Assembly: GCA_043748725.1 (NCBI GenBank)
Contig: JAYVER010000226.1
Location: forward strand, 8,922 to 72,921
From: Chloracidobacterium sp.
GTDB taxonomy: Bacteria; Acidobacteriota; Blastocatellia; Pyrinomonadales; Pyrinomonadaceae
Length of the DNA stretch: 64,000 nucleotides
Direction of reading: 5' to 3'
In this document: positions 1 to 64,000 of the stretch, one piece after another
Layout: each line of letters begins with the position of its first letter
How positions within the stretch are numbered: the stretch's first letter is position 1
Translations under genes and position numbers: made by a program
Notes under the pieces: model-generated
Databases searched by the model: none
What the model was told of the DNA's origin: nothing
Seen by the model: only the letters and a program-made list of their open reading frames with translations

Positions 1-1
1 G

Positions 2-619
2 CAACTTGCGCTTTTTGGTTTTGTCGGCATTCCGGTCGAAGACCGGCCAAAAAGCCGTCTCTTTGTAACGGAACAGCCGAAACAATCTGTTGACGCCAGA
101 CTCTCATCCCTCATCCCTCATCCCTCATCCCTCGCCTTGCTTCATCCCACAACCGCGTTCTTTACAAAGCAGTGGCCAACAGAAAACTTTGCCCGAACAG
201 CCGAATACCTGGCCGAAAAGGGCATTAAAAGCGTTGCCGTCGCCTCGCAAAGCGAAAGCAGAATATTGGACGAACTAAAACATCATTCAAACGTGCTGAT
301 CCGCACATTCGATGATCTGACGCTGCCGGAGATCACAGCCCTCGCATCCAAAGCCCAACTTTTTGTCGGTAACGACTCCGGCATTGCCCACATTGCAGCG
401 GCCGTTCAAACGCCATCGGTGGTTATTTTTGGCTCATCAAACCGAGCACATTGGCGGCCATGGACGGACGCGCCAAATGAGATCGTCTATGAGGAGTTAC
501 CCTGCCAACCATGTCCCGGCTATACCTGCGAAGTGTTTGGTGAACCGAATTGTATATTGAGCGTAAAGCCCGAAGCCGTTTTTGCCGCCATAGACCGCGT
601 ACTCAAGTCAGAACCGTGA
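2..619 (+). CDS. glycosyltransferase family 9 (LPS heptosyltransferase-like), 5'-truncated by the window edge
   Basis: Frame 2 is open from nt 2 to the TGA at 617-619. The C-terminal half carries GT9-type motifs (KQWP; FVGNDSGIAHIAAA...VVIFG). Confidence 0.8.
   Translation, partial: QLALFGFVGIPVEDRPKSRLFVTEQPKQSVDARLSSLIPHPSSLALLHPTTAFFTKQWPTENFARTAEYLAEKGIKSVAVASQSESRILDELKHHSNVLIRTFDDLTLPEITALASKAQLFVGNDSGIAHIAAAVQTPSVVIFGSSNRAHWRPWTDAPNEIVYEELPCQPCPGYTCEVFGEPNCILSVKPEAVFAAIDRVLKSEP
104..131 (+). repeat. tandem heptamer (TCATCCC)x4 inside the GT9 coding sequence, with one extra isolated copy at 142-148
   Basis: Read directly: tcatccc tcatccc tcatccc tcatccc. Confidence 0.95.
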
Positions 620-638
620 GTGGTAACGACCGGGTTCT
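607..638 (+). repeat. GTCAGAACC-headed short dispersed repeat (copy overlapping the GT9 stop codon)
   Basis: The sequence gtcagaaccgtgagtggtaacgaccgggttct has AGAACC/GGTTCT arms. The same head motif recurs at five other sites in the window. Confidence 0.6.
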
Positions 639-652
639 TTATTCCTTCGCCT

Positions 653-1046
653 TTATCCTTTCGAGGCTTCCGCTTTCCCGATCGTTATCGTTCCATTGAG
701 TTCCAGCTTCATCACACCGTCGCGGTCGATATCCACCTCGTTAAAGAGCACCGTCCGTCGGATGTTTATTCCAAAATGTCTGCAGAACGGGTTGGCATTG
801 ATCACGCGGTTATAATACTTGTCCTTTTGCTTTACCGGAAAGGCGTTCGCCCTCCTTACATCCTCGGGCATTAGCCCGATCACCCTGCGGTCCTCGTCAT
901 AGCAGTTTCACTGCCGCCGGCATTCCCAACGCATCATACGCCGTCCGATTGAGCAGCATCACCCCGCGGTTATTCAAAGTCACCCTCGGCTTATCCCGAT
1001 CTGTCCGGTTCGGCCCTCCCTGAAACTCTGTCCATTGCTCGATCAT
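653..1046 (-). pseudogene. small conserved hypothetical protein split by a frameshift
   Basis: An ATG at 1046 is preceded by AGGAG. The reading ...ALGMPAAVKLL stops at 897-899, and the sequence continues without a gap in another frame as YDEDRRVIGLMPED... down to 653. Confidence 0.55.
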
Positions 1047-1149
1047 ATTTCCTCTCCTTTGCAGCTGAAACAATATATCACGGATGCAACATAACAGCAA
1101 GCGCAGGTCAGAACCGGAGTAAGAATTAGTTGTCCACAGAGGTTTTTGT

Positions 1150-1383
1150 TTAGGCTCCCCCGCCTCCCGGGATACACCTTGAATCGACGTAACCACCCTT
1201 TATTTGTTCCCACAATAAATCAGGTTCAGGGCAGACGAAGATAATAATTGGCGTATCTGAAATCACTTGAGGCATTTCACAAAAAGGCTCGCTCCATTTT
1301 TCGTAGAAATCATTAAATACTGCAACACTGGTAATACCAATGAAGAAAGTCAAAAATGCCGTTCTAAGTCTGGAGCATCTCAT
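1150..1383 (-). CDS. hypothetical small protein with an N-terminal hydrophobic segment
   Basis: ORF only. It is AT-rich and has no clear RBS. Confidence 0.25.
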   Translation of the reverse strand: MRCSRLRTAFLTFFIGITSVAVFNDFYEKWSEPFCEMPQVISDTPIIIFVCPEPDLLWEQIKGGYVDSRCIPGGGGA

Positions 1384-1432
1384 GTCTAAAAGATGCAGTG
1401 AGAAGCAGATAGAGATGCTTTAATCCAATGCC

Positions 1433-1741
1433 CTACGCGATGAGCAAACTGATCCGTCGGCCGAGGCCGTCTTCAAAGATGCGGTAGAGCGTTGAAAGCT
1501 GGATGTCGCATTTACCGTTTTCGAGCCGTGAGATGTAGCTTTTTTTGGTTCCAACCTTGTCTGCGAGCTGTTGCTGCGTCATCTTAGCTTCACGCCGAGC
1601 ATCCTTGAGAGTTTCGCTGATGACGAAATACTGTGCCCTTTCTTCAAATTCGTCACGTTTTTTCTCACCGATCTTGCCGTATTGAATATCCAATATCTCG
1701 TCAAAGTTTTTTGCGTTTCTTATTGCTTCGTTCTTTTTCAT
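1433..1741 (-). CDS. XRE-family HTH antitoxin (HigA-like)
   Basis: MKKNEAIRN...MTQQQLADKVGTKKSYISRLENGKCDIQLSTLYRIFE is a typical HTH_XRE partner of Gp49/HigB toxins. The start was chosen at the MKKNEA ATG (1741). Confidence 0.8.
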   Translation of the reverse strand: MKKNEAIRNAKNFDEILDIQYGKIGEKKRDEFEERAQYFVISETLKDARREAKMTQQQLADKVGTKKSYISRLENGKCDIQLSTLYRIFEDGLGRRISLLIA

Positions 1742-2087
1742 TTTGTTTACCTTTTGAAGCGAAATACTCATCTTTGAGTTTTTCCGCAAGTTCAATCTCC
1801 TGTTTCGGTGTCCTTTGGGTTTTCTTTTGAAATCCGTTAAACAGCACTACCAAATTGCCCCTGTCAAAACAGCAGAAGATTCGATAGATGTTGGGGCCTG
1901 ATTCGATCCTGATCTCGTATAGTCCATCCGAACCTTCGATGTGCTTCAGAAACTTTTCCTAAACCTTGTCGACCGTCTCGATTACGCGAAATACATAACC
2001 TATTTTCTCCCTGACATTGTCATTAACTATCAGGTAAAACTCCTGAAAATATTGTCCGTGAAAAATGATCCGTCTCTCGCGTTTCAC
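1701..2087 (-). pseudogene. Gp49-like / HigB (RelE superfamily) toxin with an internal TAG
   Basis: My own translation gives VKRERRIIFHGQYFQEFY...VIETVDKV*EKFLKHIEGSDGLYEIRIESGPNIYRIFCCFDRGNLVVLFNGFQKKTQRTPKQEIELAEKLKDEY. There is an in-frame TAG near 1957-1959. Confidence 0.75.
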
Positions 2088-2192
2088 CGATTGATGATAA
2101 CTTTAAAGTGAACAAATGGCAAGATTTTAATCGAGCCTAGTCCGACGGAGCGTCTTGTCGGAACCCGAAGCGGTGGCGAGGGGCATTTAAAG

Positions 2193-2223
2193 CCCCCGGT
2201 CGCTACCGCTCCAGGTTCTGACC
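2193..2223 (-). repeat. GTCAGAACC-headed dispersed repeat copy
   Basis: The reverse complement reads ggtcagaacctggagcggtagcgaccggggg, nearly identical to the copy at 11921-11955. Confidence 0.7.
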
Positions 2224-2409
2224 TTTGGCATCTCGATGCAGCGGACGCGAGTTTTTGTTTTTGAGGTAATTTGCCGCCGTTGCGGTGATCGAATCGGGTG
2301 AAACAAAAAATTCGGGTGACGAGGTTAGCACCAGTCGAGGCGAGTATCTTAGTGAGGCCAGCGTAGCTTATTGAGGCGAGTCGGCAGCGAGATCTTACAA
2401 AAAATCTAC

Positions 2410-2480
2410 TTTCCAAGTGGTATTTTTGGTGTTTCCAAATGCCAAAAAAGGATTTCCAAACGGCGTTTTTATGTTTCCAA
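2410..2480. repeat. four TTTCCAA motifs phased at 21-22 bp (iteron- or operator-like array)
   Basis: TTTCCAA starts at 2410, 2432, 2453 and 2474. Flanking context is partly conserved (tttccaaa(c/t)g(g)c). Confidence 0.8.
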
Positions 2481-2535
2481 ACGGCCTCAAGCAGCGTTTC
2501 GGCATGTAAATGCCTGAGCCTCAATCGGTTAGTCG

Positions 2536-2754
2536 CTATTTTTGTCGTAAATCAGGTAGTAAACGGCGCTCCTGGATCGTAATTTCATTGAAATATTTTC
2601 TCGGATTGCCGCACATCGAGCAGGAACAATGGGCCTTCGAATGAGCAATTATCCCGATTCGGCGCGGGTCGCAGAATTCCGAAAGAATCACGTATTTTGC
2701 GACTCTCCGTTTTATTCGATTTTCGTTGTGTCGTCTAAACGCTCTTGATCTCAC
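2536..2754 (-). CDS. small basic Cys-rich hypothetical protein (CSCSMCGNPRK motif)
   Basis: ORF with a GTG start. It resembles small phage- or plasmid-associated proteins from memory; this was not verified. Confidence 0.45.
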   Translation of the reverse strand: MRSRAFRRHNENRIKRRVAKYVILSEFCDPRRIGIIAHSKAHCSCSMCGNPRKYFNEITIQERRLLPDLRQK

Positions 2755-2837
2755 GGTTTCACCATCCTTTTGTTGACAGTATACGCCTAAACACTTAGTA
2801 TTTATAGTTTCGACTCTAATAGCCGAAGTGTGCCTGT

Positions 2838-4337
2838 ATGTTCGAATCGTTATCCGATAAACTCAAGAAAACGCTGAAAAATCTGCGTGGCCAGGGGAAA
2901 TTGACCGCTGAGCACGTTGATGTTGCTCTTCGCGAGATACGGATGGCGCTGCTTGAGGCGGATGTTAACTACAAAGTCGCTAAAGATTTTGTCGAATCGG
3001 TCCGAGTCAAGGCTGAGGGCGAAGAGGTCTGGAACGGGCTGAAACCGCACGAACAGGTCGTTAAGATCGTCTATGACGAACTTGCCGAGTTAATGGGCGG
3101 CACGTCGTCGCGGCTCGTTTTTACCAAGCAAACGCCGAACGTCGTGATGATCGTCGGTTTACAGGGTTCGGGTAAGACGACTTCGACGGGCAAGATCTCG
3201 CGTTGGCTCGCAGATAATCAGGAGCGGAAACCATTGTTGGTTTCGGTTGACGTTTATCGGCCGGCAGCGCGCGAACAGTTAAAGGTTGTCGCAAATGCCG
3301 TCAACATTGCGGTTTACGAGGCGAAAGAGTCAAACGACCCGATGACGATCGTCCGTGGTGCGGTCAAGCACGCGGTCGAATTTGGCTTTGACACGCTGAT
3401 GATCGACACGGCCGGGCGTCTCCATATCGACGACGATCTAATGGTCGAGCTCGAGCAGATCAAGGCCGAGACAAAGCCTGTCGAGGTTTTGTTTGTCGCC
3501 GACGCGATGACCGGGCAAGATGCGGTTCGCTCGGCTGAAGTTTTTCACGAGCGTGTCGGCATCACCGGCGTTGTCCTTACCAAAATGGACGGCGATGCAC
3601 GCGGCGGTGCGGCGTTGTCGATCAAGCAGGTCATTGGCCAGCCGGTCAAGTTTGTCGGCGTCGGCGAAAAATACGACGCCATCGAGCCTTTTTATCCCGA
3701 TCGTATCGCCCAGCGAATTCTCGGAATGGGCGATGTCCTGAGCCTGATCGAGGAAGTTCAAGGCAAAATCAGCGAGGACGAAGCCCAGGCGCAATTGCTG
3801 AAAATGACGCGTAACCAGTTTACGCTTGAGGATTTTCGTAATCAGCTTGGCCAGTTCAAAAAACTCGGCTCAATGTCCAAATTGATGAAGATGCTGCCCG
3901 AGCAGATGACCGGCGGCATGCAGATCACGGACGAGCAATCGGCCGTCGTGGACCATCAGATGAAACGCACCGAGGCGATCATCGATTCGATGACGCGGCT
4001 CGAACGCAACGAATATAAGGTTATCGACGCCAGCCGCAAAACGCGTATCGCCGGCGGTTCGGGCTCGACGATAGCTGAGGTCAATCAACTGCTTCGCCAA
4101 TACGAGCAGATGCGCAAAATGATGGCGCAGATGAATCGCGGCGGCATGTTTGGCGGCATGGCCAGGAAAATGGCCGGTGGATTGGCAGGCGGCCTCGGCA
4201 ATATGTTAGGCGGCGGCAACGGAATTGGCGGTCTCGGCGGAATGCTTGGCAGCGGCGCGGATATGGACGACGACGATTCAAACGGATCGGCGACACGAAA
4301 CATTAGGAAGAAGAAGCGACATAAGAAAAAGAGATGA
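2838..4337 (+). CDS. ffh: signal recognition particle protein Ffh
   Basis: NG domain motifs are present (GLQGSGKTTS, DTAGR, TKMDGDARGG), followed by an M domain. The C-terminal tail is unusually long, Gly/Met-rich and polybasic. Confidence 0.97.
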   Translation: MFESLSDKLKKTLKNLRGQGKLTAEHVDVALREIRMALLEADVNYKVAKDFVESVRVKAEGEEVWNGLKPHEQVVKIVYDELAELMGGTSSRLVFTKQTPNVVMIVGLQGSGKTTSTGKISRWLADNQERKPLLVSVDVYRPAAREQLKVVANAVNIAVYEAKESNDPMTIVRGAVKHAVEFGFDTLMIDTAGRLHIDDDLMVELEQIKAETKPVEVLFVADAMTGQDAVRSAEVFHERVGITGVVLTKMDGDARGGAALSIKQVIGQPVKFVGVGEKYDAIEPFYPDRIAQRILGMGDVLSLIEEVQGKISEDEAQAQLLKMTRNQFTLEDFRNQLGQFKKLGSMSKLMKMLPEQMTGGMQITDEQSAVVDHQMKRTEAIIDSMTRLERNEYKVIDASRKTRIAGGSGSTIAEVNQLLRQYEQMRKMMAQMNRGGMFGGMARKMAGGLAGGLGNMLGGGNGIGGLGGMLGSGADMDDDDSNGSATRNIRKKKRHKKKR

Positions 4338-4398
4338 CCTTACCGCAAGGATTGGGAGTTCAATAATATTAAAATGAACTCTATTTAGAGGTATTCAA

Positions 4399-4938
4399 AT
4401 GAATAGCGATTTAGAAAAAGTAAAAGAGTCGTTGACTGATATATCTCGTCAGATCGACGAAAGTGATATTGGACTTCTTCGTGCTCGTAGGGAATGGGGT
4501 GGTGCGGATGTGGCAATCACCACACGTTTGAAAGAAAGCGTGTCGTCGGGGGTTTTTTATCCTGAACAACGCACTATCGTAACGCCGTTTTCGAGAGAGG
4601 TGAGCTGGTTATTTGAGCGTCTCCGGGATGTGTTTTCGGGAATGATTGACGGCACTTCGAAAATCGAATTTTATGGACGTTTAGAAATCGCTGCCCGTAA
4701 TTATCAGCAGCATGTTAATGGCGGCGAGAACGCGAAAGACCTTTTACGCGCCGTACTCTACGAGTCAGTAATAATACTTGAAGAGATGGAAGAAGGGACT
4801 TTTGAATATCTTTCAATCTCCACAGGCAACACGATTTTGGCTGATTTGGTAACTGAGGCGGAAAAGAGTGGTTATATCGGTGTAGAAGCAACGGAGGAAT
4901 TTTTTAAGAAGATGGAGGCGGCACATCGTGAATCTTGA
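4399..4938 (+). CDS. hypothetical acidic helical protein (in the antitoxin position)
   Basis: AT-rich ORF. Its stop (4936-4938) overlaps the GTG (4928) of the downstream RelE-like reading frame. Confidence 0.5.
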   Translation: MNSDLEKVKESLTDISRQIDESDIGLLRARREWGGADVAITTRLKESVSSGVFYPEQRTIVTPFSREVSWLFERLRDVFSGMIDGTSKIEFYGRLEIAARNYQQHVNGGENAKDLLRAVLYESVIILEEMEEGTFEYLSISTGNTILADLVTEAEKSGYIGVEATEEFFKKMEAAHRES

Positions 4939-5199
4939 GTTGACGAACGATGCCCGTTTTTTTTAGAAAACCTTCCCGCAAAACAATATAAACAAGTCGC
5001 CGGCAAGATTTTTGAATTGTTGCGAAATGCGTACCCGCAGGACGCCAAACACCTAACGGGTTACAAAGGATATCGACGGATAACGTCAGGCGAATTTCGA
5101 ATCGTTTATTCGGTTGTCGGAGAGACAATACGGATAGCTTTAGTTGGAAAACGGAACGACGACGAGATTTACAGGATATTAGAAAGAAAGAGATTGTAG
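4928..5199 (+). CDS. RelE/ParE-family toxin, interrupted at a T8 run (frameshifted pseudogene or -1 slippage required)
   Basis: VNLELTNDARFF stops at a TAG. One frame back the reading continues FFLENLPAKQYKQVAGKIFELLRNAYPQDAKHLTGYKGYRRITSGEFRIVYSVVGETIRIALVGKRNDDEIY, which is the RelE/ParE core. Confidence 0.6.
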
Positions 5200-5224
5200 A
5201 TAAGATGTTTGGAACGGAGAAATT

Positions 5225-5767
5225 ATGTTAGCAATCAGTTTAATGAGAATGGGCGCGAAGGGTAAACCTTTTTATCGCCTTGTGGTTAAGGAAAAAAGGT
5301 CGAAGCGAGATGGTAAGTACCTTGAAAACGTGGGTACATACGACCCGATGGCGAGCCCGGCGGATGTGAAATTAAATCACGAGCGTATCCAATACTGGAT
5401 CGGCGTCGGCGCAAAGCCGACCGAGACCGTTGCGAGCCTGATCAAGCACAACCCGGTCCAGACCGAGGAAGAGAAAGCAGCAGCGCTGCAGACGAGAGCG
5501 GAAGCGAAAGCTCAGGCTGAAAATGCAAAGGCTGAGGCCAAAAAAGCTGAGGCCGAAAAGCGTGAGACTGAGCGTGTTGCCGCCGAGCAGATGGCCGCTG
5601 AAAAGGCTGCCGCTGACGCAGCGGAGGCCGCTCCGGTTGAAGCTGAAGCCGTTGACACGACTGTGGAGCCGGTCGAAGCAGAGGCTTCCGCTCCGGAAAC
5701 CGCCGAAGCAGAACCGATCGCTGAAACGACTGAAGCAGCCCCCGAAGCTGAATCTGCGGAAGCGTAA
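5225..5767 (+). CDS. rpsP: 30S ribosomal protein S16 with a roughly 100-aa Ala/Glu/Lys-rich C-terminal extension
   Basis: MRMGAKGKPFYRLVV...YDP...ERIQYWIGVGAKPTETV is the S16 core, followed by low-complexity AEAKA repeats. Confidence 0.95.
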   Translation: MLAISLMRMGAKGKPFYRLVVKEKRSKRDGKYLENVGTYDPMASPADVKLNHERIQYWIGVGAKPTETVASLIKHNPVQTEEEKAAALQTRAEAKAQAENAKAEAKKAEAEKRETERVAAEQMAAEKAAADAAEAAPVEAEAVDTTVEPVEAEASAPETAEAEPIAETTEAAPEAESAEA

Positions 5768-5792
5768 ATTTCGGGCTCTGCGTTAGGAAAAG

Positions 5793-6026
5793 ATGAGAGA
5801 AGCGGTAGAAAGGATAGTCAAATCGCTGGTCGGCGAGCCTGATTTGGTTGAGGTGACCGAAAATTCGGATGGCAAAAACGTCCGTATCGAGATACGCGTC
5901 GCCGAGCATGATATGGGCCGCGTGATCGGCCGCGAAGGCCGCACGGTTAAGGCGATCCGCAGCATTCTGTTCGCCGCCGGGCAAAAGCATGGGCGCAGGT
6001 TTCATCTCGAGCTGGTCGAAGACTGA
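5793..6026 (+). CDS. KH-domain RNA-binding protein (YlqC/UPF0109 family)
   Basis: The VIGREGRTVKAIR KH motif is present, and the gene sits in the conserved position between rpsP and rimM. Confidence 0.9.
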   Translation: MREAVERIVKSLVGEPDLVEVTENSDGKNVRIEIRVAEHDMGRVIGREGRTVKAIRSILFAAGQKHGRRFHLELVED

Positions 6027-6092
6027 GTTCAGAGTGCGCGATTTATCGCGTAATTTATTTGAAAGAGACGCGATAAATCACGCACTCTGAAC
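6027..6092. repeat. 24-bp-arm inverted repeat (GTTCAGAGTGCGCGATTTATCGCG ... CGCGATAAATCACGCACTCTGAAC)
   Basis: Arms lie at 6027-6050 and 6069-6092, with one mismatch and an 18-nt loop. A related element occurs at 63315-63366. Confidence 0.9.
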
Positions 6093-6096
6093 ATTA

Positions 6097-6609
6097 ATGG
6101 AAGAGCTTGTTGCCATCGCCAGGATCGTAAAGCCGCGCGGGCTGCGTGGTGAGTTGTTCGCCGAGCTATTGACGGATTTTCCTAAGCGTTTTGAGGATTT
6201 GGAAACGGTAACTGCGGTTATGCCGGATGAGAGCCGCTTTGAGTTGAAAATTGAAGAGCATTGGTTTCAAAGCGGCCGAATAGTTTTGAAATTTGCAGGT
6301 TATGACTCGATAGAGTTAGGCGAAACGCTACGAAACGCGGAAATATGTATCCCGCAATCTGCAGCTGTTGAGCTTGACGCGGACGAGTATTTCGACTGGG
6401 AATTGGTCGGCTGCAAGGTCGAAACCATCGAGGGGAAAACTGTCGGCACGGTTCGGGAACTAATGCGGACGGGCGGAACGGAGATTTTGGTAATTGACGG
6501 CCAAGAGAAAGAAACTTTAATACCATTTGCCGCCGCGATCTGCCCCAAAGTGGATATTGAGAACAAGCTGATCCAGATTGATCCACCTAAAGGACTGTTA
6601 GACTTTTAG
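6097..6609 (+). CDS. rimM: 16S rRNA processing protein RimM
   Basis: The start is RimM-like ([14 protein letters not shown]), a PRC-barrel C-terminus is present, and synteny fits. Confidence 0.93.
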
Positions 6610-6672
6610 ATTTTGGATTTTGGATTTCGGATTTTGGATTAAAAGAATCGAAAATCCAAAATCGGCAATCCA
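6610..6672. repeat. heptamer array (ATTTTGG)x4 plus an inverted partner (CCAAAAT words)
   Basis: attttgg attttgg atttcgg attttgg ... tcgaaaatccaaaatcggcaatccaaaat. The right arm abuts the trmD ATG at 6675. Confidence 0.9.
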
Positions 6673-6674
6673 AA

Positions 6675-7388
6675 ATGCGAATAGATGTCTTAACAATTTT
6701 CCCGGAGTATTTCAGCGAGATCTTTGAATTTGGGATTATCCGCCGGGCAAAACTCGCTAGCGTAGTCGAGATCAACATTCACGACATTCGCAAATATGCG
6801 ACCGATAAGCACAAAATGGTCGATGACCGGCCATTTGGTGGTGGCGACGGGATGGTTTTGAAGCCCGAACCCTTATTCGCCGCAATTGAAAATTTAATAG
6901 GCACAAGCGAACGCGACGCATACCCGACAGGCACGCGGGTCGTTATGCTCACGCCGCAGGGAAAGCCTTTGAAACAGGCGGTTGCGGGAGAGTTGTCCCG
7001 TGAGACAAAGCATCTCGTCCTGATATGCGGCCGCTACGAGGGCGTTGACGAACGTGTCAACGAAGCTTTGGTCACCGACGAGATCTCGATCGGCGATTAT
7101 GTGCTTTCAGGCGGTGAACCCGCAGCGGTGGTCGTTGTAGATGCACTCGTCAGGCTTTTGCCGGGCGCATTGGGCAGCGATACGTCGGCTGATAACGATT
7201 CTTTTTCCGACGGCCTGCTCGACTGTCCGCATTACACGCGACCGGCCGAATTTAGAGGGATGAAAGTCCCGGGAGTTTTATTGAACGGCAATCATGCCGA
7301 GATTGAAAAATGGCGTAAAATGAAGGGGCTCGAAAAAACGAGAGCCTCGCGCGGAGATTTATTAACAGGAGAAAATGGTGATATGTGA
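6675..7388 (+). CDS. trmD: tRNA (guanine37-N1)-methyltransferase TrmD
   Basis: [13 protein letters not shown]...[15 protein letters not shown]...[11 protein letters not shown]...[11 protein letters not shown]. Confidence 0.97.
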
Positions 7389-7426
7389 GCGGCAAATTTG
7401 AGCCGTTGACCTCTGGCCGAAATAAA

Positions 7427-7795
7427 ATGAACAGACTAGACAGTGTTGAGAATACACAAATAAAAGAGAATATTCCGGCCTTTCAGCCGGGCGACACGCT
7501 CCGCGTACACGTCCGCATTAAGGAAGGCAACAAGGAACGCCTACAGGCGTTCGAAGGCATCTGCATCGCCCGCAAACATGGCGGCGTGCGTGAGACGGTG
7601 ACCGTCCGCAAGGTCAGCTTTGGCGTCGGCGTCGAGCGTATCTTCCCATTGCACGCGACGGTGATCGACCACATCGACGTGCTTCGCCGCGGTAAGGTCC
7701 GCCGTGCGAAGCTTTATTATCTACGCGATCTCCGTGGCAAGGCCGCCCGTATCAAGGAACGAGATACACGGGCCAAGAAAAAGCAGGCAAGCTAA
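7427..7795 (+). CDS. rplS: 50S ribosomal protein L19
   Basis: [38 protein letters not shown]. The start was moved to the internal ATG at 7427. Confidence 0.93.
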
Positions 7796-7820
7796 GCTAA
7801 AGACAAGGGAGACGCGGAGA

Positions 7821-8501
7821 ATGAGGGACGCGGAGAAGATCGATTCGTTTCAGCGAAACGCATCGGATCTCCGCGTTTCTTTGTTTCCGGATATGATGAT
7901 CACGGCGATCGGTCTGGATTTTGAGGAGCAGGCCCGTGCCGCCGGATTCCGATTCATCGCCGGTTTGGACGAGGTCGGCCGCGGGTGCCTTGCCGGACCG
8001 GTTGTAGCCGGGGCCTGTATACTCGATATCTCGCGGCCATTGCCGAAAGGATTGAACGATTCAAAAAAACTCACTGCGATCAAGCGTGAAGAGATCGCCG
8101 AAGAGCTAAAAGAGTTTGCCCTAGCGTACTCGGTCGGCCAGATCGAGGCCGATGAGATTGACCGGATCAATATCCTCGAAGCAACAAAAAAGGCGATGCT
8201 GGCGGCGATAGACAGCCTTGCATTCGCTGCCGATTTTCTCCTCATCGACGCGCTTCAATTAAAACAATCGCCGCTCCCGCAAAAGGCGATCATCAAAGGC
8301 GATTCGATCTCAGCGTCGATTGCCGCCGCCTCGATAATCGCAAAAACATACCGTGATAATTTAATGGTGGAATATGACCGCGAGTATCCCGAATACGGCT
8401 TCGCGGGCCACAAAGGCTACGGTGCGGCGACGCATTTCGAAGCGATTCGAAAATATGGCGCTTGTCCGCTGCACCGGAAAACCTTTCGCGGAGTTGTGTA
8501 A
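7821..8501 (+). CDS. rnhB: ribonuclease HII
   Basis: IAGLDEVGRGCLAGPVVAGACIL...DSKKL...HKGYG. The start was placed at ATG 7821, which follows GGAGA. Confidence 0.9.
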   Translation: MRDAEKIDSFQRNASDLRVSLFPDMMITAIGLDFEEQARAAGFRFIAGLDEVGRGCLAGPVVAGACILDISRPLPKGLNDSKKLTAIKREEIAEELKEFALAYSVGQIEADEIDRINILEATKKAMLAAIDSLAFAADFLLIDALQLKQSPLPQKAIIKGDSISASIAAASIIAKTYRDNLMVEYDREYPEYGFAGHKGYGAATHFEAIRKYGACPLHRKTFRGVV

Positions 8502-8529
8502 TCCAAGTCACGTAACAAGGAGAAAATTA

Positions 8530-9063
8530 ATGGCAGATGAAGAAACGGAAGGCACCGGTTCGGCCGGGACTGCATATTCGGGACCACGAGCATTTGAAAC
8601 TATTGTTCACGGCGGGTTGGCGATCGGCGTGTTGGATTTTCTTGACGCGAGCATCTTTTTCCCGCTTTATTACGGGATAACATTTCAGAGCGTCTGGTGG
8701 GGGCCCGCGTCAGGCTTGCTGGGTCGAGAAGCGGCGAGGGCAGGCGGGTGGAATACGGCGTTGCTCGGCATACTATTGCACTTTGTTGTGGCATTTTGCA
8801 TCGCAACGGTTTATTTCCTAGTTAGCCGATACTTAGCCGCAGTGAATCGGCCAGTGATATTCGGTTTGATCTACGGCATTGTCGCTAATCTCGTGATGCA
8901 GAATGTCGTTATACCTTTGTCGGCCATCGGCCCACGCACGACGGTGGAGCCATTCGGCTCGGTGCTCAACAGTTTCATCGGCCATGCGTTGCTTGTTGGG
9001 CTTCCGGTCGCGTTGATCGCAAACTGGTCGGCTAGGAAAAATGCGAGAACGGCTAGCGCCTAA
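8530..9063 (+). CDS. hypothetical integral membrane protein
   Basis: There are several hydrophobic segments. The start was set at the MADEET ATG after an AGGAGA-like RBS. Confidence 0.6.
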   Translation: MADEETEGTGSAGTAYSGPRAFETIVHGGLAIGVLDFLDASIFFPLYYGITFQSVWWGPASGLLGREAARAGGWNTALLGILLHFVVAFCIATVYFLVSRYLAAVNRPVIFGLIYGIVANLVMQNVVIPLSAIGPRTTVEPFGSVLNSFIGHALLVGLPVALIANWSARKNARTASA

Positions 9064-9884
9064 AATACGATCCACTCAGTCGGCTCTTTGTGATGCGAGA
9101 TCGAGATTTTTGTCTCGGCTTTGAATAGCGGAGCACGCATTTGGATAGCTGTTTCGGCCATTAGGCGGGCTAAGTGCGGCTCGTTTGCTCGTTGCGAGAG
9201 ATGGGCAAGTACGATGTAGCGGGCTGAACCGTCAAATTCGTTTTGGAGCCAATCGGAAAGGTCTTCGTTTGAGAGATGGCCGGTACGGGACATTATCCGC
9301 TGCTTTAGTTCCCAAGTGTAAACGGAGCACGCACGGAGCATATCGCGGCTGTGATTTGATTCGACAACGATCGCGTCACATCCCTTCAGTTTTCCCTTGA
9401 TAAGGTCGCTGATGTGGCCAAAGTCCATTAATGTTGCGACCTTGACGCCATCTTTTTTCGCGACAAAACCAAAATTATCCGCCGCATCGTGCGGCACGCT
9501 GAATGGCTCGAAATCGATATCGCCGATCCGAAATTCGCGGCTTGATTCGATCTCGATGGTTTTGTCTTTTAAGGCCGCCCGCCGTTTTGACGATTCGCTG
9601 TCGCCGTTTTGGCCGCCGGCACGCGTGTCGTAAAAGGCGTCTTCGGTGGGTCGCGACAAATAAACCGGACAATCAACCGCTCCCATCAACACGCGAAGGC
9701 CGCCGACGTGGTCGCTGTGCTCGTGCGTTATCAATACGCCATCGAGTCGATCGCAACCGACCTCGGCGAGACGGCGCAATATCTCACGAGCGCTCATTCC
9801 CGCATCAACGAGAACGTTGGTTTTCTCGCTGGAGATGAGCACGGCGTTGCCAGTCGAACCGCTGCCTAGAACAGTAAATCTCAT
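9060..9884 (-). CDS. MBL-fold metallo-hydrolase
   Basis: A HEHSDH motif is present, with a YycJ-like layout. Confidence 0.85.
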   Translation of the reverse strand: MRFTVLGSGSTGNAVLISSEKTNVLVDAGMSAREILRRLAEVGCDRLDGVLITHEHSDHVGGLRVLMGAVDCPVYLSRPTEDAFYDTRAGGQNGDSESSKRRAALKDKTIEIESSREFRIGDIDFEPFSVPHDAADNFGFVAKKDGVKVATLMDFGHISDLIKGKLKGCDAIVVESNHSRDMLRACSVYTWELKQRIMSRTGHLSNEDLSDWLQNEFDGSARYIVLAHLSQRANEPHLARLMAETAIQMRAPLFKAETKISISHHKEPTEWIVF

Positions 9885-10666
9885 CTATCTCCCTGGTACT
9901 TATCGCGAAGACCTTTGGCCATGACGCGGGTAATGAGCGCGTTCGGCACAAAGTTAACAATTCGAGAAACGAGGTCGTTTGTAAATCCTGAAACGACGCG
10001 TGTACGTCCGCTTTTGACGGCACTTAAGGCGGTTTCGACCACATCTTCGGCGGTTTGCTGGCCCTTGACCTGAATTATACGCTCCATATTCGCGGCGGCC
10101 TGAAAATTTGTTTTCGTCGAGCCGGGACATAAGGCAAGAACTTTGATGCCGTACGACTGGACCTCGGCGGCAAGAGCTTCGGAGAATGAATTCACAAACG
10201 CCTTGGTCGCGGCATAGGTCGTCATAAACGGTATCGGTTGAAAGCCTGCGGCAGATGAAACATTGATGATCTGGCCACCGCGGCGTTCACGCATTCCCTG
10301 TAAATACCGATGTGTCAGAGCTACAAGAGAGCGAATATTCAGGTCGATCATCCCCAATTCGTGATCGAGATCCAACCGTGAAAAATCACCGTATGACCCA
10401 AAACCGGCGTTGTTGATAAGCCAATCGACCTCGAAACCGTGTTTCTCAGTTTCCTCAAACAGCCGTGTATCGGCGTCCGCTTCGGTCAGATCAAGCCCCA
10501 CATAATGGGCCATGACCTCGTGCTTGAGCATCAGCTCGTCGCAAAGCTCGTGAAGCTTATTCTCGTTTCGCGCGACAAGCACAAGATTATGCTTCTCACC
10601 CGCCAGACGCCGGGCAAACGCTTCGCCAATGCCGCATGATGCACCCGTGATGAGGGTTACTTTCAT
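9881..10666 (-). CDS. SDR-family oxidoreductase
   Basis: TGASCGIGEAF cofactor motif and YAATK catalytic motif. Confidence 0.88.
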   Translation of the reverse strand: MKVTLITGASCGIGEAFARRLAGEKHNLVLVARNENKLHELCDELMLKHEVMAHYVGLDLTEADADTRLFEETEKHGFEVDWLINNAGFGSYGDFSRLDLDHELGMIDLNIRSLVALTHRYLQGMRERRGGQIINVSSAAGFQPIPFMTTYAATKAFVNSFSEALAAEVQSYGIKVLALCPGSTKTNFQAAANMERIIQVKGQQTAEDVVETALSAVKSGRTRVVSGFTNDLVSRIVNFVPNALITRVMAKGLRDKYQGDR

Positions 10667-11178
10667 AACTCTTCGTCAGACTTTTTGAACGAGAAATATA
10701 TGGACAAAACGCTCGATATAAGTATAGTGGATGTCCCAACCAAACGGATAATCCCGGCGACCGTCTTGGTTGAGCCGAGCAGCCCGAGGTGGTCGAGCAT
10801 ATAATTCCAATCGTGAAAACTGCCTTCGGCGCCCGTAAATCCGCTTGTCAAAACGAGCTGCATGACGACTGCATCCGCCGCGTAAACCCATACATTCAGG
10901 GTGCTCTGACCGACCCACAGCAAAACGATCGCGGCAGAATAAAACTGGCGCTGCCAGGCAAAATATCCGACAAATACAGCCGGAAATATCACCTGAAATA
11001 ACGATCCGCCGGCGATCATCATAAATTCGCCAAACGGCCGAAACAGCAGATGCCCCGTTTCATGAATAGGCAGATCGACATTATCAAGAAAGCTGCCCTG
11101 CATCGGATCGTACGCGATCCAGAGGAAATAAATGCTCAGTAGGATGGCAAAAATGAGTTTTGGAATGTTTGGTTTCAT
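10663..11178 (-). CDS. hypothetical membrane protein with an HETGH (HExxH-like) motif
   Basis: ORF with multiple TM-like segments and a 4-bp overlap with the downstream SDR gene. Confidence 0.55.
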   Translation of the reverse strand: MKPNIPKLIFAILLSIYFLWIAYDPMQGSFLDNVDLPIHETGHLLFRPFGEFMMIAGGSLFQVIFPAVFVGYFAWQRQFYSAAIVLLWVGQSTLNVWVYAADAVVMQLVLTSGFTGAEGSFHDWNYMLDHLGLLGSTKTVAGIIRLVGTSTILISSVLSIYFSFKKSDEEL

Positions 11179-11202
11179 TCGATCACCATAATTCGGATTT
11201 CA

Positions 11203-11384
11203 CGTCGCCAAAGGCGACGAACAATAAAGCCCAGGGTGAATTGAGCGAAGCGAATGGAACCCTGGGATAATGTTTGAATATGACATCGTCGCCGAAGGTG
11301 ACGAACAAGTCCTTGTTGCTCCCTTTCAGGGAGCGATTCCAATACCGTCTCATACCTGGGCTTTCGCTTCGCTTCACCCCAGGC
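11203..11384. repeat. composite structured repeat (five hairpins; MITE- or REP-like)
   Basis: Hairpins: CGTCGCC-aaa-GGCGACG (11203-11219), a near copy at 11287-11303, and GCTCCC-tttca-GGGAGC (11318-11334). Two CCCAGGG..GCGAAGCGAA..CCCTGGG units lie in inverted orientation (11229-11266 and 11355-11384). Confidence 0.8.
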
Positions 11385-11385
11385 T

Positions 11386-11913
11386 TTACTGTTTGTCGCC
11401 GTTGGCGATAAGGAATTCATCGCGCGCGACCGCATAAAAAACGCACTCAACGCCATAATGCTCCTCAGTTTTTTGATAGGTCATCCCGCATTTTTCCATT
11501 ATTTTCCAAGAGCCTATGTTTTCTGGGTAGGCAACCGCAACGATCCGCTCGAGGCCGCATGTTTCAAAGCCGTAAGTCAGCCACGCCATAGCACATTCAT
11601 AGCCGTAACCCTGCCGCCAGAACCTTTCGGATAAATTGTAACCGACCTCGATCTCGCCGGTGTCCTCGAGCGGCTGCAACCCGCTCGTACCTATCAACTC
11701 GCAGGTTTTTTTAAGCGCCATCGCGCAGTTTCCAAAACCGAACTTATCGTAGCAGTCAATATAAAATTTAAGCCTGACGGCGAGAGCTTCCGGGTTGTGC
11801 ATCTTGGTCCCACCGAGATAGCGGTTAACGGGCTCGGGAACACGCATCTCGATCAGCCACGGCAAATCGTCGGGCGTGAGTTTCCGGAAAATTAGTCTTT
11901 CGGATTCGAGCAT
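11386..11913 (-). CDS. GNAT-family N-acetyltransferase (RimJ/RimL-like)
   Basis: RFWRQGYGYECAMAWLTYGFE is a GNAT core. Confidence 0.85.
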   Translation of the reverse strand: MLESERLIFRKLTPDDLPWLIEMRVPEPVNRYLGGTKMHNPEALAVRLKFYIDCYDKFGFGNCAMALKKTCELIGTSGLQPLEDTGEIEVGYNLSERFWRQGYGYECAMAWLTYGFETCGLERIVAVAYPENIGSWKIMEKCGMTYQKTEEHYGVECVFYAVARDEFLIANGDKQ

Positions 11914-11920
11914 AAATCAG

Positions 11921-11955
11921 GTCAGAACCGGGAGCGGTAGCGACTGGGTTTTTTT
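11921..11955 (+). repeat. GTCAGAACC-headed dispersed repeat copy
   Basis: gtcagaaccgggagcggtagcgactgggttttttt. Confidence 0.7.
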
Positions 11956-12599
11956 CAAGGCGAAAGCCGCGAAATTGTCCATTCGCCGCCAATCAGATCA
12001 TAACAAATACGGTCGTGCAGGCGATTACGCCGGCCCTGCCAGAATTCAAAACGGTCTGGTTTCAGGCGAAACCCACCCCAAAATGGAGGTAAAGGAACGT
12101 TGCCGTCCGAGTATTTTCCCCGAAGCTCCTCGACCCGTTTTTCCAGATCATCCCGCGATTCGATCGTGCGGCTTTGCTTTGACGCCGAAGCGCCGATGCG
12201 GCTTTCGAAGGGCCGCGAGCGAAAATACTGTGCAGATTCTTCGCGTGAGGTGCGTGCGACGGCGCCGCGTATGTTTAGCTGCCGCTCAAGTTCCGGCCAG
12301 AAAAAATGTATAGCAGCATTAGGATTTGCAGCAAGTTCCCGCCCTTTTTGGCTCTCGTAATTTGTAAAAAAAACAAAACCGCTCGCGTCAAAACCCTTTA
12401 GCAAAACCACTCGCGAAGAGGGCCGGTTTTCTATGCCGACTGTCGACAAAGTCATTGCCGTCGGTTCGATCAGCTCAGCCTTGAGAGCATCGTTCATCCA
12501 GCGGTCAAATTGCGCGAAAGGGTCAGCCGAAACGCTGTCTTCGGAAAGCTCGCTGTGCGAATAGTCGCGCCGTATGTCTGCCAGGTGTTTGTTATCCAT
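11955..12599 (-). CDS. pdxH: pyridoxamine 5'-phosphate oxidase
   Basis: RVVLLKGFDASGFVFFTNYESQKG...WGGFRLKPDRFEFWQGRRNRLHDR. Confidence 0.95.
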   Translation of the reverse strand: MDNKHLADIRRDYSHSELSEDSVSADPFAQFDRWMNDALKAELIEPTAMTLSTVGIENRPSSRVVLLKGFDASGFVFFTNYESQKGRELAANPNAAIHFFWPELERQLNIRGAVARTSREESAQYFRSRPFESRIGASASKQSRTIESRDDLEKRVEELRGKYSDGNVPLPPFWGGFRLKPDRFEFWQGRRNRLHDRICYDLIGGEWTISRLSP

Positions 12600-12603
12600 G
12601 CGG

Positions 12604-13833
12604 TTAGATTATGTGAACGAGCAAACCGTCTTTCAGCTTTGGCTCAAACCACGTCGATTTTGGCGGCATGATCTCGCCCATGTCCGAGACGGCGAATAGA
12701 TCGTCCATCGTTGTCGCGAACATCGAGAACGCGACCTTTGCCTCGCCCTCATTGACCATTCGTTCCAGCTCCACCGTTCCACGCGCCCCGCCGACAAAGG
12801 CGATGCGCGGGTCGGTCCGCACGTCTTTGATGCCTAAAACAGGTTCGAGAATGAAATGCTGAAGGATACTTACATCCAAACTCTCGATCGGGTCCGGCTT
12901 GCGGTTATACTGCACATTAAACCTCAGTTTCCGCCACAATCCGTCCACGTACAGGCACATTTCACCCGGATTTTGTGGCACAGTTTCGAGGGTTTCGTCG
13001 CTCAAAATAAAGTTTTCCCTAATTTTATCGAAAAAAACCTCTTCGGTCAGACCGTTGAGATCCTTGACAACGCGATTATACGGCAAAATTCGTAGGTCTT
13101 CGGCGGGAAACATTCCGGCTACTACGTAATTATATTCTTCCTTGCCGGTGTGTTCGGGATTGGCCGCCGCCCTGGTGTCGCGTGCCAACTTAGCGCTTTC
13201 CGCGCGGTGATGGCCGTCCGCGATATAGATCGCGGGCAAATCACCAAACGCCGCGACCCACGGTTCAGTATCGGTGATGCGCCACACCTTTTGCCTAACG
13301 CATTCCGGGCAGTCAAAGTCATATATTGGCTCTTCCTCTATCGCGTCGGCGATCAGTTCCTCGATCGTGTCCGTGTTGCGAAACGCCAGAAATATAAGCC
13401 CCGTCTGAGCTTCGACGGCGAGCATATGACCGGTTCGGTCGGCAACCTTATCCGGCCTCACCTTTTCATGTTTTTTTATAAGGCCCGCGTCATAATCGTC
13501 GATCGAGCAGCAAGCAACGAGTCCAGTCTGGGTATGGTCGGCGGCGGCGAGCTGATAGACGTAAACAGCCGGCTCAACATCCTGTATCAAAATGCCGTCT
13601 CTGATAAACTGCTCCAGATTTTGCCGCGCTCGCTCAAAAACAAGTGTCGCCTCCGTGTGTGTCCCTTCCGGAAATTCGGCCTCTGAACGCGTTACACGCA
13701 AAAAGCTGTCCGGGTTATGCGCAATGGTCGATCTCACCTCCGAGTCGTAGGGCACGTCGTAAGGCACGCACGATACGTGCTTCGCCTTATCCGGCGCGGG
13801 CAGCAAAGCTCTGAACGGTTTTATAATTGCCAA
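12604..13833 (-). CDS. DUF1015-family protein
   Basis: IKPFRALLP start and ADGHHR motif. The start was reassigned to the TTG at 13833, 7 nt after AGGAG. Confidence 0.8.
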   Translation of the reverse strand: MAIIKPFRALLPAPDKAKHVSCVPYDVPYDSEVRSTIAHNPDSFLRVTRSEAEFPEGTHTEATLVFERARQNLEQFIRDGILIQDVEPAVYVYQLAAADHTQTGLVACCSIDDYDAGLIKKHEKVRPDKVADRTGHMLAVEAQTGLIFLAFRNTDTIEELIADAIEEEPIYDFDCPECVRQKVWRITDTEPWVAAFGDLPAIYIADGHHRAESAKLARDTRAAANPEHTGKEEYNYVVAGMFPAEDLRILPYNRVVKDLNGLTEEVFFDKIRENFILSDETLETVPQNPGEMCLYVDGLWRKLRFNVQYNRKPDPIESLDVSILQHFILEPVLGIKDVRTDPRIAFVGGARGTVELERMVNEGEAKVAFSMFATTMDDLFAVSDMGEIMPPKSTWFEPKLKDGLLVHII

Positions 13834-13852
13834 TTTTTTGCTCCTGAGACAG

Positions 13853-14320
13853 CTATTGCGGTGTAGGCGAACTGTCGCCCGTCTCACCAAACGCTCGATT
13901 TTGTTGATCCTGGATATCCTTCATCATCTTGTCGGCATAGCCCTGTTTGTCTATCTTCCACACACCGTCCTCGCGGACAAACGGCACGGTTTCCCACGCC
14001 AGACGGGAATTTTTTACCAACAGGGTCGCCTTGTCGCCATCGATCTTTTCGTCGCGGTACTCGACCGATTTTTGACCTTCGCTGAATAATGTTTCGCGTT
14101 TAATAATATCGTCAACCGTCACACCCTGTGCCTTTGCCTCTTTCTCGTGCATCTTGATCGTTGCGTTCGAGAGCAGCAGCTTCATCGTCGTATAGTCTTT
14201 CTGCTTGAGAGCTTTGGTGTATGTCTTAAAAGTTTGAAGCGGCGTCGAAGGCTCGCTCGCGGCGCAGGCTGCGATAAGCGAAATAAGTGAAAATATCAGA
14301 ATTCTTGACCAAATACGCAT
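13853..14320 (-). CDS. hypothetical lipoprotein
   Basis: Signal peptide with a lipobox (LIAAC). Confidence 0.65.
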   Translation of the reverse strand: MRIWSRILIFSLISLIAACAASEPSTPLQTFKTYTKALKQKDYTTMKLLLSNATIKMHEKEAKAQGVTVDDIIKRETLFSEGQKSVEYRDEKIDGDKATLLVKNSRLAWETVPFVREDGVWKIDKQGYADKMMKDIQDQQNRAFGETGDSSPTPQ

Positions 14321-14387
14321 TTTACGGATACCTTTAATAGTTACTCAAAACCTTAAGTATAGCGTAAAAACAAGGAGCCAAAAACGA

Positions 14388-14672
14388 ATGGAACGCAAAA
14401 TTCTCGATAGCTGCGAATTAGCCGACGCGGTCAAAGCCCTCGACGGTTGGTCGGCTGAGGCCAAGATATTAAAAAAACGATTCACTTTCGCAAACTTTGC
14501 CGAAAGTCTCGAATTTGTTAACCGTGTCGGCGCGCTTGCCGAGGCAGCAGACCACCACCCCGACATCACATTTGGCTGGGGCTATGCTGAACTCGCCCTA
14601 AAGACCCACGACCGCGGCGGAATAACGGATGTGGATATTGCTCTAGCTGGTAAGATCGATAAATTGCGCTAA
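14388..14672 (+). CDS. 4a-hydroxytetrahydrobiopterin (pterin-4-alpha-carbinolamine) dehydratase
   Basis: FANFAESLEFVNRVGALAEAADHHPD motif. Confidence 0.92.
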   Translation: MERKILDSCELADAVKALDGWSAEAKILKKRFTFANFAESLEFVNRVGALAEAADHHPDITFGWGYAELALKTHDRGGITDVDIALAGKIDKLR

Positions 14673-15178
14673 CTGTGACTCGATACCAAGCCGGAGTGTT
14701 TTAGGGTCTCTATTGGCAAATATAGGTGATTTTTATCATCGTTTAGCGGCACGAAAGCATATTTCAGATAAAATTGTCGGGCACTCTCAGTAAGGGCATA
14801 AAGTTCGACGGCGTAAATCCCAAGTTGTCCCGAAAGCTCGACTATTCGTTCCAAAGCGTCGATCAGCAGGAGCTCTCCCAAACGTTGGCCTTGCATTATT
14901 TTGTCAACCCCCAGCCTTCCGATATGAACGGTCGGAACTGGGTATCGAGGCAGCTTTTTCGGAATAATTTCAAACGATATGCTTCCGGATGACAAAGTGT
15001 AATATCCGCAAACATTTGTTTGTTCGGGCAAAACTGCGACAAAGGTTTTTCCTAAACCTATATCCATGTTTTGTCTCGCATACTGCTTGAGAAACTGATT
15101 CAGCGAGTATTCGCCGCAGTCAAAGGCTTCACGCTTATGCCTTTTTTCGAGCGGTTCGATGCGAAAATCGAGTTTCAT
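14669..15178 (-). CDS. GNAT-type toxin (TacT/AtaT-like) of a type II TA pair
   Basis: FDCGEYSLNQFL...IGRLGVDKIMQGQRLGELLL...FYLKYAFVP. It overlaps the upstream DUF1778 gene by 4 bp. Confidence 0.85.
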   Translation of the reverse strand: MKLDFRIEPLEKRHKREAFDCGEYSLNQFLKQYARQNMDIGLGKTFVAVLPEQTNVCGYYTLSSGSISFEIIPKKLPRYPVPTVHIGRLGVDKIMQGQRLGELLLIDALERIVELSGQLGIYAVELYALTESARQFYLKYAFVPLNDDKNHLYLPIETLKHSGLVSSHS

Positions 15179-15465
15179 TTAATTACGCGTTTACGATACT
15201 CCTTAACGGCGGCAAGCAGTGCCTCATTTGGTTCGGGTGGATTTTCCAGCATATCTAGAAAAATATCGCGGTCACGATCGGACAGGATGCGATTGTGATG
15301 CTTTTCCAAAACCTCATCGGCGGTATTGGCAAGAGCATTTATCGCAAAATCCGTGACTGTCAAACCAGACACAATAGCGGCCTTTTCGATCCGCTCCTTT
15401 ATGTCAGCCGGAAGCCGGAAATTAAACCGGGCAACTCCGTTTAATGTATTTTCGGCAACACTCAT
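15175..15465 (-). CDS. DUF1778 (TacA-like, RHH) antitoxin
   Basis: FNFRLPADIKERIEKAAIVSGLTVTDFAINAL... Confidence 0.85.
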   Translation of the reverse strand: MSVAENTLNGVARFNFRLPADIKERIEKAAIVSGLTVTDFAINALANTADEVLEKHHNRILSDRDRDIFLDMLENPPEPNEALLAAVKEYRKRVIK

Positions 15466-15498
15466 AATTCACCTCAAATCGGATCATAACACGAATTA

Positions 15499-15513
15499 GT
15501 GGCAAATTGCCAC
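15499..15513. promoter_or_regulatory. perfect palindrome GTGGCAA-A-TTGCCAC upstream of the TacA-like gene (candidate operator)
   Basis: Read directly. It lies 34 bp upstream of the start codon at 15465. Confidence 0.45.
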
Positions 15514-15621
15514 CGCAAGATTAACGACTGTATCTAATCTTTGCTTACCGTCCATGTTTCCGTTAAAATCGACCATTTAGTTATACAGTCTAATTTTCAC
15601 AGAGGATATTAAGAAAAAGTT

Positions 15622-17091
15622 ATGTCGAATGTACCTATTACGGTCGCCCATGGCGACGGCATCGGGCCGGAGATCATGGAGGCGACGCTGCATATTTTGA
15701 AGGCTGCCGGAGCGCGGATCGATATCGAGACGATTGAGATCGGCGAAAAGGTCTATTTATCGGGTAATTCCGCCGGGATCGCACCCGAATCATGGGACTG
15801 CCTCAGGCGGACGAAAGTCTTCCTCAAGGCACCGATCACGACTCCTCAAGGTGGCGGTTTCAAGTCGCTGAATGTTACCGTCCGCAAGACGCTCGGAATG
15901 TATGCAAATATCCGCCCGTGCGTATCGTATCACCCGTTTGTTGAGACGAAACACCCGGTGATGGATCTCGTCATCGTCCGCGAAAACGAAGAAGATACTT
16001 ACGCCGGCATCGAATATCGCCAAACCGATATGGTCGAGCAGTGCCTTAAGATCATTACGCGTCCCGGCTCGGAAAAGATCGTCCGATACGCCTTTGAATA
16101 CGCAACCCTAAACAATCGCAAAAAGATCACCTGCTTTATAAAAGACAACATCATGAAGCAGACTGACGGCCTGTTTCACCGTGTTTTTGATGAGATCGCG
16201 GCTGAATATCCGGCGATCGAGGCTGACCATTGGATCGTTGATATTGGGGCGGCCAAGATGGCCGACACTCCAGAGAATTTTGATGTGATCGTGATGCCAA
16301 ACCTATATGGTGACATCCTGTCGGACGTTGCGGCACAGATCGCCGGTTCGGTCGGGTTGGCCGGTTCGGCAAATATAGGCGAAAATATTTCGATGTTCGA
16401 GGCGATACACGGTTCGGCTCCGCGTCGTGCCGGACAAAACCTCGCCAATCCGTCTGGGCTGTTTTTGGGGGCGATCATGATGCTCGTGCATATCAATCAG
16501 CCCGACGTGGCGGAGCTCGCTCATAACGCATGGCTGCGGGCCATTGAGGACGGCGTCCACACTTACGATATTTTTAAGGAAGGCGTTTCCAAAGAAAAGG
16601 TCGGCACTAAGGAATTTGCCCAGGCCGTAGTCGATCGCATCGGACAAAAGCCTGAGACGCTCAAAGCGGTCAAGTATAAAAACGTCGAAGAGATCGCGGC
16701 CGCTGACAGAAAGCCGATCTATTCGATCCGCGAACCGCAAAAGAAAGACCTCGTCGGCGTAGATGTGTTTATCAATTGGTGGAACGGTAATTTTTACGGT
16801 GCCGGCAACGTGATCGGCGCCGAGATCGAAAAGCTCAGTTGCGAAGGCCTAAAGCTCATAATGGTTTCAAATCGCGGAACAAAAGTTTACCCGAAAGGAA
16901 ATGCCGATACTTTCTGTGTTGATCACTGGCGATGCCGCTTTATTGCCGAAAACCAGGGCGAAACTATCTCGCATCAGCAGGTGATCGATCTGCTCGGCAG
17001 ATTTGATGCTGCCGGATTCGATTTCATCAAAACAGAGCATCTCTATAATTTTGATGGCCAGCCCGGTTATTCGCTCGGACAGGGTCAATAA
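15622..17091 (+). CDS. icd: isocitrate dehydrogenase (NADP-type, long form)
   Basis: ITVAHGDGIGPEIM...NIRPC...NLYGDILSD family motifs. Confidence 0.9.
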   Translation: MSNVPITVAHGDGIGPEIMEATLHILKAAGARIDIETIEIGEKVYLSGNSAGIAPESWDCLRRTKVFLKAPITTPQGGGFKSLNVTVRKTLGMYANIRPCVSYHPFVETKHPVMDLVIVRENEEDTYAGIEYRQTDMVEQCLKIITRPGSEKIVRYAFEYATLNNRKKITCFIKDNIMKQTDGLFHRVFDEIAAEYPAIEADHWIVDIGAAKMADTPENFDVIVMPNLYGDILSDVAAQIAGSVGLAGSANIGENISMFEAIHGSAPRRAGQNLANPSGLFLGAIMMLVHINQPDVAELAHNAWLRAIEDGVHTYDIFKEGVSKEKVGTKEFAQAVVDRIGQKPETLKAVKYKNVEEIAAADRKPIYSIREPQKKDLVGVDVFINWWNGNFYGAGNVIGAEIEKLSCEGLKLIMVSNRGTKVYPKGNADTFCVDHWRCRFIAENQGETISHQQVIDLLGRFDAAGFDFIKTEHLYNFDGQPGYSLGQGQ

Positions 17092-17100
17092 GTAATTATT

Positions 17101-17937
17101 GTGTTTGGCGAAAGAAAACTTGTGATCGCTACAAAACACGAAAAGGAACGCGTGATCGCGCCCATACTCGAGTCAGAGTTGGGCGTGATCTGCTTTGTAC
17201 CCGACAATTTTGACTCCGATGCTTTCGGAACGTTTTCGGGCGAAGTTGAGCGAAAATTGGATCCAGTAGAAACAGCGAAAAGAAAATGCCGTCTCGCGAT
17301 GGAGTTGAACAGCTGCGATTTGGGCGTTGCAAGCGAAGGCTCGTTTGGCCCGCACCCGTCAAACTTTTTTGCTAGTGCCGACGACGAAATCTTGGTCTTT
17401 ATCGATACCGCGAATGATTTGGAAATTATTGCAAGAGAATTGACCTTTGAGACAAACTTTGACGGTAGGGCGGTCGCCAATATGAGTGAGTTACTGGAAT
17501 TTGCCGAAGCTGCAAAGTTCCCATCGCACGGTTTGATCTTGCGCCCTGCGAAAGGCGTCAACGAACAGATAATTAAGAGCATCATTGATCGGGCGGAATT
17601 AGAAGCAGGCTATACCAAGCTGTTCGAAACCTACGGCTCGGCATATGTCGAAACGGATATGAGGGCAATGTTTAACCCGACGCGACTGAAAGTGATCGGT
17701 GATGCGGCTGTAAAATTGGCGGCTAGGGTTAAGTCATTGTGCCCGAAATGTGCCACGCATGGGTTTGGAGTAGTTGAAATGCGGCCGGGCCTGCGTTGCA
17801 GTATGTGCGGTGCCCCAACAGACTCAGCTTTGAGCCTCGTCTCTCGGTGTAAACGGTGTGGCTTTGAAGCGGACGAAATGTATCCGAACGGAAACACGCT
17901 CGAAGACCCGAGATTCTGCGGCATCTGCAATCCGTAG
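17101..17937 (+). CDS. uncharacterised protein with C-terminal Cys4 zinc-ribbon pairs (possibly the DUF6671 family; not verified)
   Basis: IATKHEKERVIAP...ASEGSFGPHP in the N-terminal domain. The C-terminus carries CPKC..CSMCG..CKRCG..CGIC. The gene starts 9 nt after the icd stop. Confidence 0.6.
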   Translation: MFGERKLVIATKHEKERVIAPILESELGVICFVPDNFDSDAFGTFSGEVERKLDPVETAKRKCRLAMELNSCDLGVASEGSFGPHPSNFFASADDEILVFIDTANDLEIIARELTFETNFDGRAVANMSELLEFAEAAKFPSHGLILRPAKGVNEQIIKSIIDRAELEAGYTKLFETYGSAYVETDMRAMFNPTRLKVIGDAAVKLAARVKSLCPKCATHGFGVVEMRPGLRCSMCGAPTDSALSLVSRCKRCGFEADEMYPNGNTLEDPRFCGICNP

Positions 17938-18062
17938 GTGGGCAGTGTTTTTAGACATATATTGCTCAGTCCGAGCTGAAAAATAATTAGTTTCAAAATC
18001 GAGATAACGGTCTGCAACGGCGTCCGCAAGAAATTTGCCAACTGGTAGAGATAAAGCGAAGG

Positions 18063-18090
18063 ATGAAGTTTCGGCTTCATCTTTTTTAAT
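18063..18090 (+). terminator. intrinsic terminator-like hairpin GATGAAG-tttcgg-CTTCATC followed by a T-run
   Basis: Read directly. A degenerate copy of the same 21-mer lies at 18656-18676. Confidence 0.6.
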
Positions 18091-18174
18091 TTTACAGGCC
18101 GATAATTGTGATACCTTATTTCCAACCTGTTTCGCGCAACCGTGAATTTCGCAATTGATTAAAAATAACCCGTT

Positions 18175-18453
18175 ATGAATAAAACAGAAACCGTAAATCT
18201 GATTAAAGGAACTTTCGAGCCGGAGGACGCTAAAGAACTTCTTCTCCAATTATTAAATAGCAAAATAGACTTTCATAGTCGGAGAAACTGGAGTTCCCAA
18301 GAACGATTTGGAAAACCAGATTTGGTTTCCAAACAAAAACTGGAATATCTCGAGGAAGCCCGAAAAAATATACAGACGTTTCTGACAGAGGCGATTAATC
18401 AAAAAAAATCCGTAACTATAAATTCATTAATAGAATTGAAAATCGAAGAATGA
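18175..18453 (+). CDS. hypothetical protein (92 aa)
   Basis: ORF in an AT-rich segment; no family was recognised. Confidence 0.4.
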   Translation: MNKTETVNLIKGTFEPEDAKELLLQLLNSKIDFHSRRNWSSQERFGKPDLVSKQKLEYLEEARKNIQTFLTEAINQKKSVTINSLIELKIEE

Positions 18454-18492
18454 GATTACAGTAAACCGCGCGAAAAGAAGTACGCTGGCAAA

Positions 18493-18615
18493 TGAACCGA
18501 TGTCACTCACAAACGGATAATCTCGCTGTTCGAACGCCTCTACAACGGAGGCCTCGATGTAATCAAGACCGAAAACCTCTACAACTTCGACAACGTTAAG
18601 GGCTACTCTACGTAA
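18493..18615 (+). pseudogene. displaced 3'-terminal fragment of an isocitrate dehydrogenase gene
   Basis: TDVTHKRIISLFERLYNGGLDVIKTENLYNFDNVKGYST* aligns with the intact icd C-terminus ETISHQQVIDLLGRFDAAGFDFIKTEHLYNFDGQPGYSLGQGQ*. Confidence 0.75.
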
Positions 18616-18648
18616 GTCAGAACCGCCAGCATGAGTGGGCGGGTAATC
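18616..18648 (+). repeat. GTCAGAACC-headed dispersed repeat copy
   Basis: gtcagaaccgccagcatgagtgggcgggtaatc lies immediately after the remnant's stop codon. Confidence 0.6.
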
Positions 18649-18912
18649 TCAATAAGAAGGATGAAGTTTCGGCTTCGGTTTTTTACTAAAATGTAATATT
18701 TTAGTGTACACATCAAAAGTACTCATGTCTGTGAGTTATGTACAACTTACTTGGCGGCAATCGAAAACAATGAACTATCAAATAAGAAAATTAGAGGTTG
18801 TTACGGAAGACTCTTTTTAGCTTCTATCCATACGTTGACCGTTGTCAATAAAATTCGGTTGAACTCTTTGTTAGTTTTTTTTCGTGGGGGACTGGCGGAT
18901 CGATGAGATAGG

Positions 18913-20346
18913 TTACGTAGATCGATGTCTTTGTCGCGAGGGTTCGGCGTCATCGCTGGTTTTGATCGCAACGGTTGCGATCGCCGCGAGAAGTAGAAAG
19001 AAAAATGCGTTTGACGGCGTCCGCAGCGGGAAATCGAAAAAGCTGTGGATAAGAATGCCGAAACAACCCGCCAAAGCTCCAATCGCCGCATTTCGCCTAA
19101 AGCTGCTGCCTACCGATGTTAATACGCCCAAGCCTTTCTTAAATAAAAGATAAATAAACGCTGCGATACATACGAACCCGACCAGACCCGCGTCGGCGAG
19201 CGTCTGCAGATAGTCGTTGTGAGCCTGCTCAACCCGCAGAAAGCCGTTCCATGTGTCGTATTTGGGAAACGCAACGCCGAATGCGTCGAAACCGGCCCCG
19301 AGGATCGGATGTTCGAGAAATATTTTGATCGCGATCGGCCAGTAATGGGCGCGGCCGCTTGAGATATCTGCGTCGGCATTGCTAACGCCGATCCCGCGAA
19401 AAAGTGACTCGTTGCCGCCGAGAAATAAAACAACGCCGAAGATAACGAGGATCAGGGTGATCCCCGCAACGGCGAGTACAACTTTTCTTTGACCGCCGCC
19501 CGACTCGTCTTTCAACCGGTTTTCACCCGAGCGTTCACGGGAGAAAAAATTTACCAGCAAAACAAATGCGAGCACCGACACAAAGCCGAGCAGCCCGCCA
19601 CGCGAGCTCGTCAAAACGGTCGCGACGCCCATTATGATCACAGGGATGACAAGCAGCAGTTTTTTGTCCCGGCCGGTCGTTTTTCCGAACAGCAGGGCGA
19701 GCGCGAGGCCGGTCGTCATTTGCATAAACGCCGCGAAATGATGCTGGTTGACGAACGGTCCAAAAGGAATTGACTGCGGCGTTTTGCGGAGCCCATAGAT
19801 GCCGTCTGGGTTGCCCAAACGCTGCAAGATCCCGACAAACGCCATCACCGCCCCAAAAATTATCACGAGCAAAACGACCTTTTTCAACCGCCGCTCATTG
19901 TTAATAAAAGTCAGGCAGGCCGCGAAAAAAACCAGGTATACGACGAGCCGGGTAACAAAGAATTGGGTCGCGTACGGGTCGAGCGACAGCGAGCGAGAAA
20001 CGGGAACGCTCAACAGTTCGCCGGACACGCCGCCACCAAGCGGTAAAAGCTGAACGAGGCCGATCATCAAAAGGCCAATGACCGGGATCTGCAGCGAGCT
20101 CGGACTAAACAGCAATCCTTTGGCCTTCGACGATTCGGCGAGCCACAGCAAAACTATCACCGCCCAGAATATTGAAATAAATATCCACGTCGTATTATCA
20201 ACGCCCCCGAAGAGAATCGTCGAAAAAACCGGCACGACACACAGCAAAAAAAAGATGGCGGCACTCACGCGCGAAGACACTTCGCCGGTTTCAACATTTT
20301 CAAGGCGGCTCGTCTGCTGCTGTGCTGTATCGGGCGTGTTATCCAT
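18913..20346 (-). CDS. O-antigen ligase / Wzy_C-family membrane protein
   Basis: Polytopic protein with the EQAHNDYLQTLADAGLVGF motif. Confidence 0.85.
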   Translation of the reverse strand: MDNTPDTAQQQTSRLENVETGEVSSRVSAAIFFLLCVVPVFSTILFGGVDNTTWIFISIFWAVIVLLWLAESSKAKGLLFSPSSLQIPVIGLLMIGLVQLLPLGGGVSGELLSVPVSRSLSLDPYATQFFVTRLVVYLVFFAACLTFINNERRLKKVVLLVIIFGAVMAFVGILQRLGNPDGIYGLRKTPQSIPFGPFVNQHHFAAFMQMTTGLALALLFGKTTGRDKKLLLVIPVIIMGVATVLTSSRGGLLGFVSVLAFVLLVNFFSRERSGENRLKDESGGGQRKVVLAVAGITLILVIFGVVLFLGGNESLFRGIGVSNADADISSGRAHYWPIAIKIFLEHPILGAGFDAFGVAFPKYDTWNGFLRVEQAHNDYLQTLADAGLVGFVCIAAFIYLLFKKGLGVLTSVGSSFRRNAAIGALAGCFGILIHSFFDFPLRTPSNAFFFLLLAAIATVAIKTSDDAEPSRQRHRST

Positions 20347-20351
20347 TTTTT

Positions 20352-21638
20352 CTAAAGCCGGCTTATCGAAAGATCGTCAAACGAGAGCTTGCCATTGACC
20401 GAACATGTACCGGCGCAACCCTCACGGACGAAGCGGATAATAATAGCGTCGGTGACGGCCGGCACGGTAAATTTTGCTTTCATCGGCACCCAATCGACGA
20501 CCGGCATCATTGGCGCAGTAGTCGTAATGGCCGTACCGGTTGAGGCGTCGGCGATCTCCCATTTGAATGCGGCAGTCGACTTGAGATCCGACTTGTAAAA
20601 CACCTCAAACTCATACGAGGCACCCGGAACCACCGGCACGGTTTGCGAAACGGGGCGAAATGCGACCGTGTTAAATGTATTGAACGCCATTAAAAGGCTG
20701 TATTTTCCTGAATGCGGCTGCCCTTCGCTGAGGCCGATCTGCGGTTCGGCACCTTCGGCGATCTGCCATTCGAAAATGCCGGCGTTTCTGAGCTTAACGC
20801 CGTTCTCAAAACCGCCGTTGCTGATCTGTCCAAGTACCGTCTTTTCGCTGTCATCGGACAGAAGATCGCCGGTGACGCGTGACGCCAGTTGAAATTTTTT
20901 GGCCGTGATGAGTTGCTCGACGAGTTTTCCGCCGATCTGCTTGAATTTCGTTCTTTTATCATCCGCGGCGAGCTGCGACCATGCATCGAAAGCATCGTCG
21001 AACCTGTTTCCGGCGGCCAGAACACTCGCCAGTGCCGCATTTGCCTCCGCCGAATCGCCCAGGACGCTCCGCACCTGTCCTACATTGCCGTCGAATAACT
21101 GCAAAGCGATAGCCACCGCCGGGTTTGAATACTGCGGGTCCGACGCGGCAGCCTTTGCGATGAGTGCAAAGCCATGGTCGCTATTACCTTGTCTAATTAG
21201 CGAATTGCCATATGCCCATTGGACGGCTGAGTAATTTGGGGCAAGCTCCAATGCACGATGAAACGCGGCTCCGGCACTTGGCCGGTCGCCGCCGCTGTCG
21301 CGAGCTTTGCCCAACTCGAGCCAAAGAAGGTAATTATTCGGCGAAAGGGCGGTCGCGGTCTCATATTCGGTCAAGGATTTGGCAAGGTCGGCGTCGTCGA
21401 AGGTTTTTTCAAAAAGACGAGCCGCTATAAAATGGGTCTGCGGATCGTCCGGCGCCATTTCGACGAGCGACTCGACGACTATCTTTGACTCAGGACGTTC
21501 CGTGTCGAGAGCCGAGGCGACCACATTCGCAAAATTCCATTTAACAAAAAACCACGCGGAGGCGATGCACACAATAGCGACTGCCGCCAGATAGATATGC
21601 GTTATTCCACGATCGAATTTGAGTATCTTTACAGACAA
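20352..21638 (-). CDS. membrane-anchored TPR-repeat protein with a C-terminal carbohydrate-binding-like beta domain
   Basis: N-terminal TM segment, TPR-like repeats (ALELAPNY...), and a C-terminal GGFENG...KYSLLM jelly-roll-like region. Confidence 0.6.
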   Translation of the reverse strand: MSVKILKFDRGITHIYLAAVAIVCIASAWFFVKWNFANVVASALDTERPESKIVVESLVEMAPDDPQTHFIAARLFEKTFDDADLAKSLTEYETATALSPNNYLLWLELGKARDSGGDRPSAGAAFHRALELAPNYSAVQWAYGNSLIRQGNSDHGFALIAKAAASDPQYSNPAVAIALQLFDGNVGQVRSVLGDSAEANAALASVLAAGNRFDDAFDAWSQLAADDKRTKFKQIGGKLVEQLITAKKFQLASRVTGDLLSDDSEKTVLGQISNGGFENGVKLRNAGIFEWQIAEGAEPQIGLSEGQPHSGKYSLLMAFNTFNTVAFRPVSQTVPVVPGASYEFEVFYKSDLKSTAAFKWEIADASTGTAITTTAPMMPVVDWVPMKAKFTVPAVTDAIIIRFVREGCAGTCSVNGKLSFDDLSISRL

Positions 21639-21660
21639 TATTTTAAGTCGTCGTTTTGCC

Positions 21661-23487
21661 CTAGATCAGATCGACCGGCTCGATCTTGATCTGGGCGCGT
21701 TTTAGCGTGACGTTTGATTCCCTACAGAACTCGCGAACGCTTTTGAGCTTATCGGGCGGCATATTGCGCACCGATACTAGAATTTCGGCAATATCTTTTT
21801 GACGGCAGATGTCGGCGAGCGAGCCGTTTCCGTCAAAAACCTTGAGGCCGTGAATAAGTTTATCCTTTTTCAACGGATCGTCGTCGATAAAACCGACCGC
21901 CGTGTAGTTCCACTCTGGATTATTGTTCAGTTCCCTTAAAACCATCTCGCCGCCGTCGCCGGCACCGTAAATAAGCACTTTTTGCCCGTCACCCGAAACC
22001 GGGAGAGGCAGTATTTGTCTGATCACGCGAAACGCCATGCGGCTCCCGACGACGGCTAACAGCAAAAGAATGCCGTCAAGAATGAACACCGTCCTTGAAA
22101 AGCCCTCGAACCGATATATGAGCAGAACCGCCATTACGCTCAGAATCGAGCCGAGCAGCACGCCTTTTGTAAACGTAATAAAGTCGCCGATACTCGTATA
22201 TCGCCACAAACCGCGATACACGCCGACGGCCAGAAACGAGCCGATCTTGATCAGTATCAGCAGCGGCAGGGTCTTGAGGAAAAGATCCCAGTTCGTCGAG
22301 CTCTCGAACGAAGCAAACAGCAAAGCAAACGCCGAGTAATACGCAAGCGTCACCAGAAAAGCGTCGAGAAATACCTCGAAGATGCGGCGTTTGTGTGACA
22401 CATTGACCAGAAACGCGAACACGGCATTTTCGGCAGCCGCCTGATCTTCATCCGTGCCTTCATAAACCTTGACTTTAGAAAGATAAACGCCAAGTATCAC
22501 CAGCAAAAGCGTAAAAAACCCTATGAGCGCGAAGCTCTTATAGACGCCGATCTGGCCGACAGAAAGTGCGAGAGCACCGGCGATAATGGCAAAGGCGTAG
22601 AGCATCAAGACGGCGTTTCGTTCCGAGAGGCCGAGCGCAACGAGCCGGTGCGATGTATGGTCGAGGCCGCCCTGTGACGCTTTTCTGCCCCAAAGTTTTC
22701 GTAGAACCGTCACAAATGTCGTGTCGAAAATGGGAACGAAAAGCACTAGGACGGGAACAGCCAGAATGGCCACAATGCCGCGCGAGCGCCCGCCGACCTG
22801 ATTTAGCAAGACCGAACCCGAAAGCAAAAATCCGACAAACATTGAGCCGCAGTCGCCCATAAAGATCGACGCCGGATTGAAATTAAAGACCAAAAATCCA
22901 AGCAACGCCCCGATCAATGCTGCGGATAAAAGCAGCTCGTTTGTCAGCCCGTTCGCGGCAAAATTGAGCGCCAGCGAAACGGACGCGATGGCTGAAATGC
23001 CGACCGCGAGACCGTCCATATTGTCGAGCAGGTTTATAGCGTTCGTAATGCCGATGACCCAAAACACGGTCAGCCAGATATCAATGATCTCGAAGCCGGT
23101 CAACGGCAGCTTGAGTCCTGAAAGCACAAGAATGCCGGCACCGATGAGCTGGCCGATCAGCTTTTGATAGGGCCGGATCGTTAAGATGTCGTCAAGTAGC
23201 CCGACCAAAAACAGGAATGCGCTGCCGCCAAACACGACCATTGAGCTGCGTGTCGGCGGCACAAGGAGAAAGTAGGCAACGGCCGTGGAAAGAAATATCG
23301 CGACACCGCCGAGCATCGCCGTCGGACGTTTATGCCAGCGGTCGGATTTCGGCTTGGCGACAAAACCGCGCCGCACAGCAAATGTCCTGACGGATAGCGT
23401 CAGGATTACCGACAAAATTGCGGCCACACTTCCGACAAAGATTGGGTTTGAGATCAAACCTTGCATAATTAAGAAAGAATGGAACAC
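21661..23487 (-). CDS. MraY/WecA-family polyprenyl-phosphate sugar-1-P transferase fused to an extra 4-TM and Rossmann-like (CapD/WbaP N-terminal type) module
   Basis: NAINLLDNMDGLA and FMGDCGSMFVGF motifs occur in the N-terminal half. VLIYGAGDGGEMVLREL...VGFIDDDP occurs near the C-terminus. The start could be GTG 23487 or ATG 23466. Confidence 0.8.
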   Translation of the reverse strand: MFHSFLIMQGLISNPIFVGSVAAILSVILTLSVRTFAVRRGFVAKPKSDRWHKRPTAMLGGVAIFLSTAVAYFLLVPPTRSSMVVFGGSAFLFLVGLLDDILTIRPYQKLIGQLIGAGILVLSGLKLPLTGFEIIDIWLTVFWVIGITNAINLLDNMDGLAVGISAIASVSLALNFAANGLTNELLLSAALIGALLGFLVFNFNPASIFMGDCGSMFVGFLLSGSVLLNQVGGRSRGIVAILAVPVLVLFVPIFDTTFVTVLRKLWGRKASQGGLDHTSHRLVALGLSERNAVLMLYAFAIIAGALALSVGQIGVYKSFALIGFFTLLLVILGVYLSKVKVYEGTDEDQAAAENAVFAFLVNVSHKRRIFEVFLDAFLVTLAYYSAFALLFASFESSTNWDLFLKTLPLLILIKIGSFLAVGVYRGLWRYTSIGDFITFTKGVLLGSILSVMAVLLIYRFEGFSRTVFILDGILLLLAVVGSRMAFRVIRQILPLPVSGDGQKVLIYGAGDGGEMVLRELNNNPEWNYTAVGFIDDDPLKKDKLIHGLKVFDGNGSLADICRQKDIAEILVSVRNMPPDKLKSVREFCRESNVTLKRAQIKIEPVDLI

Positions 23488-23583
23488 GGATGGCCACGGA
23501 TCGAAACGGATTTACACGGATATGATTTTTTATTTTAATCCTCTGACCCGTGTTTATCCGTGCTTTTTCAGTGCAGATCCGTG
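23483..23583. repeat. inverted pair of 10-bp-phased word arrays (CACGGAT x4 / ATCCGTG-type x4-5)
   Basis: CGGAT starts at 23487, 23497, 23507 and 23517. An AT-rich spacer follows, then CCGTG/CAGTG words near 23547, 23557, 23568 and 23578. Confidence 0.9.
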
Positions 23584-23642
23584 TTCTATTTATTGTTAAG
23601 CGTTATTACAAGCCAATTATCGCAGAAAATCAACCGTCAAAG

Positions 23643-24884
23643 CTATTGTACATTTTTACGGTCAAAGGCTTTTATGCGATCGGAATACTGCACGAGCAGC
23701 ATTTGATAGACCTCGGAAATATCGGCGACCATCTTTTCGGTGCGAAAATTTGGATCAACGTGCCGTCTGCCATTTTCGCCGAGTTTGCGTCTTAACTCGT
23801 CATCCTCAAGCAACTGCGCGACGCGCATTGCCAGTCCCTCGGAATCGAATGCCTTAACGAGATAACCCGTGTAGTCGTCGATCACCACCTCAGGCGCACC
23901 ATCGATGTCGAACGATACGCAAGGCTTGCCCATCGCCAGCGACTGTGGCAGAACGCGTGCCAAACCCTCCCGCAAGGACGTGTGGACAACAACGTCCATC
24001 GCCGAGATCATCTCCGGTATGCGCTCGCGGTCGATGAGTCCGGCAAAAACAAAATTGTCGAGAATGCCATATTTCCCGGCTCTTTCCTGCAAATGTTCGA
24101 GCAGTATGCCGTCGCCGATGAGAAAAAACCGGACGTTTGGAACGCGTTTTACGATCTCGGGCGCGGCGTCCATCAGTTGGTCGTGTCCCTTGAGCGGAAA
24201 AAGCCGGGCGATCTTGCCAACGACCGGCGCATCGAGCGGAATGCCGAATTCCCGTTTTACCTCATCGGCGTCGAATTTTGCATTAAGAAACCAGTCGAGC
24301 TCCATACCGCTGTAAACGGTGCGAAACCGCGCGGGCTCGGCAATTCCGGCGGCGATCGCCTTTTGCGAGATGATGTCCGAGACGCTGATGTAAAAATCCG
24401 TGACCGGCGCGCAGATCTTCTTGGCGAGCCACCATGCGCGATTTACGATCCACGGCTGGTAATCATGAAAAACGAGGCTGTGGAGCGTGTGGACGATGAT
24501 CGGCGCACCCGCGAGCCACGCCGCGAGGCGGCCGAGCACACCGGCCTTTGACGAATGCGTGTGGACAATATGGTAGCGTCCGGCCTTGATCAATCCGTAA
24601 AGTTTCCAGAACACCACGAGATCGGAGAACGGATTGATGCTGCGGCCCATTTCGGGCAGCACGATCAGATTTGTCGTCTCGCGGGCCTGAGAGAGCATCT
24701 CGCCCTCTTTGCCCTTGTCGATGCCGCTGACAAGCGTGACGTCGTACTCAGGCATCGCGTTGAGGCCAACGACCGAGAGCAGCGTATTCTCCTGCGCGCC
24801 GCCGACGATCATCCGCGTGATTATGTGGAGCACGCGGATCGTCCGACTTTGCGCCCTGTTTGTGGCGTCCTGCTGTATTGTCAT
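23643..24884 (-). CDS. glycosyltransferase family 4
   Basis: The C-terminal GT1/GT4 motif is present (EGLARVLPQSLAMGKPCVSFDIDGAPEVV). Confidence 0.85.
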   Translation of the reverse strand: MTIQQDATNRAQSRTIRVLHIITRMIVGGAQENTLLSVVGLNAMPEYDVTLVSGIDKGKEGEMLSQARETTNLIVLPEMGRSINPFSDLVVFWKLYGLIKAGRYHIVHTHSSKAGVLGRLAAWLAGAPIIVHTLHSLVFHDYQPWIVNRAWWLAKKICAPVTDFYISVSDIISQKAIAAGIAEPARFRTVYSGMELDWFLNAKFDADEVKREFGIPLDAPVVGKIARLFPLKGHDQLMDAAPEIVKRVPNVRFFLIGDGILLEHLQERAGKYGILDNFVFAGLIDRERIPEMISAMDVVVHTSLREGLARVLPQSLAMGKPCVSFDIDGAPEVVIDDYTGYLVKAFDSEGLAMRVAQLLEDDELRRKLGENGRRHVDPNFRTEKMVADISEVYQMLLVQYSDRIKAFDRKNVQ

Positions 24885-25552
24885 ACATCGGCAACGACAA
24901 TGTAGTCGCGGTCGAGGTAAACGATCTCAAACGTTGTTACGCCGGCCTTCGCCATTATGTCGCGTACCCGAGCCTCCGTGTAAAGAAATAGCGGCGTGCC
25001 TTTTAGCCAAAACCGCACCCTTCTCAGCGGTATCCGCCATTCGAATTTTTTCGGGAAACTCATCACCATTCGGCCCTTTGTGAGTTTGCGCATGCTTGTA
25101 ATAACGGAGACCGGATCCTCAATGTAATCAAAGAAGCCATTTCCCGTGCAGGCGTCAAATGGCCCGTCAGATTCGGCGATGACGTCCGGAAAACGCCCGA
25201 CCCTGTACTCGCAAATTTCTGACAATCCTTGTTCAGCCGCGAGTTGATCGGCGATTTCGATCATGGCCGGAGCAAAATCGACCCCGATCACTTTTGCTGC
25301 ACCGCCACGAGCGAATGCCAGACAAAACCGCCCCGATCCGCAGCCCACATCGAGTATCTTTTTGCCCGCAAAAGGCGCTAGTTTCTCGACATTCAGCTTA
25401 AGGCGTTTTTGGACAACACCGCGCCAGTAATTGTCGATGAATCGGGCGAAAACACCTTTCTTATCGTCATAGATCGCGTCGAACCGCTCGGCGTCATCGT
25501 GAAAATGATCGCGGATCTTTTCTTCGACGGTGTTGGAAACGTTGTCAGTCAT
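24881..25552 (-). CDS. class I SAM-dependent methyltransferase
   Basis: ILDVGCGSGRF motif I. Confidence 0.85.
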   Translation of the reverse strand: MTDNVSNTVEEKIRDHFHDDAERFDAIYDDKKGVFARFIDNYWRGVVQKRLKLNVEKLAPFAGKKILDVGCGSGRFCLAFARGGAAKVIGVDFAPAMIEIADQLAAEQGLSEICEYRVGRFPDVIAESDGPFDACTGNGFFDYIEDPVSVITSMRKLTKGRMVMSFPKKFEWRIPLRRVRFWLKGTPLFLYTEARVRDIMAKAGVTTFEIVYLDRDYIVVADV

Positions 25553-25565
25553 AAAACAATCTTAA

Positions 25566-25631
25566 CGCAGAGTACGCTGAGAACGAAGAGGAAGCCGAAG
25601 TAAATTCTCTGCGTACTCTGCGGCCTCTGCG
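25566..25631. repeat. inverted pair of 9-bp-phased arrays (CGNAGAG x3 / CTCTGCG x3)
   Basis: cgcagag at 25566, cgctgag at 25575, cgaagag at 25584; ctctgcg at 25607, 25616 and 25625. Confidence 0.92.
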
Positions 25632-25644
25632 TTTAAAATCCTGC

Positions 25645-26475
25645 TTAGACTATACCCAGAACTTCCTTCATCGGCGCCATTTTGAAATCGCGTATCAATT
25701 TCTTAAGCCGCCGCTCGGTCGCCCCGAGGTTGAAATAATGCGTCAGCGCGATCCGTCGCGGTACGTCGATCCGTGGGTGTCCGGGGTCGATCTCCCACGG
25801 GTGCAGATAAAACGTGACCGGCTGGCCGCCGCGATTCACCGAGCGTATCGCCTGTTTTGTAAGCTGATACGGGTAAATGCGAAAGTAAGCTCCGCCCGAT
25901 ATCGGCATCGTAAAACCCGGCAGTTTGAGCGTCGATATAGGAAACTCAATAAACTCATGTTTTTCCCGCTTTATTGTGTACGGAAAACGCGGTGCATCCG
26001 CGATGCCGTAACGGTAATTAAGCACCGGAAAGATGCTCGAGTCGTACTTAATGCCGAGCTCGCCCAAAATATCGAGCGCCCACAGCGAATCTTTTGTAAT
26101 CGAAAAGAAAGGCGCTCGGTGGCCGAGCACCTTTTTCCCGGTCAGGTCTTCGAGGTAGTTGATCGCACGGGTCAATTCTTCCTTAAAAAGCTCGGGCGAC
26201 TGTGTGTAGATCAGCGTATGCGAAAATCCGTGCGTGCCTATTTCGTGCCCTGCAGCCTCGATGCGTTTGACGATCTCCGGGTGCTTTTCCGCAACGTAAC
26301 CGAGCATGAAAAACGTCGCCTTCGTCCCGCCGTCGTCGAGTATCTGGAGCAGCTTATCACCCGCCGCCTCGATCCGGTCCTCGAAGCGGTCCCATTCGGC
26401 ATACGGAATTTCAAGCCCCTGATACCAATCTTCAAAGTCGATCGTCAGAGCGTTTGTAACCGGTGTATCAGTCAT
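25645..26475 (-). CDS. polysaccharide deacetylase (DUF3473-containing, EPS-locus type)
   Basis: The start is LTIDFEDWYQ and an NodB-type core is present. The start was set at ATG 26475. Confidence 0.85.
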   Translation of the reverse strand: MTDTPVTNALTIDFEDWYQGLEIPYAEWDRFEDRIEAAGDKLLQILDDGGTKATFFMLGYVAEKHPEIVKRIEAAGHEIGTHGFSHTLIYTQSPELFKEELTRAINYLEDLTGKKVLGHRAPFFSITKDSLWALDILGELGIKYDSSIFPVLNYRYGIADAPRFPYTIKREKHEFIEFPISTLKLPGFTMPISGGAYFRIYPYQLTKQAIRSVNRGGQPVTFYLHPWEIDPGHPRIDVPRRIALTHYFNLGATERRLKKLIRDFKMAPMKEVLGIV

Positions 26476-26660
26476 AAAATAAAATGGTGACCGGCAAACC
26501 GACCGCGCCCCGACTTTTACACCGGGCGGCGGCCGATCATACGATCGTGCGGGAAGATCGCTGCCGATCACCAAACCGTTTTCGATATTTTACCACCAAT
26601 CAGAGAAACTTGCCGATCAAGTCATAGCTGTCAGCAGTAATATCCAGATACGGGACGCTC

Positions 26661-27455
26661 TCAATCATTTTTCTCTTTCAACAACAGTTCGTCGAGCGTC
26701 GAGAGAATAGGTGGAATCTCTTTGAACGAGCCACTCAACCCAGACATCAAATTAAATCGAAAAATATACCAAATAGCCGCAAAACCGTCTTTCATTCCTA
26801 TCTTCTTGCCTTCATCGTATGTCCGGCCGTAATAACTTATCGGCACTTCGTAAACTGCGCAGCCTAATTTTGCCACTTTCGCCGTGACTTCGACTTCAAA
26901 TCCGAAGCCTTTCGACGTGATCAGGAGATTTCTGATAATGTCGCCGCGAAACGCCTTATAACCCGTTTCGATGTCGGACATATTGAGGTTTGTGAACATA
27001 TTGGATAAAAACGTCAACGCCTTATTGGCTAAATAGTGCGAGAAATACAGCACGCGGGCCGCCTTTTTGACCATAAAACGCGAGCCATAGACGACATCCG
27101 CCCGGTTTTCGACGATCGGCCCGATAACATCGGCGATCTCCCGTGGATCGTATTCGAGATCGGCGTCCTGGACTATTACAATATCGCCGATCGTCAACGC
27201 AAAGCCTGTTTTAAGGGCTTCCGTTTTTCCTAAATTCTTTTCTTGCCGCACATATCGAATCCGCGGATCGGACGCGGCGAGACTGTTGATAATATTCGGT
27301 GTTTCGTCGCCGGAGCAATCGTCCACGATTATCAGCTCAAGCAGGAACGGGATCGCCAAAACCTGCCCGACCACGGTTGAAATGGTCACCGCCTCGTTAT
27401 AAGCCGGCATCACGACCGACAGGAAGGGCTTAATTGTCTCGATCTCTGTCGTCAT
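26661..27455 (-). CDS. glycosyltransferase family 2 (polyprenyl-phosphate sugar synthase-like)
   Basis: LSVVMPAYNE...IIVDDCSGDET...QDADLEYDP. Confidence 0.85.
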   Translation of the reverse strand: MTTEIETIKPFLSVVMPAYNEAVTISTVVGQVLAIPFLLELIIVDDCSGDETPNIINSLAASDPRIRYVRQEKNLGKTEALKTGFALTIGDIVIVQDADLEYDPREIADVIGPIVENRADVVYGSRFMVKKAARVLYFSHYLANKALTFLSNMFTNLNMSDIETGYKAFRGDIIRNLLITSKGFGFEVEVTAKVAKLGCAVYEVPISYYGRTYDEGKKIGMKDGFAAIWYIFRFNLMSGLSGSFKEIPPILSTLDELLLKEKND

Positions 27456-28330
27456 TTTTTATAACCGACGGCCGTCCAAAATGATGTCGTGCTGAAAGTA
27501 ATATCGCTGAGTCCTAACCGCTCCATCATCGCTTGAATTTCTTTTTTTGAGAACCGCTGTTCGAGACGCGTCCCAAACCGGTCTAGCGCGTCGTTGCGCA
27601 TCACGTAAAAGCTGTTATTTCGATACTGCGACAGCGGAAAATGAGCAACATTCAGGCCTAACTTCTCCAAAACCAAAGCCGTTCTAGCGAGCGGAAAATA
27701 GATCAGAGCCGCCAGTATCTGGCTGATCGCGAACCGCAAAAAATTTGGCAGGCGGCAAACGATCTTGCGAATTGCGTTGCTTGTTTTCCAGATCAAGCGA
27801 AACCACACCGGGCGGTTATCAAAATTGTAATAAAGATAGACCATGAAAGGCGCTTTCGGCTTTAATTTGGCGACACACGCCCTCATTGCGGCCTCGGTGT
27901 CCGGAATGTGATGCAGCACACCGAGCGAATAACCGAAATCGCAGCTCGCATCGACAAGCGGAATATCTTCGGCTCCGGCGATCTTGAAATGACAATTATC
28001 CGCACCGCTTAAATTGCGTTTTGCGACAGCGAGCGCGTCCGGACTCGGATCAAACAGGTAAAGTTGACCGACGCGCGGCGCGACGAGTTTTGCCCAGCGT
28101 CCGCTGCCGCAGCCGAGGTCGAAACCGACGGCGTCAGGTTTAAGTTTTTCCCATGGAAAAATGTTGAAATAGTTGTCAAACATCCGCTGCAGCTCTTCGT
28201 GCGTGAGAGCAGACTGATCGAAGCGCGACCATTCGTCGCCGAAACCGGTCACAACCTTTGTGTCGATATTGGGCGTCATTGTTTGTCGATAAAGCGCTGA
28301 AACCAAAGTTCGAGCATGAGCAGCGTCCAA
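27452..28330 (-). CDS. class I SAM-dependent methyltransferase with a hydrophobic C-terminal region
   Basis: GFDLGCGSGRW motif I. Confidence 0.8.
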   Translation of the reverse strand: MDAAHARTLVSALYRQTMTPNIDTKVVTGFGDEWSRFDQSALTHEELQRMFDNYFNIFPWEKLKPDAVGFDLGCGSGRWAKLVAPRVGQLYLFDPSPDALAVAKRNLSGADNCHFKIAGAEDIPLVDASCDFGYSLGVLHHIPDTEAAMRACVAKLKPKAPFMVYLYYNFDNRPVWFRLIWKTSNAIRKIVCRLPNFLRFAISQILAALIYFPLARTALVLEKLGLNVAHFPLSQYRNNSFYVMRNDALDRFGTRLEQRFSKKEIQAMMERLGLSDITFSTTSFWTAVGYKK

Positions 28331-30165
28331 AGCTGAAACGCATGATCGCGCTTGGCCGACGTGTGTTCCTCGACATACTTTTCGATCATGCCGGGGCGGA
28401 CGATACCGCGTTTCAACGATTTTTCCGACAGCAAAATGCTACGGACAAAATCCTGCATCTCGCCGCGAAACCATTTCCCAACCGGAACGCCAAAACCCAT
28501 TTTCTTTCGATAAACAACCTCACGCGGCACAAGCCGCGCCGCAACCTTTTTGAGCAGAGATTTCGTCTCAAACTGTCTCATTTTCATGCTTTCCGGCAAG
28601 CTCGCGGCAAACTCGATCAGGTTGTGATCGAGAAACGGCGAACGCGCTTCGAGCGAGTTGGCCATCGAGGCGATATCGACCTTGACCAGCAGATCGTTTG
28701 GCAGATAGGTCATTTGGTCGGTAAGCAGCGTCGCATCGAGCGTGCCGGTGCCGTTCGCCTTGGCAAACCAATCGTCAAGAAAATGCGAGGCATTCTGCCC
28801 GTTGAGCGACGAGGCAAACTCCTCGGTGTAAAGATCGTGTTTCGCGTCGCGGTTGAACGTGGACATCCAACGAAAATACCGCTCGGTTCGCGGTAAATTA
28901 GCAGCCTGGAGAAAGCGTTTTGCATCGCGAAAACGGCTGCGTTTTAATTCGGATGTCGGCAACAGATTGACCGGAGCTTCGACAAATACTCGTCGCAACG
29001 CTTTCGGTACGCGGTGGTATGCTTCGGCGATACGCATAGCCGCATACCGTTCGTATCCCGCAAAACTCTCGTCACCGCCATCGCCGTTGAGAGCTACGGT
29101 CACGTGCTTGCGAGTTTCCCGGGAAACATAGTAAGTCGGGATCGCGGATGAATCGGCATACGGCTCACCGTAATGCTCGACCAGCGTCGGCAGTACGTCA
29201 AGAGCATTCGGGCGGACGATAAATTCGTGATATTCGGCGCCGACGTGTTCGGCGACGCGTTTTGCGTATTTCAGCTCGCTGAAATCCTCTTCTTCGAACC
29301 CGATCGAAAATGTTTTTACCGGTGACGTACTTTCCTGGGCCATCAGCGCCACGACCGTCGATGAATCGACACCGCCCGAAAGAAATGCACCCAACGGCAC
29401 CTCGGAGATCATCCGCAGCCTTGTAGATTCGCGTAATATTCGCGTCGTTTCCTCGATCGCCTCTGCCTCGGTTATTTTTATTTTCTTTGAAAAATCCGGC
29501 TGCCAATAGCGTTTTGTCTCGATGCGGCCATCTTTCCATTTGAGCCAATGCCCCGGTTCGAGTTTTCGTATTTGCTTAAATGCGGTCTGCGGCGCCGGGA
29601 CGCATAGATACGAAAAATAGCTGTCTATTGCCTGCATATCGACCTCGCGTGAAACGGACGGATGCTGAAGAAGAGCCTGAAACTCGGAGCCGAAGATGAG
29701 ATCGCCGTTAGATTGGTGAGAGTAGAGAATAGGTTTTTTGCCGACCCGGTCGCGTGCCAGAAAGAGCGTTTTGTCTCGCTCGTCCCAGATCGCCAGGGCA
29801 AACATCCCGCGCAAATGCTGCAAGCAATCGACGCCGTATTCGTCATAGAGATGAATTACGGCCTCGGTGTCGGATTTTGTATAGAATTGATGGCCGCGTT
29901 TCTCCAGGTCTTCGCGCAAGGCCTGATAATTATAGATCTCGCCGTTGAAGACGATCCATTTTGACTTGTCAGCGTTGTGGATCGGCTGCTGGCCGCCGGC
30001 GACATCTATTATGGAAAGCCGGCGCATGGCAAGACCCGCGTTTTCACGGATGTAGAATCCGGCATCGTCCGGCCCGCGATGGGCGATGGCCTGATTCATC
30101 CGCTCCAAAACGGCGCGCTCTATCGCGGCATCGTTCGCGTTTATGTAACCTGTAATTCCACACAT
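28276..30165 (-). CDS. asparagine synthase (glutamine-hydrolysing) family amidotransferase
   Basis: The N-terminus is MCGITG (Ntn) and the SGGVDSS PP-loop is present. Confidence 0.92.
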   Translation of the reverse strand: MCGITGYINANDAAIERAVLERMNQAIAHRGPDDAGFYIRENAGLAMRRLSIIDVAGGQQPIHNADKSKWIVFNGEIYNYQALREDLEKRGHQFYTKSDTEAVIHLYDEYGVDCLQHLRGMFALAIWDERDKTLFLARDRVGKKPILYSHQSNGDLIFGSEFQALLQHPSVSREVDMQAIDSYFSYLCVPAPQTAFKQIRKLEPGHWLKWKDGRIETKRYWQPDFSKKIKITEAEAIEETTRILRESTRLRMISEVPLGAFLSGGVDSSTVVALMAQESTSPVKTFSIGFEEEDFSELKYAKRVAEHVGAEYHEFIVRPNALDVLPTLVEHYGEPYADSSAIPTYYVSRETRKHVTVALNGDGGDESFAGYERYAAMRIAEAYHRVPKALRRVFVEAPVNLLPTSELKRSRFRDAKRFLQAANLPRTERYFRWMSTFNRDAKHDLYTEEFASSLNGQNASHFLDDWFAKANGTGTLDATLLTDQMTYLPNDLLVKVDIASMANSLEARSPFLDHNLIEFAASLPESMKMRQFETKSLLKKVAARLVPREVVYRKKMGFGVPVGKWFRGEMQDFVRSILLSEKSLKRGIVRPGMIEKYVEEHTSAKRDHAFQLWTLLMLELWFQRFIDKQ

Positions 30166-30183
30166 TCGATTAAATTACAACGC

Positions 30184-31539
30184 TCAGGCTCCGGCCCGAA
30201 GCCGATTATCGACTCTCCGTTGAGCCGCGGCCCGCAATAACTTCGTGTTTTCGCGCCGCTCCTGAAATATCGTCCAGCCTACGCCGACCAAAATAAATAA
30301 AAATACCTGTATCTGAGTTCGCTGGCGATATGCCGTGCCAACATTTCCGAGAAAGATCGAATAAGCGATCGTCAACATCAAGCTAAAGATCAATATCGGA
30401 AAAGCATTTCTTAGCCTTTTTTTGATGGCATAGATCAGGCCGGAAATTAGCAGCGGCATCATCGCCCACCATAAAAGCACCTCTGGAATAGTTATCGCCT
30501 GCCGCAAATTTGCCGCCTGCCACGGAAACGGTGCGAACATAAGATAGGAAAATCCGAGCGGCAGAGCTGAAATTGCGCCCTCAGTCGTCGAAACATCTAC
30601 ATCCTCACCGTATCCTGAATTTGCGGCCCTCGCCAGATCCGAGCGGCTGCTCTGAATGCGGTCTAGATTGCCAAAAACCTTTAACTCGACGCTCGCGTTT
30701 CGGCCAACTCCGAAATATATAGCCGAAAAACCGAGAAGGATGAGAACGAATGTTCGACGCAGAATCGACTTGTTTGTAGTGTTTACCCCGACTATAAAAC
30801 TGCCGACGATTGCCACCAAAACCATATATAAAATATAAAATCGGAGCGACATGATGCCGAAAAGCGCAACTACCAATAGGCCGATCGCCACGTAATTTAC
30901 CCTTTCCTGCAATTGCAAAACCATTGTCATGATCAGGACAAGCAAAAAGATGATCAATCCATCCTTAAGCAATTGACCGGACCAAATTACAAATGACGGA
31001 AAGATCGCGATGGCGATCGCCGAGAACTTAGCAACCTTGATATTGCTAAAGATCTTATTTGCACAGAAGTACACCATCGGTGCGGTCGCCGCCCCGATAA
31101 CCGCACAGAACGACTGCGCGGCAAAAATATTTCGACCCAAGAGCGTATAAATAAATCCCGTCAGGTAATACATGCCCCATCCGGCACCGCTGCGGGGATC
31201 GATCTGATATGTGAGGCCATCTCCCATCTGGGCATGGCCCAGCCAGGTATCCATCAAAACCGCGCCGTAAATGTCGTAGGCCCTGGCGTCGCCGCCGAAG
31301 AATTCACGCAGATCGAATACGTGAATAAATATCCCGAATGCCATTCTCGCGGCCAAAGCGACAAGAAAGACTGTGGTGATAAATTCTTTCTCTTCGGTAT
31401 ATCTGCGGAAAATAATGATCGCGATCGCCGATAATATGGCTACAACCAAAACCGCTATCGCCCCGTCGGGAAACGGGACGGCGATGGATCCCATGGCGAT
31501 CACAAGCACGCAGGCAAGCAGCAAGAACCTGTTTCCCAT
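30184..31539 (-). CDS. polytopic membrane protein (putative GT-C-type glycosyltransferase or polymerase)
   Basis: There are ten or more hydrophobic segments and an acidic first loop (GGDARAYD). The family was not securely recognised. Confidence 0.5.
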   Translation of the reverse strand: MGNRFLLLACVLVIAMGSIAVPFPDGAIAVLVVAILSAIAIIIFRRYTEEKEFITTVFLVALAARMAFGIFIHVFDLREFFGGDARAYDIYGAVLMDTWLGHAQMGDGLTYQIDPRSGAGWGMYYLTGFIYTLLGRNIFAAQSFCAVIGAATAPMVYFCANKIFSNIKVAKFSAIAIAIFPSFVIWSGQLLKDGLIIFLLVLIMTMVLQLQERVNYVAIGLLVVALFGIMSLRFYILYMVLVAIVGSFIVGVNTTNKSILRRTFVLILLGFSAIYFGVGRNASVELKVFGNLDRIQSSRSDLARAANSGYGEDVDVSTTEGAISALPLGFSYLMFAPFPWQAANLRQAITIPEVLLWWAMMPLLISGLIYAIKKRLRNAFPILIFSLMLTIAYSIFLGNVGTAYRQRTQIQVFLFILVGVGWTIFQERRENTKLLRAAAQRRVDNRLRAGA

Positions 31540-33254
31540 CAGGAATTGCCCTCCCGAAGCACGAGATTGTTTTCGAGCACGAGCGCGTCAAAATCTGCGT
31601 TTCCATACGTATTGATCGCATCCTGCGGCGTGCAGACGATCGGTTCCTGGACGTTGAAAGACGTGTTGAGCAGCATCGGAATGCCGGTGATCTTTTTGAA
31701 TTCGTTTATCAGATTCCAGTATCGCGGATTAACCTCACGCCCGACCATCTGCGGCCGGGCAGTGCCGTCAACGTGAACAACGGCGGGAATTTTCGACTTG
31801 TATTCCGCGGCAACTTTGATAACCGTGATCATAAACGGGTCGTGATGCTCGACGCCGAAAACCTCGCGGGCGTCTTCCTCAAGCATCGACGGTGCAAGCG
31901 GTCGAAACCATTCGCGTAGCTTAACTTTGTGGTTCAAGATCTCGCGCATATCGGCACGACGCGGATCGGCGAGAAAGCTGCGTGCTCCGAGGGCCCGAGG
32001 GCCCAGTTCCATTCGACCGTTGAACCAGCCGATGATCGCGCCGTCGGCGATCATTTTTGCGAGTCGGGGCAAAAGCACTTCATCGGAAAGCGTTTCGTAT
32101 TTCAGCCCCGCCGCATCCAGGGCGTCTTGGCATTCTTCATTTGAAAAACCAGGACCCCAAAAGGCGTGTTTCATCACAAATTTGCGGGGATGGCCGAGCG
32201 TCTGATGCCAAACATACATCGCCGCCCCGAGCGAGCAGCCCGCGTCACCGGCGGCCGGTTGGACATAGAAATTTTTGAACGGCGTTTCGTGAAATATTCG
32301 CCCGTTCATTACCGAGTTGAACGCGACGCCGCCGGCCATGCAGAGGTTTTCCTCGCCGGTCATTTCCTTTATCTTTTTGACCAGATAAATAGCCGTGTCT
32401 TCGAGCGCTTTCTGTGCCGAACACGCAATGTCCCAATGATGCTCGATCAATTCCTCGCCCTTTTTCCGGCTCGGCCCAAGCTCTCTAATGATCGCGTCGG
32501 GAAATTGATAATGTTTGGCTAGGTGATGATCGAGAACCTTGATATTGAACTTAAAATCGCCGCCGCCGTTGGTTGTCAGCACTTTTTCGCGAAAAAAATC
32601 GACGTATTTCGGCTTGCCGTATGCGGCCAGTCCCATCACCTTCCACTCGTCGCCGGTGAACATGTCAAAGCCGATATAGTTGGTCACCGCTGAGTAGAAT
32701 TGCCCTAAGCTGTGCGGCAGTTTGATACGTTTTAGAACCTCGATCTTGTTGCATTCGCCCCGGCAAAAGAGCGTCGTCGTATCTTCGCCCGTGCCGTCCC
32801 ATGTAAGGATCGCCGCTGAATCGAACGGAGATACAAAAAATGCCGACGCAGCGTGTGTTTGGTGATGCTCGAGATAATGAAATTTGAAATCACTCGCACC
32901 AAAATGCTCGCGAAGGCGTTTCGGATGCCTGAACATACCCAAATAGCTTTCGCTGACCTGCGCAAGTCCGCGGTCGGCACGCGCCTTGAACATATCCCTA
33001 GATATAAACGCCGCTCTCGCCGCCTGGACGGCTTTATGACGCAATATCCACGGCTTCCAGTAATGACCGACATGCTCAACGTCTTTTAGCGTGATACTGG
33101 CGTGATCGAGGCAAAACTGGATAGCTCGGTACGGGAAACCACTATGGTGCTTGACACGCGAAAAGCGCTCCTCTTCGACGGCCGCAATAAGCTCACCGTC
33201 CTTGATAAGCGCCGCCGCCGAATCACCTAATGTGGTCAAGCCAAGAATATACAT
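31539..33254 (-). CDS. carbamoyltransferase (NodU/CmcH family)
   Basis: MYILGL...DSAAALIKDGELIAAVEEERFSRVKH. Confidence 0.92.
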   Translation of the reverse strand: MYILGLTTLGDSAAALIKDGELIAAVEEERFSRVKHHSGFPYRAIQFCLDHASITLKDVEHVGHYWKPWILRHKAVQAARAAFISRDMFKARADRGLAQVSESYLGMFRHPKRLREHFGASDFKFHYLEHHQTHAASAFFVSPFDSAAILTWDGTGEDTTTLFCRGECNKIEVLKRIKLPHSLGQFYSAVTNYIGFDMFTGDEWKVMGLAAYGKPKYVDFFREKVLTTNGGGDFKFNIKVLDHHLAKHYQFPDAIIRELGPSRKKGEELIEHHWDIACSAQKALEDTAIYLVKKIKEMTGEENLCMAGGVAFNSVMNGRIFHETPFKNFYVQPAAGDAGCSLGAAMYVWHQTLGHPRKFVMKHAFWGPGFSNEECQDALDAAGLKYETLSDEVLLPRLAKMIADGAIIGWFNGRMELGPRALGARSFLADPRRADMREILNHKVKLREWFRPLAPSMLEEDAREVFGVEHHDPFMITVIKVAAEYKSKIPAVVHVDGTARPQMVGREVNPRYWNLINEFKKITGIPMLLNTSFNVQEPIVCTPQDAINTYGNADFDALVLENNLVLREGNS

Positions 33255-33261
33255 ATAAAAC

Positions 33262-33361
33262 TAACAACTGATTATCGCAGATTTACACGGATTATTTTTA
33301 TTAGGTCAGATCCGCAGCAATCGAGTTAGGTAAATTTATCCGCGCCAATCCGCGCCAATCC
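33262..33361. repeat. 10-bp-phased word arrays downstream of the GxxExxY gene (GATT x3, then ATCC x3)
   Basis: GATT starts at 33270, 33280 and 33290. ATCC starts at 33338, 33348 and 33358; the last units encode the C-terminal residues of the ORF. Confidence 0.9.
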
Positions 33362-33767
33362 GTTGTTCAAATTCTTCCGCTGGCTTTCCTAACCGGTTGA
33401 TTAAACGATGATGTTCGAAACTTTGTGCTCCGAAATTCAAAATCAGTGCGAGTTCCAGCCCGGTTGCTTTTAGATAGTTCAATGTCTGGGCTTTGTGAAC
33501 ATTTGTAATTCTTTCCGCAACCTTTAATTCGAGAATTAGCCGCTGCTCGACAAGAATATCTGCACAATAATCCCCGACAATTTCACCTTCGAATCTAACC
33601 TTGATAGGCACCTGCTGTTCGGCAAACATCCCCTCTCTCCGAAACAGAACCATCAACGAATTTTCATAAACCTTTTCCAAATACCCGTGACCAAGCGTTC
33701 GATGACCCTGCATTCCAAGTCCAATGACCTTATAAGTCAGGTCACCATATAGCAGTTCTTCGCTCAT
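33336..33767 (-). CDS. GxxExxY protein (PD-(D/E)XK-like orphan cassette family)
   Basis: GHGYLEKVYENSL (GxxExxY) ...DILVEQRLILELKV... matches the TIGR04256-type pattern as I recall it. Confidence 0.8.
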   Translation of the reverse strand: MSEELLYGDLTYKVIGLGMQGHRTLGHGYLEKVYENSLMVLFRREGMFAEQQVPIKVRFEGEIVGDYCADILVEQRLILELKVAERITNVHKAQTLNYLKATGLELALILNFGAQSFEHHRLINRLGKPAEEFEQRIGADWRG

Positions 33768-33775
33768 AAAATATT

Positions 33776-33840
33776 CAACAACGGATTAACGCAGATTGAC
33801 ACGGATTACTCTTTATTTTTGATTGAGAAATATCCGCCGT
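33776..33840. repeat. 10-bp-phased GATT word array upstream of the GxxExxY gene
   Basis: aacaacggattaacgcagattgacacggatta, with GATT starting at 33784, 33794 and 33804. The words match those at 33262-33293 and 53488-53520. Confidence 0.88.
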
Positions 33841-33850
33841 TTCAAACTCC

Positions 33851-34975
33851 CTATTTCACCAGACTTCGGCTGGCGAGTTCGGCGGTCGCGCTTTCGACGC
33901 GGTCTTCGGCGTTTTGGCCGCCCAGCCAGTCAAGAAGCTCAGCAAGTCCCGCTTCCAGCGAGACTTTCGACTCATAGCTGAGCAGTTTCCTTGCCTTAGA
34001 AATATCCGCGACACAATGGCGTATGTCGCCCTCGCGATAAAGGCCTACGATCTCCGGCTCAATGTCTTTGCCGAGACCGTTTGCCAGTAGTTGGGCGATC
34101 TGCTTAACCGATGTCGCTCTTCCCGTACCGATGTTCATCGCCTGATAATCGCCTCCGTCGGTACGAAGCGCGAGCAAATTCGCCTGCACGATATCGCTCA
34201 CGTGAACGAAATCGCGCGACTGCTCGCCGTCCTCAAAAATCGTCGGAGCCTGGTCATTCAGCAGACGCGACGAAAATATCGCACACACTCCGGTGTACGG
34301 ATTCGATAAAGCCTGACGCGTCCCGTAAACGTTAAAATAACGAAACGCGACCGTCGGGATCTTGTACGCACGGCCGACCGCGAGACAGTATTGTTCCTGA
34401 TCCTGCTTGGTCACGGCGTAAACCGAGGTTGGAAACAGCGGCTTTTCTTCCGGGGTGCCGATCGCAGCCAGCAGGCCGCCGCATTTTTCACATTTGAATT
34501 CCCAATCGTGCGCGGCAAGCTGTTCATTAGATCTGAGAAACGGATAAACGACTATGTCGCATGTTTGACAGCGGTAAGCTCCCTCGCCGTAGATCGACAT
34601 CGACGACGCAACAACCAGCTTGCGAAACTGCGCGGGCCGCTTGATCATTTCCTCAAGCAGGACCGCGGTACCGAGATCGTTTGCCTTTACATACCGGACG
34701 ATCTCGTACATCGATTGCCCGACGCCGACCTCGGCGGCCTGGTGATAAACAACGTCAATGCCATCGAGCGCACGAGAGACGACTTCGGCGTCGCAAACAT
34801 CGCCCCGAATAAATTCAGCTTGCTGGTTTAAATGCGCGGGAATGGTCGAGCCGTGAACCTGTTTGACCAGCGAATCAAGGATACGGACACGATGCCCTTT
34901 CGTCACCAAAGCATCAACTAAATGCGAGCCGATAAATCCGGCCCCGCCTGTTACTAAAATATTCAATTTTTCCAT
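33851..34975 (-). CDS. NAD-dependent epimerase/dehydratase (SDR) with an inserted Cys4 zinc-ribbon
   Basis: VTGGAGFIGSHL and YAVTK motifs. The insert is CQTC...x22...CEKC. Confidence 0.88.
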   Translation of the reverse strand: MEKLNILVTGGAGFIGSHLVDALVTKGHRVRILDSLVKQVHGSTIPAHLNQQAEFIRGDVCDAEVVSRALDGIDVVYHQAAEVGVGQSMYEIVRYVKANDLGTAVLLEEMIKRPAQFRKLVVASSMSIYGEGAYRCQTCDIVVYPFLRSNEQLAAHDWEFKCEKCGGLLAAIGTPEEKPLFPTSVYAVTKQDQEQYCLAVGRAYKIPTVAFRYFNVYGTRQALSNPYTGVCAIFSSRLLNDQAPTIFEDGEQSRDFVHVSDIVQANLLALRTDGGDYQAMNIGTGRATSVKQIAQLLANGLGKDIEPEIVGLYREGDIRHCVADISKARKLLSYESKVSLEAGLAELLDWLGGQNAEDRVESATAELASRSLVK

Positions 34976-34976
34976 T

Positions 34977-36065
34977 CTAAATTCGCGTGGCTTTCTTCGC
35001 CGCCGAGCGAAAAACGTCTAAGACACGCGGTGCAACGACCTTTGCGGAGTATTCATTTTCGACCGTTTCGCGACCCGCGATACCGATCCTCCGCCTAAGA
35101 GCGGCGTTATGGATCATTAACTTTATCTTTTCGACCCATTCGTCCGTGCCCGCGGCCAAAAATCCGTTCACTCCGTCCGTAATGATTGTAGAATTTACAC
35201 CGACCGGCGAGCAAATGGTCGGTATGCCGAGCGCCATATATTGCAGCGCTTTGAGGCCGCATTTGCCTCGGCTCCAATTCTCATCAGGCAGCGGCATCAG
35301 ACCGATGTCGATCTTGGCAAGGTCGCCGAGCTCGGTGTCGGAGCGCCACCCGATCGCTTCCGTTTCGACGCCATTGATCTTGTACGCAGGCGTCCCGATG
35401 ACCCGAAGAAGAAACTTTTCGGTTTTTGCGAGATCCTGCAAAACGTCGCGGATCGTGTCGAGATGTTGGATCGTGCTAAAGCTGCCGCTCCAACCGACCG
35501 TCACCGTTTCAGGCTCTCCCGAATCATCGCGGAGTTTGTATTTATCAGTATCGATAGTCGTCGGAATGATCGTGACATTTGGGTTGTTTGCCCGGGCATA
35601 ATCCGCAAGATACTCGTTTCCGGCCATTATATGCGCCGAAAGCCGACAAATTTCAGCCGTTTTTCCCGGAAATTTCAGATAACTGAGGTAACCGTTTGAC
35701 GGACTTTTATAGGAATGAAAAATTGCGTCGTCAAAATCGAAAACAACCGGTACGCCGGAGCGCGCCATTTTTCGCTCAAACCACGGCGGCCCTAGCAACG
35801 CGGCTTCGCGAAAGAGATAGATAAGATCAAAATCTTTGACTGCCGCCAGTTCGTCCCGTCGGCGCTGGAAATTTCGTGCCACCGCCCCGATCTTGGCCAA
35901 AACATTGCCGCTTTGGTGGAGCACCGCCCTAAGCTCGTCGGTCTCAAACGGGGCGTACGTTATCTCAACGCCCTGTCCGCGCACGATCGGCTCCCACTGT
36001 TCGATTCGAAACCGCTGCCCGGGTGAAGTGTCGTAAATGGAGGGAACTACGGCTAAAACTCGCAT
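34977..36065 (-). CDS. glycosyltransferase family 4
   Basis: GLKALQYMALGIPTICSPVGVNSTIITDGVNGFL. Confidence 0.82.
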   Translation of the reverse strand: MRVLAVVPSIYDTSPGQRFRIEQWEPIVRGQGVEITYAPFETDELRAVLHQSGNVLAKIGAVARNFQRRRDELAAVKDFDLIYLFREAALLGPPWFERKMARSGVPVVFDFDDAIFHSYKSPSNGYLSYLKFPGKTAEICRLSAHIMAGNEYLADYARANNPNVTIIPTTIDTDKYKLRDDSGEPETVTVGWSGSFSTIQHLDTIRDVLQDLAKTEKFLLRVIGTPAYKINGVETEAIGWRSDTELGDLAKIDIGLMPLPDENWSRGKCGLKALQYMALGIPTICSPVGVNSTIITDGVNGFLAAGTDEWVEKIKLMIHNAALRRRIGIAGRETVENEYSAKVVAPRVLDVFRSAAKKATRI

Positions 36066-36094
36066 ACTCGAAAGGTAGAGATATTAGCAACTAA

Positions 36095-37381
36095 CTACCG
36101 GCTTTGCAAAAGCCTTTCGTATATCCGGCGGTAGCGCAACCCGCCAACCGTTTCGAGATCAAAACGGTGTTTGGCCGTCCGGCGGCATCGTTCGCCAATG
36201 TCGCCGAGGGCGGCAAGCTGCTCTATCGCGGCAAGATAACTTACCCGGTCAAAGCGGTCGATCAGGACGCCGACCGCTTCGTCCCGGATCAGGCTGTCAA
36301 CATCGCCAACGCCCGAATTGGCAATTATCGGCAGACCGGCGGCTAAATATTCGGCGTTTTTCGTTGGCGACGACGCTTGTTTTGAATAACAGCGTTTGAT
36401 AAACGAGATCGCGGCATCGGCGGCGTTAAGATAAGCCGGAATTTCGTCAGGAGTGACGCTTTTGACGAGATAATCGGCTTCCCCAAAGCCTTTTTCTCTG
36501 ATCCTTGCTATGGCCAACTCGGGCTGCCGCTGGGTGAGAATGATTACAAAAATATTTGGGTCTGCTTCACGTGCCGCCGCAAAGAAATCAAACATCTCGT
36601 CAGTCAAATACCAGCCGCCAAACGAGCCGACATACGCTAAAACCCTGCGATTTCCCACTCCCAACCGCCGCCGCATTTCCGTGCGTGAATCTTCAGTCGC
36701 CTCATCAAATCGCGTCAGATCCACGCAGCACGGAATGACCTCAATAGGACGACCGTCCAATTTTGGATTTTGGATTTTGGATTTTGGATTTTCGGAATCC
36801 GCGTTCCCAAATAAAATATCTCTTGCTTTTTCCGTCAAAACAACAAATCCGTCGGCTTCTTTCAGCAGCCATTTCTCGACTCGTTTGGCAGCGCGGTAGA
36901 GCCAGCCGCCTTCCGGCCAGATGCCGGCGTCGGTGTATTCTTCTGGAAAAAAACCGCGAATATCGAATAACAGCTTTGGCTTACGTCGCGAAAATTTACG
37001 GGCCAAAGCACCCATCAGCGTCGGAATATGCACCCGCCCGTGCAGAATGTCTATCTTTTCGCGTGCAATAAAACGCCGGACAAACAATGTTCCGCGAAAG
37101 ATGTCATACGCCGTCGCAATGGCCGATGGCCGTTTATGATACCGCAGCCAATGCCAGTCAATGCCATTTTCAGCCAACTTCGCCCTCAGTCTTTTTTCTT
37201 CCCCTTCTCCAACCGCCTGTGGCTCGAAAGTAAGCAATGCAACTTGTACCGCCAAATCGCCGCGTCCCCGCGTCCCCGCGTTCCCGTGTCCAATTAACTC
37301 TTTCAAATACGGAATCACCTGCGTCTGAACCAGCGGCTCGCGTAAACCGAAATAACAAATATAAAGGGTTTTGGAAGGCAT
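36095..37381 (-). CDS. glycosyltransferase family 4 carrying an intragenic heptamer-repeat insert
   Basis: PTKNAEYLAAGLPIIANSGVGDV motif. The segment [15 protein letters not shown] is encoded by the TTTTGGA repeats. Confidence 0.82.
   Translation of the reverse strand: MPSKTLYICYFGLREPLVQTQVIPYLKELIGHGNAGTRGRGDLAVQVALLTFEPQAVGEGEEKRLRAKLAENGIDWHWLRYHKRPSAIATAYDIFRGTLFVRRFIAREKIDILHGRVHIPTLMGALARKFSRRKPKLLFDIRGFFPEEYTDAGIWPEGGWLYRAAKRVEKWLLKEADGFVVLTEKARDILFGNADSENPKSKIQNPKLDGRPIEVIPCCVDLTRFDEATEDSRTEMRRRLGVGNRRVLAYVGSFGGWYLTDEMFDFFAAAREADPNIFVIILTQRQPELAIARIREKGFGEADYLVKSVTPDEIPAYLNAADAAISFIKRCYSKQASSPTKNAEYLAAGLPIIANSGVGDVDSLIRDEAVGVLIDRFDRVSYLAAIEQLAALGDIGERCRRTAKHRFDLETVGGLRYRRIYERLLQSR
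36761..36796. repeat. tandem heptamer (TTTTGGA)x4 plus a degenerate unit inside the GT4 coding sequence
   Basis: ttttgga x4 (36761-36788), then ttttcgga. It is the same word as the intergenic array at 6610-6672. Confidence 0.95.
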
Positions 37382-38253
37382 TATTTATTTCGCATACGGC
37401 GAAGGGGAAATTGCAGGAAATAACCAATATTAAAAGGCCGGTTCCAAATGCTCTGAATTGCGTGTCGCCCAAAATCCGCATATTTTCCGGCTTGAAAATA
37501 CGAGGCGCTGAGCGTTTTGTGCAGGTTACCGTAAAATGCGCGCCGGTTCGGCGTGCGATCAGCCGCAAAAGCTTTCTCAAATCCGAGCATCATATCGTGT
37601 TCCATTGCACCGATGTTTCCATGCATATTTAACGCGTGAACGCGGTACTTTAACAAAACCTGCGGTATAAAACCAACACGATAACTACGGCTGATCCGGT
37701 AAAAAAGGTCCCAGTCGGCCGACGTTGACATCCGCAAGTCGAATCCGCCAACCGCATCAAAGGCCTCCCGCCGCACCATTATCCCGCTGCCGCCGCCAAG
37801 AATGACGGACCGCTCAAATCGCAAAAGTTCTTCCGCCACCCGGCCTTCGAGTCCGTTTGTTCGCTCGAGTAGCTCCCGTCCAGCATCGTCGATCTCGACA
37901 AAGCCGACATGGACCATTCCGAGTTCCGGGTCGGCGGCAAAAATTTCACTTTGCTTTTCGAGCTTTGCCGGCAGCCACGAATCATCGGCGTCCAGGAAAG
38001 CTATAAATTCACCGCGGCTGATTCCGGCGCCATTATTTCGTGCGGCGGAAACACCCTGATTCTTCTGAAACACTGTCTGGATACGCTCGCCGTAGCTTCC
38101 CAAAACCTCGCCTGATGCGTCCGACGATCCGTCGTCGACGACGACTATCTCAATATCCGAATAGGTCTGCGCCAAGACGCTATCGATCGCCTCGCGCAAA
38201 TAATGGGCGTAGTTGTAGTTTGGAATTACAACACTAACAAGGCCTCTTTGCAT
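37381..38253 (-). CDS. glycosyltransferase family 2
   Basis: VSVVIPNYNYAHYL...VVVDDGSSD...LDADD. Confidence 0.88.
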   Translation of the reverse strand: MQRGLVSVVIPNYNYAHYLREAIDSVLAQTYSDIEIVVVDDGSSDASGEVLGSYGERIQTVFQKNQGVSAARNNGAGISRGEFIAFLDADDSWLPAKLEKQSEIFAADPELGMVHVGFVEIDDAGRELLERTNGLEGRVAEELLRFERSVILGGGSGIMVRREAFDAVGGFDLRMSTSADWDLFYRISRSYRVGFIPQVLLKYRVHALNMHGNIGAMEHDMMLGFEKAFAADRTPNRRAFYGNLHKTLSASYFQAGKYADFGRHAIQSIWNRPFNIGYFLQFPLRRMRNK

Positions 38254-38254
38254 T

Positions 38255-39037
38255 TCAATCCTTGCGGCATACCACGAGCAGCGTCGGTGCCGTCTCTACG
38301 GTATCCTCATCAAAATTGTAATCCATTTCGGTCGGATAGAACGGCGCGCCCCATATCTTCTCGCTTAAACGCTCGCGAATCGCGAACGGAATTTTATTAA
38401 AAACCTTCCAACCGAACAGCTTTACCTGCGTCGCAATATCTTTCGGCAGACGGCGCTGCGCCTCGTAAAACGGCGGTATAGTGATCGACTCATCCAGCGA
38501 CTGGCCTAAAAACTTGTCGATGAAAAACCAGGATTCAAGTTCGCTGCGCAGATCGTCCGGCGTGTATTCAAAAATATGAAACGGATTCGACGGCTTACCG
38601 TTAACGGGCATTGAATAATTAGCATTAGGCGTCGATAAGATCAAAATACCGCCGGGCCTCAAAACGCAGTGCAATTCGGCCAAAAACTTTCGTCTTTCAT
38701 GAAGATGCTCAAGCGTTTCAAACGACGTGATGACGTCAAAGCTGCCATCGGCAAAAGGCAACCCTAAACCATTGCCAAGCAGAACCGAGCCATTATCGCC
38801 ACACTCGGCTTTCGCCTCATTTGCGGCTCCGGCATCCACGTCCACACCGGTAATATATTTTGCTTTTGTTTTTAGGATCGCGAGCCCATAACCGGTGCCG
38901 CACGCGATGTCTAAAACCGTTTTGTTCTCAACAAAAGGCAGGACAAAAACATACCGTGCCGAGTGCTCGCCCCAGTACGGCGAAAGGCGTCCCGCGTCGA
39001 TCACATTCGCACCCTGAAACCGCTCAGATACCGCCAT
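38255..39037 (-). CDS. class I SAM-dependent methyltransferase
   Basis: VLDIACGTGYG motif I. Confidence 0.85.
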   Translation of the reverse strand: MAVSERFQGANVIDAGRLSPYWGEHSARYVFVLPFVENKTVLDIACGTGYGLAILKTKAKYITGVDVDAGAANEAKAECGDNGSVLLGNGLGLPFADGSFDVITSFETLEHLHERRKFLAELHCVLRPGGILILSTPNANYSMPVNGKPSNPFHIFEYTPDDLRSELESWFFIDKFLGQSLDESITIPPFYEAQRRLPKDIATQVKLFGWKVFNKIPFAIRERLSEKIWGAPFYPTEMDYNFDEDTVETAPTLLVVCRKD

Positions 39038-40151
39038 TCGTCCGTTGTTCCATCCAGTTTTCGTATAAAGCCAATTGACGAGCGATCATTTGCTCGGCTG
39101 TAAAACGTTCTCGGACACTATCCATACCTGCTCCGGCCATAGCCTTTCTAAATGGCTCGTCGCGAAAAAGCCGCATGACTTCTCGATGGATCGAGTACGT
39201 ATCATTCGCGTCGATCAGAATGCCGTTCACGCCGTTGTCAACGACCTCGCTTGCTCCTCCAACATCCGTCGCGATCACCGGCAAACCAACGCCCATCGCC
39301 TCGATCAAAACCTGACTGAACGCCTCTGACTGCGACGGTTGGACAAAAACGTCCATCGCGTTGAGACAAGCCGAAATGTCATTTCGCCAACCGGCAAAAA
39401 CTACTTTTCCCACAGGAAATTTTGCGGCCGCCATCTCGACCTCAGGCAGCATTCCCCGACCCGCGAAAAACAGTCTGGCTTTGGGTATCTCAGCAATAAT
39501 TTTGGCAAACGCCTGGATGATCTGAACATGTCCTTTGCCGGGGGCAAAATTTCCTACATAGCCGACTACAAAATCGTCCGCTTCAAACCCGAATTCGCGC
39601 CTTACACGCTTTCTATCTTCCGCGTTCGGCGACATTTTTTCAAAATCGAACCCGAGATAAACAACCTCGATGTCGTCGCGTTTTATTCCGTCCACGCCGA
39701 GCATATACGCCCTCGCCGCCTGCGATACCGTCATTACGCGATCGGCTTTTTCAGCCATCCACCTATCCGCTGCGACGTGAAGCCGGGTGCCCAACATCCG
39801 CACAACGCCGGTGTGATGCCGCATCAACGCGACAATCGTTTTACGATGCAGACGCTGTGCCAGGATGCCGATCAACCCGGAATTGAATAAATGAGTGTGA
39901 AGAATGTCGACGCTTTCACCTTTCAACAGCCGTGCTAACCGCCAGACAGCAAGGGGAAGGCTCAATTTGTTGCCAGCGCGAAGAGAAAAATATTTGGCAT
40001 TCGGAATCTCGGACAGCCACGTCGGCGGCGAACCGGAGCCAATCTCGACGAGTGTGACGCACACACCGTTTCGGGTCAGGCCGGCCGTGATATTTCTAAA
40101 ATAATCGCCTTCGACGGAACTGTCGCAAAGATGGCAGACGTGCATACTCAC
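39024..40151 (-). CDS. glycosyltransferase family 4
   Basis: PSQSEAFSQVLIEAMGVGLPVIATDVGGASEVV. Confidence 0.88.
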   Translation of the reverse strand: MSMHVCHLCDSSVEGDYFRNITAGLTRNGVCVTLVEIGSGSPPTWLSEIPNAKYFSLRAGNKLSLPLAVWRLARLLKGESVDILHTHLFNSGLIGILAQRLHRKTIVALMRHHTGVVRMLGTRLHVAADRWMAEKADRVMTVSQAARAYMLGVDGIKRDDIEVVYLGFDFEKMSPNAEDRKRVRREFGFEADDFVVGYVGNFAPGKGHVQIIQAFAKIIAEIPKARLFFAGRGMLPEVEMAAAKFPVGKVVFAGWRNDISACLNAMDVFVQPSQSEAFSQVLIEAMGVGLPVIATDVGGASEVVDNGVNGILIDANDTYSIHREVMRLFRDEPFRKAMAGAGMDSVRERFTAEQMIARQLALYENWMEQRTNGGI

Positions 40152-40930
40152 GAAGGTATCAGATTAACGTCAAAAAGGTCAGGTTGTGAGCAAAACCAAT
40201 CTTTTTCAGCTGGTTCGCCGTCAAAAACGACGTTCAATTTATAGTCCTTTAGAATCTGCCAGATCTCCTCAAGCGACTGGCCGTTTTGTTTAATAAATGA
40301 AGGGTGTAGCCCGAGCCGCGCGACCGGCCGCTGCGCGAGAAAGGTGTCCCGTGCTCCGATCAAAACGTCGAGTTCTGCGCCCTCAACGTCTATCTTCAGG
40401 CAATTGACCCTCAGGTTTCTTTCCTTCGCAAATTCATCGACGCTTATAAGTGACACCGGTATTTCAGTTTTGCTGCGTTCGGTTCTTACCAGCGAATTTG
40501 CATTTGAAACAGCCTCGCCGGTGTCGAAAAAGACCGTTTCGCCTCGTCGTGACGAAACCGCCTCACCACGAACCTCGACGATTCTCGCGCAACCATTGAG
40601 AACGACCACCTCATCGAGCACGCTGCGGGTGAACGGCGTCGGCTCAAAGCTAAAAACCTTCCCCTCAGACCCAACGATCTTTCCCGTTACAACAGCGAAA
40701 AGACCAATGTGACCGCCAATGTCGAGAACCGTGTCGCCGGTCTTTAGATACTGGTGGAAAAATCTGAAAGTTTCAGGTTCATATTCAGCCTCGTAATACC
40801 GGCTCCACCGCGCCGGGAAACGGATGCTGTCGCCGCCGATCGTGCGGTTGATACCGGCACCATGCGTTACAACATCGAGCGTTTTGTATGCGAGGTCTTT
40901 GACGAGACTCATTTCACCATTATTTACCAA
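40148..40930 (-). CDS. FkbM-family methyltransferase
   Basis: VLDIGGHIGLF...FSFEP...IDVEGAELDVL. Confidence 0.85.
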   Translation of the reverse strand: MVNNGEMSLVKDLAYKTLDVVTHGAGINRTIGGDSIRFPARWSRYYEAEYEPETFRFFHQYLKTGDTVLDIGGHIGLFAVVTGKIVGSEGKVFSFEPTPFTRSVLDEVVVLNGCARIVEVRGEAVSSRRGETVFFDTGEAVSNANSLVRTERSKTEIPVSLISVDEFAKERNLRVNCLKIDVEGAELDVLIGARDTFLAQRPVARLGLHPSFIKQNGQSLEEIWQILKDYKLNVVFDGEPAEKDWFCSQPDLFDVNLIPS

Positions 40931-41750
40931 CAGTCAAGTCCGCAGCCGGACACTTTCTTGCCACAGTTAAATGACTAAACGACAAGAGTTTATCTGGAAG
41001 TATCAGTTCAAACAAACCGCCGATCATATTAATTATAAAACACAAAAACCATAACAGCGGCCTCAGCACCAGGCCGATCGGATAAAGCCATTTGTTCCAC
41101 AGGAAATGGCAGTCGTACCAATACAGATTGATCATCGCCGCGAGCGTGACGGCCGTACCCGATGTCGGTACAACCCTCTCAACCGTTAGGCCGTGGCGCC
41201 GCATGATCACCGCCAATCCGTCCGGGGGATATCGAAAGTAATCGTTCCGGTCGTGAACAGGGTGAACGAACGCCGCAGTTGTAATAAGCGTACCATTAGG
41301 GGCGAGAACGCGTTCAAATTCAGCGATCGTCCGCTCCGGATCAGGAAGATCAACCATTACCTCACTACAGAGTATGGTGTCGAAACACCCATCGGCAAAT
41401 GGCAATGCTGCGGCATCGCCGCAAACATCCGCGCAATTTCCGCGATATCCGCTGACCGGTGAATAGTCGAGGCCGACGTGTTTGTCTATGTATGGTGCGA
41501 AGACGCGCGCGTGCGGCTTTAATCCGCATCCGACATCGAGCATCGCGCCATGAGCATATTTGGCGTTCTCGCGGATCACACGCTTAAGGCGACGAACTAT
41601 CCAGAACAATGAGTAGAATGGCGTCTTCGAAACATACTTTTCAGCCCACAGGACATCCGTGTGATGTATCTTTCTTACAAGCTCCGCGATCCCGCTGTGC
41701 TGTTTCCGTTTTTCGAGAGTTGTAAACTCGGGCAGCTTAATTGGATCCAT
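40920..41750 (-). CDS. class I SAM-dependent methyltransferase with C-terminal TM segments
   Basis: MLDVGCGLKP motif I. The start was set at ATG 41750 (MDPIKL). Confidence 0.8.
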   Translation of the reverse strand: MDPIKLPEFTTLEKRKQHSGIAELVRKIHHTDVLWAEKYVSKTPFYSLFWIVRRLKRVIRENAKYAHGAMLDVGCGLKPHARVFAPYIDKHVGLDYSPVSGYRGNCADVCGDAAALPFADGCFDTILCSEVMVDLPDPERTIAEFERVLAPNGTLITTAAFVHPVHDRNDYFRYPPDGLAVIMRRHGLTVERVVPTSGTAVTLAAMINLYWYDCHFLWNKWLYPIGLVLRPLLWFLCFIINMIGGLFELILPDKLLSFSHLTVARKCPAADLTVGK

Positions 41751-43254
41751 CAGCGGTTCTCCAAAACCCGGAAACAAACAGATACAATTCACCTAGCGAG
41801 CGTTTCCTATAAATGGCAATGATCAAGCTTGCCGCCGCGCATCCGGCAAGAGCCAACAACGGCAACTCAAAGTACGAGATCACGATTGCCCCAACAACGC
41901 TCGGAACAAACGCGAGGAAACTCCACGAATACGGTACTTTGGACGCACGTTTCAGGAGTACCGCAAATGTTGCGACGCTCGCCAGATACGCGGCAAAGGT
42001 CGCCCACGCGCTGCCGGCCATTCCGTATCTCGGTATCAGGTATAAGTCCAAGCCGATGTTCACGACGGCCGAAAATGCAGCAGCAACGAGCGAAATATAA
42101 GTGGCAGAGATTGCATTCGCGAGGGCCGCATAACCGACCGCAACTGGTATCCAAAACACAGAACCGGCGAGCAATATCCACAACGGCAAAGTTGCGCCGC
42201 TAAACGACGGGCCAAAAATGAGCGGTATCAGCAAATAACCTGCAAAACCAAGAAACGCGCACCCGAGACCCCACATGAGAACGACGCTCGGTAAAATAAA
42301 GCGAAAGAAAAAGAATGATCGCTCGCTACTAGACTCGGCCCGCTGAGTGATAAAAAGCGGGAAAAGGATAGTGTTTGCGAGCGTCGGTATCTGCAAGGCT
42401 ATACCGTTGACCTGCGTTGCGATCGCATAAACGCCGAGGTCGGCCGTCGATAGGAACTTTGAGATAAATGCGGCATCGACGTAGTTTCCCGATAAGTAGC
42501 CGACCAGCCAATAGGGTAACAGCGGAAGCGAGTAAACCAGAGTTTTTCGGATTATGCCGCCATCGATCGAAAACCGCTTAAAGATCACCGACCGCAGCAA
42601 TACGACACCCCCAACGATCATCGCCGCCGGGGCCGCGATATAAAAGATCACCGCCGATCGCAGTTCAAGCGACTGTGCCGCAGCAAGCGCGCCAACACCA
42701 CCGAGGATGATCAGCCGTTCGATCATCTGTAGAAATCCTTGTTCGCGGAGCATTTTTGCCGCCTGCAAGCCCATCTGGATATGCAGCCACAGCGCCGTGA
42801 TAACAATGTGAGCGATCACCAGCCAAAACACGCCGGGCGAGAGGCGGAGCCAATCGGCAAGCGGCGGAAACCAGAGCGACACGATTGCGAGCAGCAACGC
42901 CAGATTAACGACGAGAATGACCAGACGGCTCCAGAATGTACGGGCGATCGAAGCAGTCTCGACAAATTCATCGACCCCAAAACGCACAACGGCAACCGTC
43001 GTCCAGTTCGTAAAGATCTGCGCGATTTGAGACGTGGCGATAACAGCGAAGATCGCGCCGTAGCCTTCCCTGCCAAGACTCCGCGTAATAAGCCACACGG
43101 CTCCAAAGGCGAAGATCGAGCTGCCGCCCTGAAACAATATCAGCCAAACATAATTTTTCGGAGCGTTGGAGATGTCCCAGCCCGAGCTTTGACGCTCGGA
43201 AACGGGATTTACAATTTGAACGGGGATCGTTGTATCCGCTGGATCAGGATTCAC
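41737..43254 (-). CDS. Wzx-like polysaccharide flippase (MOP superfamily)
   Basis: About 12-14 TM segments, with typical size and locus context. Confidence 0.8.
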   Translation of the reverse strand: MNPDPADTTIPVQIVNPVSERQSSGWDISNAPKNYVWLILFQGGSSIFAFGAVWLITRSLGREGYGAIFAVIATSQIAQIFTNWTTVAVVRFGVDEFVETASIARTFWSRLVILVVNLALLLAIVSLWFPPLADWLRLSPGVFWLVIAHIVITALWLHIQMGLQAAKMLREQGFLQMIERLIILGGVGALAAAQSLELRSAVIFYIAAPAAMIVGGVVLLRSVIFKRFSIDGGIIRKTLVYSLPLLPYWLVGYLSGNYVDAAFISKFLSTADLGVYAIATQVNGIALQIPTLANTILFPLFITQRAESSSERSFFFFRFILPSVVLMWGLGCAFLGFAGYLLIPLIFGPSFSGATLPLWILLAGSVFWIPVAVGYAALANAISATYISLVAAAFSAVVNIGLDLYLIPRYGMAGSAWATFAAYLASVATFAVLLKRASKVPYSWSFLAFVPSVVGAIVISYFELPLLALAGCAAASLIIAIYRKRSLGELYLFVSGFWRTADGSN

Positions 43255-43346
43255 TTGACAAGTGTATTTTTCCGGCTAGGAAAGTGTCAAACAGTAAAGA
43301 TTTTTCTACAATCCGGCCTGCGCCGGTGTTGGGCTGATTTGACGCA

Positions 43347-44237
43347 TCAAAAAACATCTTTGACGCCGCCAAAAAAGTTAAAGCGCAGATCGCCGGTCGT
43401 ATTGAGTTTCAGATCAAAAACTATCAGGTCATTTGTCTGTGCGGGTTTAAGATTATTAAAGAATTGGTTGTAAGAGCTCCCGACCGACGTCGTCAGTTGA
43501 ATATAGCTGACCTTTTCCATCTTTTTACAAAGATCTTCAAACAAAGGTCTTATATCGATCGGGTCATCAATGAACATGCCGCCAATTTCAAAATACTGCA
43601 TATTCAAGCCAAGCTTTTTGCGGCTCCGTCTCACGCCCCATATAAAACTTTGGCCGGATTCTAACAGTAAAAGCTCGCCGTTATAGATGTTTCTTTTTAG
43701 CTCGATCAACTGCCGTCCATTTTGGAAAATTGCGTTCCTGGTTAAGGTCGCGGCCCCGTTTTTTGGTTTGTTAAGATACAAATCGCGGACGACCGGAATG
43801 TTAGGAACCTGCCATTTTAACGACGGAACCTCGCGAAAGCCGAGTTTCTGAGTAAATATCGGTCGCGAATTTTCGTTGGGAAAGCAAAAAATAAACGCGG
43901 CGTCGCGTTTAGACAGTATTTCTTTGGCTGTGTTCGACAGATTTTGAAAGATCTTCTGGCCGCGATGGGCCTCGGCTGTAACGATCCAACAGCTTTGGTA
44001 ACAGTTGATCAGCGAACCATTAAGAATAAGATCATGTGATATGAAGGCGTTAAATCCAATTATCTCATCATCCTTAATAGCCGCAAGATACAGGCTGTCC
44101 TGACTGCCGTTCGTTTTGGTGGTCTTGGCAAGTTTGTCGTCCGCAATGTCGTCGCCGAAAGTTTCCCTCAAAAGGAAGTTAACCTTTCGAAGTTCGTCTT
44201 TTTTTGATATATCAATTGGTTTAATTTGATAATCCAC
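43347..44237 (-). CDS. hypothetical protein with a GNAT/FemAB-like acyltransferase fold (tentative)
   Basis: The IIGFNAF...VTAEAHRGQKIFQNL segment is GNAT-like. The gene is AT-rich. Confidence 0.4.
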   Translation of the reverse strand: MDYQIKPIDISKKDELRKVNFLLRETFGDDIADDKLAKTTKTNGSQDSLYLAAIKDDEIIGFNAFISHDLILNGSLINCYQSCWIVTAEAHRGQKIFQNLSNTAKEILSKRDAAFIFCFPNENSRPIFTQKLGFREVPSLKWQVPNIPVVRDLYLNKPKNGAATLTRNAIFQNGRQLIELKRNIYNGELLLLESGQSFIWGVRRSRKKLGLNMQYFEIGGMFIDDPIDIRPLFEDLCKKMEKVSYIQLTTSVGSSYNQFFNNLKPAQTNDLIVFDLKLNTTGDLRFNFFGGVKDVF

Positions 44238-44247
44238 GATTCACACG

Positions 44248-45213
44248 TTAGTACAAGAGAGACAAAAACTTATTAACGAAAAAATCATTCTGCTTTCCAT
44301 CGACAGCAATAACTTTTTTGTCCTTAAAGTCAGCCAGGCTAAAATGATGTCCCCCACATGAATTCCAGGTTTCATCAAGTGCGAAATAATCATCAACTAT
44401 TATCTCTTCGTCGTATTCTGTCTCGGATAGTTTATTTATCCTCAGGGCGCTGATATTTTTACCGTATTCGGCAGAACTGTCCTGAGAAATGCGGTACATC
44501 TCGCCGTTAACCATGATCGGGCCGCCGCCGCACCTGCTGTATTTCGGGCTCGTTGTGATCGGATTCATTGGATGTGCTGTCAACTTGCCGTGTCTGATAT
44601 TGTCAGTGAAAAAGACCTCAAACCCCCGTTCGGACGAAGTGAACAAAAACCATTTTCCGTTATGTTTTATCAATGAGGAATCTTTATATTGGCCCTCTAG
44701 CAGCACCCTGACTTTTTTGGGTTTATGGGGGAATGCTTCAAATTCATACAGAGATATTTCATTCTTCTCAAGCGATTCGGGTATTAGAAAAATTGACGAG
44801 TCCGATTCGAACACGAAAGGATATGACAGATGCCAAGCTTCTTTAAGAATTTCACCGACATATTCAAAATTAACAAGGTCTGAGGTTTTAACGGCCTCGA
44901 TCTTGCCTTTTTCGAAAGCAGTCTGCGACTCGAAAAACAAAAATAATTCGCTGTTTTGCGAAAACAGAAACGGGTCGGCATAAGTGTGCAGATGCTTCCG
45001 ACCCTTTCTTAATTTTTTTGAGTTAAAGACAGTAACCGGGGAATGAATCTTGTTCTGAAATGAAAAATCCAGCTTTTCGACGTAAACAGCGACGTTCCAA
45101 ATTCGATTTCGCTTGAACTTTTGGAGAATATTGAACATTGTCTTGAGCTTAATACTTAATTCCCCGTAGATGTTTTTTATTCCCCACGGACGTTTTTTCT
45201 TCCCGAAAATCAC
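44248..45213 (-). CDS. hypothetical protein (possible beta-propeller, GINT1/GH43-like; tentative)
   Basis: YADPFLF ... HLSYPFVF ... LIPES motifs are recalled from that family. The gene is AT-rich. Confidence 0.35.
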   Translation of the reverse strand: MIFGKKKRPWGIKNIYGELSIKLKTMFNILQKFKRNRIWNVAVYVEKLDFSFQNKIHSPVTVFNSKKLRKGRKHLHTYADPFLFSQNSELFLFFESQTAFEKGKIEAVKTSDLVNFEYVGEILKEAWHLSYPFVFESDSSIFLIPESLEKNEISLYEFEAFPHKPKKVRVLLEGQYKDSSLIKHNGKWFLFTSSERGFEVFFTDNIRHGKLTAHPMNPITTSPKYSRCGGGPIMVNGEMYRISQDSSAEYGKNISALRINKLSETEYDEEIIVDDYFALDETWNSCGGHHFSLADFKDKKVIAVDGKQNDFFVNKFLSLLY

Positions 45214-45340
45214 AAATGACGGAACTGATAGCCCGTTCGCCGAACCAAAAAAATTAACAATATGAGGTTTTGCAAGTGTAATGGGGTTTGGCCCGCTATG
45301 TCAAACAATTATGGGAGTAAAACATTATTAACCTTAGAGG

Positions 45341-45373
45341 TGTTCCAGTGTTCCGGAACGGAACATTGGAACA
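45341..45373. repeat. 15-bp-arm hairpin (TGTTCCAGTGTTCCG-gaa-CGGAACATTGGAACA) built from GTTCC/GGAAC words
   Basis: Read directly. It lies 9 nt downstream of the thiC stop and has one mismatch. Confidence 0.85.
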
Positions 45374-45381
45374 AAGGTTGG

Positions 45382-47510
<2,129 letters not shown>

Positions 47511-47676
47511 TATTGCTCCTAAATTGTAAGACAAAATTAACTAATCTACGAATATGCTGCCGGTTTAAGGATATTTTTATTTTTTTGTCAGCATTCTATG
47601 CAACTCTTTAATAAAGGCGCTATACTAACAATAAAGTATGTTTACCATTAATTAAAGATTTATAACAAGGTTTAAT

Positions 47677-48246
47677 ATGCGGAATTTAATTATCGGAATA
47701 ATAGCGGTTATCGTGCTGGATATTGGGTTTGTGACGTACGTGAAAAACGACAATGCGGCTGATACAACGTCAGCGGTAGTTAATACCGATGAGAATGAAA
47801 CCAACCTGGCCTTCGATTCAGCTAGTGATTTGACCGAAACGCCGGAGCTTGCGGAGCCCGAATCGCTTCCCGAAAGTACCAAAGCCATATCAAAACGTCC
47901 GGAGATCGCTGCATTGAACTTTCCGGAAAGGCGAAAAGGGAGAGCGGAATATGGCCTGCGCACGGTCAAGAAAGATCGGAGGCTGCCGGCTCGGGGCGGT
48001 TTGCACCAATCGCCCGATATCTATGCTCTGCTAAAGCCAATCAAGATAGAAATTCCAAAGGCAGACAGCGGCGTAAAAGTCAAAAAAGAACCCGCCGAAA
48101 CGCTCGTCGAGCGTCCGGCTGACATTTCGGAGTATCCGGCGAAAGATACACCAAAACCCGACAACAAGTCGTTCGTTGCCAGCGTCCTGCCGGTAATCAA
48201 AAAACCATGGGATTGGATAAGGGCGATAGGGTCTAAGCTCAAATAG
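47677..48246 (+). CDS. hypothetical membrane-anchored, low-complexity protein
   Basis: ORF with an N-terminal TM segment; no family was recognised. Confidence 0.4.
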   Translation: MRNLIIGIIAVIVLDIGFVTYVKNDNAADTTSAVVNTDENETNLAFDSASDLTETPELAEPESLPESTKAISKRPEIAALNFPERRKGRAEYGLRTVKKDRRLPARGGLHQSPDIYALLKPIKIEIPKADSGVKVKKEPAETLVERPADISEYPAKDTPKPDNKSFVASVLPVIKKPWDWIRAIGSKLK

Positions 48247-48348
48247 GACTTCACCGACCCGGATCTCAAAGCGTTTGCGGCTAAGACCCTGCCGATTTTG
48301 AAAAAACATCTCGACGCAATCAAGGCCATCCAGGCGAAAATGAAATAA
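48247..48348 (+). pseudogene. relic C-terminal fragment of a DUF4142-like gene
   Basis: DFTDPDLKAFAAKTLPILKKHLDAIKAIQAKMK* follows the TAG of the preceding ORF in the same frame. Confidence 0.45.
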
Positions 48349-48420
48349 TTGGGAATAACATGGATCACGGGGCAATCGGCGAGCCGAAACATTGGCATAC
48401 AGACCGCATATTAGAATAAT

Positions 48421-49590
48421 ATGCCGTATATGATAAATCGGCTTGTACTTTTATTCGCGATACTCGCTGCACTCGCCGCCGGCGGATGCGGCCAGCAGAA
48501 AACTGTTGCCGACAACGCTGTTTTCTCAACCGGCAAAGGCGATGTAAAGTTTCGCGTCGAGACCGTCGCCACGGGCCTCGAAGTGCCGTGGGGCTTCGCT
48601 TGGCTGCCGAATAAGAATCTGCTCGTTACCGAACGGCCCGGCCGCGTGCGGATCATCGAGAACGGCAAATTGCGGGCAGAGCCAGTTTTCACCGTGCCGG
48701 ACGTCGAGCCAACGGGCGAGAGCGGGCTGATGGACATATCGCTCCATCCTGATTTTGCCAAAAACGGCTTTATTTATCTTGCGTATTCCTACAACAAGGA
48801 CGGCAAACACGTTAAGGTCGTCCGGTACAAATACGCCGACGGCAAATTCACTGAACCGACAACTATCGTTGACAACATTCCGGGAACAGCGCTTCATTCC
48901 GGCATGAGGTGCCGTTTCGGACCGGACGGCAAGCTGTATGTCACAACCGGCGATTCGACCGATTGGAATCTTGCACAAAAAACGGACTCGCTCGCGGGCA
49001 AAACTCTTCGTTTAAATGACGACGGCACTATCCCGGCGGATAATCCGTTTGTCGGCAAGCCTGGCTACCGGCCGGAGATCTGGACGTATGGCAACCGCAA
49101 TTCGCAGGGCATCGCGTGGCAGCCGGGGACGAACACGCAGTTTGAGACAGAGCACGGACCGAGCTTTTTTGAGGGACGCGGCGGCGGCGGCGACGAAGTC
49201 AACATCCTCGAAGCCGGCAACAATTATGGTTGGCCGGAGATACACCACACACAGACCCGTGAGGGGATGGTCTCGCCGCTGCTCGAATATACCCCTGCCT
49301 GCGCACCCGGAAGCGCGATGTTTTACAACGGCTCGGTGTTCCCGGCATTCAAAGGCAATTTCTTTTTCGGCTGTCTGGTCGGTAAGCGGATAATCCGCGT
49401 CGTACTTGACGGACGTAAAGTAGTCAGTCAGGAGAATTTACTCGAAGGCACCTATGGCCGCATACGCGAGATGGAACAGGGTCCGGACGGCTACATCTAT
49501 TTCGCAACCTCAAACCGCGACGGACGCGGTTCACCGACTAAAGACGACGACCGAATTTTGCGGCTGATACCCGACACGCAGAAACTCTAA
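48421..49590 (+). CDS. PQQ-dependent sugar dehydrogenase (soluble aldose/sorbosone dehydrogenase family) lipoprotein
   Basis: Lipobox LAAGGC. GSDH-type motifs are present (LHSGMRCRFGPDGKLYVTTGD, GNRNSQG). Confidence 0.88.
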   Translation: MPYMINRLVLLFAILAALAAGGCGQQKTVADNAVFSTGKGDVKFRVETVATGLEVPWGFAWLPNKNLLVTERPGRVRIIENGKLRAEPVFTVPDVEPTGESGLMDISLHPDFAKNGFIYLAYSYNKDGKHVKVVRYKYADGKFTEPTTIVDNIPGTALHSGMRCRFGPDGKLYVTTGDSTDWNLAQKTDSLAGKTLRLNDDGTIPADNPFVGKPGYRPEIWTYGNRNSQGIAWQPGTNTQFETEHGPSFFEGRGGGGDEVNILEAGNNYGWPEIHHTQTREGMVSPLLEYTPACAPGSAMFYNGSVFPAFKGNFFFGCLVGKRIIRVVLDGRKVVSQENLLEGTYGRIREMEQGPDGYIYFATSNRDGRGSPTKDDDRILRLIPDTQKL

Positions 49591-49611
49591 CGGGAGTAAG
49601 TGTCTTTTTCG

Positions 49612-49704
49612 CTCAGCGCTCTCAGCGTCCACCTCCATGTCCTCCGCGTTAAAAAAAATTTTAAACGCAGAGCCCGCTAGAGACTACCGCAGAGTTTCGC
49701 GGAG
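49612..49704. repeat. inverted pair of 9-11-bp-phased arrays (CTCAGCG/CTCCGCG words, then CGCAGAG/CGCGGAG words)
   Basis: The left array starts at 49612, 49621, 49632 and 49642. The right array starts at 49666, 49675, 49688 and 49698. It lies between convergent genes. Confidence 0.85.
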
Positions 49705-49716
49705 AAAGCCAAAACA

Positions 49717-50586
49717 TTATTTTTCGCTCTCAAGTATCTTCTTCGCTTCCAACAGCTCCGTCTTGTGAGCGTCGGTCACGGTCGGGTATTTGAGCTTGAG
49801 CGATTCCATTTTCTGAACGATGATCTCGGAAACCGCGAGACGCGTGAACCATTTCTTGTCGGCGGGGATGATAAACCATGGCGATCGGTCGGTTGAGGTT
49901 CCTTCCATTGCGTCTTCATAGGCCTTCATGTAATCGGGCCAGAGAGCACGTTCCTTTGAGTCGCCGGTGTTGAACTTCCAGTTCTTGGCAGGCTGCTCGA
50001 TGCGGTCTAGGAAACGTTTTTTCTGCTCATCGAGCGAGACGTTGAAAAAAAATTTCAGGACGTGCGTGCCGTTATAATCGAGCATGTCTTCCCAATCGCG
50101 TATCTGCTTATACCGCTTTTTCCAGATATTTTTATCATTTTTTACACTGTCGGGAAGCGGCTGGCTCTGCAAAATGTTTGGATGCACGCGGACGATGAGC
50201 ACCTCTTCGTAATGCGAGCGGTTAAAAATGCCGATGCGTCCGCGTTCCGGCAGAGCCTTTTGCGAACGCCATAGAAAATCATGCTCAAGCTCCTCGGCCG
50301 ACGGCTGCTTGAACGAAGTGACCTGGCACCCTTGGGGATTTATACCGCTCATGACGTGTTTTATCACGCTGTCCTTGCCGGCGGCGTCCATCGCTTGAAA
50401 AATTAGCAGAAGTGAGTGAACATTCTCTGCGTACAGCACGTCCTGGAGCTCGGCGAGACGCAGAACGTTTTTTTCGAGGTCATTGACCGCTTCTTTCTTA
50501 TCGTTAAATCCGTCGGTAAAATCCGTCGGATAATTTTTGAGGTTTACTTTGGAGCCCTCGGCTACGCGAAATTTGTCGATCTTCAT
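49717..50586 (-). CDS. ppk2: polyphosphate kinase 2 family protein
   Basis: IFQAMDAAGKDS (Walker A-like) and the PPK2 layout. Confidence 0.92.
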   Translation of the reverse strand: MKIDKFRVAEGSKVNLKNYPTDFTDGFNDKKEAVNDLEKNVLRLAELQDVLYAENVHSLLLIFQAMDAAGKDSVIKHVMSGINPQGCQVTSFKQPSAEELEHDFLWRSQKALPERGRIGIFNRSHYEEVLIVRVHPNILQSQPLPDSVKNDKNIWKKRYKQIRDWEDMLDYNGTHVLKFFFNVSLDEQKKRFLDRIEQPAKNWKFNTGDSKERALWPDYMKAYEDAMEGTSTDRSPWFIIPADKKWFTRLAVSEIIVQKMESLKLKYPTVTDAHKTELLEAKKILESEK

Positions 50587-50597
50587 AATATTTTTGC

Positions 50598-50622
50598 CAC
50601 GAATTACACGAATAACACGAAT
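50598..50622. repeat. CACGAAT x3 at a 9-bp period
   Basis: Starts at 50598, 50607 and 50616, within the 39-bp spacer between divergent start codons. Confidence 0.9.
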
Positions 50623-50625
50623 TAT

Positions 50626-51807
50626 ATGAAAAGGCTATTGTTTTTAACGATTATTCTGCTTCCGGTTTTTGTGTTCGCGCAGCCAAAACTTGTGCCGAAC
50701 AAGATCAGGTTAAAGAGCGGCAAAACATTTAACCTCAATCTGCCGTCTGAATTTGAGATCATGCCGGCGGTCGAAGGGCTGAAACGGGTGCGGTTTTTTG
50801 CCAAATCGCCGGACGGCCGTGTCTTTGTTACGGATATGTATAACCTGACGGACAATAAACGCGGGGTCGTGTACATTCTCGACGGTTTTGATGCAGTTAC
50901 GGGCAAGTTTGCCAAGATCATTCCGTACATGACCAATCTCAAAAATCCGAACAGCGTCCAATTTTACCGCGACGCAAACGGCCAGGATTGGTTCTATCTC
51001 GCGGAAACGGACAAGCTGACGCGGCGAAAATTTACCCTCGGCGAGACCAAGCCGACCGACCACGCTCCGCAGACGCTAGCAACTTTTCCGGATTACGGCC
51101 TGAGCTACAAATACGGCGGCTGGCACCTCACGCGGACGATTGCCTTTGCCCCGAACGGCAAACTTTACGTCTCGGTCGGGTCGAGCTGTAACGCCTGCGT
51201 CGAAAAAGAAAAAGTGCGGGCAAGCGTGATCGAAATGAACCCGGACGGCAGCGGCCAACACGAATTTGCGAGAGGATTGCGTAATGCCGTCGGGCTGAAA
51301 TGGATCGGTAACTTCCTGTGGGCTTCGGGTCAGGGTGCCGATCATTTGGGTCTGCAAAAGCCGGACGAGACGTTTTACGCGTTGAAGGATGGGATCGATT
51401 ACGGCTGGCCGTATTGCTATTCTGCGTTGGGCAAGATCATCGCCGACCCCGCATATCGCCGACCCGAAGGCTGTAAAAATGTAGCCGCTCCATACGCCTT
51501 CTTCCCCGCCCATGCTTCGGCACTCGGCTTTGATTATTTTGACGACGCTGACTCATCCGGCACGATCAAAGACGCATTCCTCGTCGCGCTCCACGGCTCG
51601 ACCAACAAAGCGATAGGCCACGGCTACAAGATCGTCATTATGCGAAAAGGCGAGAGGCTCCAAGATTTTATAAGCGGCTTTTTGCAAGGCTCAACGGTCG
51701 TCGGCAGGCCGTGCGACATCATGAAACTCGACGCTAATTCATTCATGTTTACGGATGATTATTCGGGCATTGTCTATCTCGTCCGGAGACGAGTCGGGAG
51801 AGTCTAG
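50626..51807 (+). CDS. sorbosone/glucose dehydrogenase-like beta-propeller protein (secreted)
   Basis: Signal peptide MKRLLFLTIILLPVFVFAQ and FAPNGKLYVSVGSSCNAC. The start was set at ATG 50626. Confidence 0.78.
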   Translation: MKRLLFLTIILLPVFVFAQPKLVPNKIRLKSGKTFNLNLPSEFEIMPAVEGLKRVRFFAKSPDGRVFVTDMYNLTDNKRGVVYILDGFDAVTGKFAKIIPYMTNLKNPNSVQFYRDANGQDWFYLAETDKLTRRKFTLGETKPTDHAPQTLATFPDYGLSYKYGGWHLTRTIAFAPNGKLYVSVGSSCNACVEKEKVRASVIEMNPDGSGQHEFARGLRNAVGLKWIGNFLWASGQGADHLGLQKPDETFYALKDGIDYGWPYCYSALGKIIADPAYRRPEGCKNVAAPYAFFPAHASALGFDYFDDADSSGTIKDAFLVALHGSTNKAIGHGYKIVIMRKGERLQDFISGFLQGSTVVGRPCDIMKLDANSFMFTDDYSGIVYLVRRRVGRV

Positions 51808-51831
51808 AGCGTCTAGTGAGTCTTGAGAGTC
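51791..51831. repeat. GAGTC-word array, five units at an exact 9-bp period
   Basis: GAGTC starts at 51791, 51800, 51818 and 51827, with GCGTC at 51809. The first two units lie inside the last codons of the upstream gene. Confidence 0.92.
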
Positions 51832-51868
51832 AAAAAAAGACTTACTCACGAAAATTGAGGGAAACTTA

Positions 51869-52231
51869 ATGGCAACGTTCAAAAAATTCGAAGACATTTT
51901 GGGATGGAAAAAAGCTCATGAAACCACGAATTATGTCTATATAGTTACTGGCGAAGGATCATTTTCGAAAGATTTCGGCCTTCGCGATCAATTACGGCGT
52001 GCAAGTGTTTCCATAATGGCCAACATCGCCGAAGGTTTTGGTCGTCGGTCGGACAAGGAGTTTGCTAATTTTCTAAATATGGCCCACGGATCTGCGGCTG
52101 AATGCCAGTCACATTTATATATTGCTCTTGACTTTCATTATTTAACCCAACCACAATTCGACCAACTTTATGCGGCGTTCGGCGAATGTTCAAAAATGGT
52201 TATTGGTCTCAGCCATCATTTGCGTAAATAA
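51869..52231 (+). CDS. four-helix-bundle protein (23S rRNA intervening-sequence protein family, TIGR02436-like)
   Basis: QLRRASVSIMANIAEGFGRRSDKEFANFLNMAHGSAAECQSHL is the hallmark motif. Confidence 0.88.
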   Translation: MATFKKFEDILGWKKAHETTNYVYIVTGEGSFSKDFGLRDQLRRASVSIMANIAEGFGRRSDKEFANFLNMAHGSAAECQSHLYIALDFHYLTQPQFDQLYAAFGECSKMVIGLSHHLRK

Positions 52232-52251
52232 ACCCACCCAATATGCTCTTT

Positions 52252-52328
52252 GACTCTTCTGACTCACAAGACTTTCGAGACTTACATGACTCTCTGGACT
52301 TGCCAGACTCTCAAGACTCGCTAGACTA
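52252..52328. repeat. GACT(C)-word array, nine units at an exact 9-bp period (inverse of the 51791-51831 array)
   Basis: GACT starts at 52252, 52261, 52270, 52279, 52288, 52297, 52306, 52315 and 52324. The array ends 8 nt before the bshA ATG. Confidence 0.95.
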
Positions 52329-52335
52329 GAAACTA

Positions 52336-53478
52336 ATGAATATTGGCATCACTGTTTATCCGACATACGGCGGCAGCGGAATTGTTGGCTCCGAGCTGGG
52401 CCGGGACTTGGCTGAACGTGGCCACAACGTCCATTTTATCTCGTCATTTTTGCCGACGCGGCTTACGGAGTTGAACGAGCGGATACATTTTCACGAGGTG
52501 GAAATGATGTCGTATCCGCTGTTTGAGCATCAGCCGTATGATCTCGCTCTGGCGACAAAAATGGCGACCGTCGCCCGGGCCGAAAAGCTCGATCTTTTTC
52601 ACGTCCATTACGCGATCCCGCATTCGATCAGCGCGATCCTGGCGCGGGAATCTATCAAGCAAAAACGATATGTGCCGGTAATTACGACGCTTCACGGCAC
52701 CGATATCACGCTGGTCGGCGCCGACCGCTCGTATTTGCCGATCACTCGTTACGGTCTGCAGCAATCGGATGGCGTGACGGCCGTGTCGAAGTTTTTAAAG
52801 CAGGCGACGATCGAGACGTTTGATTTCGACGAGATCGAAGTGATTCCCAATTTTATTTGTCCGACTCACTATAAACGTCTTCCTGACTCGCCTTTGCGGG
52901 CCGAATTAGCTCCGAATGGAGAACGGCTTTTAACCCACGTTTCCAATTTCCGCCCGGTAAAACGCCCCGCCGATTGCGTTGAGATCCTCGCAAAGGTTAG
53001 GGCTGGCGGCGAAAACGCACGGCTGGTGATGGTCGGTGACGGGCCGGAATTATCCGCAGTCCGCTACCGTGCCGAACAGATCGGCGTGATCGACGATTGC
53101 ATTTTTGTCGGCAAACAGGCGAATATTGCCGACTATCTTGGCGTTGCCGATGTTTTTTTGCTGCCGTCCGAACTGGAATCGTTCGGCCTTGCCGCTTTAG
53201 AGGCACAAGCGTGCGAAGTGCCGGTCATAGCGACTCGTATAGGCGGCATCCCTGAAGTTGTTAATGAAGGCGAGAGCGGCTTTTTAAGCGACGTTGGCGA
53301 TATTGAAAAAATGAGTATTGATACACTGCGGTTGCTTGGCGACGAGCAACTGCGGCGTGCCTTTGGCGAACGAGGCCGTGAACTTGCCATCCAGCGATAT
53401 TCGACCGGACAGATCATCCCGCAATACATCGCTTTTTACGAAAAGGTAGTGCAAAAGGCCAAATCCGCAACCGCGTGA
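52336..53478 (+). CDS. bshA: N-acetyl-alpha-D-glucosaminyl L-malate synthase BshA (bacillithiol biosynthesis GT4)
   Basis: The start MNIGITVYPTYGGSGIVGSELGRDLAERGHNVHFI is characteristic of BshA. Confidence 0.88.
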   Translation: MNIGITVYPTYGGSGIVGSELGRDLAERGHNVHFISSFLPTRLTELNERIHFHEVEMMSYPLFEHQPYDLALATKMATVARAEKLDLFHVHYAIPHSISAILARESIKQKRYVPVITTLHGTDITLVGADRSYLPITRYGLQQSDGVTAVSKFLKQATIETFDFDEIEVIPNFICPTHYKRLPDSPLRAELAPNGERLLTHVSNFRPVKRPADCVEILAKVRAGGENARLVMVGDGPELSAVRYRAEQIGVIDDCIFVGKQANIADYLGVADVFLLPSELESFGLAALEAQACEVPVIATRIGGIPEVVNEGESGFLSDVGDIEKMSIDTLRLLGDEQLRRAFGERGRELAIQRYSTGQIIPQYIAFYEKVVQKAKSATA

Positions 53479-53487
53479 GAGGAGAGA

Positions 53488-53564
53488 AACAACGGATTAA
53501 CCCGGATTTACGCCGATTAAATTCCTATTTCTTAATCCGTGTAAATCCGCGTCAATCCGTTGTT
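53488..53564. repeat. 33-nt-arm imperfect palindrome made of 10-bp-phased GGATT / AATCC words
   Basis: aacaacggattaacccggatttacgccgattaa ... ttaatccgtgtaaatccgcgtcaatccgttgtt. Confidence 0.92.
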
Positions 53565-53579
53565 AACCTATATTGAATT

Positions 53580-54599
53580 ATGCTCAAACGCTACATGCAC
53601 AACCGTGAACGGCATTTTGCGATGCTTAACGACAACCGCGTAGTGCATCCGTTTGACTGGGGCACTGAATTTATCAGCGATCACGCGAATGGCGACGATC
53701 CGCGAAAGGTCTTTAGCGATTATTCGAAGTGGGCGGTTAAGCACAGCGATGAATTTTTCTTTTCGCCGGAGATTTCAGATTTTAAATTAGAACTTGACCG
53801 GTTAACCTGGACAAGCGCAATCGCCACACCCTCTGTCGAAAACAACACTGTTTACGCCAAATATTTCCCAAACGGAAAAAACTGCAAATCCGCCGTGCTG
53901 GTCCTGCCGCACTGGAACGCTAAGGCCGGAACGTATTTCGATCTCTGCAAAATATTCAACCGCATCGGTATTTCGGCATTGAGGCTGACGCTGCCATATC
54001 ACGAAGAACGCATGCCGCCGGAACTTGAGCGTGCCGACTATATGGTGGCCCCAAATGTCGGTCTCACTCTGCAATCGCTGCGCCAGGCAACTGTTGACAC
54101 ACGCTCAGCCGTCCGATGGCTCAAACAGCAGGGTTATGAAAAGATCGGGATCGTCGGCACGAGCATCGGTTCGTGTATCGGATTTTTCGCCTTTGTCCAC
54201 GATATGCAGATCAACGCAGCGGTTTTCAACCATGTTTCCGGCTACCCGGCCGACATCGTTTGGCACGGCCTCTCGACCTATCACGTAAAACAGGGCATCG
54301 GCGACAATCTCAACCTCGATGAGCTTCGCGAATACTGGCTGCCGATCTCGCCTATGTCGTATATCGAGCGGCTCTCAAATCTCCCGCCGCGTCCGCAGCG
54401 TTATATTTATACACTCTATGACCTCAGCTTCCCACTCAATTTATCGCTTGACACAATGGCAGCGCTAAAAAAGCACAAGATAAAACACAGCCGATCCGCC
54501 ATCCCTTGCGGCCACTACACCCTCGGCGAAATACCCTGGGTCTATCTCGATGGCTATAAGATCGTGTCGTTTTTGCGGAAACATCTTCGCGCTCGTTAG
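53580..54599 (+). CDS. alpha/beta-hydrolase fold protein
   Basis: GTSIGS nucleophile elbow. Confidence 0.7.
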   Translation: MLKRYMHNRERHFAMLNDNRVVHPFDWGTEFISDHANGDDPRKVFSDYSKWAVKHSDEFFFSPEISDFKLELDRLTWTSAIATPSVENNTVYAKYFPNGKNCKSAVLVLPHWNAKAGTYFDLCKIFNRIGISALRLTLPYHEERMPPELERADYMVAPNVGLTLQSLRQATVDTRSAVRWLKQQGYEKIGIVGTSIGSCIGFFAFVHDMQINAAVFNHVSGYPADIVWHGLSTYHVKQGIGDNLNLDELREYWLPISPMSYIERLSNLPPRPQRYIYTLYDLSFPLNLSLDTMAALKKHKIKHSRSAIPCGHYTLGEIPWVYLDGYKIVSFLRKHLRAR

Positions 54600-54632
54600 C
54601 AAGGGTGGATTTGATTTTGGTCAGTCAAGATG

Positions 54633-54660
54633 CACCCTCCCTTACGGTCGGGTTTCTGAC
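54633..54660 (-). repeat. GTCAGAA-headed dispersed repeat copy (degenerate)
   Basis: The reverse complement reads gtcagaaacccgaccgtaagggagggtg. Confidence 0.45.
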
Positions 54661-54723
54661 GACGAACAACTCTATCCATTCCAGATTACATCCAATCAAT
54701 GCTAAAATCTTGTCAACTTTTGC

Positions 54724-55674
54724 ATGAGTCCGATTGCCGAGAAGCACAAAAATACGGTTAAAGAAGCGATAGAGCATCTGATCTCTCGCGCTGAAAATGC
54801 GCGAGGGCTGCACGGCTCGAATTTATCAACGCGTGTCGCGGCGACGCTCGAAAAATATCTCTTTTGTAATAACACCGACGCGGCAAATGCTGAGATCAAA
54901 GAGTTTATCGATGAGATCAGAGCAGACGACCTGTGTCTGATCGTCGCCTGCGAACGCGGCGACGAAAAGGCTTGGGAAGACCTCGTCGCAAATTTTGACT
55001 CTACTGTAAAGTCAGCCGCTCGAAAAATCTCGTCCAATCAGGAAGACGCCGAGGATCTTGCCGGTTCGATCTGGGCCGAGCTTTACGGTCTACGGACAGA
55101 TGCCGACGGCAATAAAAAGAGCAAGCTCGCGTATTATTCCGGCCGAGGGAGCCTGGCCGGTTGGCTGCGGGCGGTTGTCTCGCAGCTTGCGGTCGATCAA
55201 TTTCGCAAGCAGTCTAAATTTGTCCAAATCGAAGAGGATCGCGAGTTCGAAAATCTCGCAAACGAGGCCGCCGGCAGCGACCACAATCATTTTGCCTCGC
55301 ACGGCGAAAATCCCGAGGAGCTTTTCGCGCTCGACGAGGCCGAATCGGACGTGTCCGATGCACTACAAGCCTCGATCGCCGATCTTGAGGCCGAAGACCG
55401 GCTGATATTAAAGCTATATTATTTTGACGACCTGAAATTAAAGGACATCGCGGCGACGTTTGGCTATCACGAGGCGACCGCCAGCCGCAAGCTGACGCGT
55501 GTCCAGGCAGAGATTAGAAAAGGCGTCGAAAAAAACCTTCGCACACGTCACGGCTGGAGCGAAAGCGAGGTAAAACGGCATTTGTCCGACACGGCGGCGA
55601 GTCTGGGATTGAATATCGAAACGATGTTCGCTGTGCTGACGCTTGCCGTATTTTTGCAAGATTTTTGGACATGA
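54724..55674 (+). CDS. sigma-70 family (ECF-like) RNA polymerase sigma factor with an N-terminal extension
   Basis: Region 2-like segment (EDAEDLAGSIWAELY) and region 4 HTH (LKDIAATFGYHEATASRKLTRVQ). Confidence 0.8.
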   Translation: MSPIAEKHKNTVKEAIEHLISRAENARGLHGSNLSTRVAATLEKYLFCNNTDAANAEIKEFIDEIRADDLCLIVACERGDEKAWEDLVANFDSTVKSAARKISSNQEDAEDLAGSIWAELYGLRTDADGNKKSKLAYYSGRGSLAGWLRAVVSQLAVDQFRKQSKFVQIEEDREFENLANEAAGSDHNHFASHGENPEELFALDEAESDVSDALQASIADLEAEDRLILKLYYFDDLKLKDIAATFGYHEATASRKLTRVQAEIRKGVEKNLRTRHGWSESEVKRHLSDTAASLGLNIETMFAVLTLAVFLQDFWT

Positions 55675-55707
55675 GGCGTTCAGTTAGTGGGTTACGAAAA
55701 CCTGTAA

Positions 55708-55815
55708 CCACAGAGATATTTGAAATTAACAGGGATAAAAAGGATAAAGGAGATTTTTTTGGTTTTTCCTAATATCCCGCTTTATCCCCTCAATCCCTGT
55801 TAATTTTCTCTGTGG
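55708..55815. repeat. long imperfect inverted repeat with GGGATA / ATCCC words between the sigma and anti-sigma genes
   Basis: ccacagagatatttgaaattaacagggataaaaaggataaagg ... atcccgctttatcccctcaatccctgttaattttctctgtgg. Confidence 0.88.
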
Positions 55816-55822
55816 CTAATAA

Positions 55823-56992
55823 ATGATGGAATTGGAATTCGACAAAGAAATTGATGCGATCCTGCGGAAAGCGCGGGCTCCGGTAGGTGCGGCTGGATCG
55901 GCTGTCACTTCCGGTCACCTCGATGCCGACACGGTCGCCGCATTCGCGGAAAACGCTTTGCCTATAAAGGCACTGCAACTCTATACCGAGCATTTCGCTG
56001 ATTGTGACCGGTGTCGAAAACTGCTCTTGCAAGCAATTCTGACAAACACCGAGGCTGTGGCGACGACAGCTTCGGCTGTTTCGGCACCCGCCGTCGAAGC
56101 GGTGATGCCGTGGTACGGCAAACTTTTCCGGACGCCAAATCTCGCCCTAGCAATAGGAGCGTTGGTGCTCGCGTTCAGCTGCGTTCTTGGCTATCTCGCT
56201 TTGCAAAACCGGAACAGCTCGAAAAATGCAGACGTTGCGCTAGTTACGGAGCCGGCGCAATCTAAGGGTGGGCCGTATTACAGCGGCGAGTCCTCGGCGA
56301 ATGCCTCTAATTCTAATGCCGCCGGCGCTACAAATTCGATGGCGAATGCTGCGAATATCCCGACGACAAATGCACCGGCCATTCCATCCGCGATGTCAAA
56401 TCCTGCTTCGAACACGACTGCAAACGCGATGGGACGCGCCGATTCGACCACGGGCGCAGGACAGCCTGAAAAAGAACGGGGCTTTGCGTTGGACGGTGTG
56501 ACCGCCGAGGCTCCAAAACCCGCAACCGCGGCTCCGCCTAAACCGGTAGATCAGCCCCTCGCGGATCGCGATGAGAGAAAGGCTGGCGACGACAAGACGA
56601 AAGACAACAAGATGAAAGAAGAGATCAACGATCTCGCGCTCTCGAAACAATCGACCGAATCGAGAATGGCCCGCGAAGCTGTGCCGCCCTCAGCCAAAAA
56701 AACCGGCCCAAATCGAGCGTCCGGCCCGCGTCAAAATCAAAATACGCAGAACGAGATGTCCAATCAAATTGCCGCAGGCATGCTTTCCGCCGGGAAAACT
56801 GTCGGCGGAAAGACGTTCGAAAACCGCAATGGCGCCTGGTACGACCGGGCTTATCACGGCCAGGCCACAACTGACGTCCGGCGAGCTACTGACGCCTACA
56901 AAAAGCTCGACAGGGGCCTTCGCGTCATTGCCGAAGCCGTCGGGGGAACGGTCGTTGTCGTTTGGAAAAACAAGGCTTACCGCATTCAGTAA
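55823..56992 (+). CDS. anti-sigma factor (zf-HC2-like N-terminus, one TM segment, low-complexity periplasmic region)
   Basis: The HFADCDRCRKLL motif and a TM segment are present, and the gene sits directly after the sigma factor gene. Confidence 0.7.
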   Translation: MMELEFDKEIDAILRKARAPVGAAGSAVTSGHLDADTVAAFAENALPIKALQLYTEHFADCDRCRKLLLQAILTNTEAVATTASAVSAPAVEAVMPWYGKLFRTPNLALAIGALVLAFSCVLGYLALQNRNSSKNADVALVTEPAQSKGGPYYSGESSANASNSNAAGATNSMANAANIPTTNAPAIPSAMSNPASNTTANAMGRADSTTGAGQPEKERGFALDGVTAEAPKPATAAPPKPVDQPLADRDERKAGDDKTKDNKMKEEINDLALSKQSTESRMAREAVPPSAKKTGPNRASGPRQNQNTQNEMSNQIAAGMLSAGKTVGGKTFENRNGAWYDRAYHGQATTDVRRATDAYKKLDRGLRVIAEAVGGTVVVVWKNKAYRIQ

Positions 56993-57031
56993 ATATTCCC
57001 TTTTCCCTACCAATCGGGTTAGTATTAAATA

Positions 57032-58900
57032 ATGAAATCAGCCGTTTTGCTTTTGTGCTGTCTGTGCTTTATCGCGATTAACATCGTTGCTCAGCCTGCC
57101 TGGCAGACAAATCTTGATTCGCGTGTCAGGTTTTATCAGACAACAGATTTCGGCGTCGTTTTGGCCGGCACCGAAAAGAGCCTTTATGCTATCGACGGCC
57201 AGACCGGCGAGCGGATATGGCGCCGTGCGACTGGAAAGATCGAGGAAACGGCGGTCACACCTATTCCCGATACCGATCTCATTTTGTTTTCGCACGACCT
57301 CGGCAAAAAATCGCGGATCGAGGCCGTTGACCTGCTCTCAGGCGCGACAATCTGGCAAAGTGAGAAGGTCAAGGGCGATGTTATGCAGCTCGCCGTCGAT
57401 CCGGAAAACGATCTTATTGCCGTTGTTCTGGTCAAAGACCCACGTGGAAAATCGGGCAAAGAATTCAAGAAAAAGCCGATCATTCACGTGCTTCAGCTTT
57501 CGACGGGCGAAGAGTTGTGGAAACGCGATTTCGACGGCGACATCGAGATGATGCCTTCGCGGTTTGGCGACGACCTAGGCGACGTCAATTACGCGCTGGA
57601 TAATTACCGGGCGCCTCTATTCCTCGATGGCCGCCTGTTTCTCTTTTACGAGGGAGCGGCCAGCTACGACGCCCGAACCGGCAAAGAAAAAGTGCGGGAT
57701 AAGTTCAAGATCAACGAAAATGGCCTCGCTCTCACTGAGGCCGATCCTGTTTTTGACGACAGGTATATTTATGTTTCAGGCCAGGGCAAAATTCGGGCCG
57801 TTGACAGGCGAACGGGAAAGGTAGATTGGACGGCAAAGGACCTCGGCATTTGCGCCGAGATGGCTCAAATCGGAACCACGCTGTACGTTCGCACCGGCGG
57901 ACAATTTACCCGGCTCAAGGACGGCGAGACGGTCGCCAAAGGCCCGTTTGGCGTTTCGGCGATCGACACCTCAAACGGCAAAACATTGTGGCGTTTCAAA
58001 GGGGCGGATAAGGGACTGACGAACTTTATCTTTGCCGACGCGAATAACATCCTGATCGCCGACAAGGACGATCTGATCACGATCGACGCGCGCAGCGGAA
58101 AGCGTGTCCAAAAGCGCAGCCACCGGATCACAGAAGCCCAGTTCGTTATCTTAAACGAGAGCGGCCAGGCCGTCGTTGGCGGGCGAAACGAGATCGCGGC
58201 GTTTGCCCCGGGAGATGCTAAACGGCCGGAGATCTGGCGAGTGCGGCACACCGCACCGGCCCGGGGAGTTTTGCGTGTTGTCGCCGGAATCGCGCTTCGG
58301 GCGACAGCGATTTATTTTCGATACGGCGGGCTTGCAACATCCGCTCTCGGCGTCGCACGCGGCGGACTCAACCTCGCCGGAGCAATTAATTCGTTTCGGT
58401 GGTCGGGCTTGAGATCGCGTTTCGGCTCGCTCGATCTGACAACGCTTGCGAGCAACGCGGCAAAGAACTGCGTTTCGCGGCGAATTTACGCTTATGGATC
58501 AATTGCCCGGACCCCAGGCGTCTTAAATCGTTTTAACGGTCTCCAGATTCAGCGGCCACAGGTCGATCTGCCTGGCCGCGTCACGCCGTCAAAAGCGGAT
58601 GTGCAGGACAGCCTGCTTGACCGGCTCGATCCGACGCATCAAGCCGAGAAGCTTTCCGGCTATCTGCTTCGACGCGAGCGGCTCGCCGAGCTTCGGGGAA
58701 ATTTTATGTATTATTACACCGATCTGAAAAAACCGTTCGACAGAAAGGGGTTGGTCGGCGTCAATGTCACGACGGGCGAGGACGCAAGGTTTTTTTTAGT
58801 CTCACAACCGGATTCGGATTTCATCATTGATGAAACGGCCGGATTGCTTTATTCGTCAGACGGCAGCCACCTGCAGGCTTTTGATGCGATTCAACAATAA
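57032..58900 (+). CDS. secreted PQQ-like (BamB-type) beta-propeller repeat protein with a large insert
   Basis: Repeated YAIDGQTGERIWR / AVDLLSGATIWQ / AVDRRTGKVDWT / AIDTSNGKTLWRF motifs. Confidence 0.75.
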   Translation: MKSAVLLLCCLCFIAINIVAQPAWQTNLDSRVRFYQTTDFGVVLAGTEKSLYAIDGQTGERIWRRATGKIEETAVTPIPDTDLILFSHDLGKKSRIEAVDLLSGATIWQSEKVKGDVMQLAVDPENDLIAVVLVKDPRGKSGKEFKKKPIIHVLQLSTGEELWKRDFDGDIEMMPSRFGDDLGDVNYALDNYRAPLFLDGRLFLFYEGAASYDARTGKEKVRDKFKINENGLALTEADPVFDDRYIYVSGQGKIRAVDRRTGKVDWTAKDLGICAEMAQIGTTLYVRTGGQFTRLKDGETVAKGPFGVSAIDTSNGKTLWRFKGADKGLTNFIFADANNILIADKDDLITIDARSGKRVQKRSHRITEAQFVILNESGQAVVGGRNEIAAFAPGDAKRPEIWRVRHTAPARGVLRVVAGIALRATAIYFRYGGLATSALGVARGGLNLAGAINSFRWSGLRSRFGSLDLTTLASNAAKNCVSRRIYAYGSIARTPGVLNRFNGLQIQRPQVDLPGRVTPSKADVQDSLLDRLDPTHQAEKLSGYLLRRERLAELRGNFMYYYTDLKKPFDRKGLVGVNVTTGEDARFFLVSQPDSDFIIDETAGLLYSSDGSHLQAFDAIQQ

Positions 58901-58928
58901 AAAAGGGGCAGCCAAATGACCGCCCTTT
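58900..58928. terminator. hairpin between convergent genes (AAAGGGGC ... GCCCTTT)
   Basis: Read directly. The stem is imperfect. Confidence 0.4.
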
Positions 58929-58949
58929 ACATCTTTAATTTAACCAATA

Positions 58950-59315
58950 TCACCAATCGCGCCGCAACCGGTCACGGGCGTTGTCCAATTTACGGCGATC
59001 CTCGGCCAGTTTTTCCTGTTCTTTAGGCGTCAGATAGCCGTCCGAATTAAATTTGTACTCGTCCTTTTGGAGCCTTTTCTGTGAGCTTTCAACCGACTCA
59101 CGATCATAATACCGCTCGGCACGCTCACTGCGGTAAGGATTGTACCCGTAATTCCAAAACGGATCTCCGTAGTAGCGTCGAACGATCGGCGGACGATAAT
59201 ATCCGCGTCCGAAATGCACCCCGACGCGAACCTGTGCGGACGTGCTGACGGCCATTATTCCAAAGTACAAAACAGCCATCGAAGCTAGTAAACCAATTTT
59301 TTTAACATATCGCAT
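58950..59315 (-). CDS. hypothetical secreted Arg/Tyr-rich small protein
   Basis: ORF with a signal-peptide-like N-terminus. Confidence 0.5.
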   Translation of the reverse strand: MRYVKKIGLLASMAVLYFGIMAVSTSAQVRVGVHFGRGYYRPPIVRRYYGDPFWNYGYNPYRSERAERYYDRESVESSQKRLQKDEYKFNSDGYLTPKEQEKLAEDRRKLDNARDRLRRDW

Positions 59316-59490
59316 AATATCTCCTCGCTCGTTTATGAACTTGCCAAAACAAAGTTTGCGGTTGTTTCCGCGTTTTTTGTGGCCAATAATAAGACGTTTT
59401 GCCTTGAAACAAAGTTGAAAAATCTTGCACGTTTTTGAATGCCGATTTTTATGTTAAATTTCATATATTCGCGGGATACTCAAACCAATT

Positions 59491-60849
59491 ATGAAAATCC
59501 ATTGCATTCTTGTTGTTTCATTCGTTATGTTTGGTTCAGTTTCGTCTTTTCCTCAACGACCAAAAGAAAAACCCAATGCAGAGATCGTAAAAATGGTCAG
59601 GGAAGTATCGGCGAAAAATATCGAGGCGACAATTCGCAGGCTTGTCACATTTGGCACGCGTAACACTTTATCCGAACAGGACAATCCGACGCGCGGCATT
59701 GGAGCGGCCCGCGATTGGTTGTACGGCGAGTTTCAAAAGATCAGCGCGACGTGCGGCGGCTGCCTCGACGTACAAAAACAGACGTTTTTGCAGCCGATGG
59801 CGGCTCGCGTTCCTGAACCGACCAGCCTGACCAACATATTCGCCGTCCTTAAAGGCACAACCGACCCCGATCGCGTCTATATAGTCTCCGGCCATTACGA
59901 TTCGATGTGCAATCTGGACGCGAGAGACGCGAAATGCGATGCGCCGGGTGCAAACGACGACGCTTCGGGGACTGCGACGTCTTTGGAACTTGCCCGCGTT
60001 ATGTCAAAACGAAAATTTGACGCGACGATCATTTTTATGACCGTGCCGGGCGAGGAGCAGGGACTGCTCGGTGCAACATATTTTGCTGAACAGGCAAAGC
60101 TCGCAAAGATGAATATCGAGGCGATGTTTACCAACGACATTATCGGCGGCGTTACAAGTTATAAAAACGCGCCTGACCGGCAAACTGTCCGCGTTTTTGC
60201 CGAGGGCGTCCCGTCAAACGAAACCGAAGCGGAAGCAGCGTCACGCCGAAGCGTCGGCGGCGAAAACGATTCGGCCTCGCGGCAACTTGGGCGATATATC
60301 AAAGAACAAGCCGACATATATTCGCCGAAATTTCGTGTGACGCTCGTTTATCGACGCGACCGCTACGGGCGCGGCGGCGACCATATTCCGTTTCTCGAAC
60401 GCGGATTCGCGGCCGTCCGCTTTACCGAACCGCACGAAGATTATATCCACCAGCACCAGAGCGTAAAGATCGTGGACGGCAAACAATACGGCGATCTGCC
60501 CGAGTTTGTCGATTTCGAATACACGGCAAACGTCGCCCGCATCAACCTGATCGCCCTGGCCAGCCTTGCACTCGCGCCTGCCAAGCCAAAAAATGTTGTC
60601 GTCGATACTAAACGCTTAACAAACGACACCGACCTCAAATGGGATGCAAACACCGACACCGACATTGCGGGATACGATGTTGTCTGGCGCGACACCACTT
60701 CCGCGTTCTGGACAAACTCGCTGTTTGTAGGGAATGTAACAACCTACACCGCAAAGGAAATGTCAAAGGACAATTATTTCTTCGGCGTCCGAGCGATCGA
60801 TAGAAGCGGCAACCGGAGCCCGGTCGTTTATCCACGCTCCGGTCGTTAA
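59491..60849 (+). CDS. M28-family metallopeptidase with a C-terminal FN3-like domain
   Basis: SGHYDS...GANDDASGTA...PGEEQGLLG...GGDHIPF metal ligand motifs. Confidence 0.88.
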   Translation: MKIHCILVVSFVMFGSVSSFPQRPKEKPNAEIVKMVREVSAKNIEATIRRLVTFGTRNTLSEQDNPTRGIGAARDWLYGEFQKISATCGGCLDVQKQTFLQPMAARVPEPTSLTNIFAVLKGTTDPDRVYIVSGHYDSMCNLDARDAKCDAPGANDDASGTATSLELARVMSKRKFDATIIFMTVPGEEQGLLGATYFAEQAKLAKMNIEAMFTNDIIGGVTSYKNAPDRQTVRVFAEGVPSNETEAEAASRRSVGGENDSASRQLGRYIKEQADIYSPKFRVTLVYRRDRYGRGGDHIPFLERGFAAVRFTEPHEDYIHQHQSVKIVDGKQYGDLPEFVDFEYTANVARINLIALASLALAPAKPKNVVVDTKRLTNDTDLKWDANTDTDIAGYDVVWRDTTSAFWTNSLFVGNVTTYTAKEMSKDNYFFGVRAIDRSGNRSPVVYPRSGR

Positions 60850-60867
60850 ATCTGCGTTAAACGAGCA

Positions 60868-61248
60868 TCAATTCTTTTCCAAAATGACTTCCGCGAGGGC
60901 ATGATCCGTCGTGTGTGAGATCGAAAGATGTACTCGGTCGGCTCCGCGTTTTTTAAGTATCTTATTTGCTTCGCCGTGTATTTTTAGTGATGGAGCGCCT
61001 TGGCTGTCCGAAACGACCTCGATATCCTGCCACGTTATCTTGCCGCGCCAGCCGGTCTTTAAGGCTTTCAGAAAGGCTTCTTTGGCGGCAAATCTCCCGG
61101 CGTAGGATTGAGCCGCCGTGACGCCTTTGGCCTCGCAAAACGCGCGCTCATCCGGCGTAAACACACGCTCGGCAAAACGCGGAGTTCTGGCGATGGCCTG
61201 GCGTATGCGATAAACTTCCGTTATGTCGATGCCGATGGAAAGTATCAT
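60868..61248 (-). CDS. acpS: holo-[acyl-carrier-protein] synthase
   Basis: MILSIGIDITEVYRI...AAKEAFLKA. The start was set at ATG 61248. Confidence 0.92.
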   Translation of the reverse strand: MILSIGIDITEVYRIRQAIARTPRFAERVFTPDERAFCEAKGVTAAQSYAGRFAAKEAFLKALKTGWRGKITWQDIEVVSDSQGAPSLKIHGEANKILKKRGADRVHLSISHTTDHALAEVILEKN

Positions 61249-62110
61249 AAAACAGCAGTCAGCAGTCAGCAATCAGCAGTCAGACGCCGAACGTCAAATT
61301 CTAACCGAAACAGGCTTCTTTTGGCGAGAACGCGATGGCGTTAGAGTGTTGGTATGCCGCGATCTGGAAGATGCGGGTTTTGTAAATGGGTTTTCGACGC
61401 GAATCGGCGGCGTTTCGCCGTTTCCCAATGACGACCTGAATCTCGCCGGTTTTGACGAAGACCCAGCCGCGAATATTGCCGAAAACCGGCGGCGTTTTCT
61501 CGCGGTTTTCGGCGGTGAAATGCAGCTGGCAACCGTCTGGCAGGTTCATGGGCACGCGATCAAAACCATCAAAGACATGGCGGAAATTGGTAGTTCCGAC
61601 GAGCGGGCGGACGCGATTGTTTCTGATCTAAGCGGCTTTTTCGTCGGTGTAAAAACTGCGGATTGTGTGCCGATACTGATCGGTGATCCGAGAAGCGGAG
61701 CATTTGCAGCTGTCCACGCGGGTTGGCGTGGCACGGCGCAATCAATTGTGAAAAAGGCGGTTACGAGAATGAGCGATATTTACGGCACGGACCAGAAAAA
61801 CCTGATCTGTGCAATCGGCCCGGCGGCAAGCGGCTGCAACTATGAGATAGGCGGGGATGTGATCAACGCATTCGCTGAAAATTTTGCAAACAGCGAAAAG
61901 TATCTCAGCCCGACCCGCGACGGACACGCTCTGGTCGATCTTCACCTCGCCAATCGCGATCAATTGATCGACCTTGGCGTGCGGGATGAAAACATCTTTA
62001 CAGCCCCGTTCTGCACGATTGAGCGACCTGATCTTTTCTTTTCTTACCGCTTGGAAAAAAGGAAATACGGCAAAACCGGCCGTCTTTTATCCGTCATCGG
62101 CCGTCGTTAG
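61223..62110 (+). CDS. pgeF: peptidoglycan editing factor PgeF (YfiH / laccase-domain, DUF152)
   Basis: GFSTRIGGVS...VHGH...VKTADCVPIL...VHAGWRGT. The start codon is uncertain. Confidence 0.88.
   Translation: MSMPMESIIKQQSAVSNQQSDAERQILTETGFFWRERDGVRVLVCRDLEDAGFVNGFSTRIGGVSPFPNDDLNLAGFDEDPAANIAENRRRFLAVFGGEMQLATVWQVHGHAIKTIKDMAEIGSSDERADAIVSDLSGFFVGVKTADCVPILIGDPRSGAFAAVHAGWRGTAQSIVKKAVTRMSDIYGTDQKNLICAIGPAASGCNYEIGGDVINAFAENFANSEKYLSPTRDGHALVDLHLANRDQLIDLGVRDENIFTAPFCTIERPDLFFSYRLEKRKYGKTGRLLSVIGRR
61253..61280. repeat. tandem heptamer (CAGCAGT)x4, third unit CAGCAAT
   Basis: Read directly at the acpS/pgeF divergent junction. Confidence 0.95.
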
Positions 62111-62145
62111 CTACTATCTAAAGGCCCGTGCATCACCCACCAAAT

Positions 62146-62240
62146 CTCTGCGATACTTTGCGTAAAACTCGGCGAGCTCTCTCGTTTAATCAGATTTTTA
62201 ACGCTGAGACCGCTGAGTCGGACGCAGAGATCACGGAGAC
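62146..62240. repeat. inverted pair of phased arrays (CTCTGCG-type words, then CGCTGAG/CGCAGAG words)
   Basis: Left words start at 62146, 62156, 62168 and 62177. Right words start at 62202, 62211, 62223 and 62234. It lies between convergent genes. Confidence 0.85.
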
Positions 62241-62269
62241 GAATATGCGTGGCACGATCAACGCTGCTG

Positions 62270-62743
62270 CTATCTCACCCTGGTCGTCAGCGTAACTTCT
62301 TTTGATTTGGGCGGATAACATACTTGATTGGTGCAAGCCTGATATTTGACCACGACGCGAACCGGCACCGAATTTCCCTTAAAACCCGCCGGGACGGTCA
62401 CATTAAATCCAAACGACACGCGGCCTTCGTACACGTTTAGCGCCTGTTCGGAAAACTCGAATTTGCGGTTATGCCCGCGCGGATAGCTGACCGATCCTAT
62501 CCTCGCTCCGTTTGAGGTTGCACGAACCGTGGTGGCGATGGCATATTCGCCGCTTGGCCGATTCGAATTCACATGCAGGCCGCCGGGAATGTTCAAAACG
62601 ACCATCGCCCGCGCCGGTGTGCCGCGGGTAACTGTTCCGTTTCCGATGGAGCCGCTGACGCTCTGGGCGTCAATATTTGTGAAATAGCCCGCTATCGCGA
62701 TCACGCCCGCCAAAATGCCAACTTTCATTATCTGTTTCATCAT
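62270..62743 (-). CDS. secreted DsbD N-terminal-domain-like protein
   Basis: Signal peptide, and a C-terminal YQACTNQVCYPP motif typical of DsbD_N-like domains. Confidence 0.6.
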   Translation of the reverse strand: MMKQIMKVGILAGVIAIAGYFTNIDAQSVSGSIGNGTVTRGTPARAMVVLNIPGGLHVNSNRPSGEYAIATTVRATSNGARIGSVSYPRGHNRKFEFSEQALNVYEGRVSFGFNVTVPAGFKGNSVPVRVVVKYQACTNQVCYPPKSKEVTLTTRVR

Positions 62744-62786
62744 AAAATTTCCTAATAAACTAATGCCTTGTAAGATGAGTTTTATT

Positions 62787-63305
62787 CTATTTTAGTTCAA
62801 AGCCAGCGACCATTACTTCGATTTTACGCACAAATTCGTCAGGGGTTTCGGCAAGACGTAGTGCCTCAAGCCTGTAAATTTTGCCGTCTTTCTTGGCGAT
62901 CTTATAGTAACCGCAAAGACTTACGCCCTTTTCAACCCGTTTCGTTTCGATCACGCGATAACGCCTGGAACCTATTACTTCGCTGATGTCAGCAACGATC
63001 TCATCGCCGGGTTTCGTTAGTTTTTCTGTACTGTCATCGAGGGTTTGTCCGTCGAGAACGGTTAAATTAACACGCCCCTGCCTGATATCACCGGCGCCAT
63101 CCCCGCCAAAATCCTTCGAGTAAGATTCAAATACATATTTCGGATCGCCATTGATGATATTCAAAAAACCGTTCGGCTTTTGGATGACAAAATCTTGTGT
63201 TTCGATGGTCTCAGCCTCAAACGCCGCCGCAGCCGTCTTTTTTATCCGCGTCGAGGCATACACCATCAATCCAACGAGAATGAGTCCCAGAATGAGTATT
63301 TCCAT
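62787..63305 (-). CDS. hypothetical membrane-anchored protein
   Basis: The start was set at MEILILGLILVGL (ATG 63305). The upstream part of the long ORF is made of repeat sequence. Confidence 0.5.
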   Translation of the reverse strand: MEILILGLILVGLMVYASTRIKKTAAAAFEAETIETQDFVIQKPNGFLNIINGDPKYVFESYSKDFGGDGAGDIRQGRVNLTVLDGQTLDDSTEKLTKPGDEIVADISEVIGSRRYRVIETKRVEKGVSLCGYYKIAKKDGKIYRLEALRLAETPDEFVRKIEVMVAGFELK

Positions 63306-63314
63306 AATCGTATG

Positions 63315-63366
63315 TTCAGAGTGGGGCTTCAGCCCGTATTTACGCGATAAATCGCGCACTCTAAAC
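63315..63366. repeat. second copy of the GTTCAGAGTG...CGCGATAAATCGCGCACTCT element
   Basis: gttcagagtggggcttcagcccgtatttacgcgataaatcgcgcactctaaac. Compare 6027-6092. Confidence 0.8.
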
Positions 63367-64000
63367 GATAGCAGCTAGTTGACCGCAGGCGGCGTAAATA
63401 TCGCTGCCGCGCGGGCTGCGGACATAGGCCGAAACACCCCGCGATTCGAGTATCCATTTGAACCTGGCGACCCGCTCCGTCGTCGAAGCGGTGTAATCGA
63501 GTTGCTCCGCCCCGTTGTGCGGGATCAGGTTGACCTTTACACGTTTGAGCTGAAAGCGTTCTAACAGATCGGCGAGCGCGTTCGCATCGGCGTCGGAATC
63601 ATTCACGCCGCCGAGCATTACATATTCAAAGGTGAACCGCTCGCCACGCCGCAGGCTTCCCTCAAATTCCTTTGCCGACGTCATCAGATCATTCAGATCC
63701 CAACGGCCATTGATCGGCATCAGGCGGGTGCGCAGATCGTCCGACGCCGACGAGAGCGAGATCGCCAGATGCGGCCGATTTTCGAGCTTTGCAAATTCGT
63801 AAATTTTGGGCACGATACCGGCGGTTGAGATCGTAACGCGGTTCGGCACGATGAAGAGGCCGTCTTCGTCCGCCATAATCTCAAGCGCGGCGATCAGATT
63901 TTCAAAATTCAAAAATGGCTCGCCCGCACCCATGCCGACCAGATTGGTCCCGTGCGGAGTTTCGGCTCCGACGCCGTAAACGTCATTTAATACAATGATT
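63361..64000 (-). CDS. rlmN: 23S rRNA (adenine2503-C2)-methyltransferase RlmN (radical SAM), 5' end outside the window
   Basis: GMGAGEPFLN...ISTAGIVP...LAISL...FEYVMLGGVNDS...NLIP...ACGQLA. Confidence 0.92.
   Translation of the reverse strand, partial: IIVLNDVYGVGAETPHGTNLVGMGAGEPFLNFENLIAALEIMADEDGLFIVPNRVTISTAGIVPKIYEFAKLENRPHLAISLSSASDDLRTRLMPINGRWDLNDLMTSAKEFEGSLRRGERFTFEYVMLGGVNDSDADANALADLLERFQLKRVKVNLIPHNGAEQLDYTASTTERVARFKWILESRGVSAYVRSPRGSDIYAACGQLAAIV

Follow-up and report, generated by a model that had tools for sequence, protein, structure and literature searches.

The short-word arrays that recur between the genes of a 64,000-nt stretch of Pyrinomonadaceae (Acidobacteriota) DNA, here called the window, fall into two word families, each linked with one small gene family. 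We consider it somewhat better than even (roughly 0.55) that they are the arms of a stem-loop element resembling the intervening sequences (IVS) of 23S rRNA, carried in operon transcripts and encoding cargo proteins that read the words. A complete element comprises a 5' arm, one small ORF filling the loop and an inverted 3' arm. The cargo is either a four-helix-bundle (4HB) protein or a GxxExxY PD-(D/E)XK nuclease. Gene-less hairpins built on the same two designs, some of them nested (Table 1), account for most arrays in the window, and we found no published general description of such elements in the literature.

The words given in a preliminary description of this DNA are present at all of their loci, at coordinates exact or off by a few bases. 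Counting exact 5-mers with three perfectly phased copies (period 6-12) gives 12 clusters in the window, whereas 40 Markov-1 simulations give 0.78 and never more than 3; phased words are about 15 times as frequent as expected by chance, and near-perfect tandem arrays number 7 against 0.13 expected. Several samples assembled independently in ENA and Logan contain identical sequence, which excludes an assembly artefact; related strains at 90-96% identity also carry the arrays. The larger gaps are indeed often filled: of 31 intergenic gaps measuring 45 nt or more, paired arrays occupy 12, with 12/24 among co-directional or convergent gaps versus 0/7 among divergent ones (Fisher p = 0.026). Other parts of the description need tightening. 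The arrays at 103-133, 36760-36800 and 61253-61283 are unpaired direct heptamers, and the first two of these lie within glycosyltransferase ORFs instead of gaps (the second in frame, in a GT4 interdomain linker); unpaired heptamers within ORFs may be ordinary simple-sequence repeats. The array at 50596-50622 is a single arm with its partner absent; strict phasing is too strong a term given 1-nt spacing wobble and insertions in some arms (49610-49704); and the words are related: CACGGAT, ACGGATT, CACGAAT, CGCAGAT, CGCAGAG, CACAGAG and CAGGGAT are all 1-2-letter variants of CRCRRAT.

Table 1. Elements, hairpins and doubtful arrays in the window (z, folding score against shuffled sequence)
Position	Strand	Feature	Pairing, match or z
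51788..51831	+	5' arm of 4HB cargo element, five GAGTC units, period 9	pairs with 52249-52329
51869..52231	+	cargo ORF, four-helix-bundle protein (PF05635 / TIGR02436, 'S23p', 23S rRNA intervening sequence protein)	matches pentameric 2GSC
52249..52329	+	3' arm of 4HB element, nine GACT(C/T) units, period 9	duplex with 5' arm
33336..33767	-	cargo ORF, GxxExxY PD-(D/E)XK nuclease (PF13366 / TIGR04256)	
33777..33843	-	hairpin upstream of GxxExxY ORF	strong arm 33777-33807, degenerate partner 33830-33843
33338..33367	-	AATCC-type arm overlapping GxxExxY ORF 3' end	~30 bp pairing with 33777-33807 across gene
33274..33325	-	second small hairpin, downstream of GxxExxY ORF, CGCAGATT/CACGGATT versus ATCCGCAG	z -2.7
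53488..53564	+	gene-less hairpin, 3+3 ACGGATT units, period 10	z -10.6
23481..23586	-	gene-less hairpin, CACGGAT x4 / ATCCGTG, period 10	z -6.2
25562..25636	-	gene-less hairpin, TTAA-CGCAGAG x3 / CTCTGCG x3-TTAA, period 9	z -4.3
49610..49704	.	gene-less hairpin, reversed polarity: CTCTGCG arm, TTAA-loop-TTAA, CGCAGAG arm	z -1.65
62145..62239	.	gene-less hairpin, reversed polarity, CTCTGCG/CGCAGAG type, between convergent genes	z -6.0
55706..55817	+	nested pair	z -4.8
6609..6676	+	gene-less heptamer hairpin, GGATTTT x4.5 / AAAATCC, fills rimM-trmD gap	z -5.4
45328..45385	-	small hairpin, TTAACC...GTGTTCC x2 / GGAAC x3...GGTTAA	z -5.9
50596..50622	+	single arm, GCCACGAAT x3, period 9, without partner	
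61253..61283	+	doubtful member: unpaired CAGCAGT x4.4, AGTC in phase, divergent gap	
36760..36800	-	doubtful member: ATTTTGG x4.7 plus GGATT/AATCC mini-hairpin	
103..133	+	doubtful member: CTCATCC x4.4, in frame, linker of GT9 heptosyltransferase ORF	

Two elements in the window bear genes. The 4HB ORF matches PF05635 at 4e-35, as well as TIGR02436 and PDB 2GSC, and its 3' arm, which in strain L005 lacks 11 nt between GACTC words, stops 6 nt short of the next gene's start codon. The GxxExxY ORF sits between ACGGATT-type arms, the stronger reading AACAACGGATT/AACGCAGATT/GACACGGATT; its final 16 codons are translated arm, and the element shares its termini (AACAACGGATTAAC) with the gene-less hairpin at 53488, which is 100% conserved in L003-L005. 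The single arm at 50596 is likewise 100% conserved in L003 and L005, and adjoins the following gene's ATG, as happens in GxxExxY elements. In the nested pair an outer stem (CCACAGAGA/TCTCTGTGG) encloses a TTAA-bounded inner hairpin (CAGGGATAA x3 / ATCCC x3); in the close relative L006 the only hairpin at the corresponding site is of the CGCAGAG type. It counts against our reading that the CGCAGAG variant, two of whose hairpins have the opposite arm polarity, yielded no cargo gene. One of these, at 49610, lies between convergent genes and has irregular units, with a cleaner 3+3 version in L003.

Examining the neighbourhoods of GxxExxY and 4HB genes, as the preliminary description had proposed, proved key to the result. 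Arms paired with the matching small gene occur at about 150 loci in many phyla, and also on finished cyanobacterial (Nostoc) plasmids. The 4HB class has GAGTY/RACTC arms with a period of 7-9 bp and 3-20 units; the GxxExxY class has CRCRRAT/ATYYGYG arms (CACGAAT/CACGGAT-type) with a period of 9-10 bp and three units per arm (51/67 and 55/65 loci). A strict test, which required a phased array no more than 150 nt from the ORF, gave 30/72 GxxExxY loci with upstream and 37/72 with downstream arrays, 42/67 and 41/67 for 4HB, and 3/281 and 6/281 for controls; complementary words flanked both sides in 21 loci of each class and in no control. Upstream arrays called by word-agnostic periodicity are commoner still (62/78 GxxExxY, 69/78 4HB), and arm-to-arm alignments score at least 12 in 62 GxxExxY and 53 4HB loci versus 0 controls. 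Each word keeps to its own gene: AGTY occurs at least three times upstream of 59/70 4HB but 2/77 GxxExxY loci, and CACRRA at least twice upstream of 52/77 GxxExxY but 0/70 4HB loci. The cargo ORF fills the loop exactly, its start codon falling within the last 5' unit (CACGAATG) and its stop codon within the first 3' unit (TGACTC), and in 67/70 and 42/43 loci it points the same way as the gene upstream. Element termini are TTAGCCAC, TTAAC or A/T runs. One plasmid locus (L177) departs from the inverted design, which counts against our reading: its arrays flank in direct orientation.

The arms also change in concert: both carry the same word variant at 44 of 57 loci, counted irrespective of shared ancestry, versus 18.5 +/- 2.8 after shuffling. 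Across phyla, the C, A, C and A of CACxxA hold 1.5-2.0 bits and the spacers 0.1-0.5 bits in a scan requiring at most two mismatches to the word, with which a word-agnostic scan agrees. The word cores are presumably constant because something reads them sequence-specifically, and the most likely readers are the cargo proteins. It was correctly anticipated that no single protein explains all words; the further suggestion that sequence-specific recognition is unlikely fails, because the word families are mutually exclusive between the two gene families.

Paired hairpins generally beat dinucleotide shuffles in folding by a wide margin (z -4.3 to -10.6), with weak folds at 49605-49712 (z -1.65) and 33770-33845 (z -1.0). 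Regularly spaced internal loops, as had been predicted, are what the folds give, although complementarity is not confined to the words: 53488-53564 pairs at almost every position, and other hairpins are interrupted by internal loops of 2x2 to 5x5. Words can lie on one helix face, as proposed, in the 9-10-bp class but not the 7-8-bp class. Arm duplexes across the genes reach -62.6 kcal/mol for 4HB (z about -7.7 (-7.8)) and -66.6 kcal/mol for GxxExxY (z about -7.7). Elements are probably transcribed by read-through, because they follow host genes in the sense direction and leave no space for a promoter. The arms in such a transcript would pair into an imperfect duplex of 25-45 bp; the analogy of the intervening sequences in rRNA makes this duplex a candidate substrate of RNase III-type enzymes, and its processing could separate or stabilise the flanking cistrons and control the cargo mRNA. 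We found no sense-strand excess of G-U over A-C mismatches (65 versus 66 and 59 versus 51), nor one among isolated mismatches (26 versus 21 and 18 versus 19), so RNA pairing is not singled out over a DNA-level constraint.

A generative process, one of the explanations originally offered, is visible in close strains, which gain and lose whole units. The 49.6 kb hairpin has 3 versus 4 units in the comparison with L003, and L006 lacks the gene-bearing upper stem, with mirror-image breakpoints. Where identity at third codon positions is down to 85-89%, some hairpins are still 100% conserved. Arrays would grow and shrink by whole-unit slippage while the two arms are kept alike.

The architecture was at first thought to match no named element class, which is not quite right: S23p-type 23S IVS (PMC4990558) and Xanthomonas GGGAATC arrays (PMC4692102), which share the inverted-array architecture, are clear precedents, with the Coxiella IVS nearest of all. 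IVS with S23p ORFs are known in Coxiella burnetii, Leptospira and Brucella; in Coxiella a PF05635-family ORF occupies the loop, strain-variable tandem heptamers lie just upstream within the IVS, and RNase III cleaves within the stem, where the first repeat lies (PMC4990558). Elements and IVS share a PF05635 ORF inside the loop of a long stem formed by terminal complementary sequences, heptamers of strain-variable number directly upstream of the ORF, and an ORF sense to the host transcript. They differ in location, the IVS lying in helix 25 or 45 of 23S rRNA and the elements between protein-coding genes of a window in which we found no rRNA. They differ also in that both arms here are whole arrays (3-20 units), that a second cargo, GxxExxY, has its own word, and that most copies are gene-less; and whereas the IVS stem is cut by RNase III, cleavage of our elements is predicted from that analogy.

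The Xanthomonas GGGAATC 7-bp arrays are intergenic and form 70-75 convergent (inverted) pairs per genome (Rehm et al. 2015, PMC4692102). Like Nostoc GGGGA(C/T)T arrays they lie near 3' ends and rarely in divergent gaps, are conserved between species and transcribed, and both kinds were described as G-quadruplex formers without a link to any gene (PMC4692102). Words in the window are mostly not G-rich, 9-10-bp periods dominate, and the arrays are tied to two cargo families. The G-quadruplex pattern of at least four units, each containing a G run of three or more, was not found for GAGTC, CACGGAT, CGCAGAG or GGATTTT; GGG occurs only in the CAGGGAT units at 55726-55754, at most two units. Cyanobacterial STRR heptamers are likewise tandem 7-bp intergenic units. 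Short words repeated at 7-9 bp, direct and inverted, also recall ribbon-helix-helix operators (omega 7-bp heptads, ParG ACTC boxes, MetJ 8-bp metboxes), which small oligomers read cooperatively. Those operators occupy promoters of one or a few operons, whereas the arrays fill dozens of non-promoter gap sites, and neither cargo protein has the ribbon-helix-helix fold of omega, ParG and MetJ. Intrinsic terminators, defined by a GC-rich stem and a T run after it, were rejected because a terminator scan calls no array hairpin, yet calls a canonical one at 58906-58925, and because one hairpin lies within the rimM-trmD operon. An Rfam covariance-model search of the window found only the TPP riboswitch, even at E <= 1, and no match to an array.

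A DNA-level mobile element is the strongest rival, possible although we think it unlikely. The arms would be terminal inverted repeats, each with three binding sites near its end at intervals of about one helical turn. GxxExxY would serve as a minimal transposase or homing endonuclease, cutting gene-less hairpins and inserting a copy of its own gene, and the gene-less hairpins would be MITE-like derivatives or empty target sites. The invariant D70/E80/K82 and Cas4/lambda-exonuclease-like fold of GxxExxY suit such an enzyme, but the 4HB protein has no nuclease fold and yet occupies the same architecture. Termini are inverted and conserved (TTAGCCAC.../...GTGGCTAA and TTAAC.../...GTTAA), and a TTAA-bounded hairpin is nested in the TTAA-containing loop of another, with nesting also in L074; however, we found no clean empty/filled pair, on which a target-site duplication would show. 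Window copies share words but not spacers, unlike the near-identical copies of active MITEs. The near-identical design in distant phyla implies horizontal transfer, and among relatives the 4HB gene is present or absent and contains a recombination breakpoint, while one orthologous site is still occupied in about 27 genomes, so recent movement must be rare. The missing G-U bias fits a DNA element; an orientation 97% sense to the upstream gene is unusual for transposons.

We give clearly less credit to structure-only, REP-like hairpins, in which any hairpin stabilises or punctuates mRNA and nothing reads the words, tandem arms arise by replication slippage with unequal copy number tolerated, and words are shared by descent with hitch-hiking genes. 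REP/BIME and REPIN elements are abundant intergenic imperfect palindromes in transcribed gaps, often in inverted pairs, and REP/BIMEs have roles in mRNA stability (PMC3733652, PMC3116915). Strong folds, transcribed sites (including the rpsP-rimM-trmD operon), gain and loss of units, and different words in L006 and the window at one orthologous gap all accord with this account. Constraint on pairing alone, however, predicts drift at every word position, not conservation of the CACxxA C, A, C and A, and explains neither the fixed three units of GxxExxY arms nor the exclusivity of each word family to one gene family. REP arms are also single 20-40-bp units, not phased arrays, with their RAYT gene elsewhere in the genome instead of inside the hairpin; the termini lack the GTAG/CGTC tag, and no RAYT gene (IS200/IS605-like) or transposase domain was found among 50 window ORFs scanned, so we rejected REP/BIME identity. 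For Xanthomonas GGGAATC and Nostoc GGGGAYT arrays it has been proposed that simple-sequence repeats work by forming non-B DNA (G-quadruplex, i-motif) or by switching phase variation (PMC4692102), which we consider very improbable here: inverted heptamer pairs with the same placement are described there and two glycosyltransferase ORFs in the window contain heptamer arrays, but most words lack G-tracts of at least 3 (GAGTC, CACGAAT, CGCAGAG), the 9-10-bp arrays are fixed at three units, unlike a copy-number switch, and arrays are identical between strains 4-10% diverged.

The IVS-like operon element thus remains our preferred reading. A bolder proposal, which we hold only tentatively and judge unlikely, a shade more so than the mobile element, is that two small and very widespread protein families, a Cas4-like GxxExxY nuclease and an Avd-like pentameric four-helix bundle, each read their own phased word array and, together with its arms, make up an autonomous hairpin element of a new class, able to enter hairpin loops. 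If true, such elements would spread into the hairpin loops of rRNA, of operon spacers or of other element copies, and 23S intervening sequences, cyanobacterial STRR heptamers and Xanthomonas GGGAATC arrays would be facets of one system.

The phased arrays of the window form the arms of stem-loop elements that resemble intervening sequences and come in two classes, each linked to its own small gene family. The arrays are real, and more general than the preliminary description could see. A direct check found its words at every locus it listed. Clusters in which an exact 5-mer recurs in perfect phase three times number 12, where 0.78 would be expected (maximum 3), and there are 7 near-perfect tandem arrays for an expectation of 0.13. 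The same sequence recurs in independent assemblies, and arrays are also present in strains 4–10% diverged from the window; null models and independent assemblies together rule out chance or an assembly artefact. Folding of the paired arrays gives z scores of −4.3 to −10.6, with two weak exceptions. Placement in the larger gaps holds for paired arrays, found in 12 of the 31 gaps that are 45 nt or longer (some 40% of the larger intergenic gaps are filled by them), but two heptamer loci lie inside ORFs. Inverted pairing does not extend to the heptamer loci at 103, 36760 and 61253, which are unpaired direct arrays (two of the three in frame within glycosyltransferase ORFs), nor to the array at 50596, where a single arm was found. 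Phasing is also less strict than described, as the spacing between words varies, and complementarity is not confined to the words, the spacers often being complementary in part.

Features of the window, by position
Feature	Position	Strand	Details
In-frame tandem 7-/8-bp repeats in two surface-polysaccharide glycosyltransferase ORFs	103–133, 36760–36800, 37260–37291		GT9 linker, GT4 linker, GT4 N-terminus
Near-perfect 66-nt palindrome	6027–6092		GTTCAGAGTGCGCGATTTATCGCG...; after KH-domain gene, rpsP–rimM gap
GxxExxY ORF	33336–33767	−	PF13366, TIGR04256
TPP riboswitch	47407–47512	−	RF00059, 70 bits; upstream of thiC; sole Rfam match in the window
Single-arm array	50596–50622
Four-helix-bundle (4HB) ORF	51869–52231	+	PF05635 '23S rRNA intervening sequence protein', TIGR02436; related to pentameric 2GSC
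Sigma-70-like match	52300–52327		TTGCCA-16-TAGACT; within last 3'-arm units, just upstream of GT4 start codon
GT4 glycosyltransferase gene	52336–53478
Gene-less hairpin	53488–53564
339-aa hydrolase gene	53580–54599
Gap with non-phased palindromic insert	54600–54723		Insert absent from relative L003
Nested hairpins	55706–55817		One hairpin within the loop of another

Two arrays of the window enclose genes. The 4HB ORF is flanked by five GAGTC units on one side and nine GACTC units on the other, with a computed pairing of −62.6 kcal/mol (z −7.8). The arms of the GxxExxY ORF (AACAACGGATT... and ...AATCCGTTGTT) have termini identical to those of the gene-less hairpin between the GT4 and hydrolase genes, and its last 16 codons are translated arm, disordered in the structure model. 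That model (pLDDT 86) shows a Cas4/lambda-exonuclease-like PD-(D/E)XK domain, and because D70, E80 and K82 are invariant within it, GxxExxY is probably an active nuclease. Structure searches with the model returned only generic Cas4/lambda-exonuclease-type PD-(D/E)XK matches (TM about 0.5), which do not reveal a substrate.

The association extends well beyond the window. Sampling 80 genomic loci for GxxExxY relatives (loci related to the window being from Pyrinomonadaceae, Pyrinomonadales and 'Chloracidobacterium' MAGs) and 80 metagenomic loci for 4HB relatives, we applied a strict test that asks for three in-phase copies of an exact 5-mer no more than 150 nt from the ORF. Arrays were found upstream of 30/72 and downstream of 37/72 GxxExxY genes, and at 42/67 and 41/67 for 4HB, with complementary words on both sides in 21 cases for each family; controls gave 3/281, 6/281 and 0. 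A word-agnostic periodicity scan raised the upstream figures to 62/78 and 69/78 for GxxExxY and 4HB loci, respectively, and the upstream and downstream flanks align with each other as reverse complements at 62 GxxExxY loci, 53 4HB loci and no control. The arm periods separate cleanly, with only 9–10 bp for GxxExxY (arms of three units at 51/67 and 55/65 loci) and 7–9 bp for 4HB (3–20 units). Word families and gene families pair off exclusively: AGTY is present three or more times upstream of 59/70 4HB loci versus 2/77 GxxExxY loci, and CACRRA two or more times upstream of 52/77 GxxExxY loci versus 0/70 4HB loci. A TTAGCCACGAAT terminus is common to GxxExxY loci of Brocadia, Jettenia, Scalindua, Desulfobacterota, Pseudomonadota, KSB1 and others. 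GGGAAAA/TTTTCCC or CAGGAGT heptamers flank 4HB genes on the finished plasmids of cultured Nostoc. The heptamer arrays and the 9–10-bp arrays thus represent two classes of a single design.

Most element copies in the window are gene-less. The words of the window can be assigned to the two designs. CACGGAT, ACGGATT, CACGAAT, CGCAGAT, CGCAGAG, CACAGAG and CAGGGAT differ from CRCRRAT by one or two letters, and arms of three units at 9–10 bp prevail in their hairpins, as in the GxxExxY design; GAGTC belongs to the 4HB design. In the CAGCAGT heptamer, AGTC recurs in phase, and GGATTTT and GTTCC match the 7–8-bp class by period alone. Of the three CGCAGAG hairpins, two are reversed in arm polarity and have TTAA in the loop, and a search of 1.6 Mb of loci found no cargo gene for this variant.

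Cargo is not restricted to the two main families, since a small ferredoxin-like ORF with two Cys clusters (locus L074, 13440–13840) forms the cargo of a CACAGAT hairpin, which in turn lies within a CACGAAA hairpin. Elsewhere, 4HB genes with repeat arms directly adjoin CRISPR adaptation genes: on metagenome contigs L113, L118, L124, L127 and L142, an ORF whose N-terminus reads as putatively Cas1-like starts just downstream, and on a Pseudanabaena plasmid (L177, NZ_CP112875.1, 46268–46627) the 4HB gene has genes annotated as cas6 and cas4 on its two sides and is flanked by direct, not inverted, heptamer arrays (AAAAGCT ×15, AAAAGCC ×9).

Comparison of loci and strains shows words conserved and units in turnover. 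The C-A-C-x-x-A word positions carry 1.5–2.0 bits whereas spacers drop to 0.1–0.5 bits, in a scan that is biased by its mismatch limit and agrees with the unbiased word-agnostic scan. The arms change in concert, both using the same word variant at 44/57 loci versus 18.5 ± 2.8 under shuffling, in a count uncorrected for phylogeny. Some hairpins show 100% conservation against a background of 85–89% identity at third codon positions; another is only 60% identical between strains owing to units gained or lost. Downstream of an M14-like peptidase gene, every one of about 27 genomes has a CACGAAT-type array shortly past the stop codon (as a rule no more than some 20 nt away), in states that include arm–ORF–arm, hairpin–ORF–arm, extra loop inserts and gene-less hairpins (loci L044 and L046). 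In L005, a close strain, 11 nt between two GACTC words are missing and a recombination breakpoint falls within the 4HB gene. The related locus L006 is without the 4HB gene and upper stem but keeps GAGAGTC-TCAT-GACTCTC and four further GACT units, its breakpoints lying at mirror positions of the stem; between the GT4 and hydrolase genes it has CACAGAT units versus the ACGGATT units of the window. Hairpins also nest in the loops of others, as in the window (table) and in L074 (6650–6890).

Other repeats and signals lie among the window's genes, which cover polysaccharide synthesis, the rpsP–rimM–trmD operon, thiC with its riboswitch and other housekeeping functions. The gap after the hydrolase gene is a hotspot of non-phased palindromic inserts that differ in each relative (L006, 5628–5895; L007, 11005–11165). 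In L003, a relative about 90% identical, positions 1–2330 compared with window 45382–45552 show the 3' end of thiC duplicated on either side of an inserted alpha/beta-hydrolase gene, adjoining the GTTCC/GGAAC hairpin. The 66-nt palindrome lacks phased words and is thus a hairpin of a different kind. At the sigma-70-like match, the GCTAGACT end is also kept in L006 and comparison locus L008; the match is a hint only, as promoter-like hits in total equal chance expectation. The in-frame glycosyltransferase repeats may be switches for phase variation, or arms of hairpin elements inserted in frame.

In a complete element, the cargo ORF occupies the loop, its start codon often made by the last 5' unit (CACGAATG) and its stop codon often within the first 3' unit (TGACTC), leaving no space for a promoter or terminator. 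Cargo shares the orientation of its upstream neighbour at 67/70 and 42/43 loci, and of its downstream neighbour at 57/69 and 37/43. Window gaps with paired hairpins are 10/20 of the co-directional, 2/4 of the convergent and 0/7 of the divergent (p = 0.026). Together these point to expression and action within the host transcript. In the reading that we favour, with a probability of roughly 0.55, the arms would pair as an RNA stem in transcripts reading through from the host gene, the stem would be processed in the manner of an rRNA intervening sequence, and the cargo proteins would read the word cores. A sense-strand excess of G–U over A–C mismatches, the expected mark of RNA pairing, was not seen in the arm pairs, so a DNA-level process, or a single protein that reads both arms, could equally well maintain the complementarity; this comparison neither supports nor excludes RNA pairing. 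The main rival, a DNA-level mobile or homing element, is in our estimation rather unlikely.

The RNA-stem reading has a close parallel in the 23S intervening sequence of Coxiella. This stem-loop carries an S23p ORF in its loop and, immediately upstream of that ORF, GACAGAT heptamers whose number (two or three) differs among strains; RNase III cleaves its stem at the first repeat (PMC4990558). Its architecture is the same, but it sits in an rRNA gene, and on location the window elements fall outside the rRNA intervening-sequence family. Xanthomonas GGGAATC heptamer arrays, 70–75 of them convergent pairs, lie in intergenic DNA close to 3' ends and seldom in divergent gaps; they are conserved and transcribed, and the study describing them interpreted them as G-quadruplex formers (Rehm et al., PMC4692102); Beggiatoa TAACTGA direct repeats are a looser parallel. 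Literature searches on GxxExxY, PF05635, PF13366, S23p and heptamers led to these three cases, with no general description and, for the gene families, no paper linking them to phased flanking arrays in general.

Further explanations were rejected. As a translated peptide repeat, the 9-bp GACTC arm is readable as M-(D-x-x)n, but periods of 7, 8 and 10 bp exclude a coding cause. The hairpins are not called by a terminator scan and lack the T runs of intrinsic terminators. Restriction-site or uptake-sequence arrays are set aside because the words are neither depleted nor otherwise unusual outside the arrays, and a known RNA family because no Rfam family matches them, even at E ≤ 1. Two further candidates were dropped as well: CsrA-type GGA motifs, as GGA words are paired in the stem and half of the words have no GGA, and ribbon-helix-helix operators, as the array sites are not in promoters.

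TIGR02436 and TIGR04256 proteins are numerous in Acidobacteriota, Cyanobacteriota, Planctomycetota, Desulfobacterota and other phyla, with function unassigned. Each family is packaged in a hairpin with tandem arms of a family-specific word, with gene-less copies scattered in intergenic DNA, which gives both a concrete, testable nucleic-acid target. The finding accounts for a recurring annotation artefact in which ORFs begin or end in translated repeats. It offers one origin for several puzzling repeat phenomena (rRNA intervening sequences, the STRR and GGGAATC arrays of heptamers, and phased hairpins between genes), with relevance to operon-level RNA processing in soil Acidobacteriota.

Follow-up and report, generated by a model that had tools for sequence, protein, structure and literature searches.

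The window analyzed here, 64,000 nucleotides from a Chloracidobacterium sp. genome (G000 in the comparisons of genus genomes), contains an intact icd gene for NADP-isocitrate dehydrogenase (IDH) and, downstream of it, a second and diverged icd 3' end. The question raised by this locus is how one gene came to have two ends. The sequence-only reading compared the arrangement with that of E. coli icd and proposed a reduced icd-targeting island that had supplied a replacement terminus. Our analysis points to a different event as the probable one, in which a complete A-type icd operon came in and took the place of a resident B-type icd.

The intact icd gene and the second icd end

The intact icd gene (15622..17091, + strand) encodes a protein of 489 aa that ends in GYSLGQGQ and matches the Pfam families Iso_dh and Isocitrate_DH_C_bact. 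The NCBIfam equivalogs for NADP-IDH were also matched above cut-off (NF006673, 782 bits versus a cut-off of 509). Two types of icd, about 80% identical, occupy the same chromosomal slot; about 50 species of this Pyrinomonadaceae genus have an intact B-type, which ends in KGYSA. The intact icd displayed the A state at all 12 B-diagnostic columns; before residue 447 it had none of the 11 B-diagnostic residues and the A state at all 11 (residues 81-432). All of the 15 icd genes examined that lie beside the scar of another IDH gene were likewise A at 12 of 12 columns. In the icd tree, the window gene grouped with those of G119 and G004 in a scar-rich A clade, and the B clade was monophyletic (support 100/100) and excluded G000, also when only columns 1-430 were used. 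A position of G000 beside the B clade was not formally rejected by an AU test on columns 1-430 (delta lnL 23, p=0.15), so the assignment of this icd to the A-type relies on the diagnostic columns. Judged by these columns, the intact icd is A-type over its whole length and no hybrid of a host 5' part and an element 3' part. The entire icd operon would thus have replaced the resident gene. The icd-targeting island of the sequence-only reading is right in that the downstream copy is the displaced original and the functional end the incoming one, but not in that the terminus alone was swapped.

The probable icd promoter (15540..15569, + strand) consists of a -35 element TTGCTT (15540-15545), an 18-nt spacer and a -10 element TAAAAT (15564-15569). 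It was not among the calls of a strict consensus promoter scan. A motif TTGC…(A/T)TAAAATC is located 50-85 nt 5' of A-type and B-type icd alike in about 25 relatives, and its role as icd promoter is probable from this conservation only. No remnant of the displaced gene's 5' end was found upstream of icd in the window, because a tacAT module occupies that spot. A search of the window for a monomeric IDH remnant found none.

The second icd end (18484..18615, + strand) comprises about 44 codons with an in-frame TGA at 18493-18495, the stop codon already remarked just upstream of the copy, and its own stop at 18613-18615. Its translation from 18496 to 18615 is TDVTHKRIISLFERLYNGGLDVIKTENLYNFDNVKGYST, followed by the stop. 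In a single BLASTP comparison with the intact icd protein, 18 of 36 residues (50%) were identical to residues 449-484 (E=1e-11), confirming that the similarity to an IDH C-terminus is significant. At the nucleotide level the two ends are 52% identical (66/127 aligned bases), and the longest exact word common to both is 9 nt and out of register. The remnant is more related to B-type ends (64-72% amino acid identity) than to the window's own icd (50%), has the B-diagnostic K481 and ends in GYS(T) without LGQGQ. Its best full-length nucleotide matches were all B-type, such as G006 with 78% over 93 nt. It is collinear with the remnant in G119, which is more decayed. The genome contains no third copy of the icd end.

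The homology suspected back to about 18466 was found, and extends slightly further. Bases 18451-18483, which follow the stop of orf92 immediately, have their homologue in the orf92/remnant junction of L113, L079 and G044. In L113 the remnant reads open from icd residue ~350 for about 125 codons; the window has the L113-type junction and the last ~45 codons, with about 80 codons deleted in between, so that 18454..18483 (+ strand) is the junction-proximal piece of the displaced icdB. By these comparisons the segment 18454-18615 is the dead 3' end of the resident B-type icd, without function beyond perhaps that of a 3' untranslated end and weak terminator for orf92. A predicted REP-like hairpin, GTCAGAACCGCC…GGGCGGG (18616..18648, + strand), directly follows the remnant stop, and GTCAGAACCGCC is likewise located 3' of the stop in the G152 remnant.

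Terminators and genes between the two icd ends

The 21-mer GAAGGATGAAGTTTCGGCTTC occurs at 18059-18079 and 18656-18676, an exact direct repeat as had been reported, and has no further copy in the 3.72-Mb assembly. The first copy lies in the terminator of the incoming icd operon (18058..18091, + strand), with a 12-bp stem, a UUCG-type loop and a U-run (-13.1 kcal/mol, z -3.6). The second lies in the degenerate terminator of the resident icdB (18655..18690, + strand; -7.0 kcal/mol, z -1.05), in agreement with the earlier distinction between one good and one degenerate terminator. In G014, L105, L108, L111 and L079 the copy-1 hairpin lies downstream of A-type icd at a distance of about 20 bp, while the copy-2 hairpin was located 3' of the intact icdB in G002 and of B remnants in G044, G119, L105, L113 and L165. 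In many genomes the icd terminator follows A-type icd by about 20 bp and B-type icd or its remnants by 30-60 bp. Read in this way, the 21-bp repeat stems from two copies of the icd terminator, that of the incoming operon and that of the resident gene. An att site or a dispersed repeat was rejected, since there are only two genomic copies and the sequence is a conserved icd terminator elsewhere. Synteny with relatives stops just past terminator copy 2. In G119, purE begins right after the copy-2 hairpin; in G000, purE-purK are located on contig C257, whose upstream part had no match at the relatives' loci.

Two genes separate the icd ends. The first (17101..17937, + strand), part of the incoming operon in this lineage, encodes a DUF6671 protein of 278 aa with C-terminal CxxC pairs (PF20376, E=3e-87); its region is collinear with G119 at 78% nucleotide identity, and G004 retains the first 32 codons. 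The second, orf92 (18175..18453, + strand), is a small partner of this icd type recognized by its conservation 3' of A-type icd. Both ORFs had been called AT-rich, which is true of orf92 (34% GC) but not of the DUF6671 gene (50%, window 51%). Among 191 genus genomes, orf92 was identified in 10, always directly 3' of A-type icd. It was detected at 64 loci in total, in Pyrinomonadales, Bacteroidota and one gammaproteobacterial MAG. Outside Pyrinomonadales it follows this icd type at 34 of 53 loci, and at 22 of 53 loci of other phyla DUF6671 comes directly after orf92. By gene order, icd-orf92(-DUF6671) forms a natural operon in genera other than this one, and in other phyla too. The two genes, as this conservation indicates, are partners of this icd type, also in Bacteroidota, and not the cargo of a reduced island. 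Their products are likely partners or regulators of this C-terminal-domain IDH. The AF2 model of orf92 (pLDDT 95) consists of a strand, two long helices and a strand, with no neighbour in the PDB at E < 0.1 (best E 0.17), and no match was obtained in Pfam, NCBIfam or PADLOC; a homing endonuclease or other nuclease was rejected on these grounds. No mention of DUF6671 was found in a literature search, and the triad icd-orf92-DUF6671 across Bacteroidota and Acidobacteriota is absent from the literature searched.

An integrative element of the e14 or phage 21 kind, carrying a substitute icd 3' end and since stripped of its integrase and most genes, would leave the same geometry, with a functional end, intervening genes and a displaced end, so that a duplicated icd 3' end flanks foreign DNA; the exact 21-bp repeat and the low GC of orf92 would also suit it. 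However, no integrase lies between the copies, as the sequence-only reading had stated, and when every sizeable ORF between 7.7 kb and 24.9 kb of the window, a span reaching about 8 kb to each side, was scanned against Pfam, no integrase, recombinase or transposase was detected. The coding copies, at 52% identity, hold no shared att-like core in register. No long exact repeat exists besides the terminator 21-mer, which lies outside them and also follows unduplicated icd genes, and the genome has no other icd end. The intact icd is A-type from residue 81 to its end with no hybrid, whereas the resident was B-type. Moreover, the intervening ORFs are conserved as icd partners, and in relatives the same cassette replaces a non-homologous monomeric IDH. 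The e14-like terminus swap was rejected on the diagnostic residues, the lack of integrase and shared core, and the monomeric IDH cases. We regard it as barely credible, and the model is already largely refuted.

Occupants of the IDH slot across the genus

The frame orf155, pterin dehydratase gene (pcd), (orf360), IDH gene, (kinase), purE, purK was present at more than 40 loci, and the slot between pcd and purE-purK was shown to hold A-type icd, B-type icd or a monomeric IDH gene depending on the species. We take Pfam PF00180 to represent dimeric and PF03971 monomeric IDH; of 31 sampled genomes, 11 carried the latter, and most of these lacked the 489-aa icd.

Remnants of another IDH gene were located within about 20-150 bp 3' of orf92 in nine of the 10 genus genomes bearing it, and none was detected in G115. 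These remnants are either icdB 3' ends of at most 120 codons or an N-terminal fragment of monomeric IDH with the C-terminal fragment upstream of icdA, so that in these relatives the two ends of a monomeric IDH gene enclose the icdA-orf92 cassette. The monomeric IDH gene has no homology to icd, and therefore the whole icd gene must have entered. In all, B-type remnants were identified in G000, G119, G014, G114, G044, G152, G020, G009, G142, G095, G146, G144, L105, L113 and L165, and monomeric IDH fragments in G009, G139, G142, G150, L108 and L165. G095 and G146 combine an intact monomeric IDH with an icdB remnant, and G014 and G114 combine icdA with an icdB remnant without orf92. As read from the scars, replacement was shown in the directions B to monomeric, B to A with orf92, and monomeric to A with orf92. 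The scars were also shown by alignment to erode by deletion, G130 corresponding to G114 minus 410 bp and G004 to G119 minus 1.3 kb. In L165, IS5-like ORFs are located inside the monomeric IDH fragment and an IS3 rve fragment further right. IS elements as movers were rejected, since those of L165 are of different families and the other loci lack them; a later insertion is probable.

The orf92-linked junction, from the orf92 stop to icdB residue ~350, is common to L113, L079, G044 and G000. A single junction in all orf92-linked B scars points to one founding event. The shared junction, and the exact 21-bp terminator repeats that flank precisely orf92 and the remnant (597 bp), would also be explained if a mobile unit of orf92, icdB fragment and terminator had recombined in at the terminator of a resident A-type icd, the remnant never having been resident. 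Such a unit is very unlikely. The orf92 groups track the icdA clades. Other genera (L110, L111) have the order icd, terminator, orf92 with no remnant behind it, and in Bacteroidota the operon is arranged as icd-orf92. B remnants without orf92 lie beside monomeric IDH (G095, G146) or icdA (G014, G114), and G095, the sister of G152, retains its own B remnant. In addition, the segment of high identity between G020 and G152 includes icdA.

Over 1965 bp, the cassettes of G020 and G152 share 93.8% identity, as against 76% for purE and 73% for purK. The stretch of high identity starts early in icd (at roughly codons 20-70) and ends about 80 bp inside the remnant. By this comparison (cassette 94% versus flanks 73-76%), recent transfer of the composite between species was shown. 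On the tree of Ffh, a single marker only about 12 kb from the locus that with four flanking genes formed our species framework in place of a genome-wide tree, sister species carry unlike occupants: G095/G152 (100/99), G044/G185 (96/84), G017/(G114,G130) (100/99) and G007/G006 (100/99). The icd tree was incongruent with both the flank tree and the Ffh tree, and the slot occupant was distributed almost randomly on the latter (23 changes on 44 tips versus a shuffled mean of 25). For the G114 remnant, the nearest sequence is icdB of the sister species G017 (86% over 214 nt); the flanks of this pair are only about 76% identical, too distant for reading microhomology. All genomes are MAGs, so that assembly errors are possible; the architecture recurs in independent assemblies and in two complete chromosomes.

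Another reading is an ancient tandem duplication, icdA-terminator-(orf92)-icdB-terminator, in the genus ancestor, with differential loss and the remnant as a decayed paralogue. The two terminators are homologous, and the A-type and B-type are about 80% identical in the same slot, which favours such a duplication. Yet none of 114 icd-bearing genomes has two intact copies, and B is nested inside the A diversity without a basal split. Sister species carry intact B versus A plus B remnant, the G020/G152 cassette against its flanks indicates lateral movement, and the monomeric IDH scars cannot arise from icd duplication. We therefore consider this duplication highly improbable.

The cassette may alternatively be actively targeted, orf92 and/or DUF6671 making it a self-promoting IDH replacer, through addiction, for instance, or through cleavage or poisoning of the resident allele. 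At this one locus the cassette has entered two unrelated IDH genes, orf92 stands at the junction in every orf92-bearing case, and occupancy on the Ffh tree is near random. Against this, the orf92 model, a helical hairpin with two strands, has no PDB neighbour resembling a nuclease (best E 0.17), searches for defence or toxin families gave no match, the triad looks like a stable operon in Bacteroidota, scars without orf92 exist in G014 and G114, and one founding junction per resident type with homologous spread suffices. This active targeting seems quite improbable. In its broader form, in which either the accessory proteins or homology arms from earlier victims direct icdA-orf92(-DUF6671) into the IDH gene of the slot, self-promotion is still unlikely. 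The B-type C-terminal-domain remnant and the monomeric IDH fragments are the candidate arms. If true, a central TCA-cycle gene would be a mobile, competing allele across a genus.

Probable displacement in place and its parallels

Displacement of the resident gene by a complete operon, the reading we prefer, would have involved an incoming unit of promoter, icdA, (DUF6671), terminator and orf92. The founding join may have been illegitimate, possibly homology-facilitated, with an anchor upstream of icd or in its 5' part. The right junction is shared and non-homologous, and the conserved promoter and 5' icd on the left side could serve as anchor. Among donor and recipient candidates, no pair was similar enough for microhomology to be read. 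In L108, a 138-bp direct duplication of the monomeric IDH 3' end flanks the cassette. This does not fit a simple homology-facilitated illegitimate recombination event and cannot come from a simple double crossover. Later spread could have proceeded by ordinary homologous recombination, with icd or the upstream flank as left arm and the B-type remnant and terminator, homologous to any resident icdB, as right arm. IDH activity would never have been lost, and each replacement may thus have been nearly neutral or mildly adaptive. As far as the compared loci tell, the swap recurs across the genus without a phage-like integrase.

In this uncultured soil and glacier-stream acidobacterial genus, the occupants of the slot (B-type icd, monomeric IDH, A-type icd with orf92) can be ordered, and were replaced in many species. 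The locus provides a system for measuring how often "additive" versus "replacing" transfer strikes a housekeeping gene, and allows asking whether dimeric/monomeric IDH swaps track ecology, for example temperature. For annotation, a duplicated gene end alone is no proof of an integrase-type island.

According to the summary of Hill et al. (1989) in PMC6379469, e14 and phage 21 integrate into the 3' end of E. coli icd. The present locus is similar in its functional icd end, foreign genes and displaced pseudo-icd 3' end, the latter being 163 bp in E. coli and about 130-160 bp here. However, e14 relies on an integrase and an att core, replaces no more than the last ~50 codons, leaves near-identical copies and restores the gene on excision. 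In our locus the gene is foreign in its entirety, nucleotide identity between the copies is 52%, integrase and core are lacking, and the intervening genes are icd operon partners.

Sequential displacement has been described for T6SS effector-immunity modules, as well as for Rhs/CDI orphan 3' ends, and homology-facilitated illegitimate recombination was proposed (PMC5361080). There too, upstream homology anchors the incoming module, the old 3' part is pushed downstream as an orphan without an integrase, and repeated rounds yield arrays of leftovers, as in the icd slot. In contrast, the T6SS orphans (immunity genes) are functional and selected, while the icd leftovers are dead, decaying pieces of a housekeeping TCA-cycle gene.

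Dimeric and monomeric NADP-IDH are alternative bacterial isozymes, with different temperature optima in Colwellia maris. Both types also substitute for each other in this genus, but here their mutual replacement occurs at one and the same chromosomal site.

The concept of xenologous or non-orthologous gene displacement in situ reportedly stems from Koonin and co-workers. The terms for such displacement, and replacing horizontal transfer, are attested (e.g., PMC1274311). As in known cases, a conserved slot holds another enzyme lineage or analogue in close relatives, and the tree of the gene conflicts with those of species and flanks. Replacing HGT by in situ gene displacement is a known kind of event, unusually well documented here. 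For core metabolic genes it is usually inferred from conflicting trees only, whereas in this genus the leftovers of the losers are readable, as physical scars in about 20 genomes that order three successive occupants.

The icd lineages and the remnant in the window

The intact icd of the window (15622-17091) encodes a protein of 489 aa with the Pfam Iso_dh and bacterial IDH C-terminal domains, scoring above the NCBIfam cut-off for NADP-IDH equivalogs. Downstream lie, in order, a DUF6671 gene (17101-17937), a strong terminator hairpin (18058-18091), orf92 (18175-18453, 92 codons) and the frame TDVTHKRIISLFERLYNGGLDVIKTENLYNFDNVKGYST* (18496-18615), which has an in-frame TGA just before it. The peptide of this last frame was 50% identical to residues 449-484 of the intact icd product (BLASTP, E=1e-11), confirming the second copy of the icd 3' end proposed in the sequence-only reading. 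The 21-mer GAAGGATGAAGTTTCGGCTTC was also recovered, at 18059-18079 and 18656-18676 with no third site in the 3.72-Mb assembly, and folding energies agreed with one good terminator (copy 1, -13.1 kcal/mol, z -3.6) and one degenerate (copy 2, -7.0 kcal/mol, z -1.05). The description of both intervening ORFs as AT-rich held for orf92 (34% GC) but not for the DUF6671 gene (50% GC).

The window genome is a MAG from a genus of Pyrinomonadaceae (Acidobacteriota), and an icd with the C-terminal domain was detected in 114 of the 191 species genomes sampled from the genus. About 41 genomes carry A-type icd (489 aa, ending …GYSLGQGQ*), about 52 carry B-type icd (484-486 aa, ending …LDVIKTENLYNFDGxKGYSA*) and about 13 a third, divergent group. 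Many of the remaining genomes encode a monomeric IDH (PF03971) instead (11 of 31 sampled). In the icd tree the B-type genes were monophyletic (SH-aLRT 100; 100/100 on columns 1-430) and nested inside a paraphyletic A-type, and the outgroup proteins end in LGQGQ or LGQGE. The window remnant is B-type by several features: it was 64-72% identical to B-type ends versus 50% to that of the intact icd beside it, it has the B-diagnostic K481 and a stop after GYS(T), and its best full-length nucleotide matches were all B-type genes. Genome G024, also of the genus, carries a complete monomeric IDH and a divergent icd of 483 aa in separate places (contigs C16 and C91), possibly an additive state, unlike the replacements elsewhere.

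Other features surround the locus. The hairpin GTCAGAACCGCC…GGGCGGG (18616-18648) begins at the first base past the remnant stop codon, and the same head GTCAGAACCGCC lies 3' of the remnant stop in G152; the hairpin therefore seems to be part of the native region downstream of B-type icd. A toxin-antitoxin pair, a TacT-like GNAT toxin with TacA (14669-15465), is inserted between the gene for pterin dehydratase and the promoter of icd, where relatives have nothing or a minus-strand gene for a secreted protein of 350-370 aa. Synteny with relatives stops just past terminator copy 2 (~18690), and ~29 kb of minus-strand polysaccharide genes (18913-47415; O-antigen-ligase-like, WecA-like and glycosyltransferases) occupy the place of purE-purK, which the same genome carries on a separate contig, C257. 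This run may have arisen by insertion or rearrangement, or may reflect an assembly join.

Whole-gene replacement in the IDH slot

The sequence-only reading had taken the duplicated 3' end as the mark of a reduced island that integrated into icd, as e14 does, and supplied only a substitute terminus. The working gene would then be expected to join a host-derived, here B-type, 5' part to an element-derived end. In 12 alignment columns every B-type gene has one fixed state that no other A-type gene shows, and 11 of these columns (residues 81-432) lie upstream of the duplicated segment. The window icd displayed the A state at all 11, ruling out a hybrid gene, and so did all 15 of the scar-bearing icd genes examined. 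This conclusion is drawn from the diagnostic columns, as an AU test on columns 1-430 did not reject placement of the window genome next to the B clade (p=0.15). The intact and remnant coding copies shared 52% nucleotide identity, and in register no exact match exceeded 9 nt. The part of the window from 7.7 to 24.9 kb contained neither an integrase nor a recombinase or transposase, and a search of the genome for an icd-like end at another site returned no further copy. The duplicated end is a real scar, but of gene displacement in situ and not of a reduced integrative island.

Homologues of orf92 occurred in only 10 of the 191 genomes, in every case directly 3' of an A-type icd (with DUF6671 between in the window genome, G000, and in G119). 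A piece of another IDH gene was located ~20-150 bp past orf92 in nine of them, with none detected in G115. It was an icdB (B-type) 3' remnant in G044 (120 codons), G152 (105 codons), G020, G119 and G000, and an opposite-strand N-terminal fragment of monomeric IDH in G009, G139, G142 and G150. A C-terminal fragment of monomeric IDH also lies upstream of icdA (A-type icd) in G009 and G139, and a short icdB remnant is kept beyond the monomeric fragment in G009 and G142. Both scar patterns recur in further MAGs (L105, L108, L113, L165), two complete chromosomes among them. An icdB remnant follows an intact monomeric IDH in G095 and G146, while G014 and G114 are arranged as icdA, terminator and icdB remnant without orf92. 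The slot has a conserved frame, formed on the left by orf155, pterin-4a-carbinolamine dehydratase and sometimes the gene for the 350-370-aa secreted protein, and on the right by sometimes a Ser/Thr kinase gene and then purE-purK.

Monomeric IDH has no homology with icd, and the cassette of icdA and orf92 sits between the two ends of a monomeric IDH gene, so that a complete icd gene must have come in. From the scars, the order of events is that icdB gave way to monomeric IDH, icdB to icdA with orf92, and monomeric IDH to icdA with orf92. In L165 (3372-4201 and 7315-7887), a complete Pyrinomonadaceae chromosome, the C-terminal fragment of monomeric IDH just upstream of icdA is interrupted by IS5-like ORFs, and an IS3-type rve fragment lies on the right side of the N-terminal fragment; insertion sequences seem to accumulate in dead IDH DNA. 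Another rearranged form of the slot is found in G144 (locus L086, 3584-3911), where a purE fragment (residues 22-72) directly precedes an icdB remnant ~2 kb before the complete purE, and where no intact icd was detected in the genome.

Terminators and conserved partners

The hairpin GGATGAAGTTTCGGCTTCGTCC with a T-run was found ~20 bp past A-type icd (G014, L105, L108, L111, L079), and the GGATGAAGTTTCGGCTTCGTCC hairpin also lies 30-60 bp past intact B-type icd (G002) or B remnants (G044, G119, L105, L113, L165). Therefore, of the two repeat copies in the window, one is the terminator of the incoming operon and the other that of the displaced gene.

The orf92 product belongs to a rare unnamed family, for which a word-based search over 5.8 billion proteins yielded 15 clusters and a pattern search 64 loci, the latter distributed in Pyrinomonadales, many Bacteroidota (Chitinophagales, Flavobacterium, Sphingobacteriales, Cytophagales) and one gammaproteobacterial MAG. 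Among the 53 loci outside Pyrinomonadales, icd of this type was directly upstream of orf92 in 34, DUF6671 directly downstream in 22, and the full triad icd-orf92-DUF6671 was present in 13. This linkage identifies orf92 and DUF6671 as conserved partners of this IDH and rules them out as island cargo. The structure of the orf92 product was predicted with confidence (pLDDT 95) and had no structural neighbour in the PDB; neither NCBIfam nor PADLOC gave a match for the orf92 or DUF6671 protein, and no mention of DUF6671 was found in the literature.

The triad spans Bacteroidota and Acidobacteriota (loci L114-L167), several Flavobacterium genomes have the orf92-DUF6671 pair without icd, and the gene order in the window (17101-18453) and G119 differs, being icd-DUF6671-orf92. 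In three Bacteroidota loci (L123, 4932-5015; L162, 5740-5823; L166, 1933-2016) orf92 residues 7-34 have a short additional match directly past the icd stop, ahead of the full orf92; this match may reflect partial duplication or a further small ORF.

A probable single founding junction, spread and erosion

The bases just past the orf92 stop were homologous across L113, L079, G044 and the window. The icdB frame of L113 is open for ~125 codons, from residue ~350 to the stop, and thus covers the whole C-terminal domain. The window has the same junction (18454-18483), after which ~80 codons are deleted internally and the final ~45 codons remain. Collinearity between G119 and the window extends over icdA, DUF6671, terminator, orf92 and remnant at 78-79% nucleotide identity, and G119 has purE directly after the second terminator. 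Given this common junction, the orf92-linked B scars probably originated from a single illegitimate join, followed by spread and erosion. The L113 remnant (6265-6672), the longest of the B-type, is uninterrupted, shares 82% identity with an intact B-type gene and lies behind a frameshifted orf92.

The monomeric-IDH scars also share a left junction (residues ~555-602 next to icdA). In L108 the monomeric-IDH 3' end occurs as direct copies flanking the cassette (3758-4303 and 6291-6425; 85.5% over 138 bp), the right one fused to an N-terminal fragment (residues 13-207). Direct flanking copies do not fit a simple double crossover, and suggest an additive or Campbell-type first step with later decay of the redundant gene.

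All genomes are MAGs, and the species framework came from Ffh, encoded ~12 kb away, and from four genes flanking the slot. An Ffh tree and a tree of the four genes gave well-supported sisters that differed in occupant (support values from the Ffh tree): G095 (monomeric IDH, B remnant) and G152 (A with orf92, B remnant), 100/99; G044 (A with orf92, B remnant) and G185 (intact B), 96/84; G017 (intact B) and the pair G114 and G130 (A with or without remnant), 100/99; G007 (monomeric) and G006 (B), 100/99; and G047 (A) and G046 (monomeric), 99/91. G146, with an intact monomeric IDH, fell inside the G009/G142/G150 clade. Over 44 tips the occupant label required 23 changes, versus a shuffled-label mean of 25. 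The G114 remnant was closest to icdB of its sister G017 (86% over 214 nt), as expected of a leftover of the resident gene.

The cassettes of G020 and G152 were 93.8% identical over 1965 bp, reaching 95-100% between a point early in icd (about codons 20-70) and one ~80 bp inside the remnant, versus 76% in the flanking purE and 73% in purK. This is direct evidence that the composite moved laterally in recent times, and one crossover fell within the remnant. Loss of scars is seen too: G130 corresponds to G114 minus a 410-bp piece holding the remnant, and G004 to G119 minus 1.3 kb (most of DUF6671, orf92 and the remnant).

Whole-gene replacement, its direction, the common junction, lateral spread and erosion are all documented by these comparisons. 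The founding join would have been illegitimate, possibly facilitated by homology, and later spread may have proceeded by ordinary homologous recombination. A-type and B-type share a conserved icd promoter motif and 5' icd, and the B-type remnant with its terminator could serve as a right arm already in place for recombination with any resident icdB. The window provides a new, well-documented case of gene displacement in situ, at a locus of repeated IDH turnover within one genus. It has a parallel in T6SS effector modules and Rhs orphan ends, which are displaced sequentially (PMC5361080), and differs from e14, in which an integrase swaps the last 163 bp of icd (PMC6379469), in that the whole gene was replaced.

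Follow-up and report, generated by a model that had tools for sequence, protein, structure and literature searches.

A GxxExxY gene flanked by phased palindromes in a Chloracidobacterium polysaccharide operon, and its possible place in a two-part mobile element family

The polysaccharide locus and its palindromes

The window (the whole 64,000-nt stretch of Chloracidobacterium sp. DNA that was analysed) includes a PEP-CTERM/XrtA-type polysaccharide (EPS) locus, in which a small gene for a 143-aa protein (33336..33767, minus strand) lies between an upstream host gene for an NAD-dependent epimerase/dehydratase (33851..34975, minus strand; PF01370, E 2e-52) and a downstream one for a NodU-type carbamoyltransferase (31539..33254, minus strand; PF02543 and PF16861). 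All three face the same direction. A first, sequence-only reading had described the small gene as a GxxExxY, PD-(D/E)XK-like ORF co-directional with its EPS operon, and profile searches bear this out: the protein matches TIGR04256 over model positions 1-116 of 116 (E 4e-36, 123.9 bits, cutoff 35) and PF13366, PDDEXK_3 (E 7e-34, 117.1 bits, cutoff 22). Its AF2 model (pLDDT 86) has a PD-(D/E)XK fold with an alpha/beta nuclease core, for which Foldseek gives Cas4 SSO0001 and lambda exonuclease as the nearest solved structures, with MGME1 also matched. A PDB sequence search with the protein gave no match at E <= 0.01, leaving the family without a solved structure by sequence. The residues G28-x-x-E31-x-x-Y34, D70, E80 and K82 are invariant in the family alignment (A2), and dN/dS of the gene is <= 0.03-0.13 where computable, with dS saturated. 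On the evidence of these comparisons, the predicted catalytic D...ExK residues are kept under purifying selection. The link to 23S rRNA intervening sequences that the first reading had drawn does not hold. PF13366 is the only Pfam family to match the protein, PF05635/TIGR02436 is matched in neither Pfam nor NCBIfam, and the model has an alpha/beta nuclease fold; it is the unrelated four-helix-bundle proteins (PF05635/TIGR02436) that are encoded in such sequences. No relatives turned up when viral contigs were scanned, and a viral origin was rejected.

The 10-bp-phased word strings that had been noticed on both sides of the gene are present, but they are better described as paired arms of palindromes. 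The consensus is AAAC-AACGGAT-TAA-CRCRGAT-TWA-CRCRGATT, and successive GATT words begin at intervals of exactly 10 nt. The 3' end of the gene is overlapped by a full palindrome, and a half-decayed one lies upstream of the gene. The downstream palindrome (33263-33367) consists of a gene-proximal arm (33337..33367), which reads AACAACGGATTGGCGCGGATTGGCGCGGATA on the gene strand (PWM 39.7 bits; inverted repeat I1) and where the word string ATCCGCGCCAATCCGCGCCAATCCGTTGTT ends at 33367, a 43-nt loop (33294..33336) with an extra degenerate word, ATCCGCAGCAATC, at 33310-33322, and a distal arm (33263..33293; AACAACTGATTATCGCAGATTTACACGGATT; PWM 43.5 bits) that ends, on the gene strand, 8 nt before the carbamoyltransferase start codon. 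As RNA (33255-33375, minus strand) it folds at -36.9 kcal/mol (z -4.1). In the upstream palindrome the gene-proximal arm (33777..33807; AACAACGGATTAACGCAGATTGACACGGATT; PWM 49.3 bits) has its terminus 9 nt before the GxxExxY start codon; it recurs in direct orientation at 33263-33299 (D1, 86% identity) and inverted at 33338-33370 (I2). The loop and decayed outer arm (33808..33846, ..GATTGAGAAATATCCGCCGTTTCAAAC) were read from the sequence, with a PWM score below 9; the outer arm itself, at ~33820-33846, comes just after the epimerase stop codon (33851-33853). No significant fold remains in this palindrome (z -0.1), and its outer arm is intact at three orthologous loci (L091, L051 and L110).

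The core of the GxxExxY protein comprises residues 1-126, while residues ~134-143 are a read-through into the palindrome arm. The last residues had been said to be encoded by the array itself, and the final 10 codons (EQRIGADWRG) do lie within the arm, by way of a lost stop codon: at the arm boundary the window has gaagaatttGAA and the frameshifted homologue that occupies this junction in L110 has gaagaatttTAA, which places the ancestral stop directly against the outer terminus of arm 33337-33367. Among other homologues the stop position varies, falling before the arm or inside it, or with the arm read in another frame (LNNGLTQIYAD). The tail has a pLDDT below 50 in the AF2 model. A functional, arm-encoded C-terminus was rejected in view of the stop-loss read-through, the differing frames and lengths among homologues, and the low pLDDT.

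Two further palindromes occur in the window. The one at 53488..53564, which had been called cassette-less, proves to be the same element as the arrays flanking the gene, with arms at 53488-53518 and 53534-53564 (PWM 42.7 and 49.8 bits) and a 15-nt loop. It lies between a GT4 glycosyltransferase gene (52336..53478) and a gene for a 339-aa protein (53580..54599), both on the plus strand, and the region 53480-53572 folds at -37.6 kcal/mol (z -7.5). Two other loci (L017 and L118) carry the element at this same junction. The second, at ~23480..23600, is a gene-less variant with four CACGGAT-type words per arm (PWM 25 bits); it is situated between 21661..23487 and 23643..24884, both on the minus strand, and folds at -38.5 kcal/mol (z -5.3). 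An 11-mer word alone is a weak marker (5 matches vs 1.8 expected). The 31-nt weight matrix, by comparison, scores 40-50 bits at the arms flanking the gene and at 53488-53564 against a maximum of 11.2 in shuffles, and a chance origin was rejected on these scores and on the count of phased arrays, 0 in shuffles vs 117 in the loci described below. A search of 33100-34000 found neither an intrinsic terminator nor a sigma-70 promoter, and both were rejected as identities for the arrays.

Arms, genes and junctions in other genomes

The pairing of gene and arms was followed through 79 unrelated, diverse metagenomic GxxExxY loci, each comprising 8 kb around a match, and five named genomes. In the 79 loci the strict pattern C[AG]C[AG][AG]A, three times at a 9-11 nt phase, occurs 117 times (0 in shuffles), with 81 of the 117 no more than 160 nt from the ends of a GxxExxY gene. 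An arm is found at 66 of 143 GxxExxY flanks (46%) vs 9 of 193 flanks (4.7%) of other ORFs in the same loci, an odds ratio of 17.5 (p = 3e-20). When the upstream flank is aligned with the reverse complement of the downstream one, the median score is 26, vs 14.5 for neighbouring genes (p = 5e-11). The first reading had called for a check of other family members for array flanks; the link of gene and arms proves to be specific and to span phyla. The pan-lineage arm consensus is TTARC-CRCRRAY-nnA-CRCRRAY-nnA-CRCRRAY, and the pattern is also seen in Bacteroides finegoldii, Gemmatirosa, Treponema saccharophilum, a Fusobacteria isolate and Sphingomonas; word variants differ among the phyla that share the association. 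About a third of GxxExxY loci have no detectable arm. A literature search found no description of the association. The family itself is listed with the function 'Unknown' for PF13366/TIGR04256 (PMC3424549).

The usual architecture is a GxxExxY gene nested between two arms, and nearly all pairs of left and right arms 200-700 nt apart enclose such a gene. Arm termini and words are fused precisely to its start or stop codon, the ATG often being supplied by the last word of the arm. One locus (L199) has perfect 40-nt arms, and two (L189 and L190) have multiple nested sets; L190 carries three left and three right arms, spaced 50 nt apart on either side. A minority configuration is seen in the window copy and its clade (class II): the gene stands outside the palindromes, with a full palindrome after it and another before. 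Protein identity tracks word class (0.60 within vs 0.51 between classes, permutation p <= 0.0005), a comparison that is confounded by host phylogeny. At E <= 1e-3 the family comprises 24,578 cluster representatives (50%-identity clusters); two matched stretches are present in 33 of the best 150 of these, and all seven of those whose sequences were read are two-domain proteins. Other small genes found between arms were in fact normal host genes that lie between one palindrome and the next (DUF952, ACP, ABC, WecG, T2SS-C, Iron_traffic). The sole exception is a HEPN gene in L155. Genes of the PF05635/TIGR02436 type were not found between arms in the loci examined.

In many Blastocatellia (Acidobacteriota) MAGs the palindrome is a multi-copy element, an imperfect palindrome of transcribed intergenic regions within operons as in the REP/BIME type. 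Of ~75 two-sided contexts, 66 have the order stop codon, palindrome, start codon between co-directional genes, and the start codon follows the element by 8-12 nt. Most copies are gene-less and sit at housekeeping junctions, such as NagZ-OrnDC, RseP-IspG, GT2-AsnB and NAD synthase. The arrays are not specific to the window gene, and a private feature of it was rejected on this ground. Loops of the gene-less copies vary in sequence and length. Identical junctions are occupied in different Blastocatellia species, which looks more like stable cis-elements than active transposons. A target duplication had been suggested as a check; direct repeats of 2-8 nt around 77 Blastocatellia palindromes are not above chance, and a classical transposon was rejected. 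All four GxxExxY contexts available from Blastocatellia have arms (the EPS junction, NurA-179aa-gxx-DUF8166, TPR-gxx, and a divergent class-I EPS copy), while a fifth, ABC-gxx-ABC2 in L131 (lineage undefined), has only a degenerate arm-like stretch downstream. When the 149 proteins flanking the elements were clustered and the cluster representatives annotated, GxxExxY was the only nuclease-like gene recurrently adjoining them, and no other enzyme recurred.

The EPS junction is polymorphic for the insert. Comparison of the orthologous locus in relatives, a further check proposed at the outset, reveals presence, absence and decay: the states encountered are clean empty, a 9-nt footprint, intact, frameshifted, a remnant, and another cassette. 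The clean empty site (L223, TAGaagtATG) is devoid of palindromes. The arm terminus TCCGTTGTT survives in the 21-nt spacer of L219; L222 has a frameshifted gene with three tandem palindromes, L110 a frameshift, and L047 and L220 a 41-aa remnant; in L221 the junction is occupied by a DUF4160/DUF2442 pair without arms. The copy in L130 is 65% identical although its neighbours are 78-84% identical. Within the Pyrinomonadaceae-like clade, in contrast to the idea of a recently mobile window copy, the gene is syntenic and its divergence (77-88%) is like that of its neighbours (72-90%), with dS saturated. The lineage has several diverged GxxExxY copies in other contexts, and those available, which come from different assemblies, share 65-70% identity with the window protein; none of the 8-kb loci revealed a near-identical copy. 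Judged by these comparisons, the window copy is an old, vertically inherited one under purifying selection and, because of this long vertical inheritance, is apparently domesticated or moves only rarely.

A possible two-part element and its known counterparts

The occurrence of the same gene-plus-repeat pairing in many phyla suggests a family of mobile or once-mobile elements. The part of the first reading that proposed a selfish or mobile cassette, with the arrays as its ends or target, stands to this extent: presence, absence and decay at the EPS junction, together with arms across the family, fit a selfish or once-mobile cassette whose arms are cis-acting ends or a target. Recent mobility of the window copy is not supported. 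The proposed explanation, for which the chances appear evenly balanced, is that the window gene and its arms are an old, resident representative of a widespread element in two parts, a nuclease-plus-palindrome system resembling RAYT/REPIN or IS/MITE pairs and employing a PD-(D/E)XK enzyme. The first part would be a GxxExxY nuclease gene of ~125 aa. The second would be two inverted arms, each with a terminus, TTARC (here AAAC), and three heptamers, CRCRRAY, whose starts are 10 bp apart; in the window consensus the heptamers are AACGGAT, CRCRGAT and CRCRGAT. Gene-less arm-loop-arm palindromes, such as that at 53488-53564, would be the non-autonomous form.

The biochemical link, a GxxExxY protein acting on the arms, is inferred. 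The protein may bind one face of a DNA duplex, at the three words that lie in phase there, probably as a dimer, because natural two-domain fusions exist, and would cut the palindrome or its vicinity. The gene with its arms, or the arms alone, would then be copied by host repair or recombination into other junctions, or into the middle of palindromes already present; around some genes, nested arm sets are equally spaced on both sides. For the window clade, where the gene stands outside the palindromes, an extra step would be needed, such as gene conversion by a copy without a gene, or recombination of one palindrome with another. A wider proposal is put forward more tentatively, at somewhat less than even confidence: that GxxExxY (PF13366) proteins are nucleases dedicated to a so far unrecognised kind of palindromic mobile element across bacterial phyla, each reading three heptamers one helical turn apart per inverted arm and propagating itself and gene-less palindromes into stop-to-start operon junctions. 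Observations that run counter to a two-part element are the lack of target-site duplication, the lack of near-identical copies in the lineage, the occupation of identical junctions in different species, the position of the gene outside the palindromes in the window clade, the roughly one-third of loci with no detectable arm, and the unrelated armless small-gene pair that the EPS junction can hold (L221).

One of the closest counterparts is RAYT/REPIN (PMC5581495, PMC8266576), which likewise has one nuclease-type gene flanked by inverted short repeats, many gene-less palindromes in extragenic space, no target-site duplication, and long-term vertical inheritance with purifying selection on the enzyme. 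Here too, inverted repeat units stand on either side of the gene, and doublets lacking a gene are dispersed. The enzymes differ, PD-(D/E)XK (PF13366) here and an HUH/Y1 transposase (Y1_Tnp) for RAYT, and so do the repeats: REP hairpins have a conserved GTAG, whereas these arms are three 10-nt-phased heptamers with termini AAAC/TTARC and no pairing covariation. RAYT enzymes number about one per genome and pass on vertically; here inheritance is vertical at the EPS junction, and several diverged paralogues are possible in one lineage. In addition, the elements are placed very precisely between the stop and start of co-directional genes. Insertion sequences with MITE derivatives share terminal inverted repeats around one gene, gene-less versions that keep the two ends, and the possibility of nesting; unlike them, the present elements have no target-site duplication and no DDE or other known transposase, their positions are conserved across species, and near-identical copies were not seen in the window lineage. 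An integron cassette (ORF plus attC) is also a small promoterless co-directional ORF followed by an imperfect palindrome, and a gene between two palindromes is the expected product of palindrome-palindrome recombination. In attC, however, structure is conserved and the cores are RYYYAAC/GTTRRRY, while here words are conserved, pairing is not, and the termini are TTARC/AAAC; moreover, integron cassettes lie in an integrase-linked array, and the present copies are scattered at housekeeping operon junctions. An attC identity was rejected on cores and conservation pattern. The four-helix-bundle ORFs of 23S rRNA intervening sequences (PF05635/TIGR02436) are small, multi-copy, of undefined function and bounded by inverted repeats. 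The window gene resembles them in being a small multi-copy ORF with inverted repeats inside a conserved transcription unit, but its protein is alpha/beta, of unrelated fold, and has no HMM match to them.

Other readings of the repeats, and the meaning of the pairing

E. coli REP/BIME are multi-copy imperfect palindromes after stop codons inside operons. The present palindromes are alike in this, though they differ in having no sequence relation to them, in their three 10-nt words, and in the link to a PD-(D/E)XK gene. An unlikely alternative, yet one that carries some weight, is that the palindromes are host cis-elements of operon junctions of this REP/BIME-like kind, bound by a host factor or modulating translation, mRNA stability or DNA topology, and that GxxExxY and other small selfish genes merely accumulate at such permissive or recombinogenic sites, the protein itself ignoring the arms. 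The gene-less majority in Blastocatellia, its stop-to-start placement with a tight 8-12 nt geometry, and its orthologous positions in several species are all as this predicts. The words also persist at orthologous junctions although dS is saturated, which suggests constraint at the level of the host, and the EPS junction accepts a DUF4160/DUF2442 pair, as the arms in L155 do a HEPN gene; the missing target-site duplications fit as well. Against it, the association is specific to GxxExxY within the same loci (46% vs 4.7% of flanks) and holds across phyla with different word variants. Left and right arms 200-700 nt apart enclose almost only GxxExxY genes, with arm termini or words fused precisely to start or stop codon, protein identity tracks word class, and the DUF4160/DUF2442 insert is without arms.

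Homing endonuclease genes exist in free-standing and intron-borne forms, and I-Ssp6803I is a PD-(D/E)XK homing enzyme. By a quite unlikely variant of the two-part element, only the gene is mobile: its nuclease would recognise an uninterrupted palindrome and cut in or near the loop, the gene would be copied in from a filled copy, and gene-less palindromes would be targets, not derivatives. A small nuclease gene between conserved genes, and presence, absence and pseudogene decay in relatives, are indeed features of homing endonuclease life cycles, and the target would be symmetric; the dominant arm-gene-arm architecture, with arms abutting ATG and stop, possible action as a dimer (two-domain fusions), and the absence of target-site duplication agree. 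The gene, however, carries repeat arms that also exist alone in many copies, and the nested sets in L189 and L190 suggest that arms travel with it. The clean empty allele of L223 has no palindrome to serve as a target, gene-less copies differ in the sequence and length of their loops, and class-II copies, the window's included, do not lie in a loop. Nor is there a detectable sequence relation or close structural relation to I-Ssp6803I, the PDB yielding no sequence match and the best 50 Foldseek matches of the model lacking that enzyme.

That the element acts as RNA, with arms that pair within a polycistronic mRNA, either locally or across the gene, to direct its processing or stability (in the way RNase III cuts rRNA intervening sequences) or to bridge the distance from SD to start codon, and with GxxExxY as an RNA-directed nuclease or passenger, is very unlikely, even though full palindromes fold strongly as RNA (z -4 to -7), almost always occupy transcribed positions between co-directional genes, and have an SD-like motif directly 5' of the element at 20 of 60 junctions but between element and start codon at 0 of 60. 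Few genes of the window organism use an SD in any case (3 of 19). Between arms, 1743 of 2232 cells are Watson-Crick matches when all 31 positions are counted, yet at the variable positions (12, 15, 17, 22, 23, 25 and 27) the arms match only about as often as chance. These positions are purine-only and do not covary between arms, and mismatches of the G.U type (124) show no bias over those of the A.C type (108) on the sense strand. Within these alignments the arms are shown to be conserved as sequence words, not as base pairs, and an RNA hairpin under selection was rejected for want of covariation and of G.U/A.C asymmetry. Conserved words, purine-only degeneracy and a 10-nt phase are typical of protein recognition of duplex DNA. 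A terminator-like tail is lacking, and Rfam gives no match at the gathering threshold and only noise at E <= 10; a known RNA family was rejected.

Returning to the two-part element, PF13366/TIGR04256 is a large family and a recurrent, unexplained orphan inside conserved operons. The phylum-spanning link to a defined DNA architecture provides it with a first testable substrate. The arms also give annotators a simple way to tell inserted GxxExxY cassettes from genuine operon genes. If the protein does act on the arms, this would be a second, mechanistically independent partnership of the RAYT/REPIN type, pairing a nuclease with a population of short palindromes. It would also account for one class of intercistronic repeats in little-studied phyla, and might yield a compact, sequence-programmed DNA-binding or cutting module. 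If GxxExxY proteins are dedicated nucleases of such elements, this would explain both the orphan genes in polysaccharide, fatty-acid and other housekeeping operons, and the origin of a large class of intercistronic palindromes in Acidobacteriota, Bacteroidota and other phyla.

The GxxExxY gene and palindromes of the window

The 143-aa ORF at 33336..33767 (minus strand) matches TIGR04256 ('GxxExxY protein') over the full model (E 4e-36) and Pfam PF13366 (PDDEXK_3; E 7e-34), the sole matches in family-model searches. Its same-strand neighbours, an NAD-epimerase (33851..34975) and a NodU-type carbamoyltransferase (31539..33254), are part of a PEP-CTERM/XrtA-type polysaccharide locus with glycosyltransferases, methyltransferases and an XrtA-type asparagine-synthase-like amidotransferase. 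A protein identical to the window's GxxExxY protein occurs on 21 contigs, in unchanged context; the window itself is metagenomic scaffold sequence. The epimerase gives two separate Epimerase/GDP_Man_Dehyd matches (about 6-145 and 177-351), which suggests a mid-protein insertion of about 30 residues. Elsewhere in the window there is a TPP riboswitch (RF00059) at 47407-47512 (minus strand; 70.4 bits, gathering score 54.3).

The sequence-only reading had described the gene as bracketed by arrays of words phased at 10 bp. Every string it quoted is present, the GATT words begin at intervals of exactly 10 nt, and they do occur on both sides of the gene; they are not free arrays, being the arms of palindromes. 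Each arm is a short terminus with three words at ~10-nt phase, and two inverted arms surround a loop. In the downstream palindrome (plus-strand coordinates throughout), the distal arm (33263-33293) and a 43-nt loop are followed by the gene-proximal arm (33337-33367), which overlaps the last codons of the gene. In the upstream palindrome the gene-proximal arm (33777-33807) is followed by a loop and a decayed outer arm (about 33820-33846), with the epimerase stop codon immediately beyond. Scored with a weight matrix derived from family members, the window arms reach 40-50 bits (shuffled-sequence maximum, 11.2). Two intact palindromes fold strongly, at 33255-33375 (-36.9 kcal/mol, z -4.1) and 53480-53572 (-37.6 kcal/mol, z -7.5), and the half-decayed upstream palindrome gives no significant fold (z -0.1). 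The matrix also finds a fourth, variant palindrome at about 23480-23600, with four CACGGAT-type words per arm (-38.5 kcal/mol, z -5.3); it separates the minus-strand polysaccharide-locus genes 21661..23487 and 23643..24884. No terminator-like tail or promoter-like site was found in the gene region, and no Rfam family matches the palindromes.

As the same reading had noticed, the last residues of the protein are encoded by the arm. The C-terminal EQRIGADWRG, for which disorder is predicted, is by comparison with homologues a read-through into the palindrome: the frameshifted homologue at the same junction in L110 (L-numbers denote ~8-kb comparison loci from other genomes, MAGs or metagenome contigs) has TAA where the window reads GAA, and the remaining homologues stop before the arm, stop within it, or read it in another frame.

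An intercistronic repeat of Blastocatellia

The exact pattern AACAACKGATT-N6-GATT-N6-GAT, scanned in one genome per species, matches at least 115 stretches; among the matches listed, most belong to Pyrinomonadaceae, Chloracidobacterium and other Acidobacteriota MAGs, and the rest are chance-like, with the partner arm absent. Together, 79 family-positive loci and the window (636 kb) hold 99 elements, 78 of them complete palindromes, with loops mostly of 9-17 nt (longest 164 nt) and, in Blastocatellia, the arm consensus AACAAC-GGATT-AAC-R-C-R-GATT-TAC-R-C-R-GATT. Some 75 cases could be judged on both sides: 66 palindromes lie between the stop and start of co-directional genes, 5 between convergent and 4 between divergent genes. 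The downstream start codon follows the element after 8-12 nt, and the upstream stop codon is 0-9 nt 5' of it or within its first word. The element recurs at orthologous junctions of several species, namely NagZ/ornithine or arginine decarboxylase (6 loci), RseP/IspG (5), GT2/AsnB (4) and anti-sigma-type kinase/NAD synthase (3), and the window's own junction at 53488 has it in L017 and L118 as well. It is thus a general intercistronic repeat, and the words are not peculiar to the GxxExxY gene. A target duplication, also proposed as something to look for, was not found around 77 Blastocatellia palindromes.

At 20 of 60 Blastocatellia junction palindromes (for example TGAGAGGAGAGA before AACAAC, window 53470-53487) a Shine-Dalgarno (SD)-like motif lies within 20 nt on the 5' side; none of the 60 has one in the 14 nt from element to start codon, so that in a third of junctions the palindrome separates the AUG from an SD-like sequence. 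SD motifs are infrequent in this organism to begin with (3 of 19 genes).

Arms as companions of GxxExxY genes

Metagenome contigs, scanned with a profile, yielded 80 diverse GxxExxY loci (43-78% identity); in these, the 110 nt upstream were aligned to the 110 nt downstream in reverse complement. The median score is 26 for a gene's own flanks versus 15 for mismatched loci; 15 of 73 loci exceed the control's 99th percentile, and scores of at least 30 are reached by 38% of GxxExxY genes versus 4.7% of other genes in the same loci (p = 5e-11). The aligned stretches are three roughly 10-nt-phased words, as in the window (for example TTAGCCACGAATGGACACGAATAGCACGAATG ... CATTCGTGCTATTCGTGCCCATTCGTGGCTAAA), also in the versions CACAGAT, CGCAGAT, CACGGAT, CACAGAC and CACGAAA. 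Three C[AG]C[AG][AG]A words at 9-11 nt phase occur 117 times (0 in shuffles), 81 of them within 160 nt of the ends of a GxxExxY gene. Array flanks at other family members, which the sequence-only reading had raised, are common without being universal: an arm is present at 66 of 143 GxxExxY flanks and, for comparison, at 9 of 193 that belong to other ORFs, all over 330 nt distant (odds ratio 17.5, p = 3e-20).

A pan-lineage consensus reads T-T-A-R-C / CRCRRAY nnA / CRCRRAY nnA / CRCRRAY, and the arm of Blastocatellia (AAAC / AACGGAT TAA / CRCRGAT TWA / CRCRGAT) is one of its variants. CACAGAG words stand on both sides of the gene in Bacteroides finegoldii (radA/gxx/FAD protein), a CGCGGAT palindrome lies downstream of it in Gemmatirosa kalamazoonensis, and the same arm pattern accompanies it in Treponema saccharophilum and a Fusobacteria isolate. 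In Sphingomonas parapaucimobilis (L215, NZ_CP155749.1 482837-483265) the gene is co-directional in fabD/gxx/fabG, with CGCGAAG-type words upstream; the host here is a conserved fatty-acid synthesis operon. Two further Blastocatellia contexts, NurA/179aa/gxx/DUF8166 and TPR/gxx, have the arm-gene-arm topology, and ABC/gxx/ABC2 (lineage unknown) has just a degenerate arm-like stretch downstream. Overall, the gene is co-directional with its upstream neighbour in 48 of 55 cases and with its downstream neighbour in 37 of 49.

Two layouts are seen. In the majority (class I, about 33 loci) the order is outer terminus, arm, gene, arm, outer terminus, the ATG often being supplied by the last word and the other arm lying 3-30 nt past the stop. 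Class II, which includes the window clade and ten other loci (L136, L146, L150, L151, L153, L154, L166, L180, L184, L206), has a complete palindrome after the gene, and the stop codon lies within or directly beside the TTARC/TAAC terminus of that palindrome. Left and right arms facing as in one palindrome and 200-700 nt apart almost always enclose a GxxExxY gene, and the intervals from right to left arm enclose ordinary host genes. Arms are perfect over 40 nt in L199 and may be nested around one gene, three plus three with 50-nt spacing on both sides in L190 (929-1567), and two plus two with equal spacing in L189 (2415-3040; CACAGAT pair outside, CACGGAT pair inside). A HEPN-domain gene (2779-3189) in L155 (2209-3557) has phased-word arms on either side and a GxxExxY gene beside it; further palindromes follow, and the whole looks like a small cassette array with palindromes as separators. 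At the level of sequence, these comparisons show a specific, phylum-spanning unit of gene and phased-word arms, and operon junctions populated by gene-less palindromes of the same kind.

The EPS junction, the protein and a candidate substrate

The order epimerase, palindrome, GxxExxY, palindrome, carbamoyltransferase (the EPS junction) is also found in L033, L051, L087, L091, L110 and L134, and L084 is similar with another upstream gene. Identity to the window is 77-88% for GxxExxY, 72-85% for the epimerase and 85-90% for the carbamoyltransferase; in this clade dS of the GxxExxY gene is saturated, dN is 0.09-0.32, and dN/dS is at most 0.03-0.13 where computable. Neighbour-like identity and low dN/dS show the window copy to be old and under selection, vertically inherited within the clade. 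The sequence-only reading had asked for presence or absence in relatives, and both are found. L223 has a clean empty site (TAG-aagt-ATG), L219 (CP065000.1) a 21-nt spacer still containing the 9-nt arm terminus TCCGTTGTT, L047/L220 a 41-aa remnant with a palindrome on each side, and L110 a frameshifted gene. In L222 the gene is frameshifted, and behind it stand three tandem 128-nt palindromes (2113-2489; each arm, 53-nt loop, arm), which means that palindromes can amplify in tandem. In L130 the gene, nested within a single arm pair, is only 65% identical (epimerase 78%, carbamoyltransferase 83.5%). The MAG locus L221 (1972-2482) has instead a DUF4160 + DUF2442 small-gene pair upstream of the carbamoyltransferase, with no GxxExxY and no arms, marking the junction as a hotspot for small accessory genes. 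These states show a junction polymorphic for a decay-prone insert, as expected of an inserted cassette.

No variation is seen in the family alignment at G28/E31/Y34 or in the catalytic signature D70...E80-x-K82. An AlphaFold2 model of the window protein (pLDDT 86) has a PD-(D/E)XK core, with modest similarity (E about 6e-4, TM about 0.5) to Cas4 SSO0001, the lambda exonuclease family and MGME1 as nearest solved folds; no sequence relatives were found among solved structures. The family comprises 24,578 50%-identity cluster representatives at E <= 1e-3. Two matched stretches occur in 33 of the best 150, and all seven of these that were read (250-277 aa) are two-domain proteins, which points to a dimer as the probable working form of single-domain members. 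The second domain of the seven is often divergent at catalytic positions. Pairwise protein identity is 0.60 within a word class versus 0.51 between classes (permutation p <= 0.0005), a difference confounded by host phylogeny.

We infer that the GxxExxY nuclease recognises the arm words and acts at the palindrome, and that this action drives, or once drove, the spread of gene-bearing and gene-less forms. The extra inner arms of the window's class II layout would need a further step, perhaps that palindromes recombined with each other or that gene-less copies acted as donors in gene conversion. Alternatively, the palindromes may be elements of host junctions to which small selfish genes are simply drawn, or the gene may home into pre-existing palindromes; gene-less copies at orthologous junctions would suit the former, and the arms enriched at GxxExxY genes across phyla would suit the nuclease reading. 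A role of palindromes or arms at the RNA level may also be considered. At the variable arm positions 12, 15, 17, 22, 23, 25 and 27 a palindrome's two arms match each other only about as by chance, 15, 17, 25 and 27 being nearly always purine, and G.U-compatible mismatches (124) are not commoner than A.C (108) when read on the sense strand. Orthologous palindromes keep their words while spacers and loops drift, despite saturated synonymous sites in the adjoining genes. Conserved words without arm-arm agreement speak against a hairpin, of RNA or of DNA, as the selected feature, and argue for recognition of the words themselves, which recur at each helical turn on the same face of duplex DNA.

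The proposed logic is nearest to that of the RAYT/REPIN partnership (PMC5581495, PMC8266576) or of insertion sequences with MITE derivatives; here the enzyme family and the repeat architecture are different, and there is no target duplication. A nuclease gene with a population of short palindromes is known as a type of system; for the GxxExxY-arm association, no description was found in the literature searched for family names, arm sequences and related terms. The only survey to list the GxxExxY/PF13366 family gives its function as unknown, with multiple transfers (PMC3424549). The gene-arm link is of good interest because this large family thereby gains a concrete candidate DNA substrate that can be tested.
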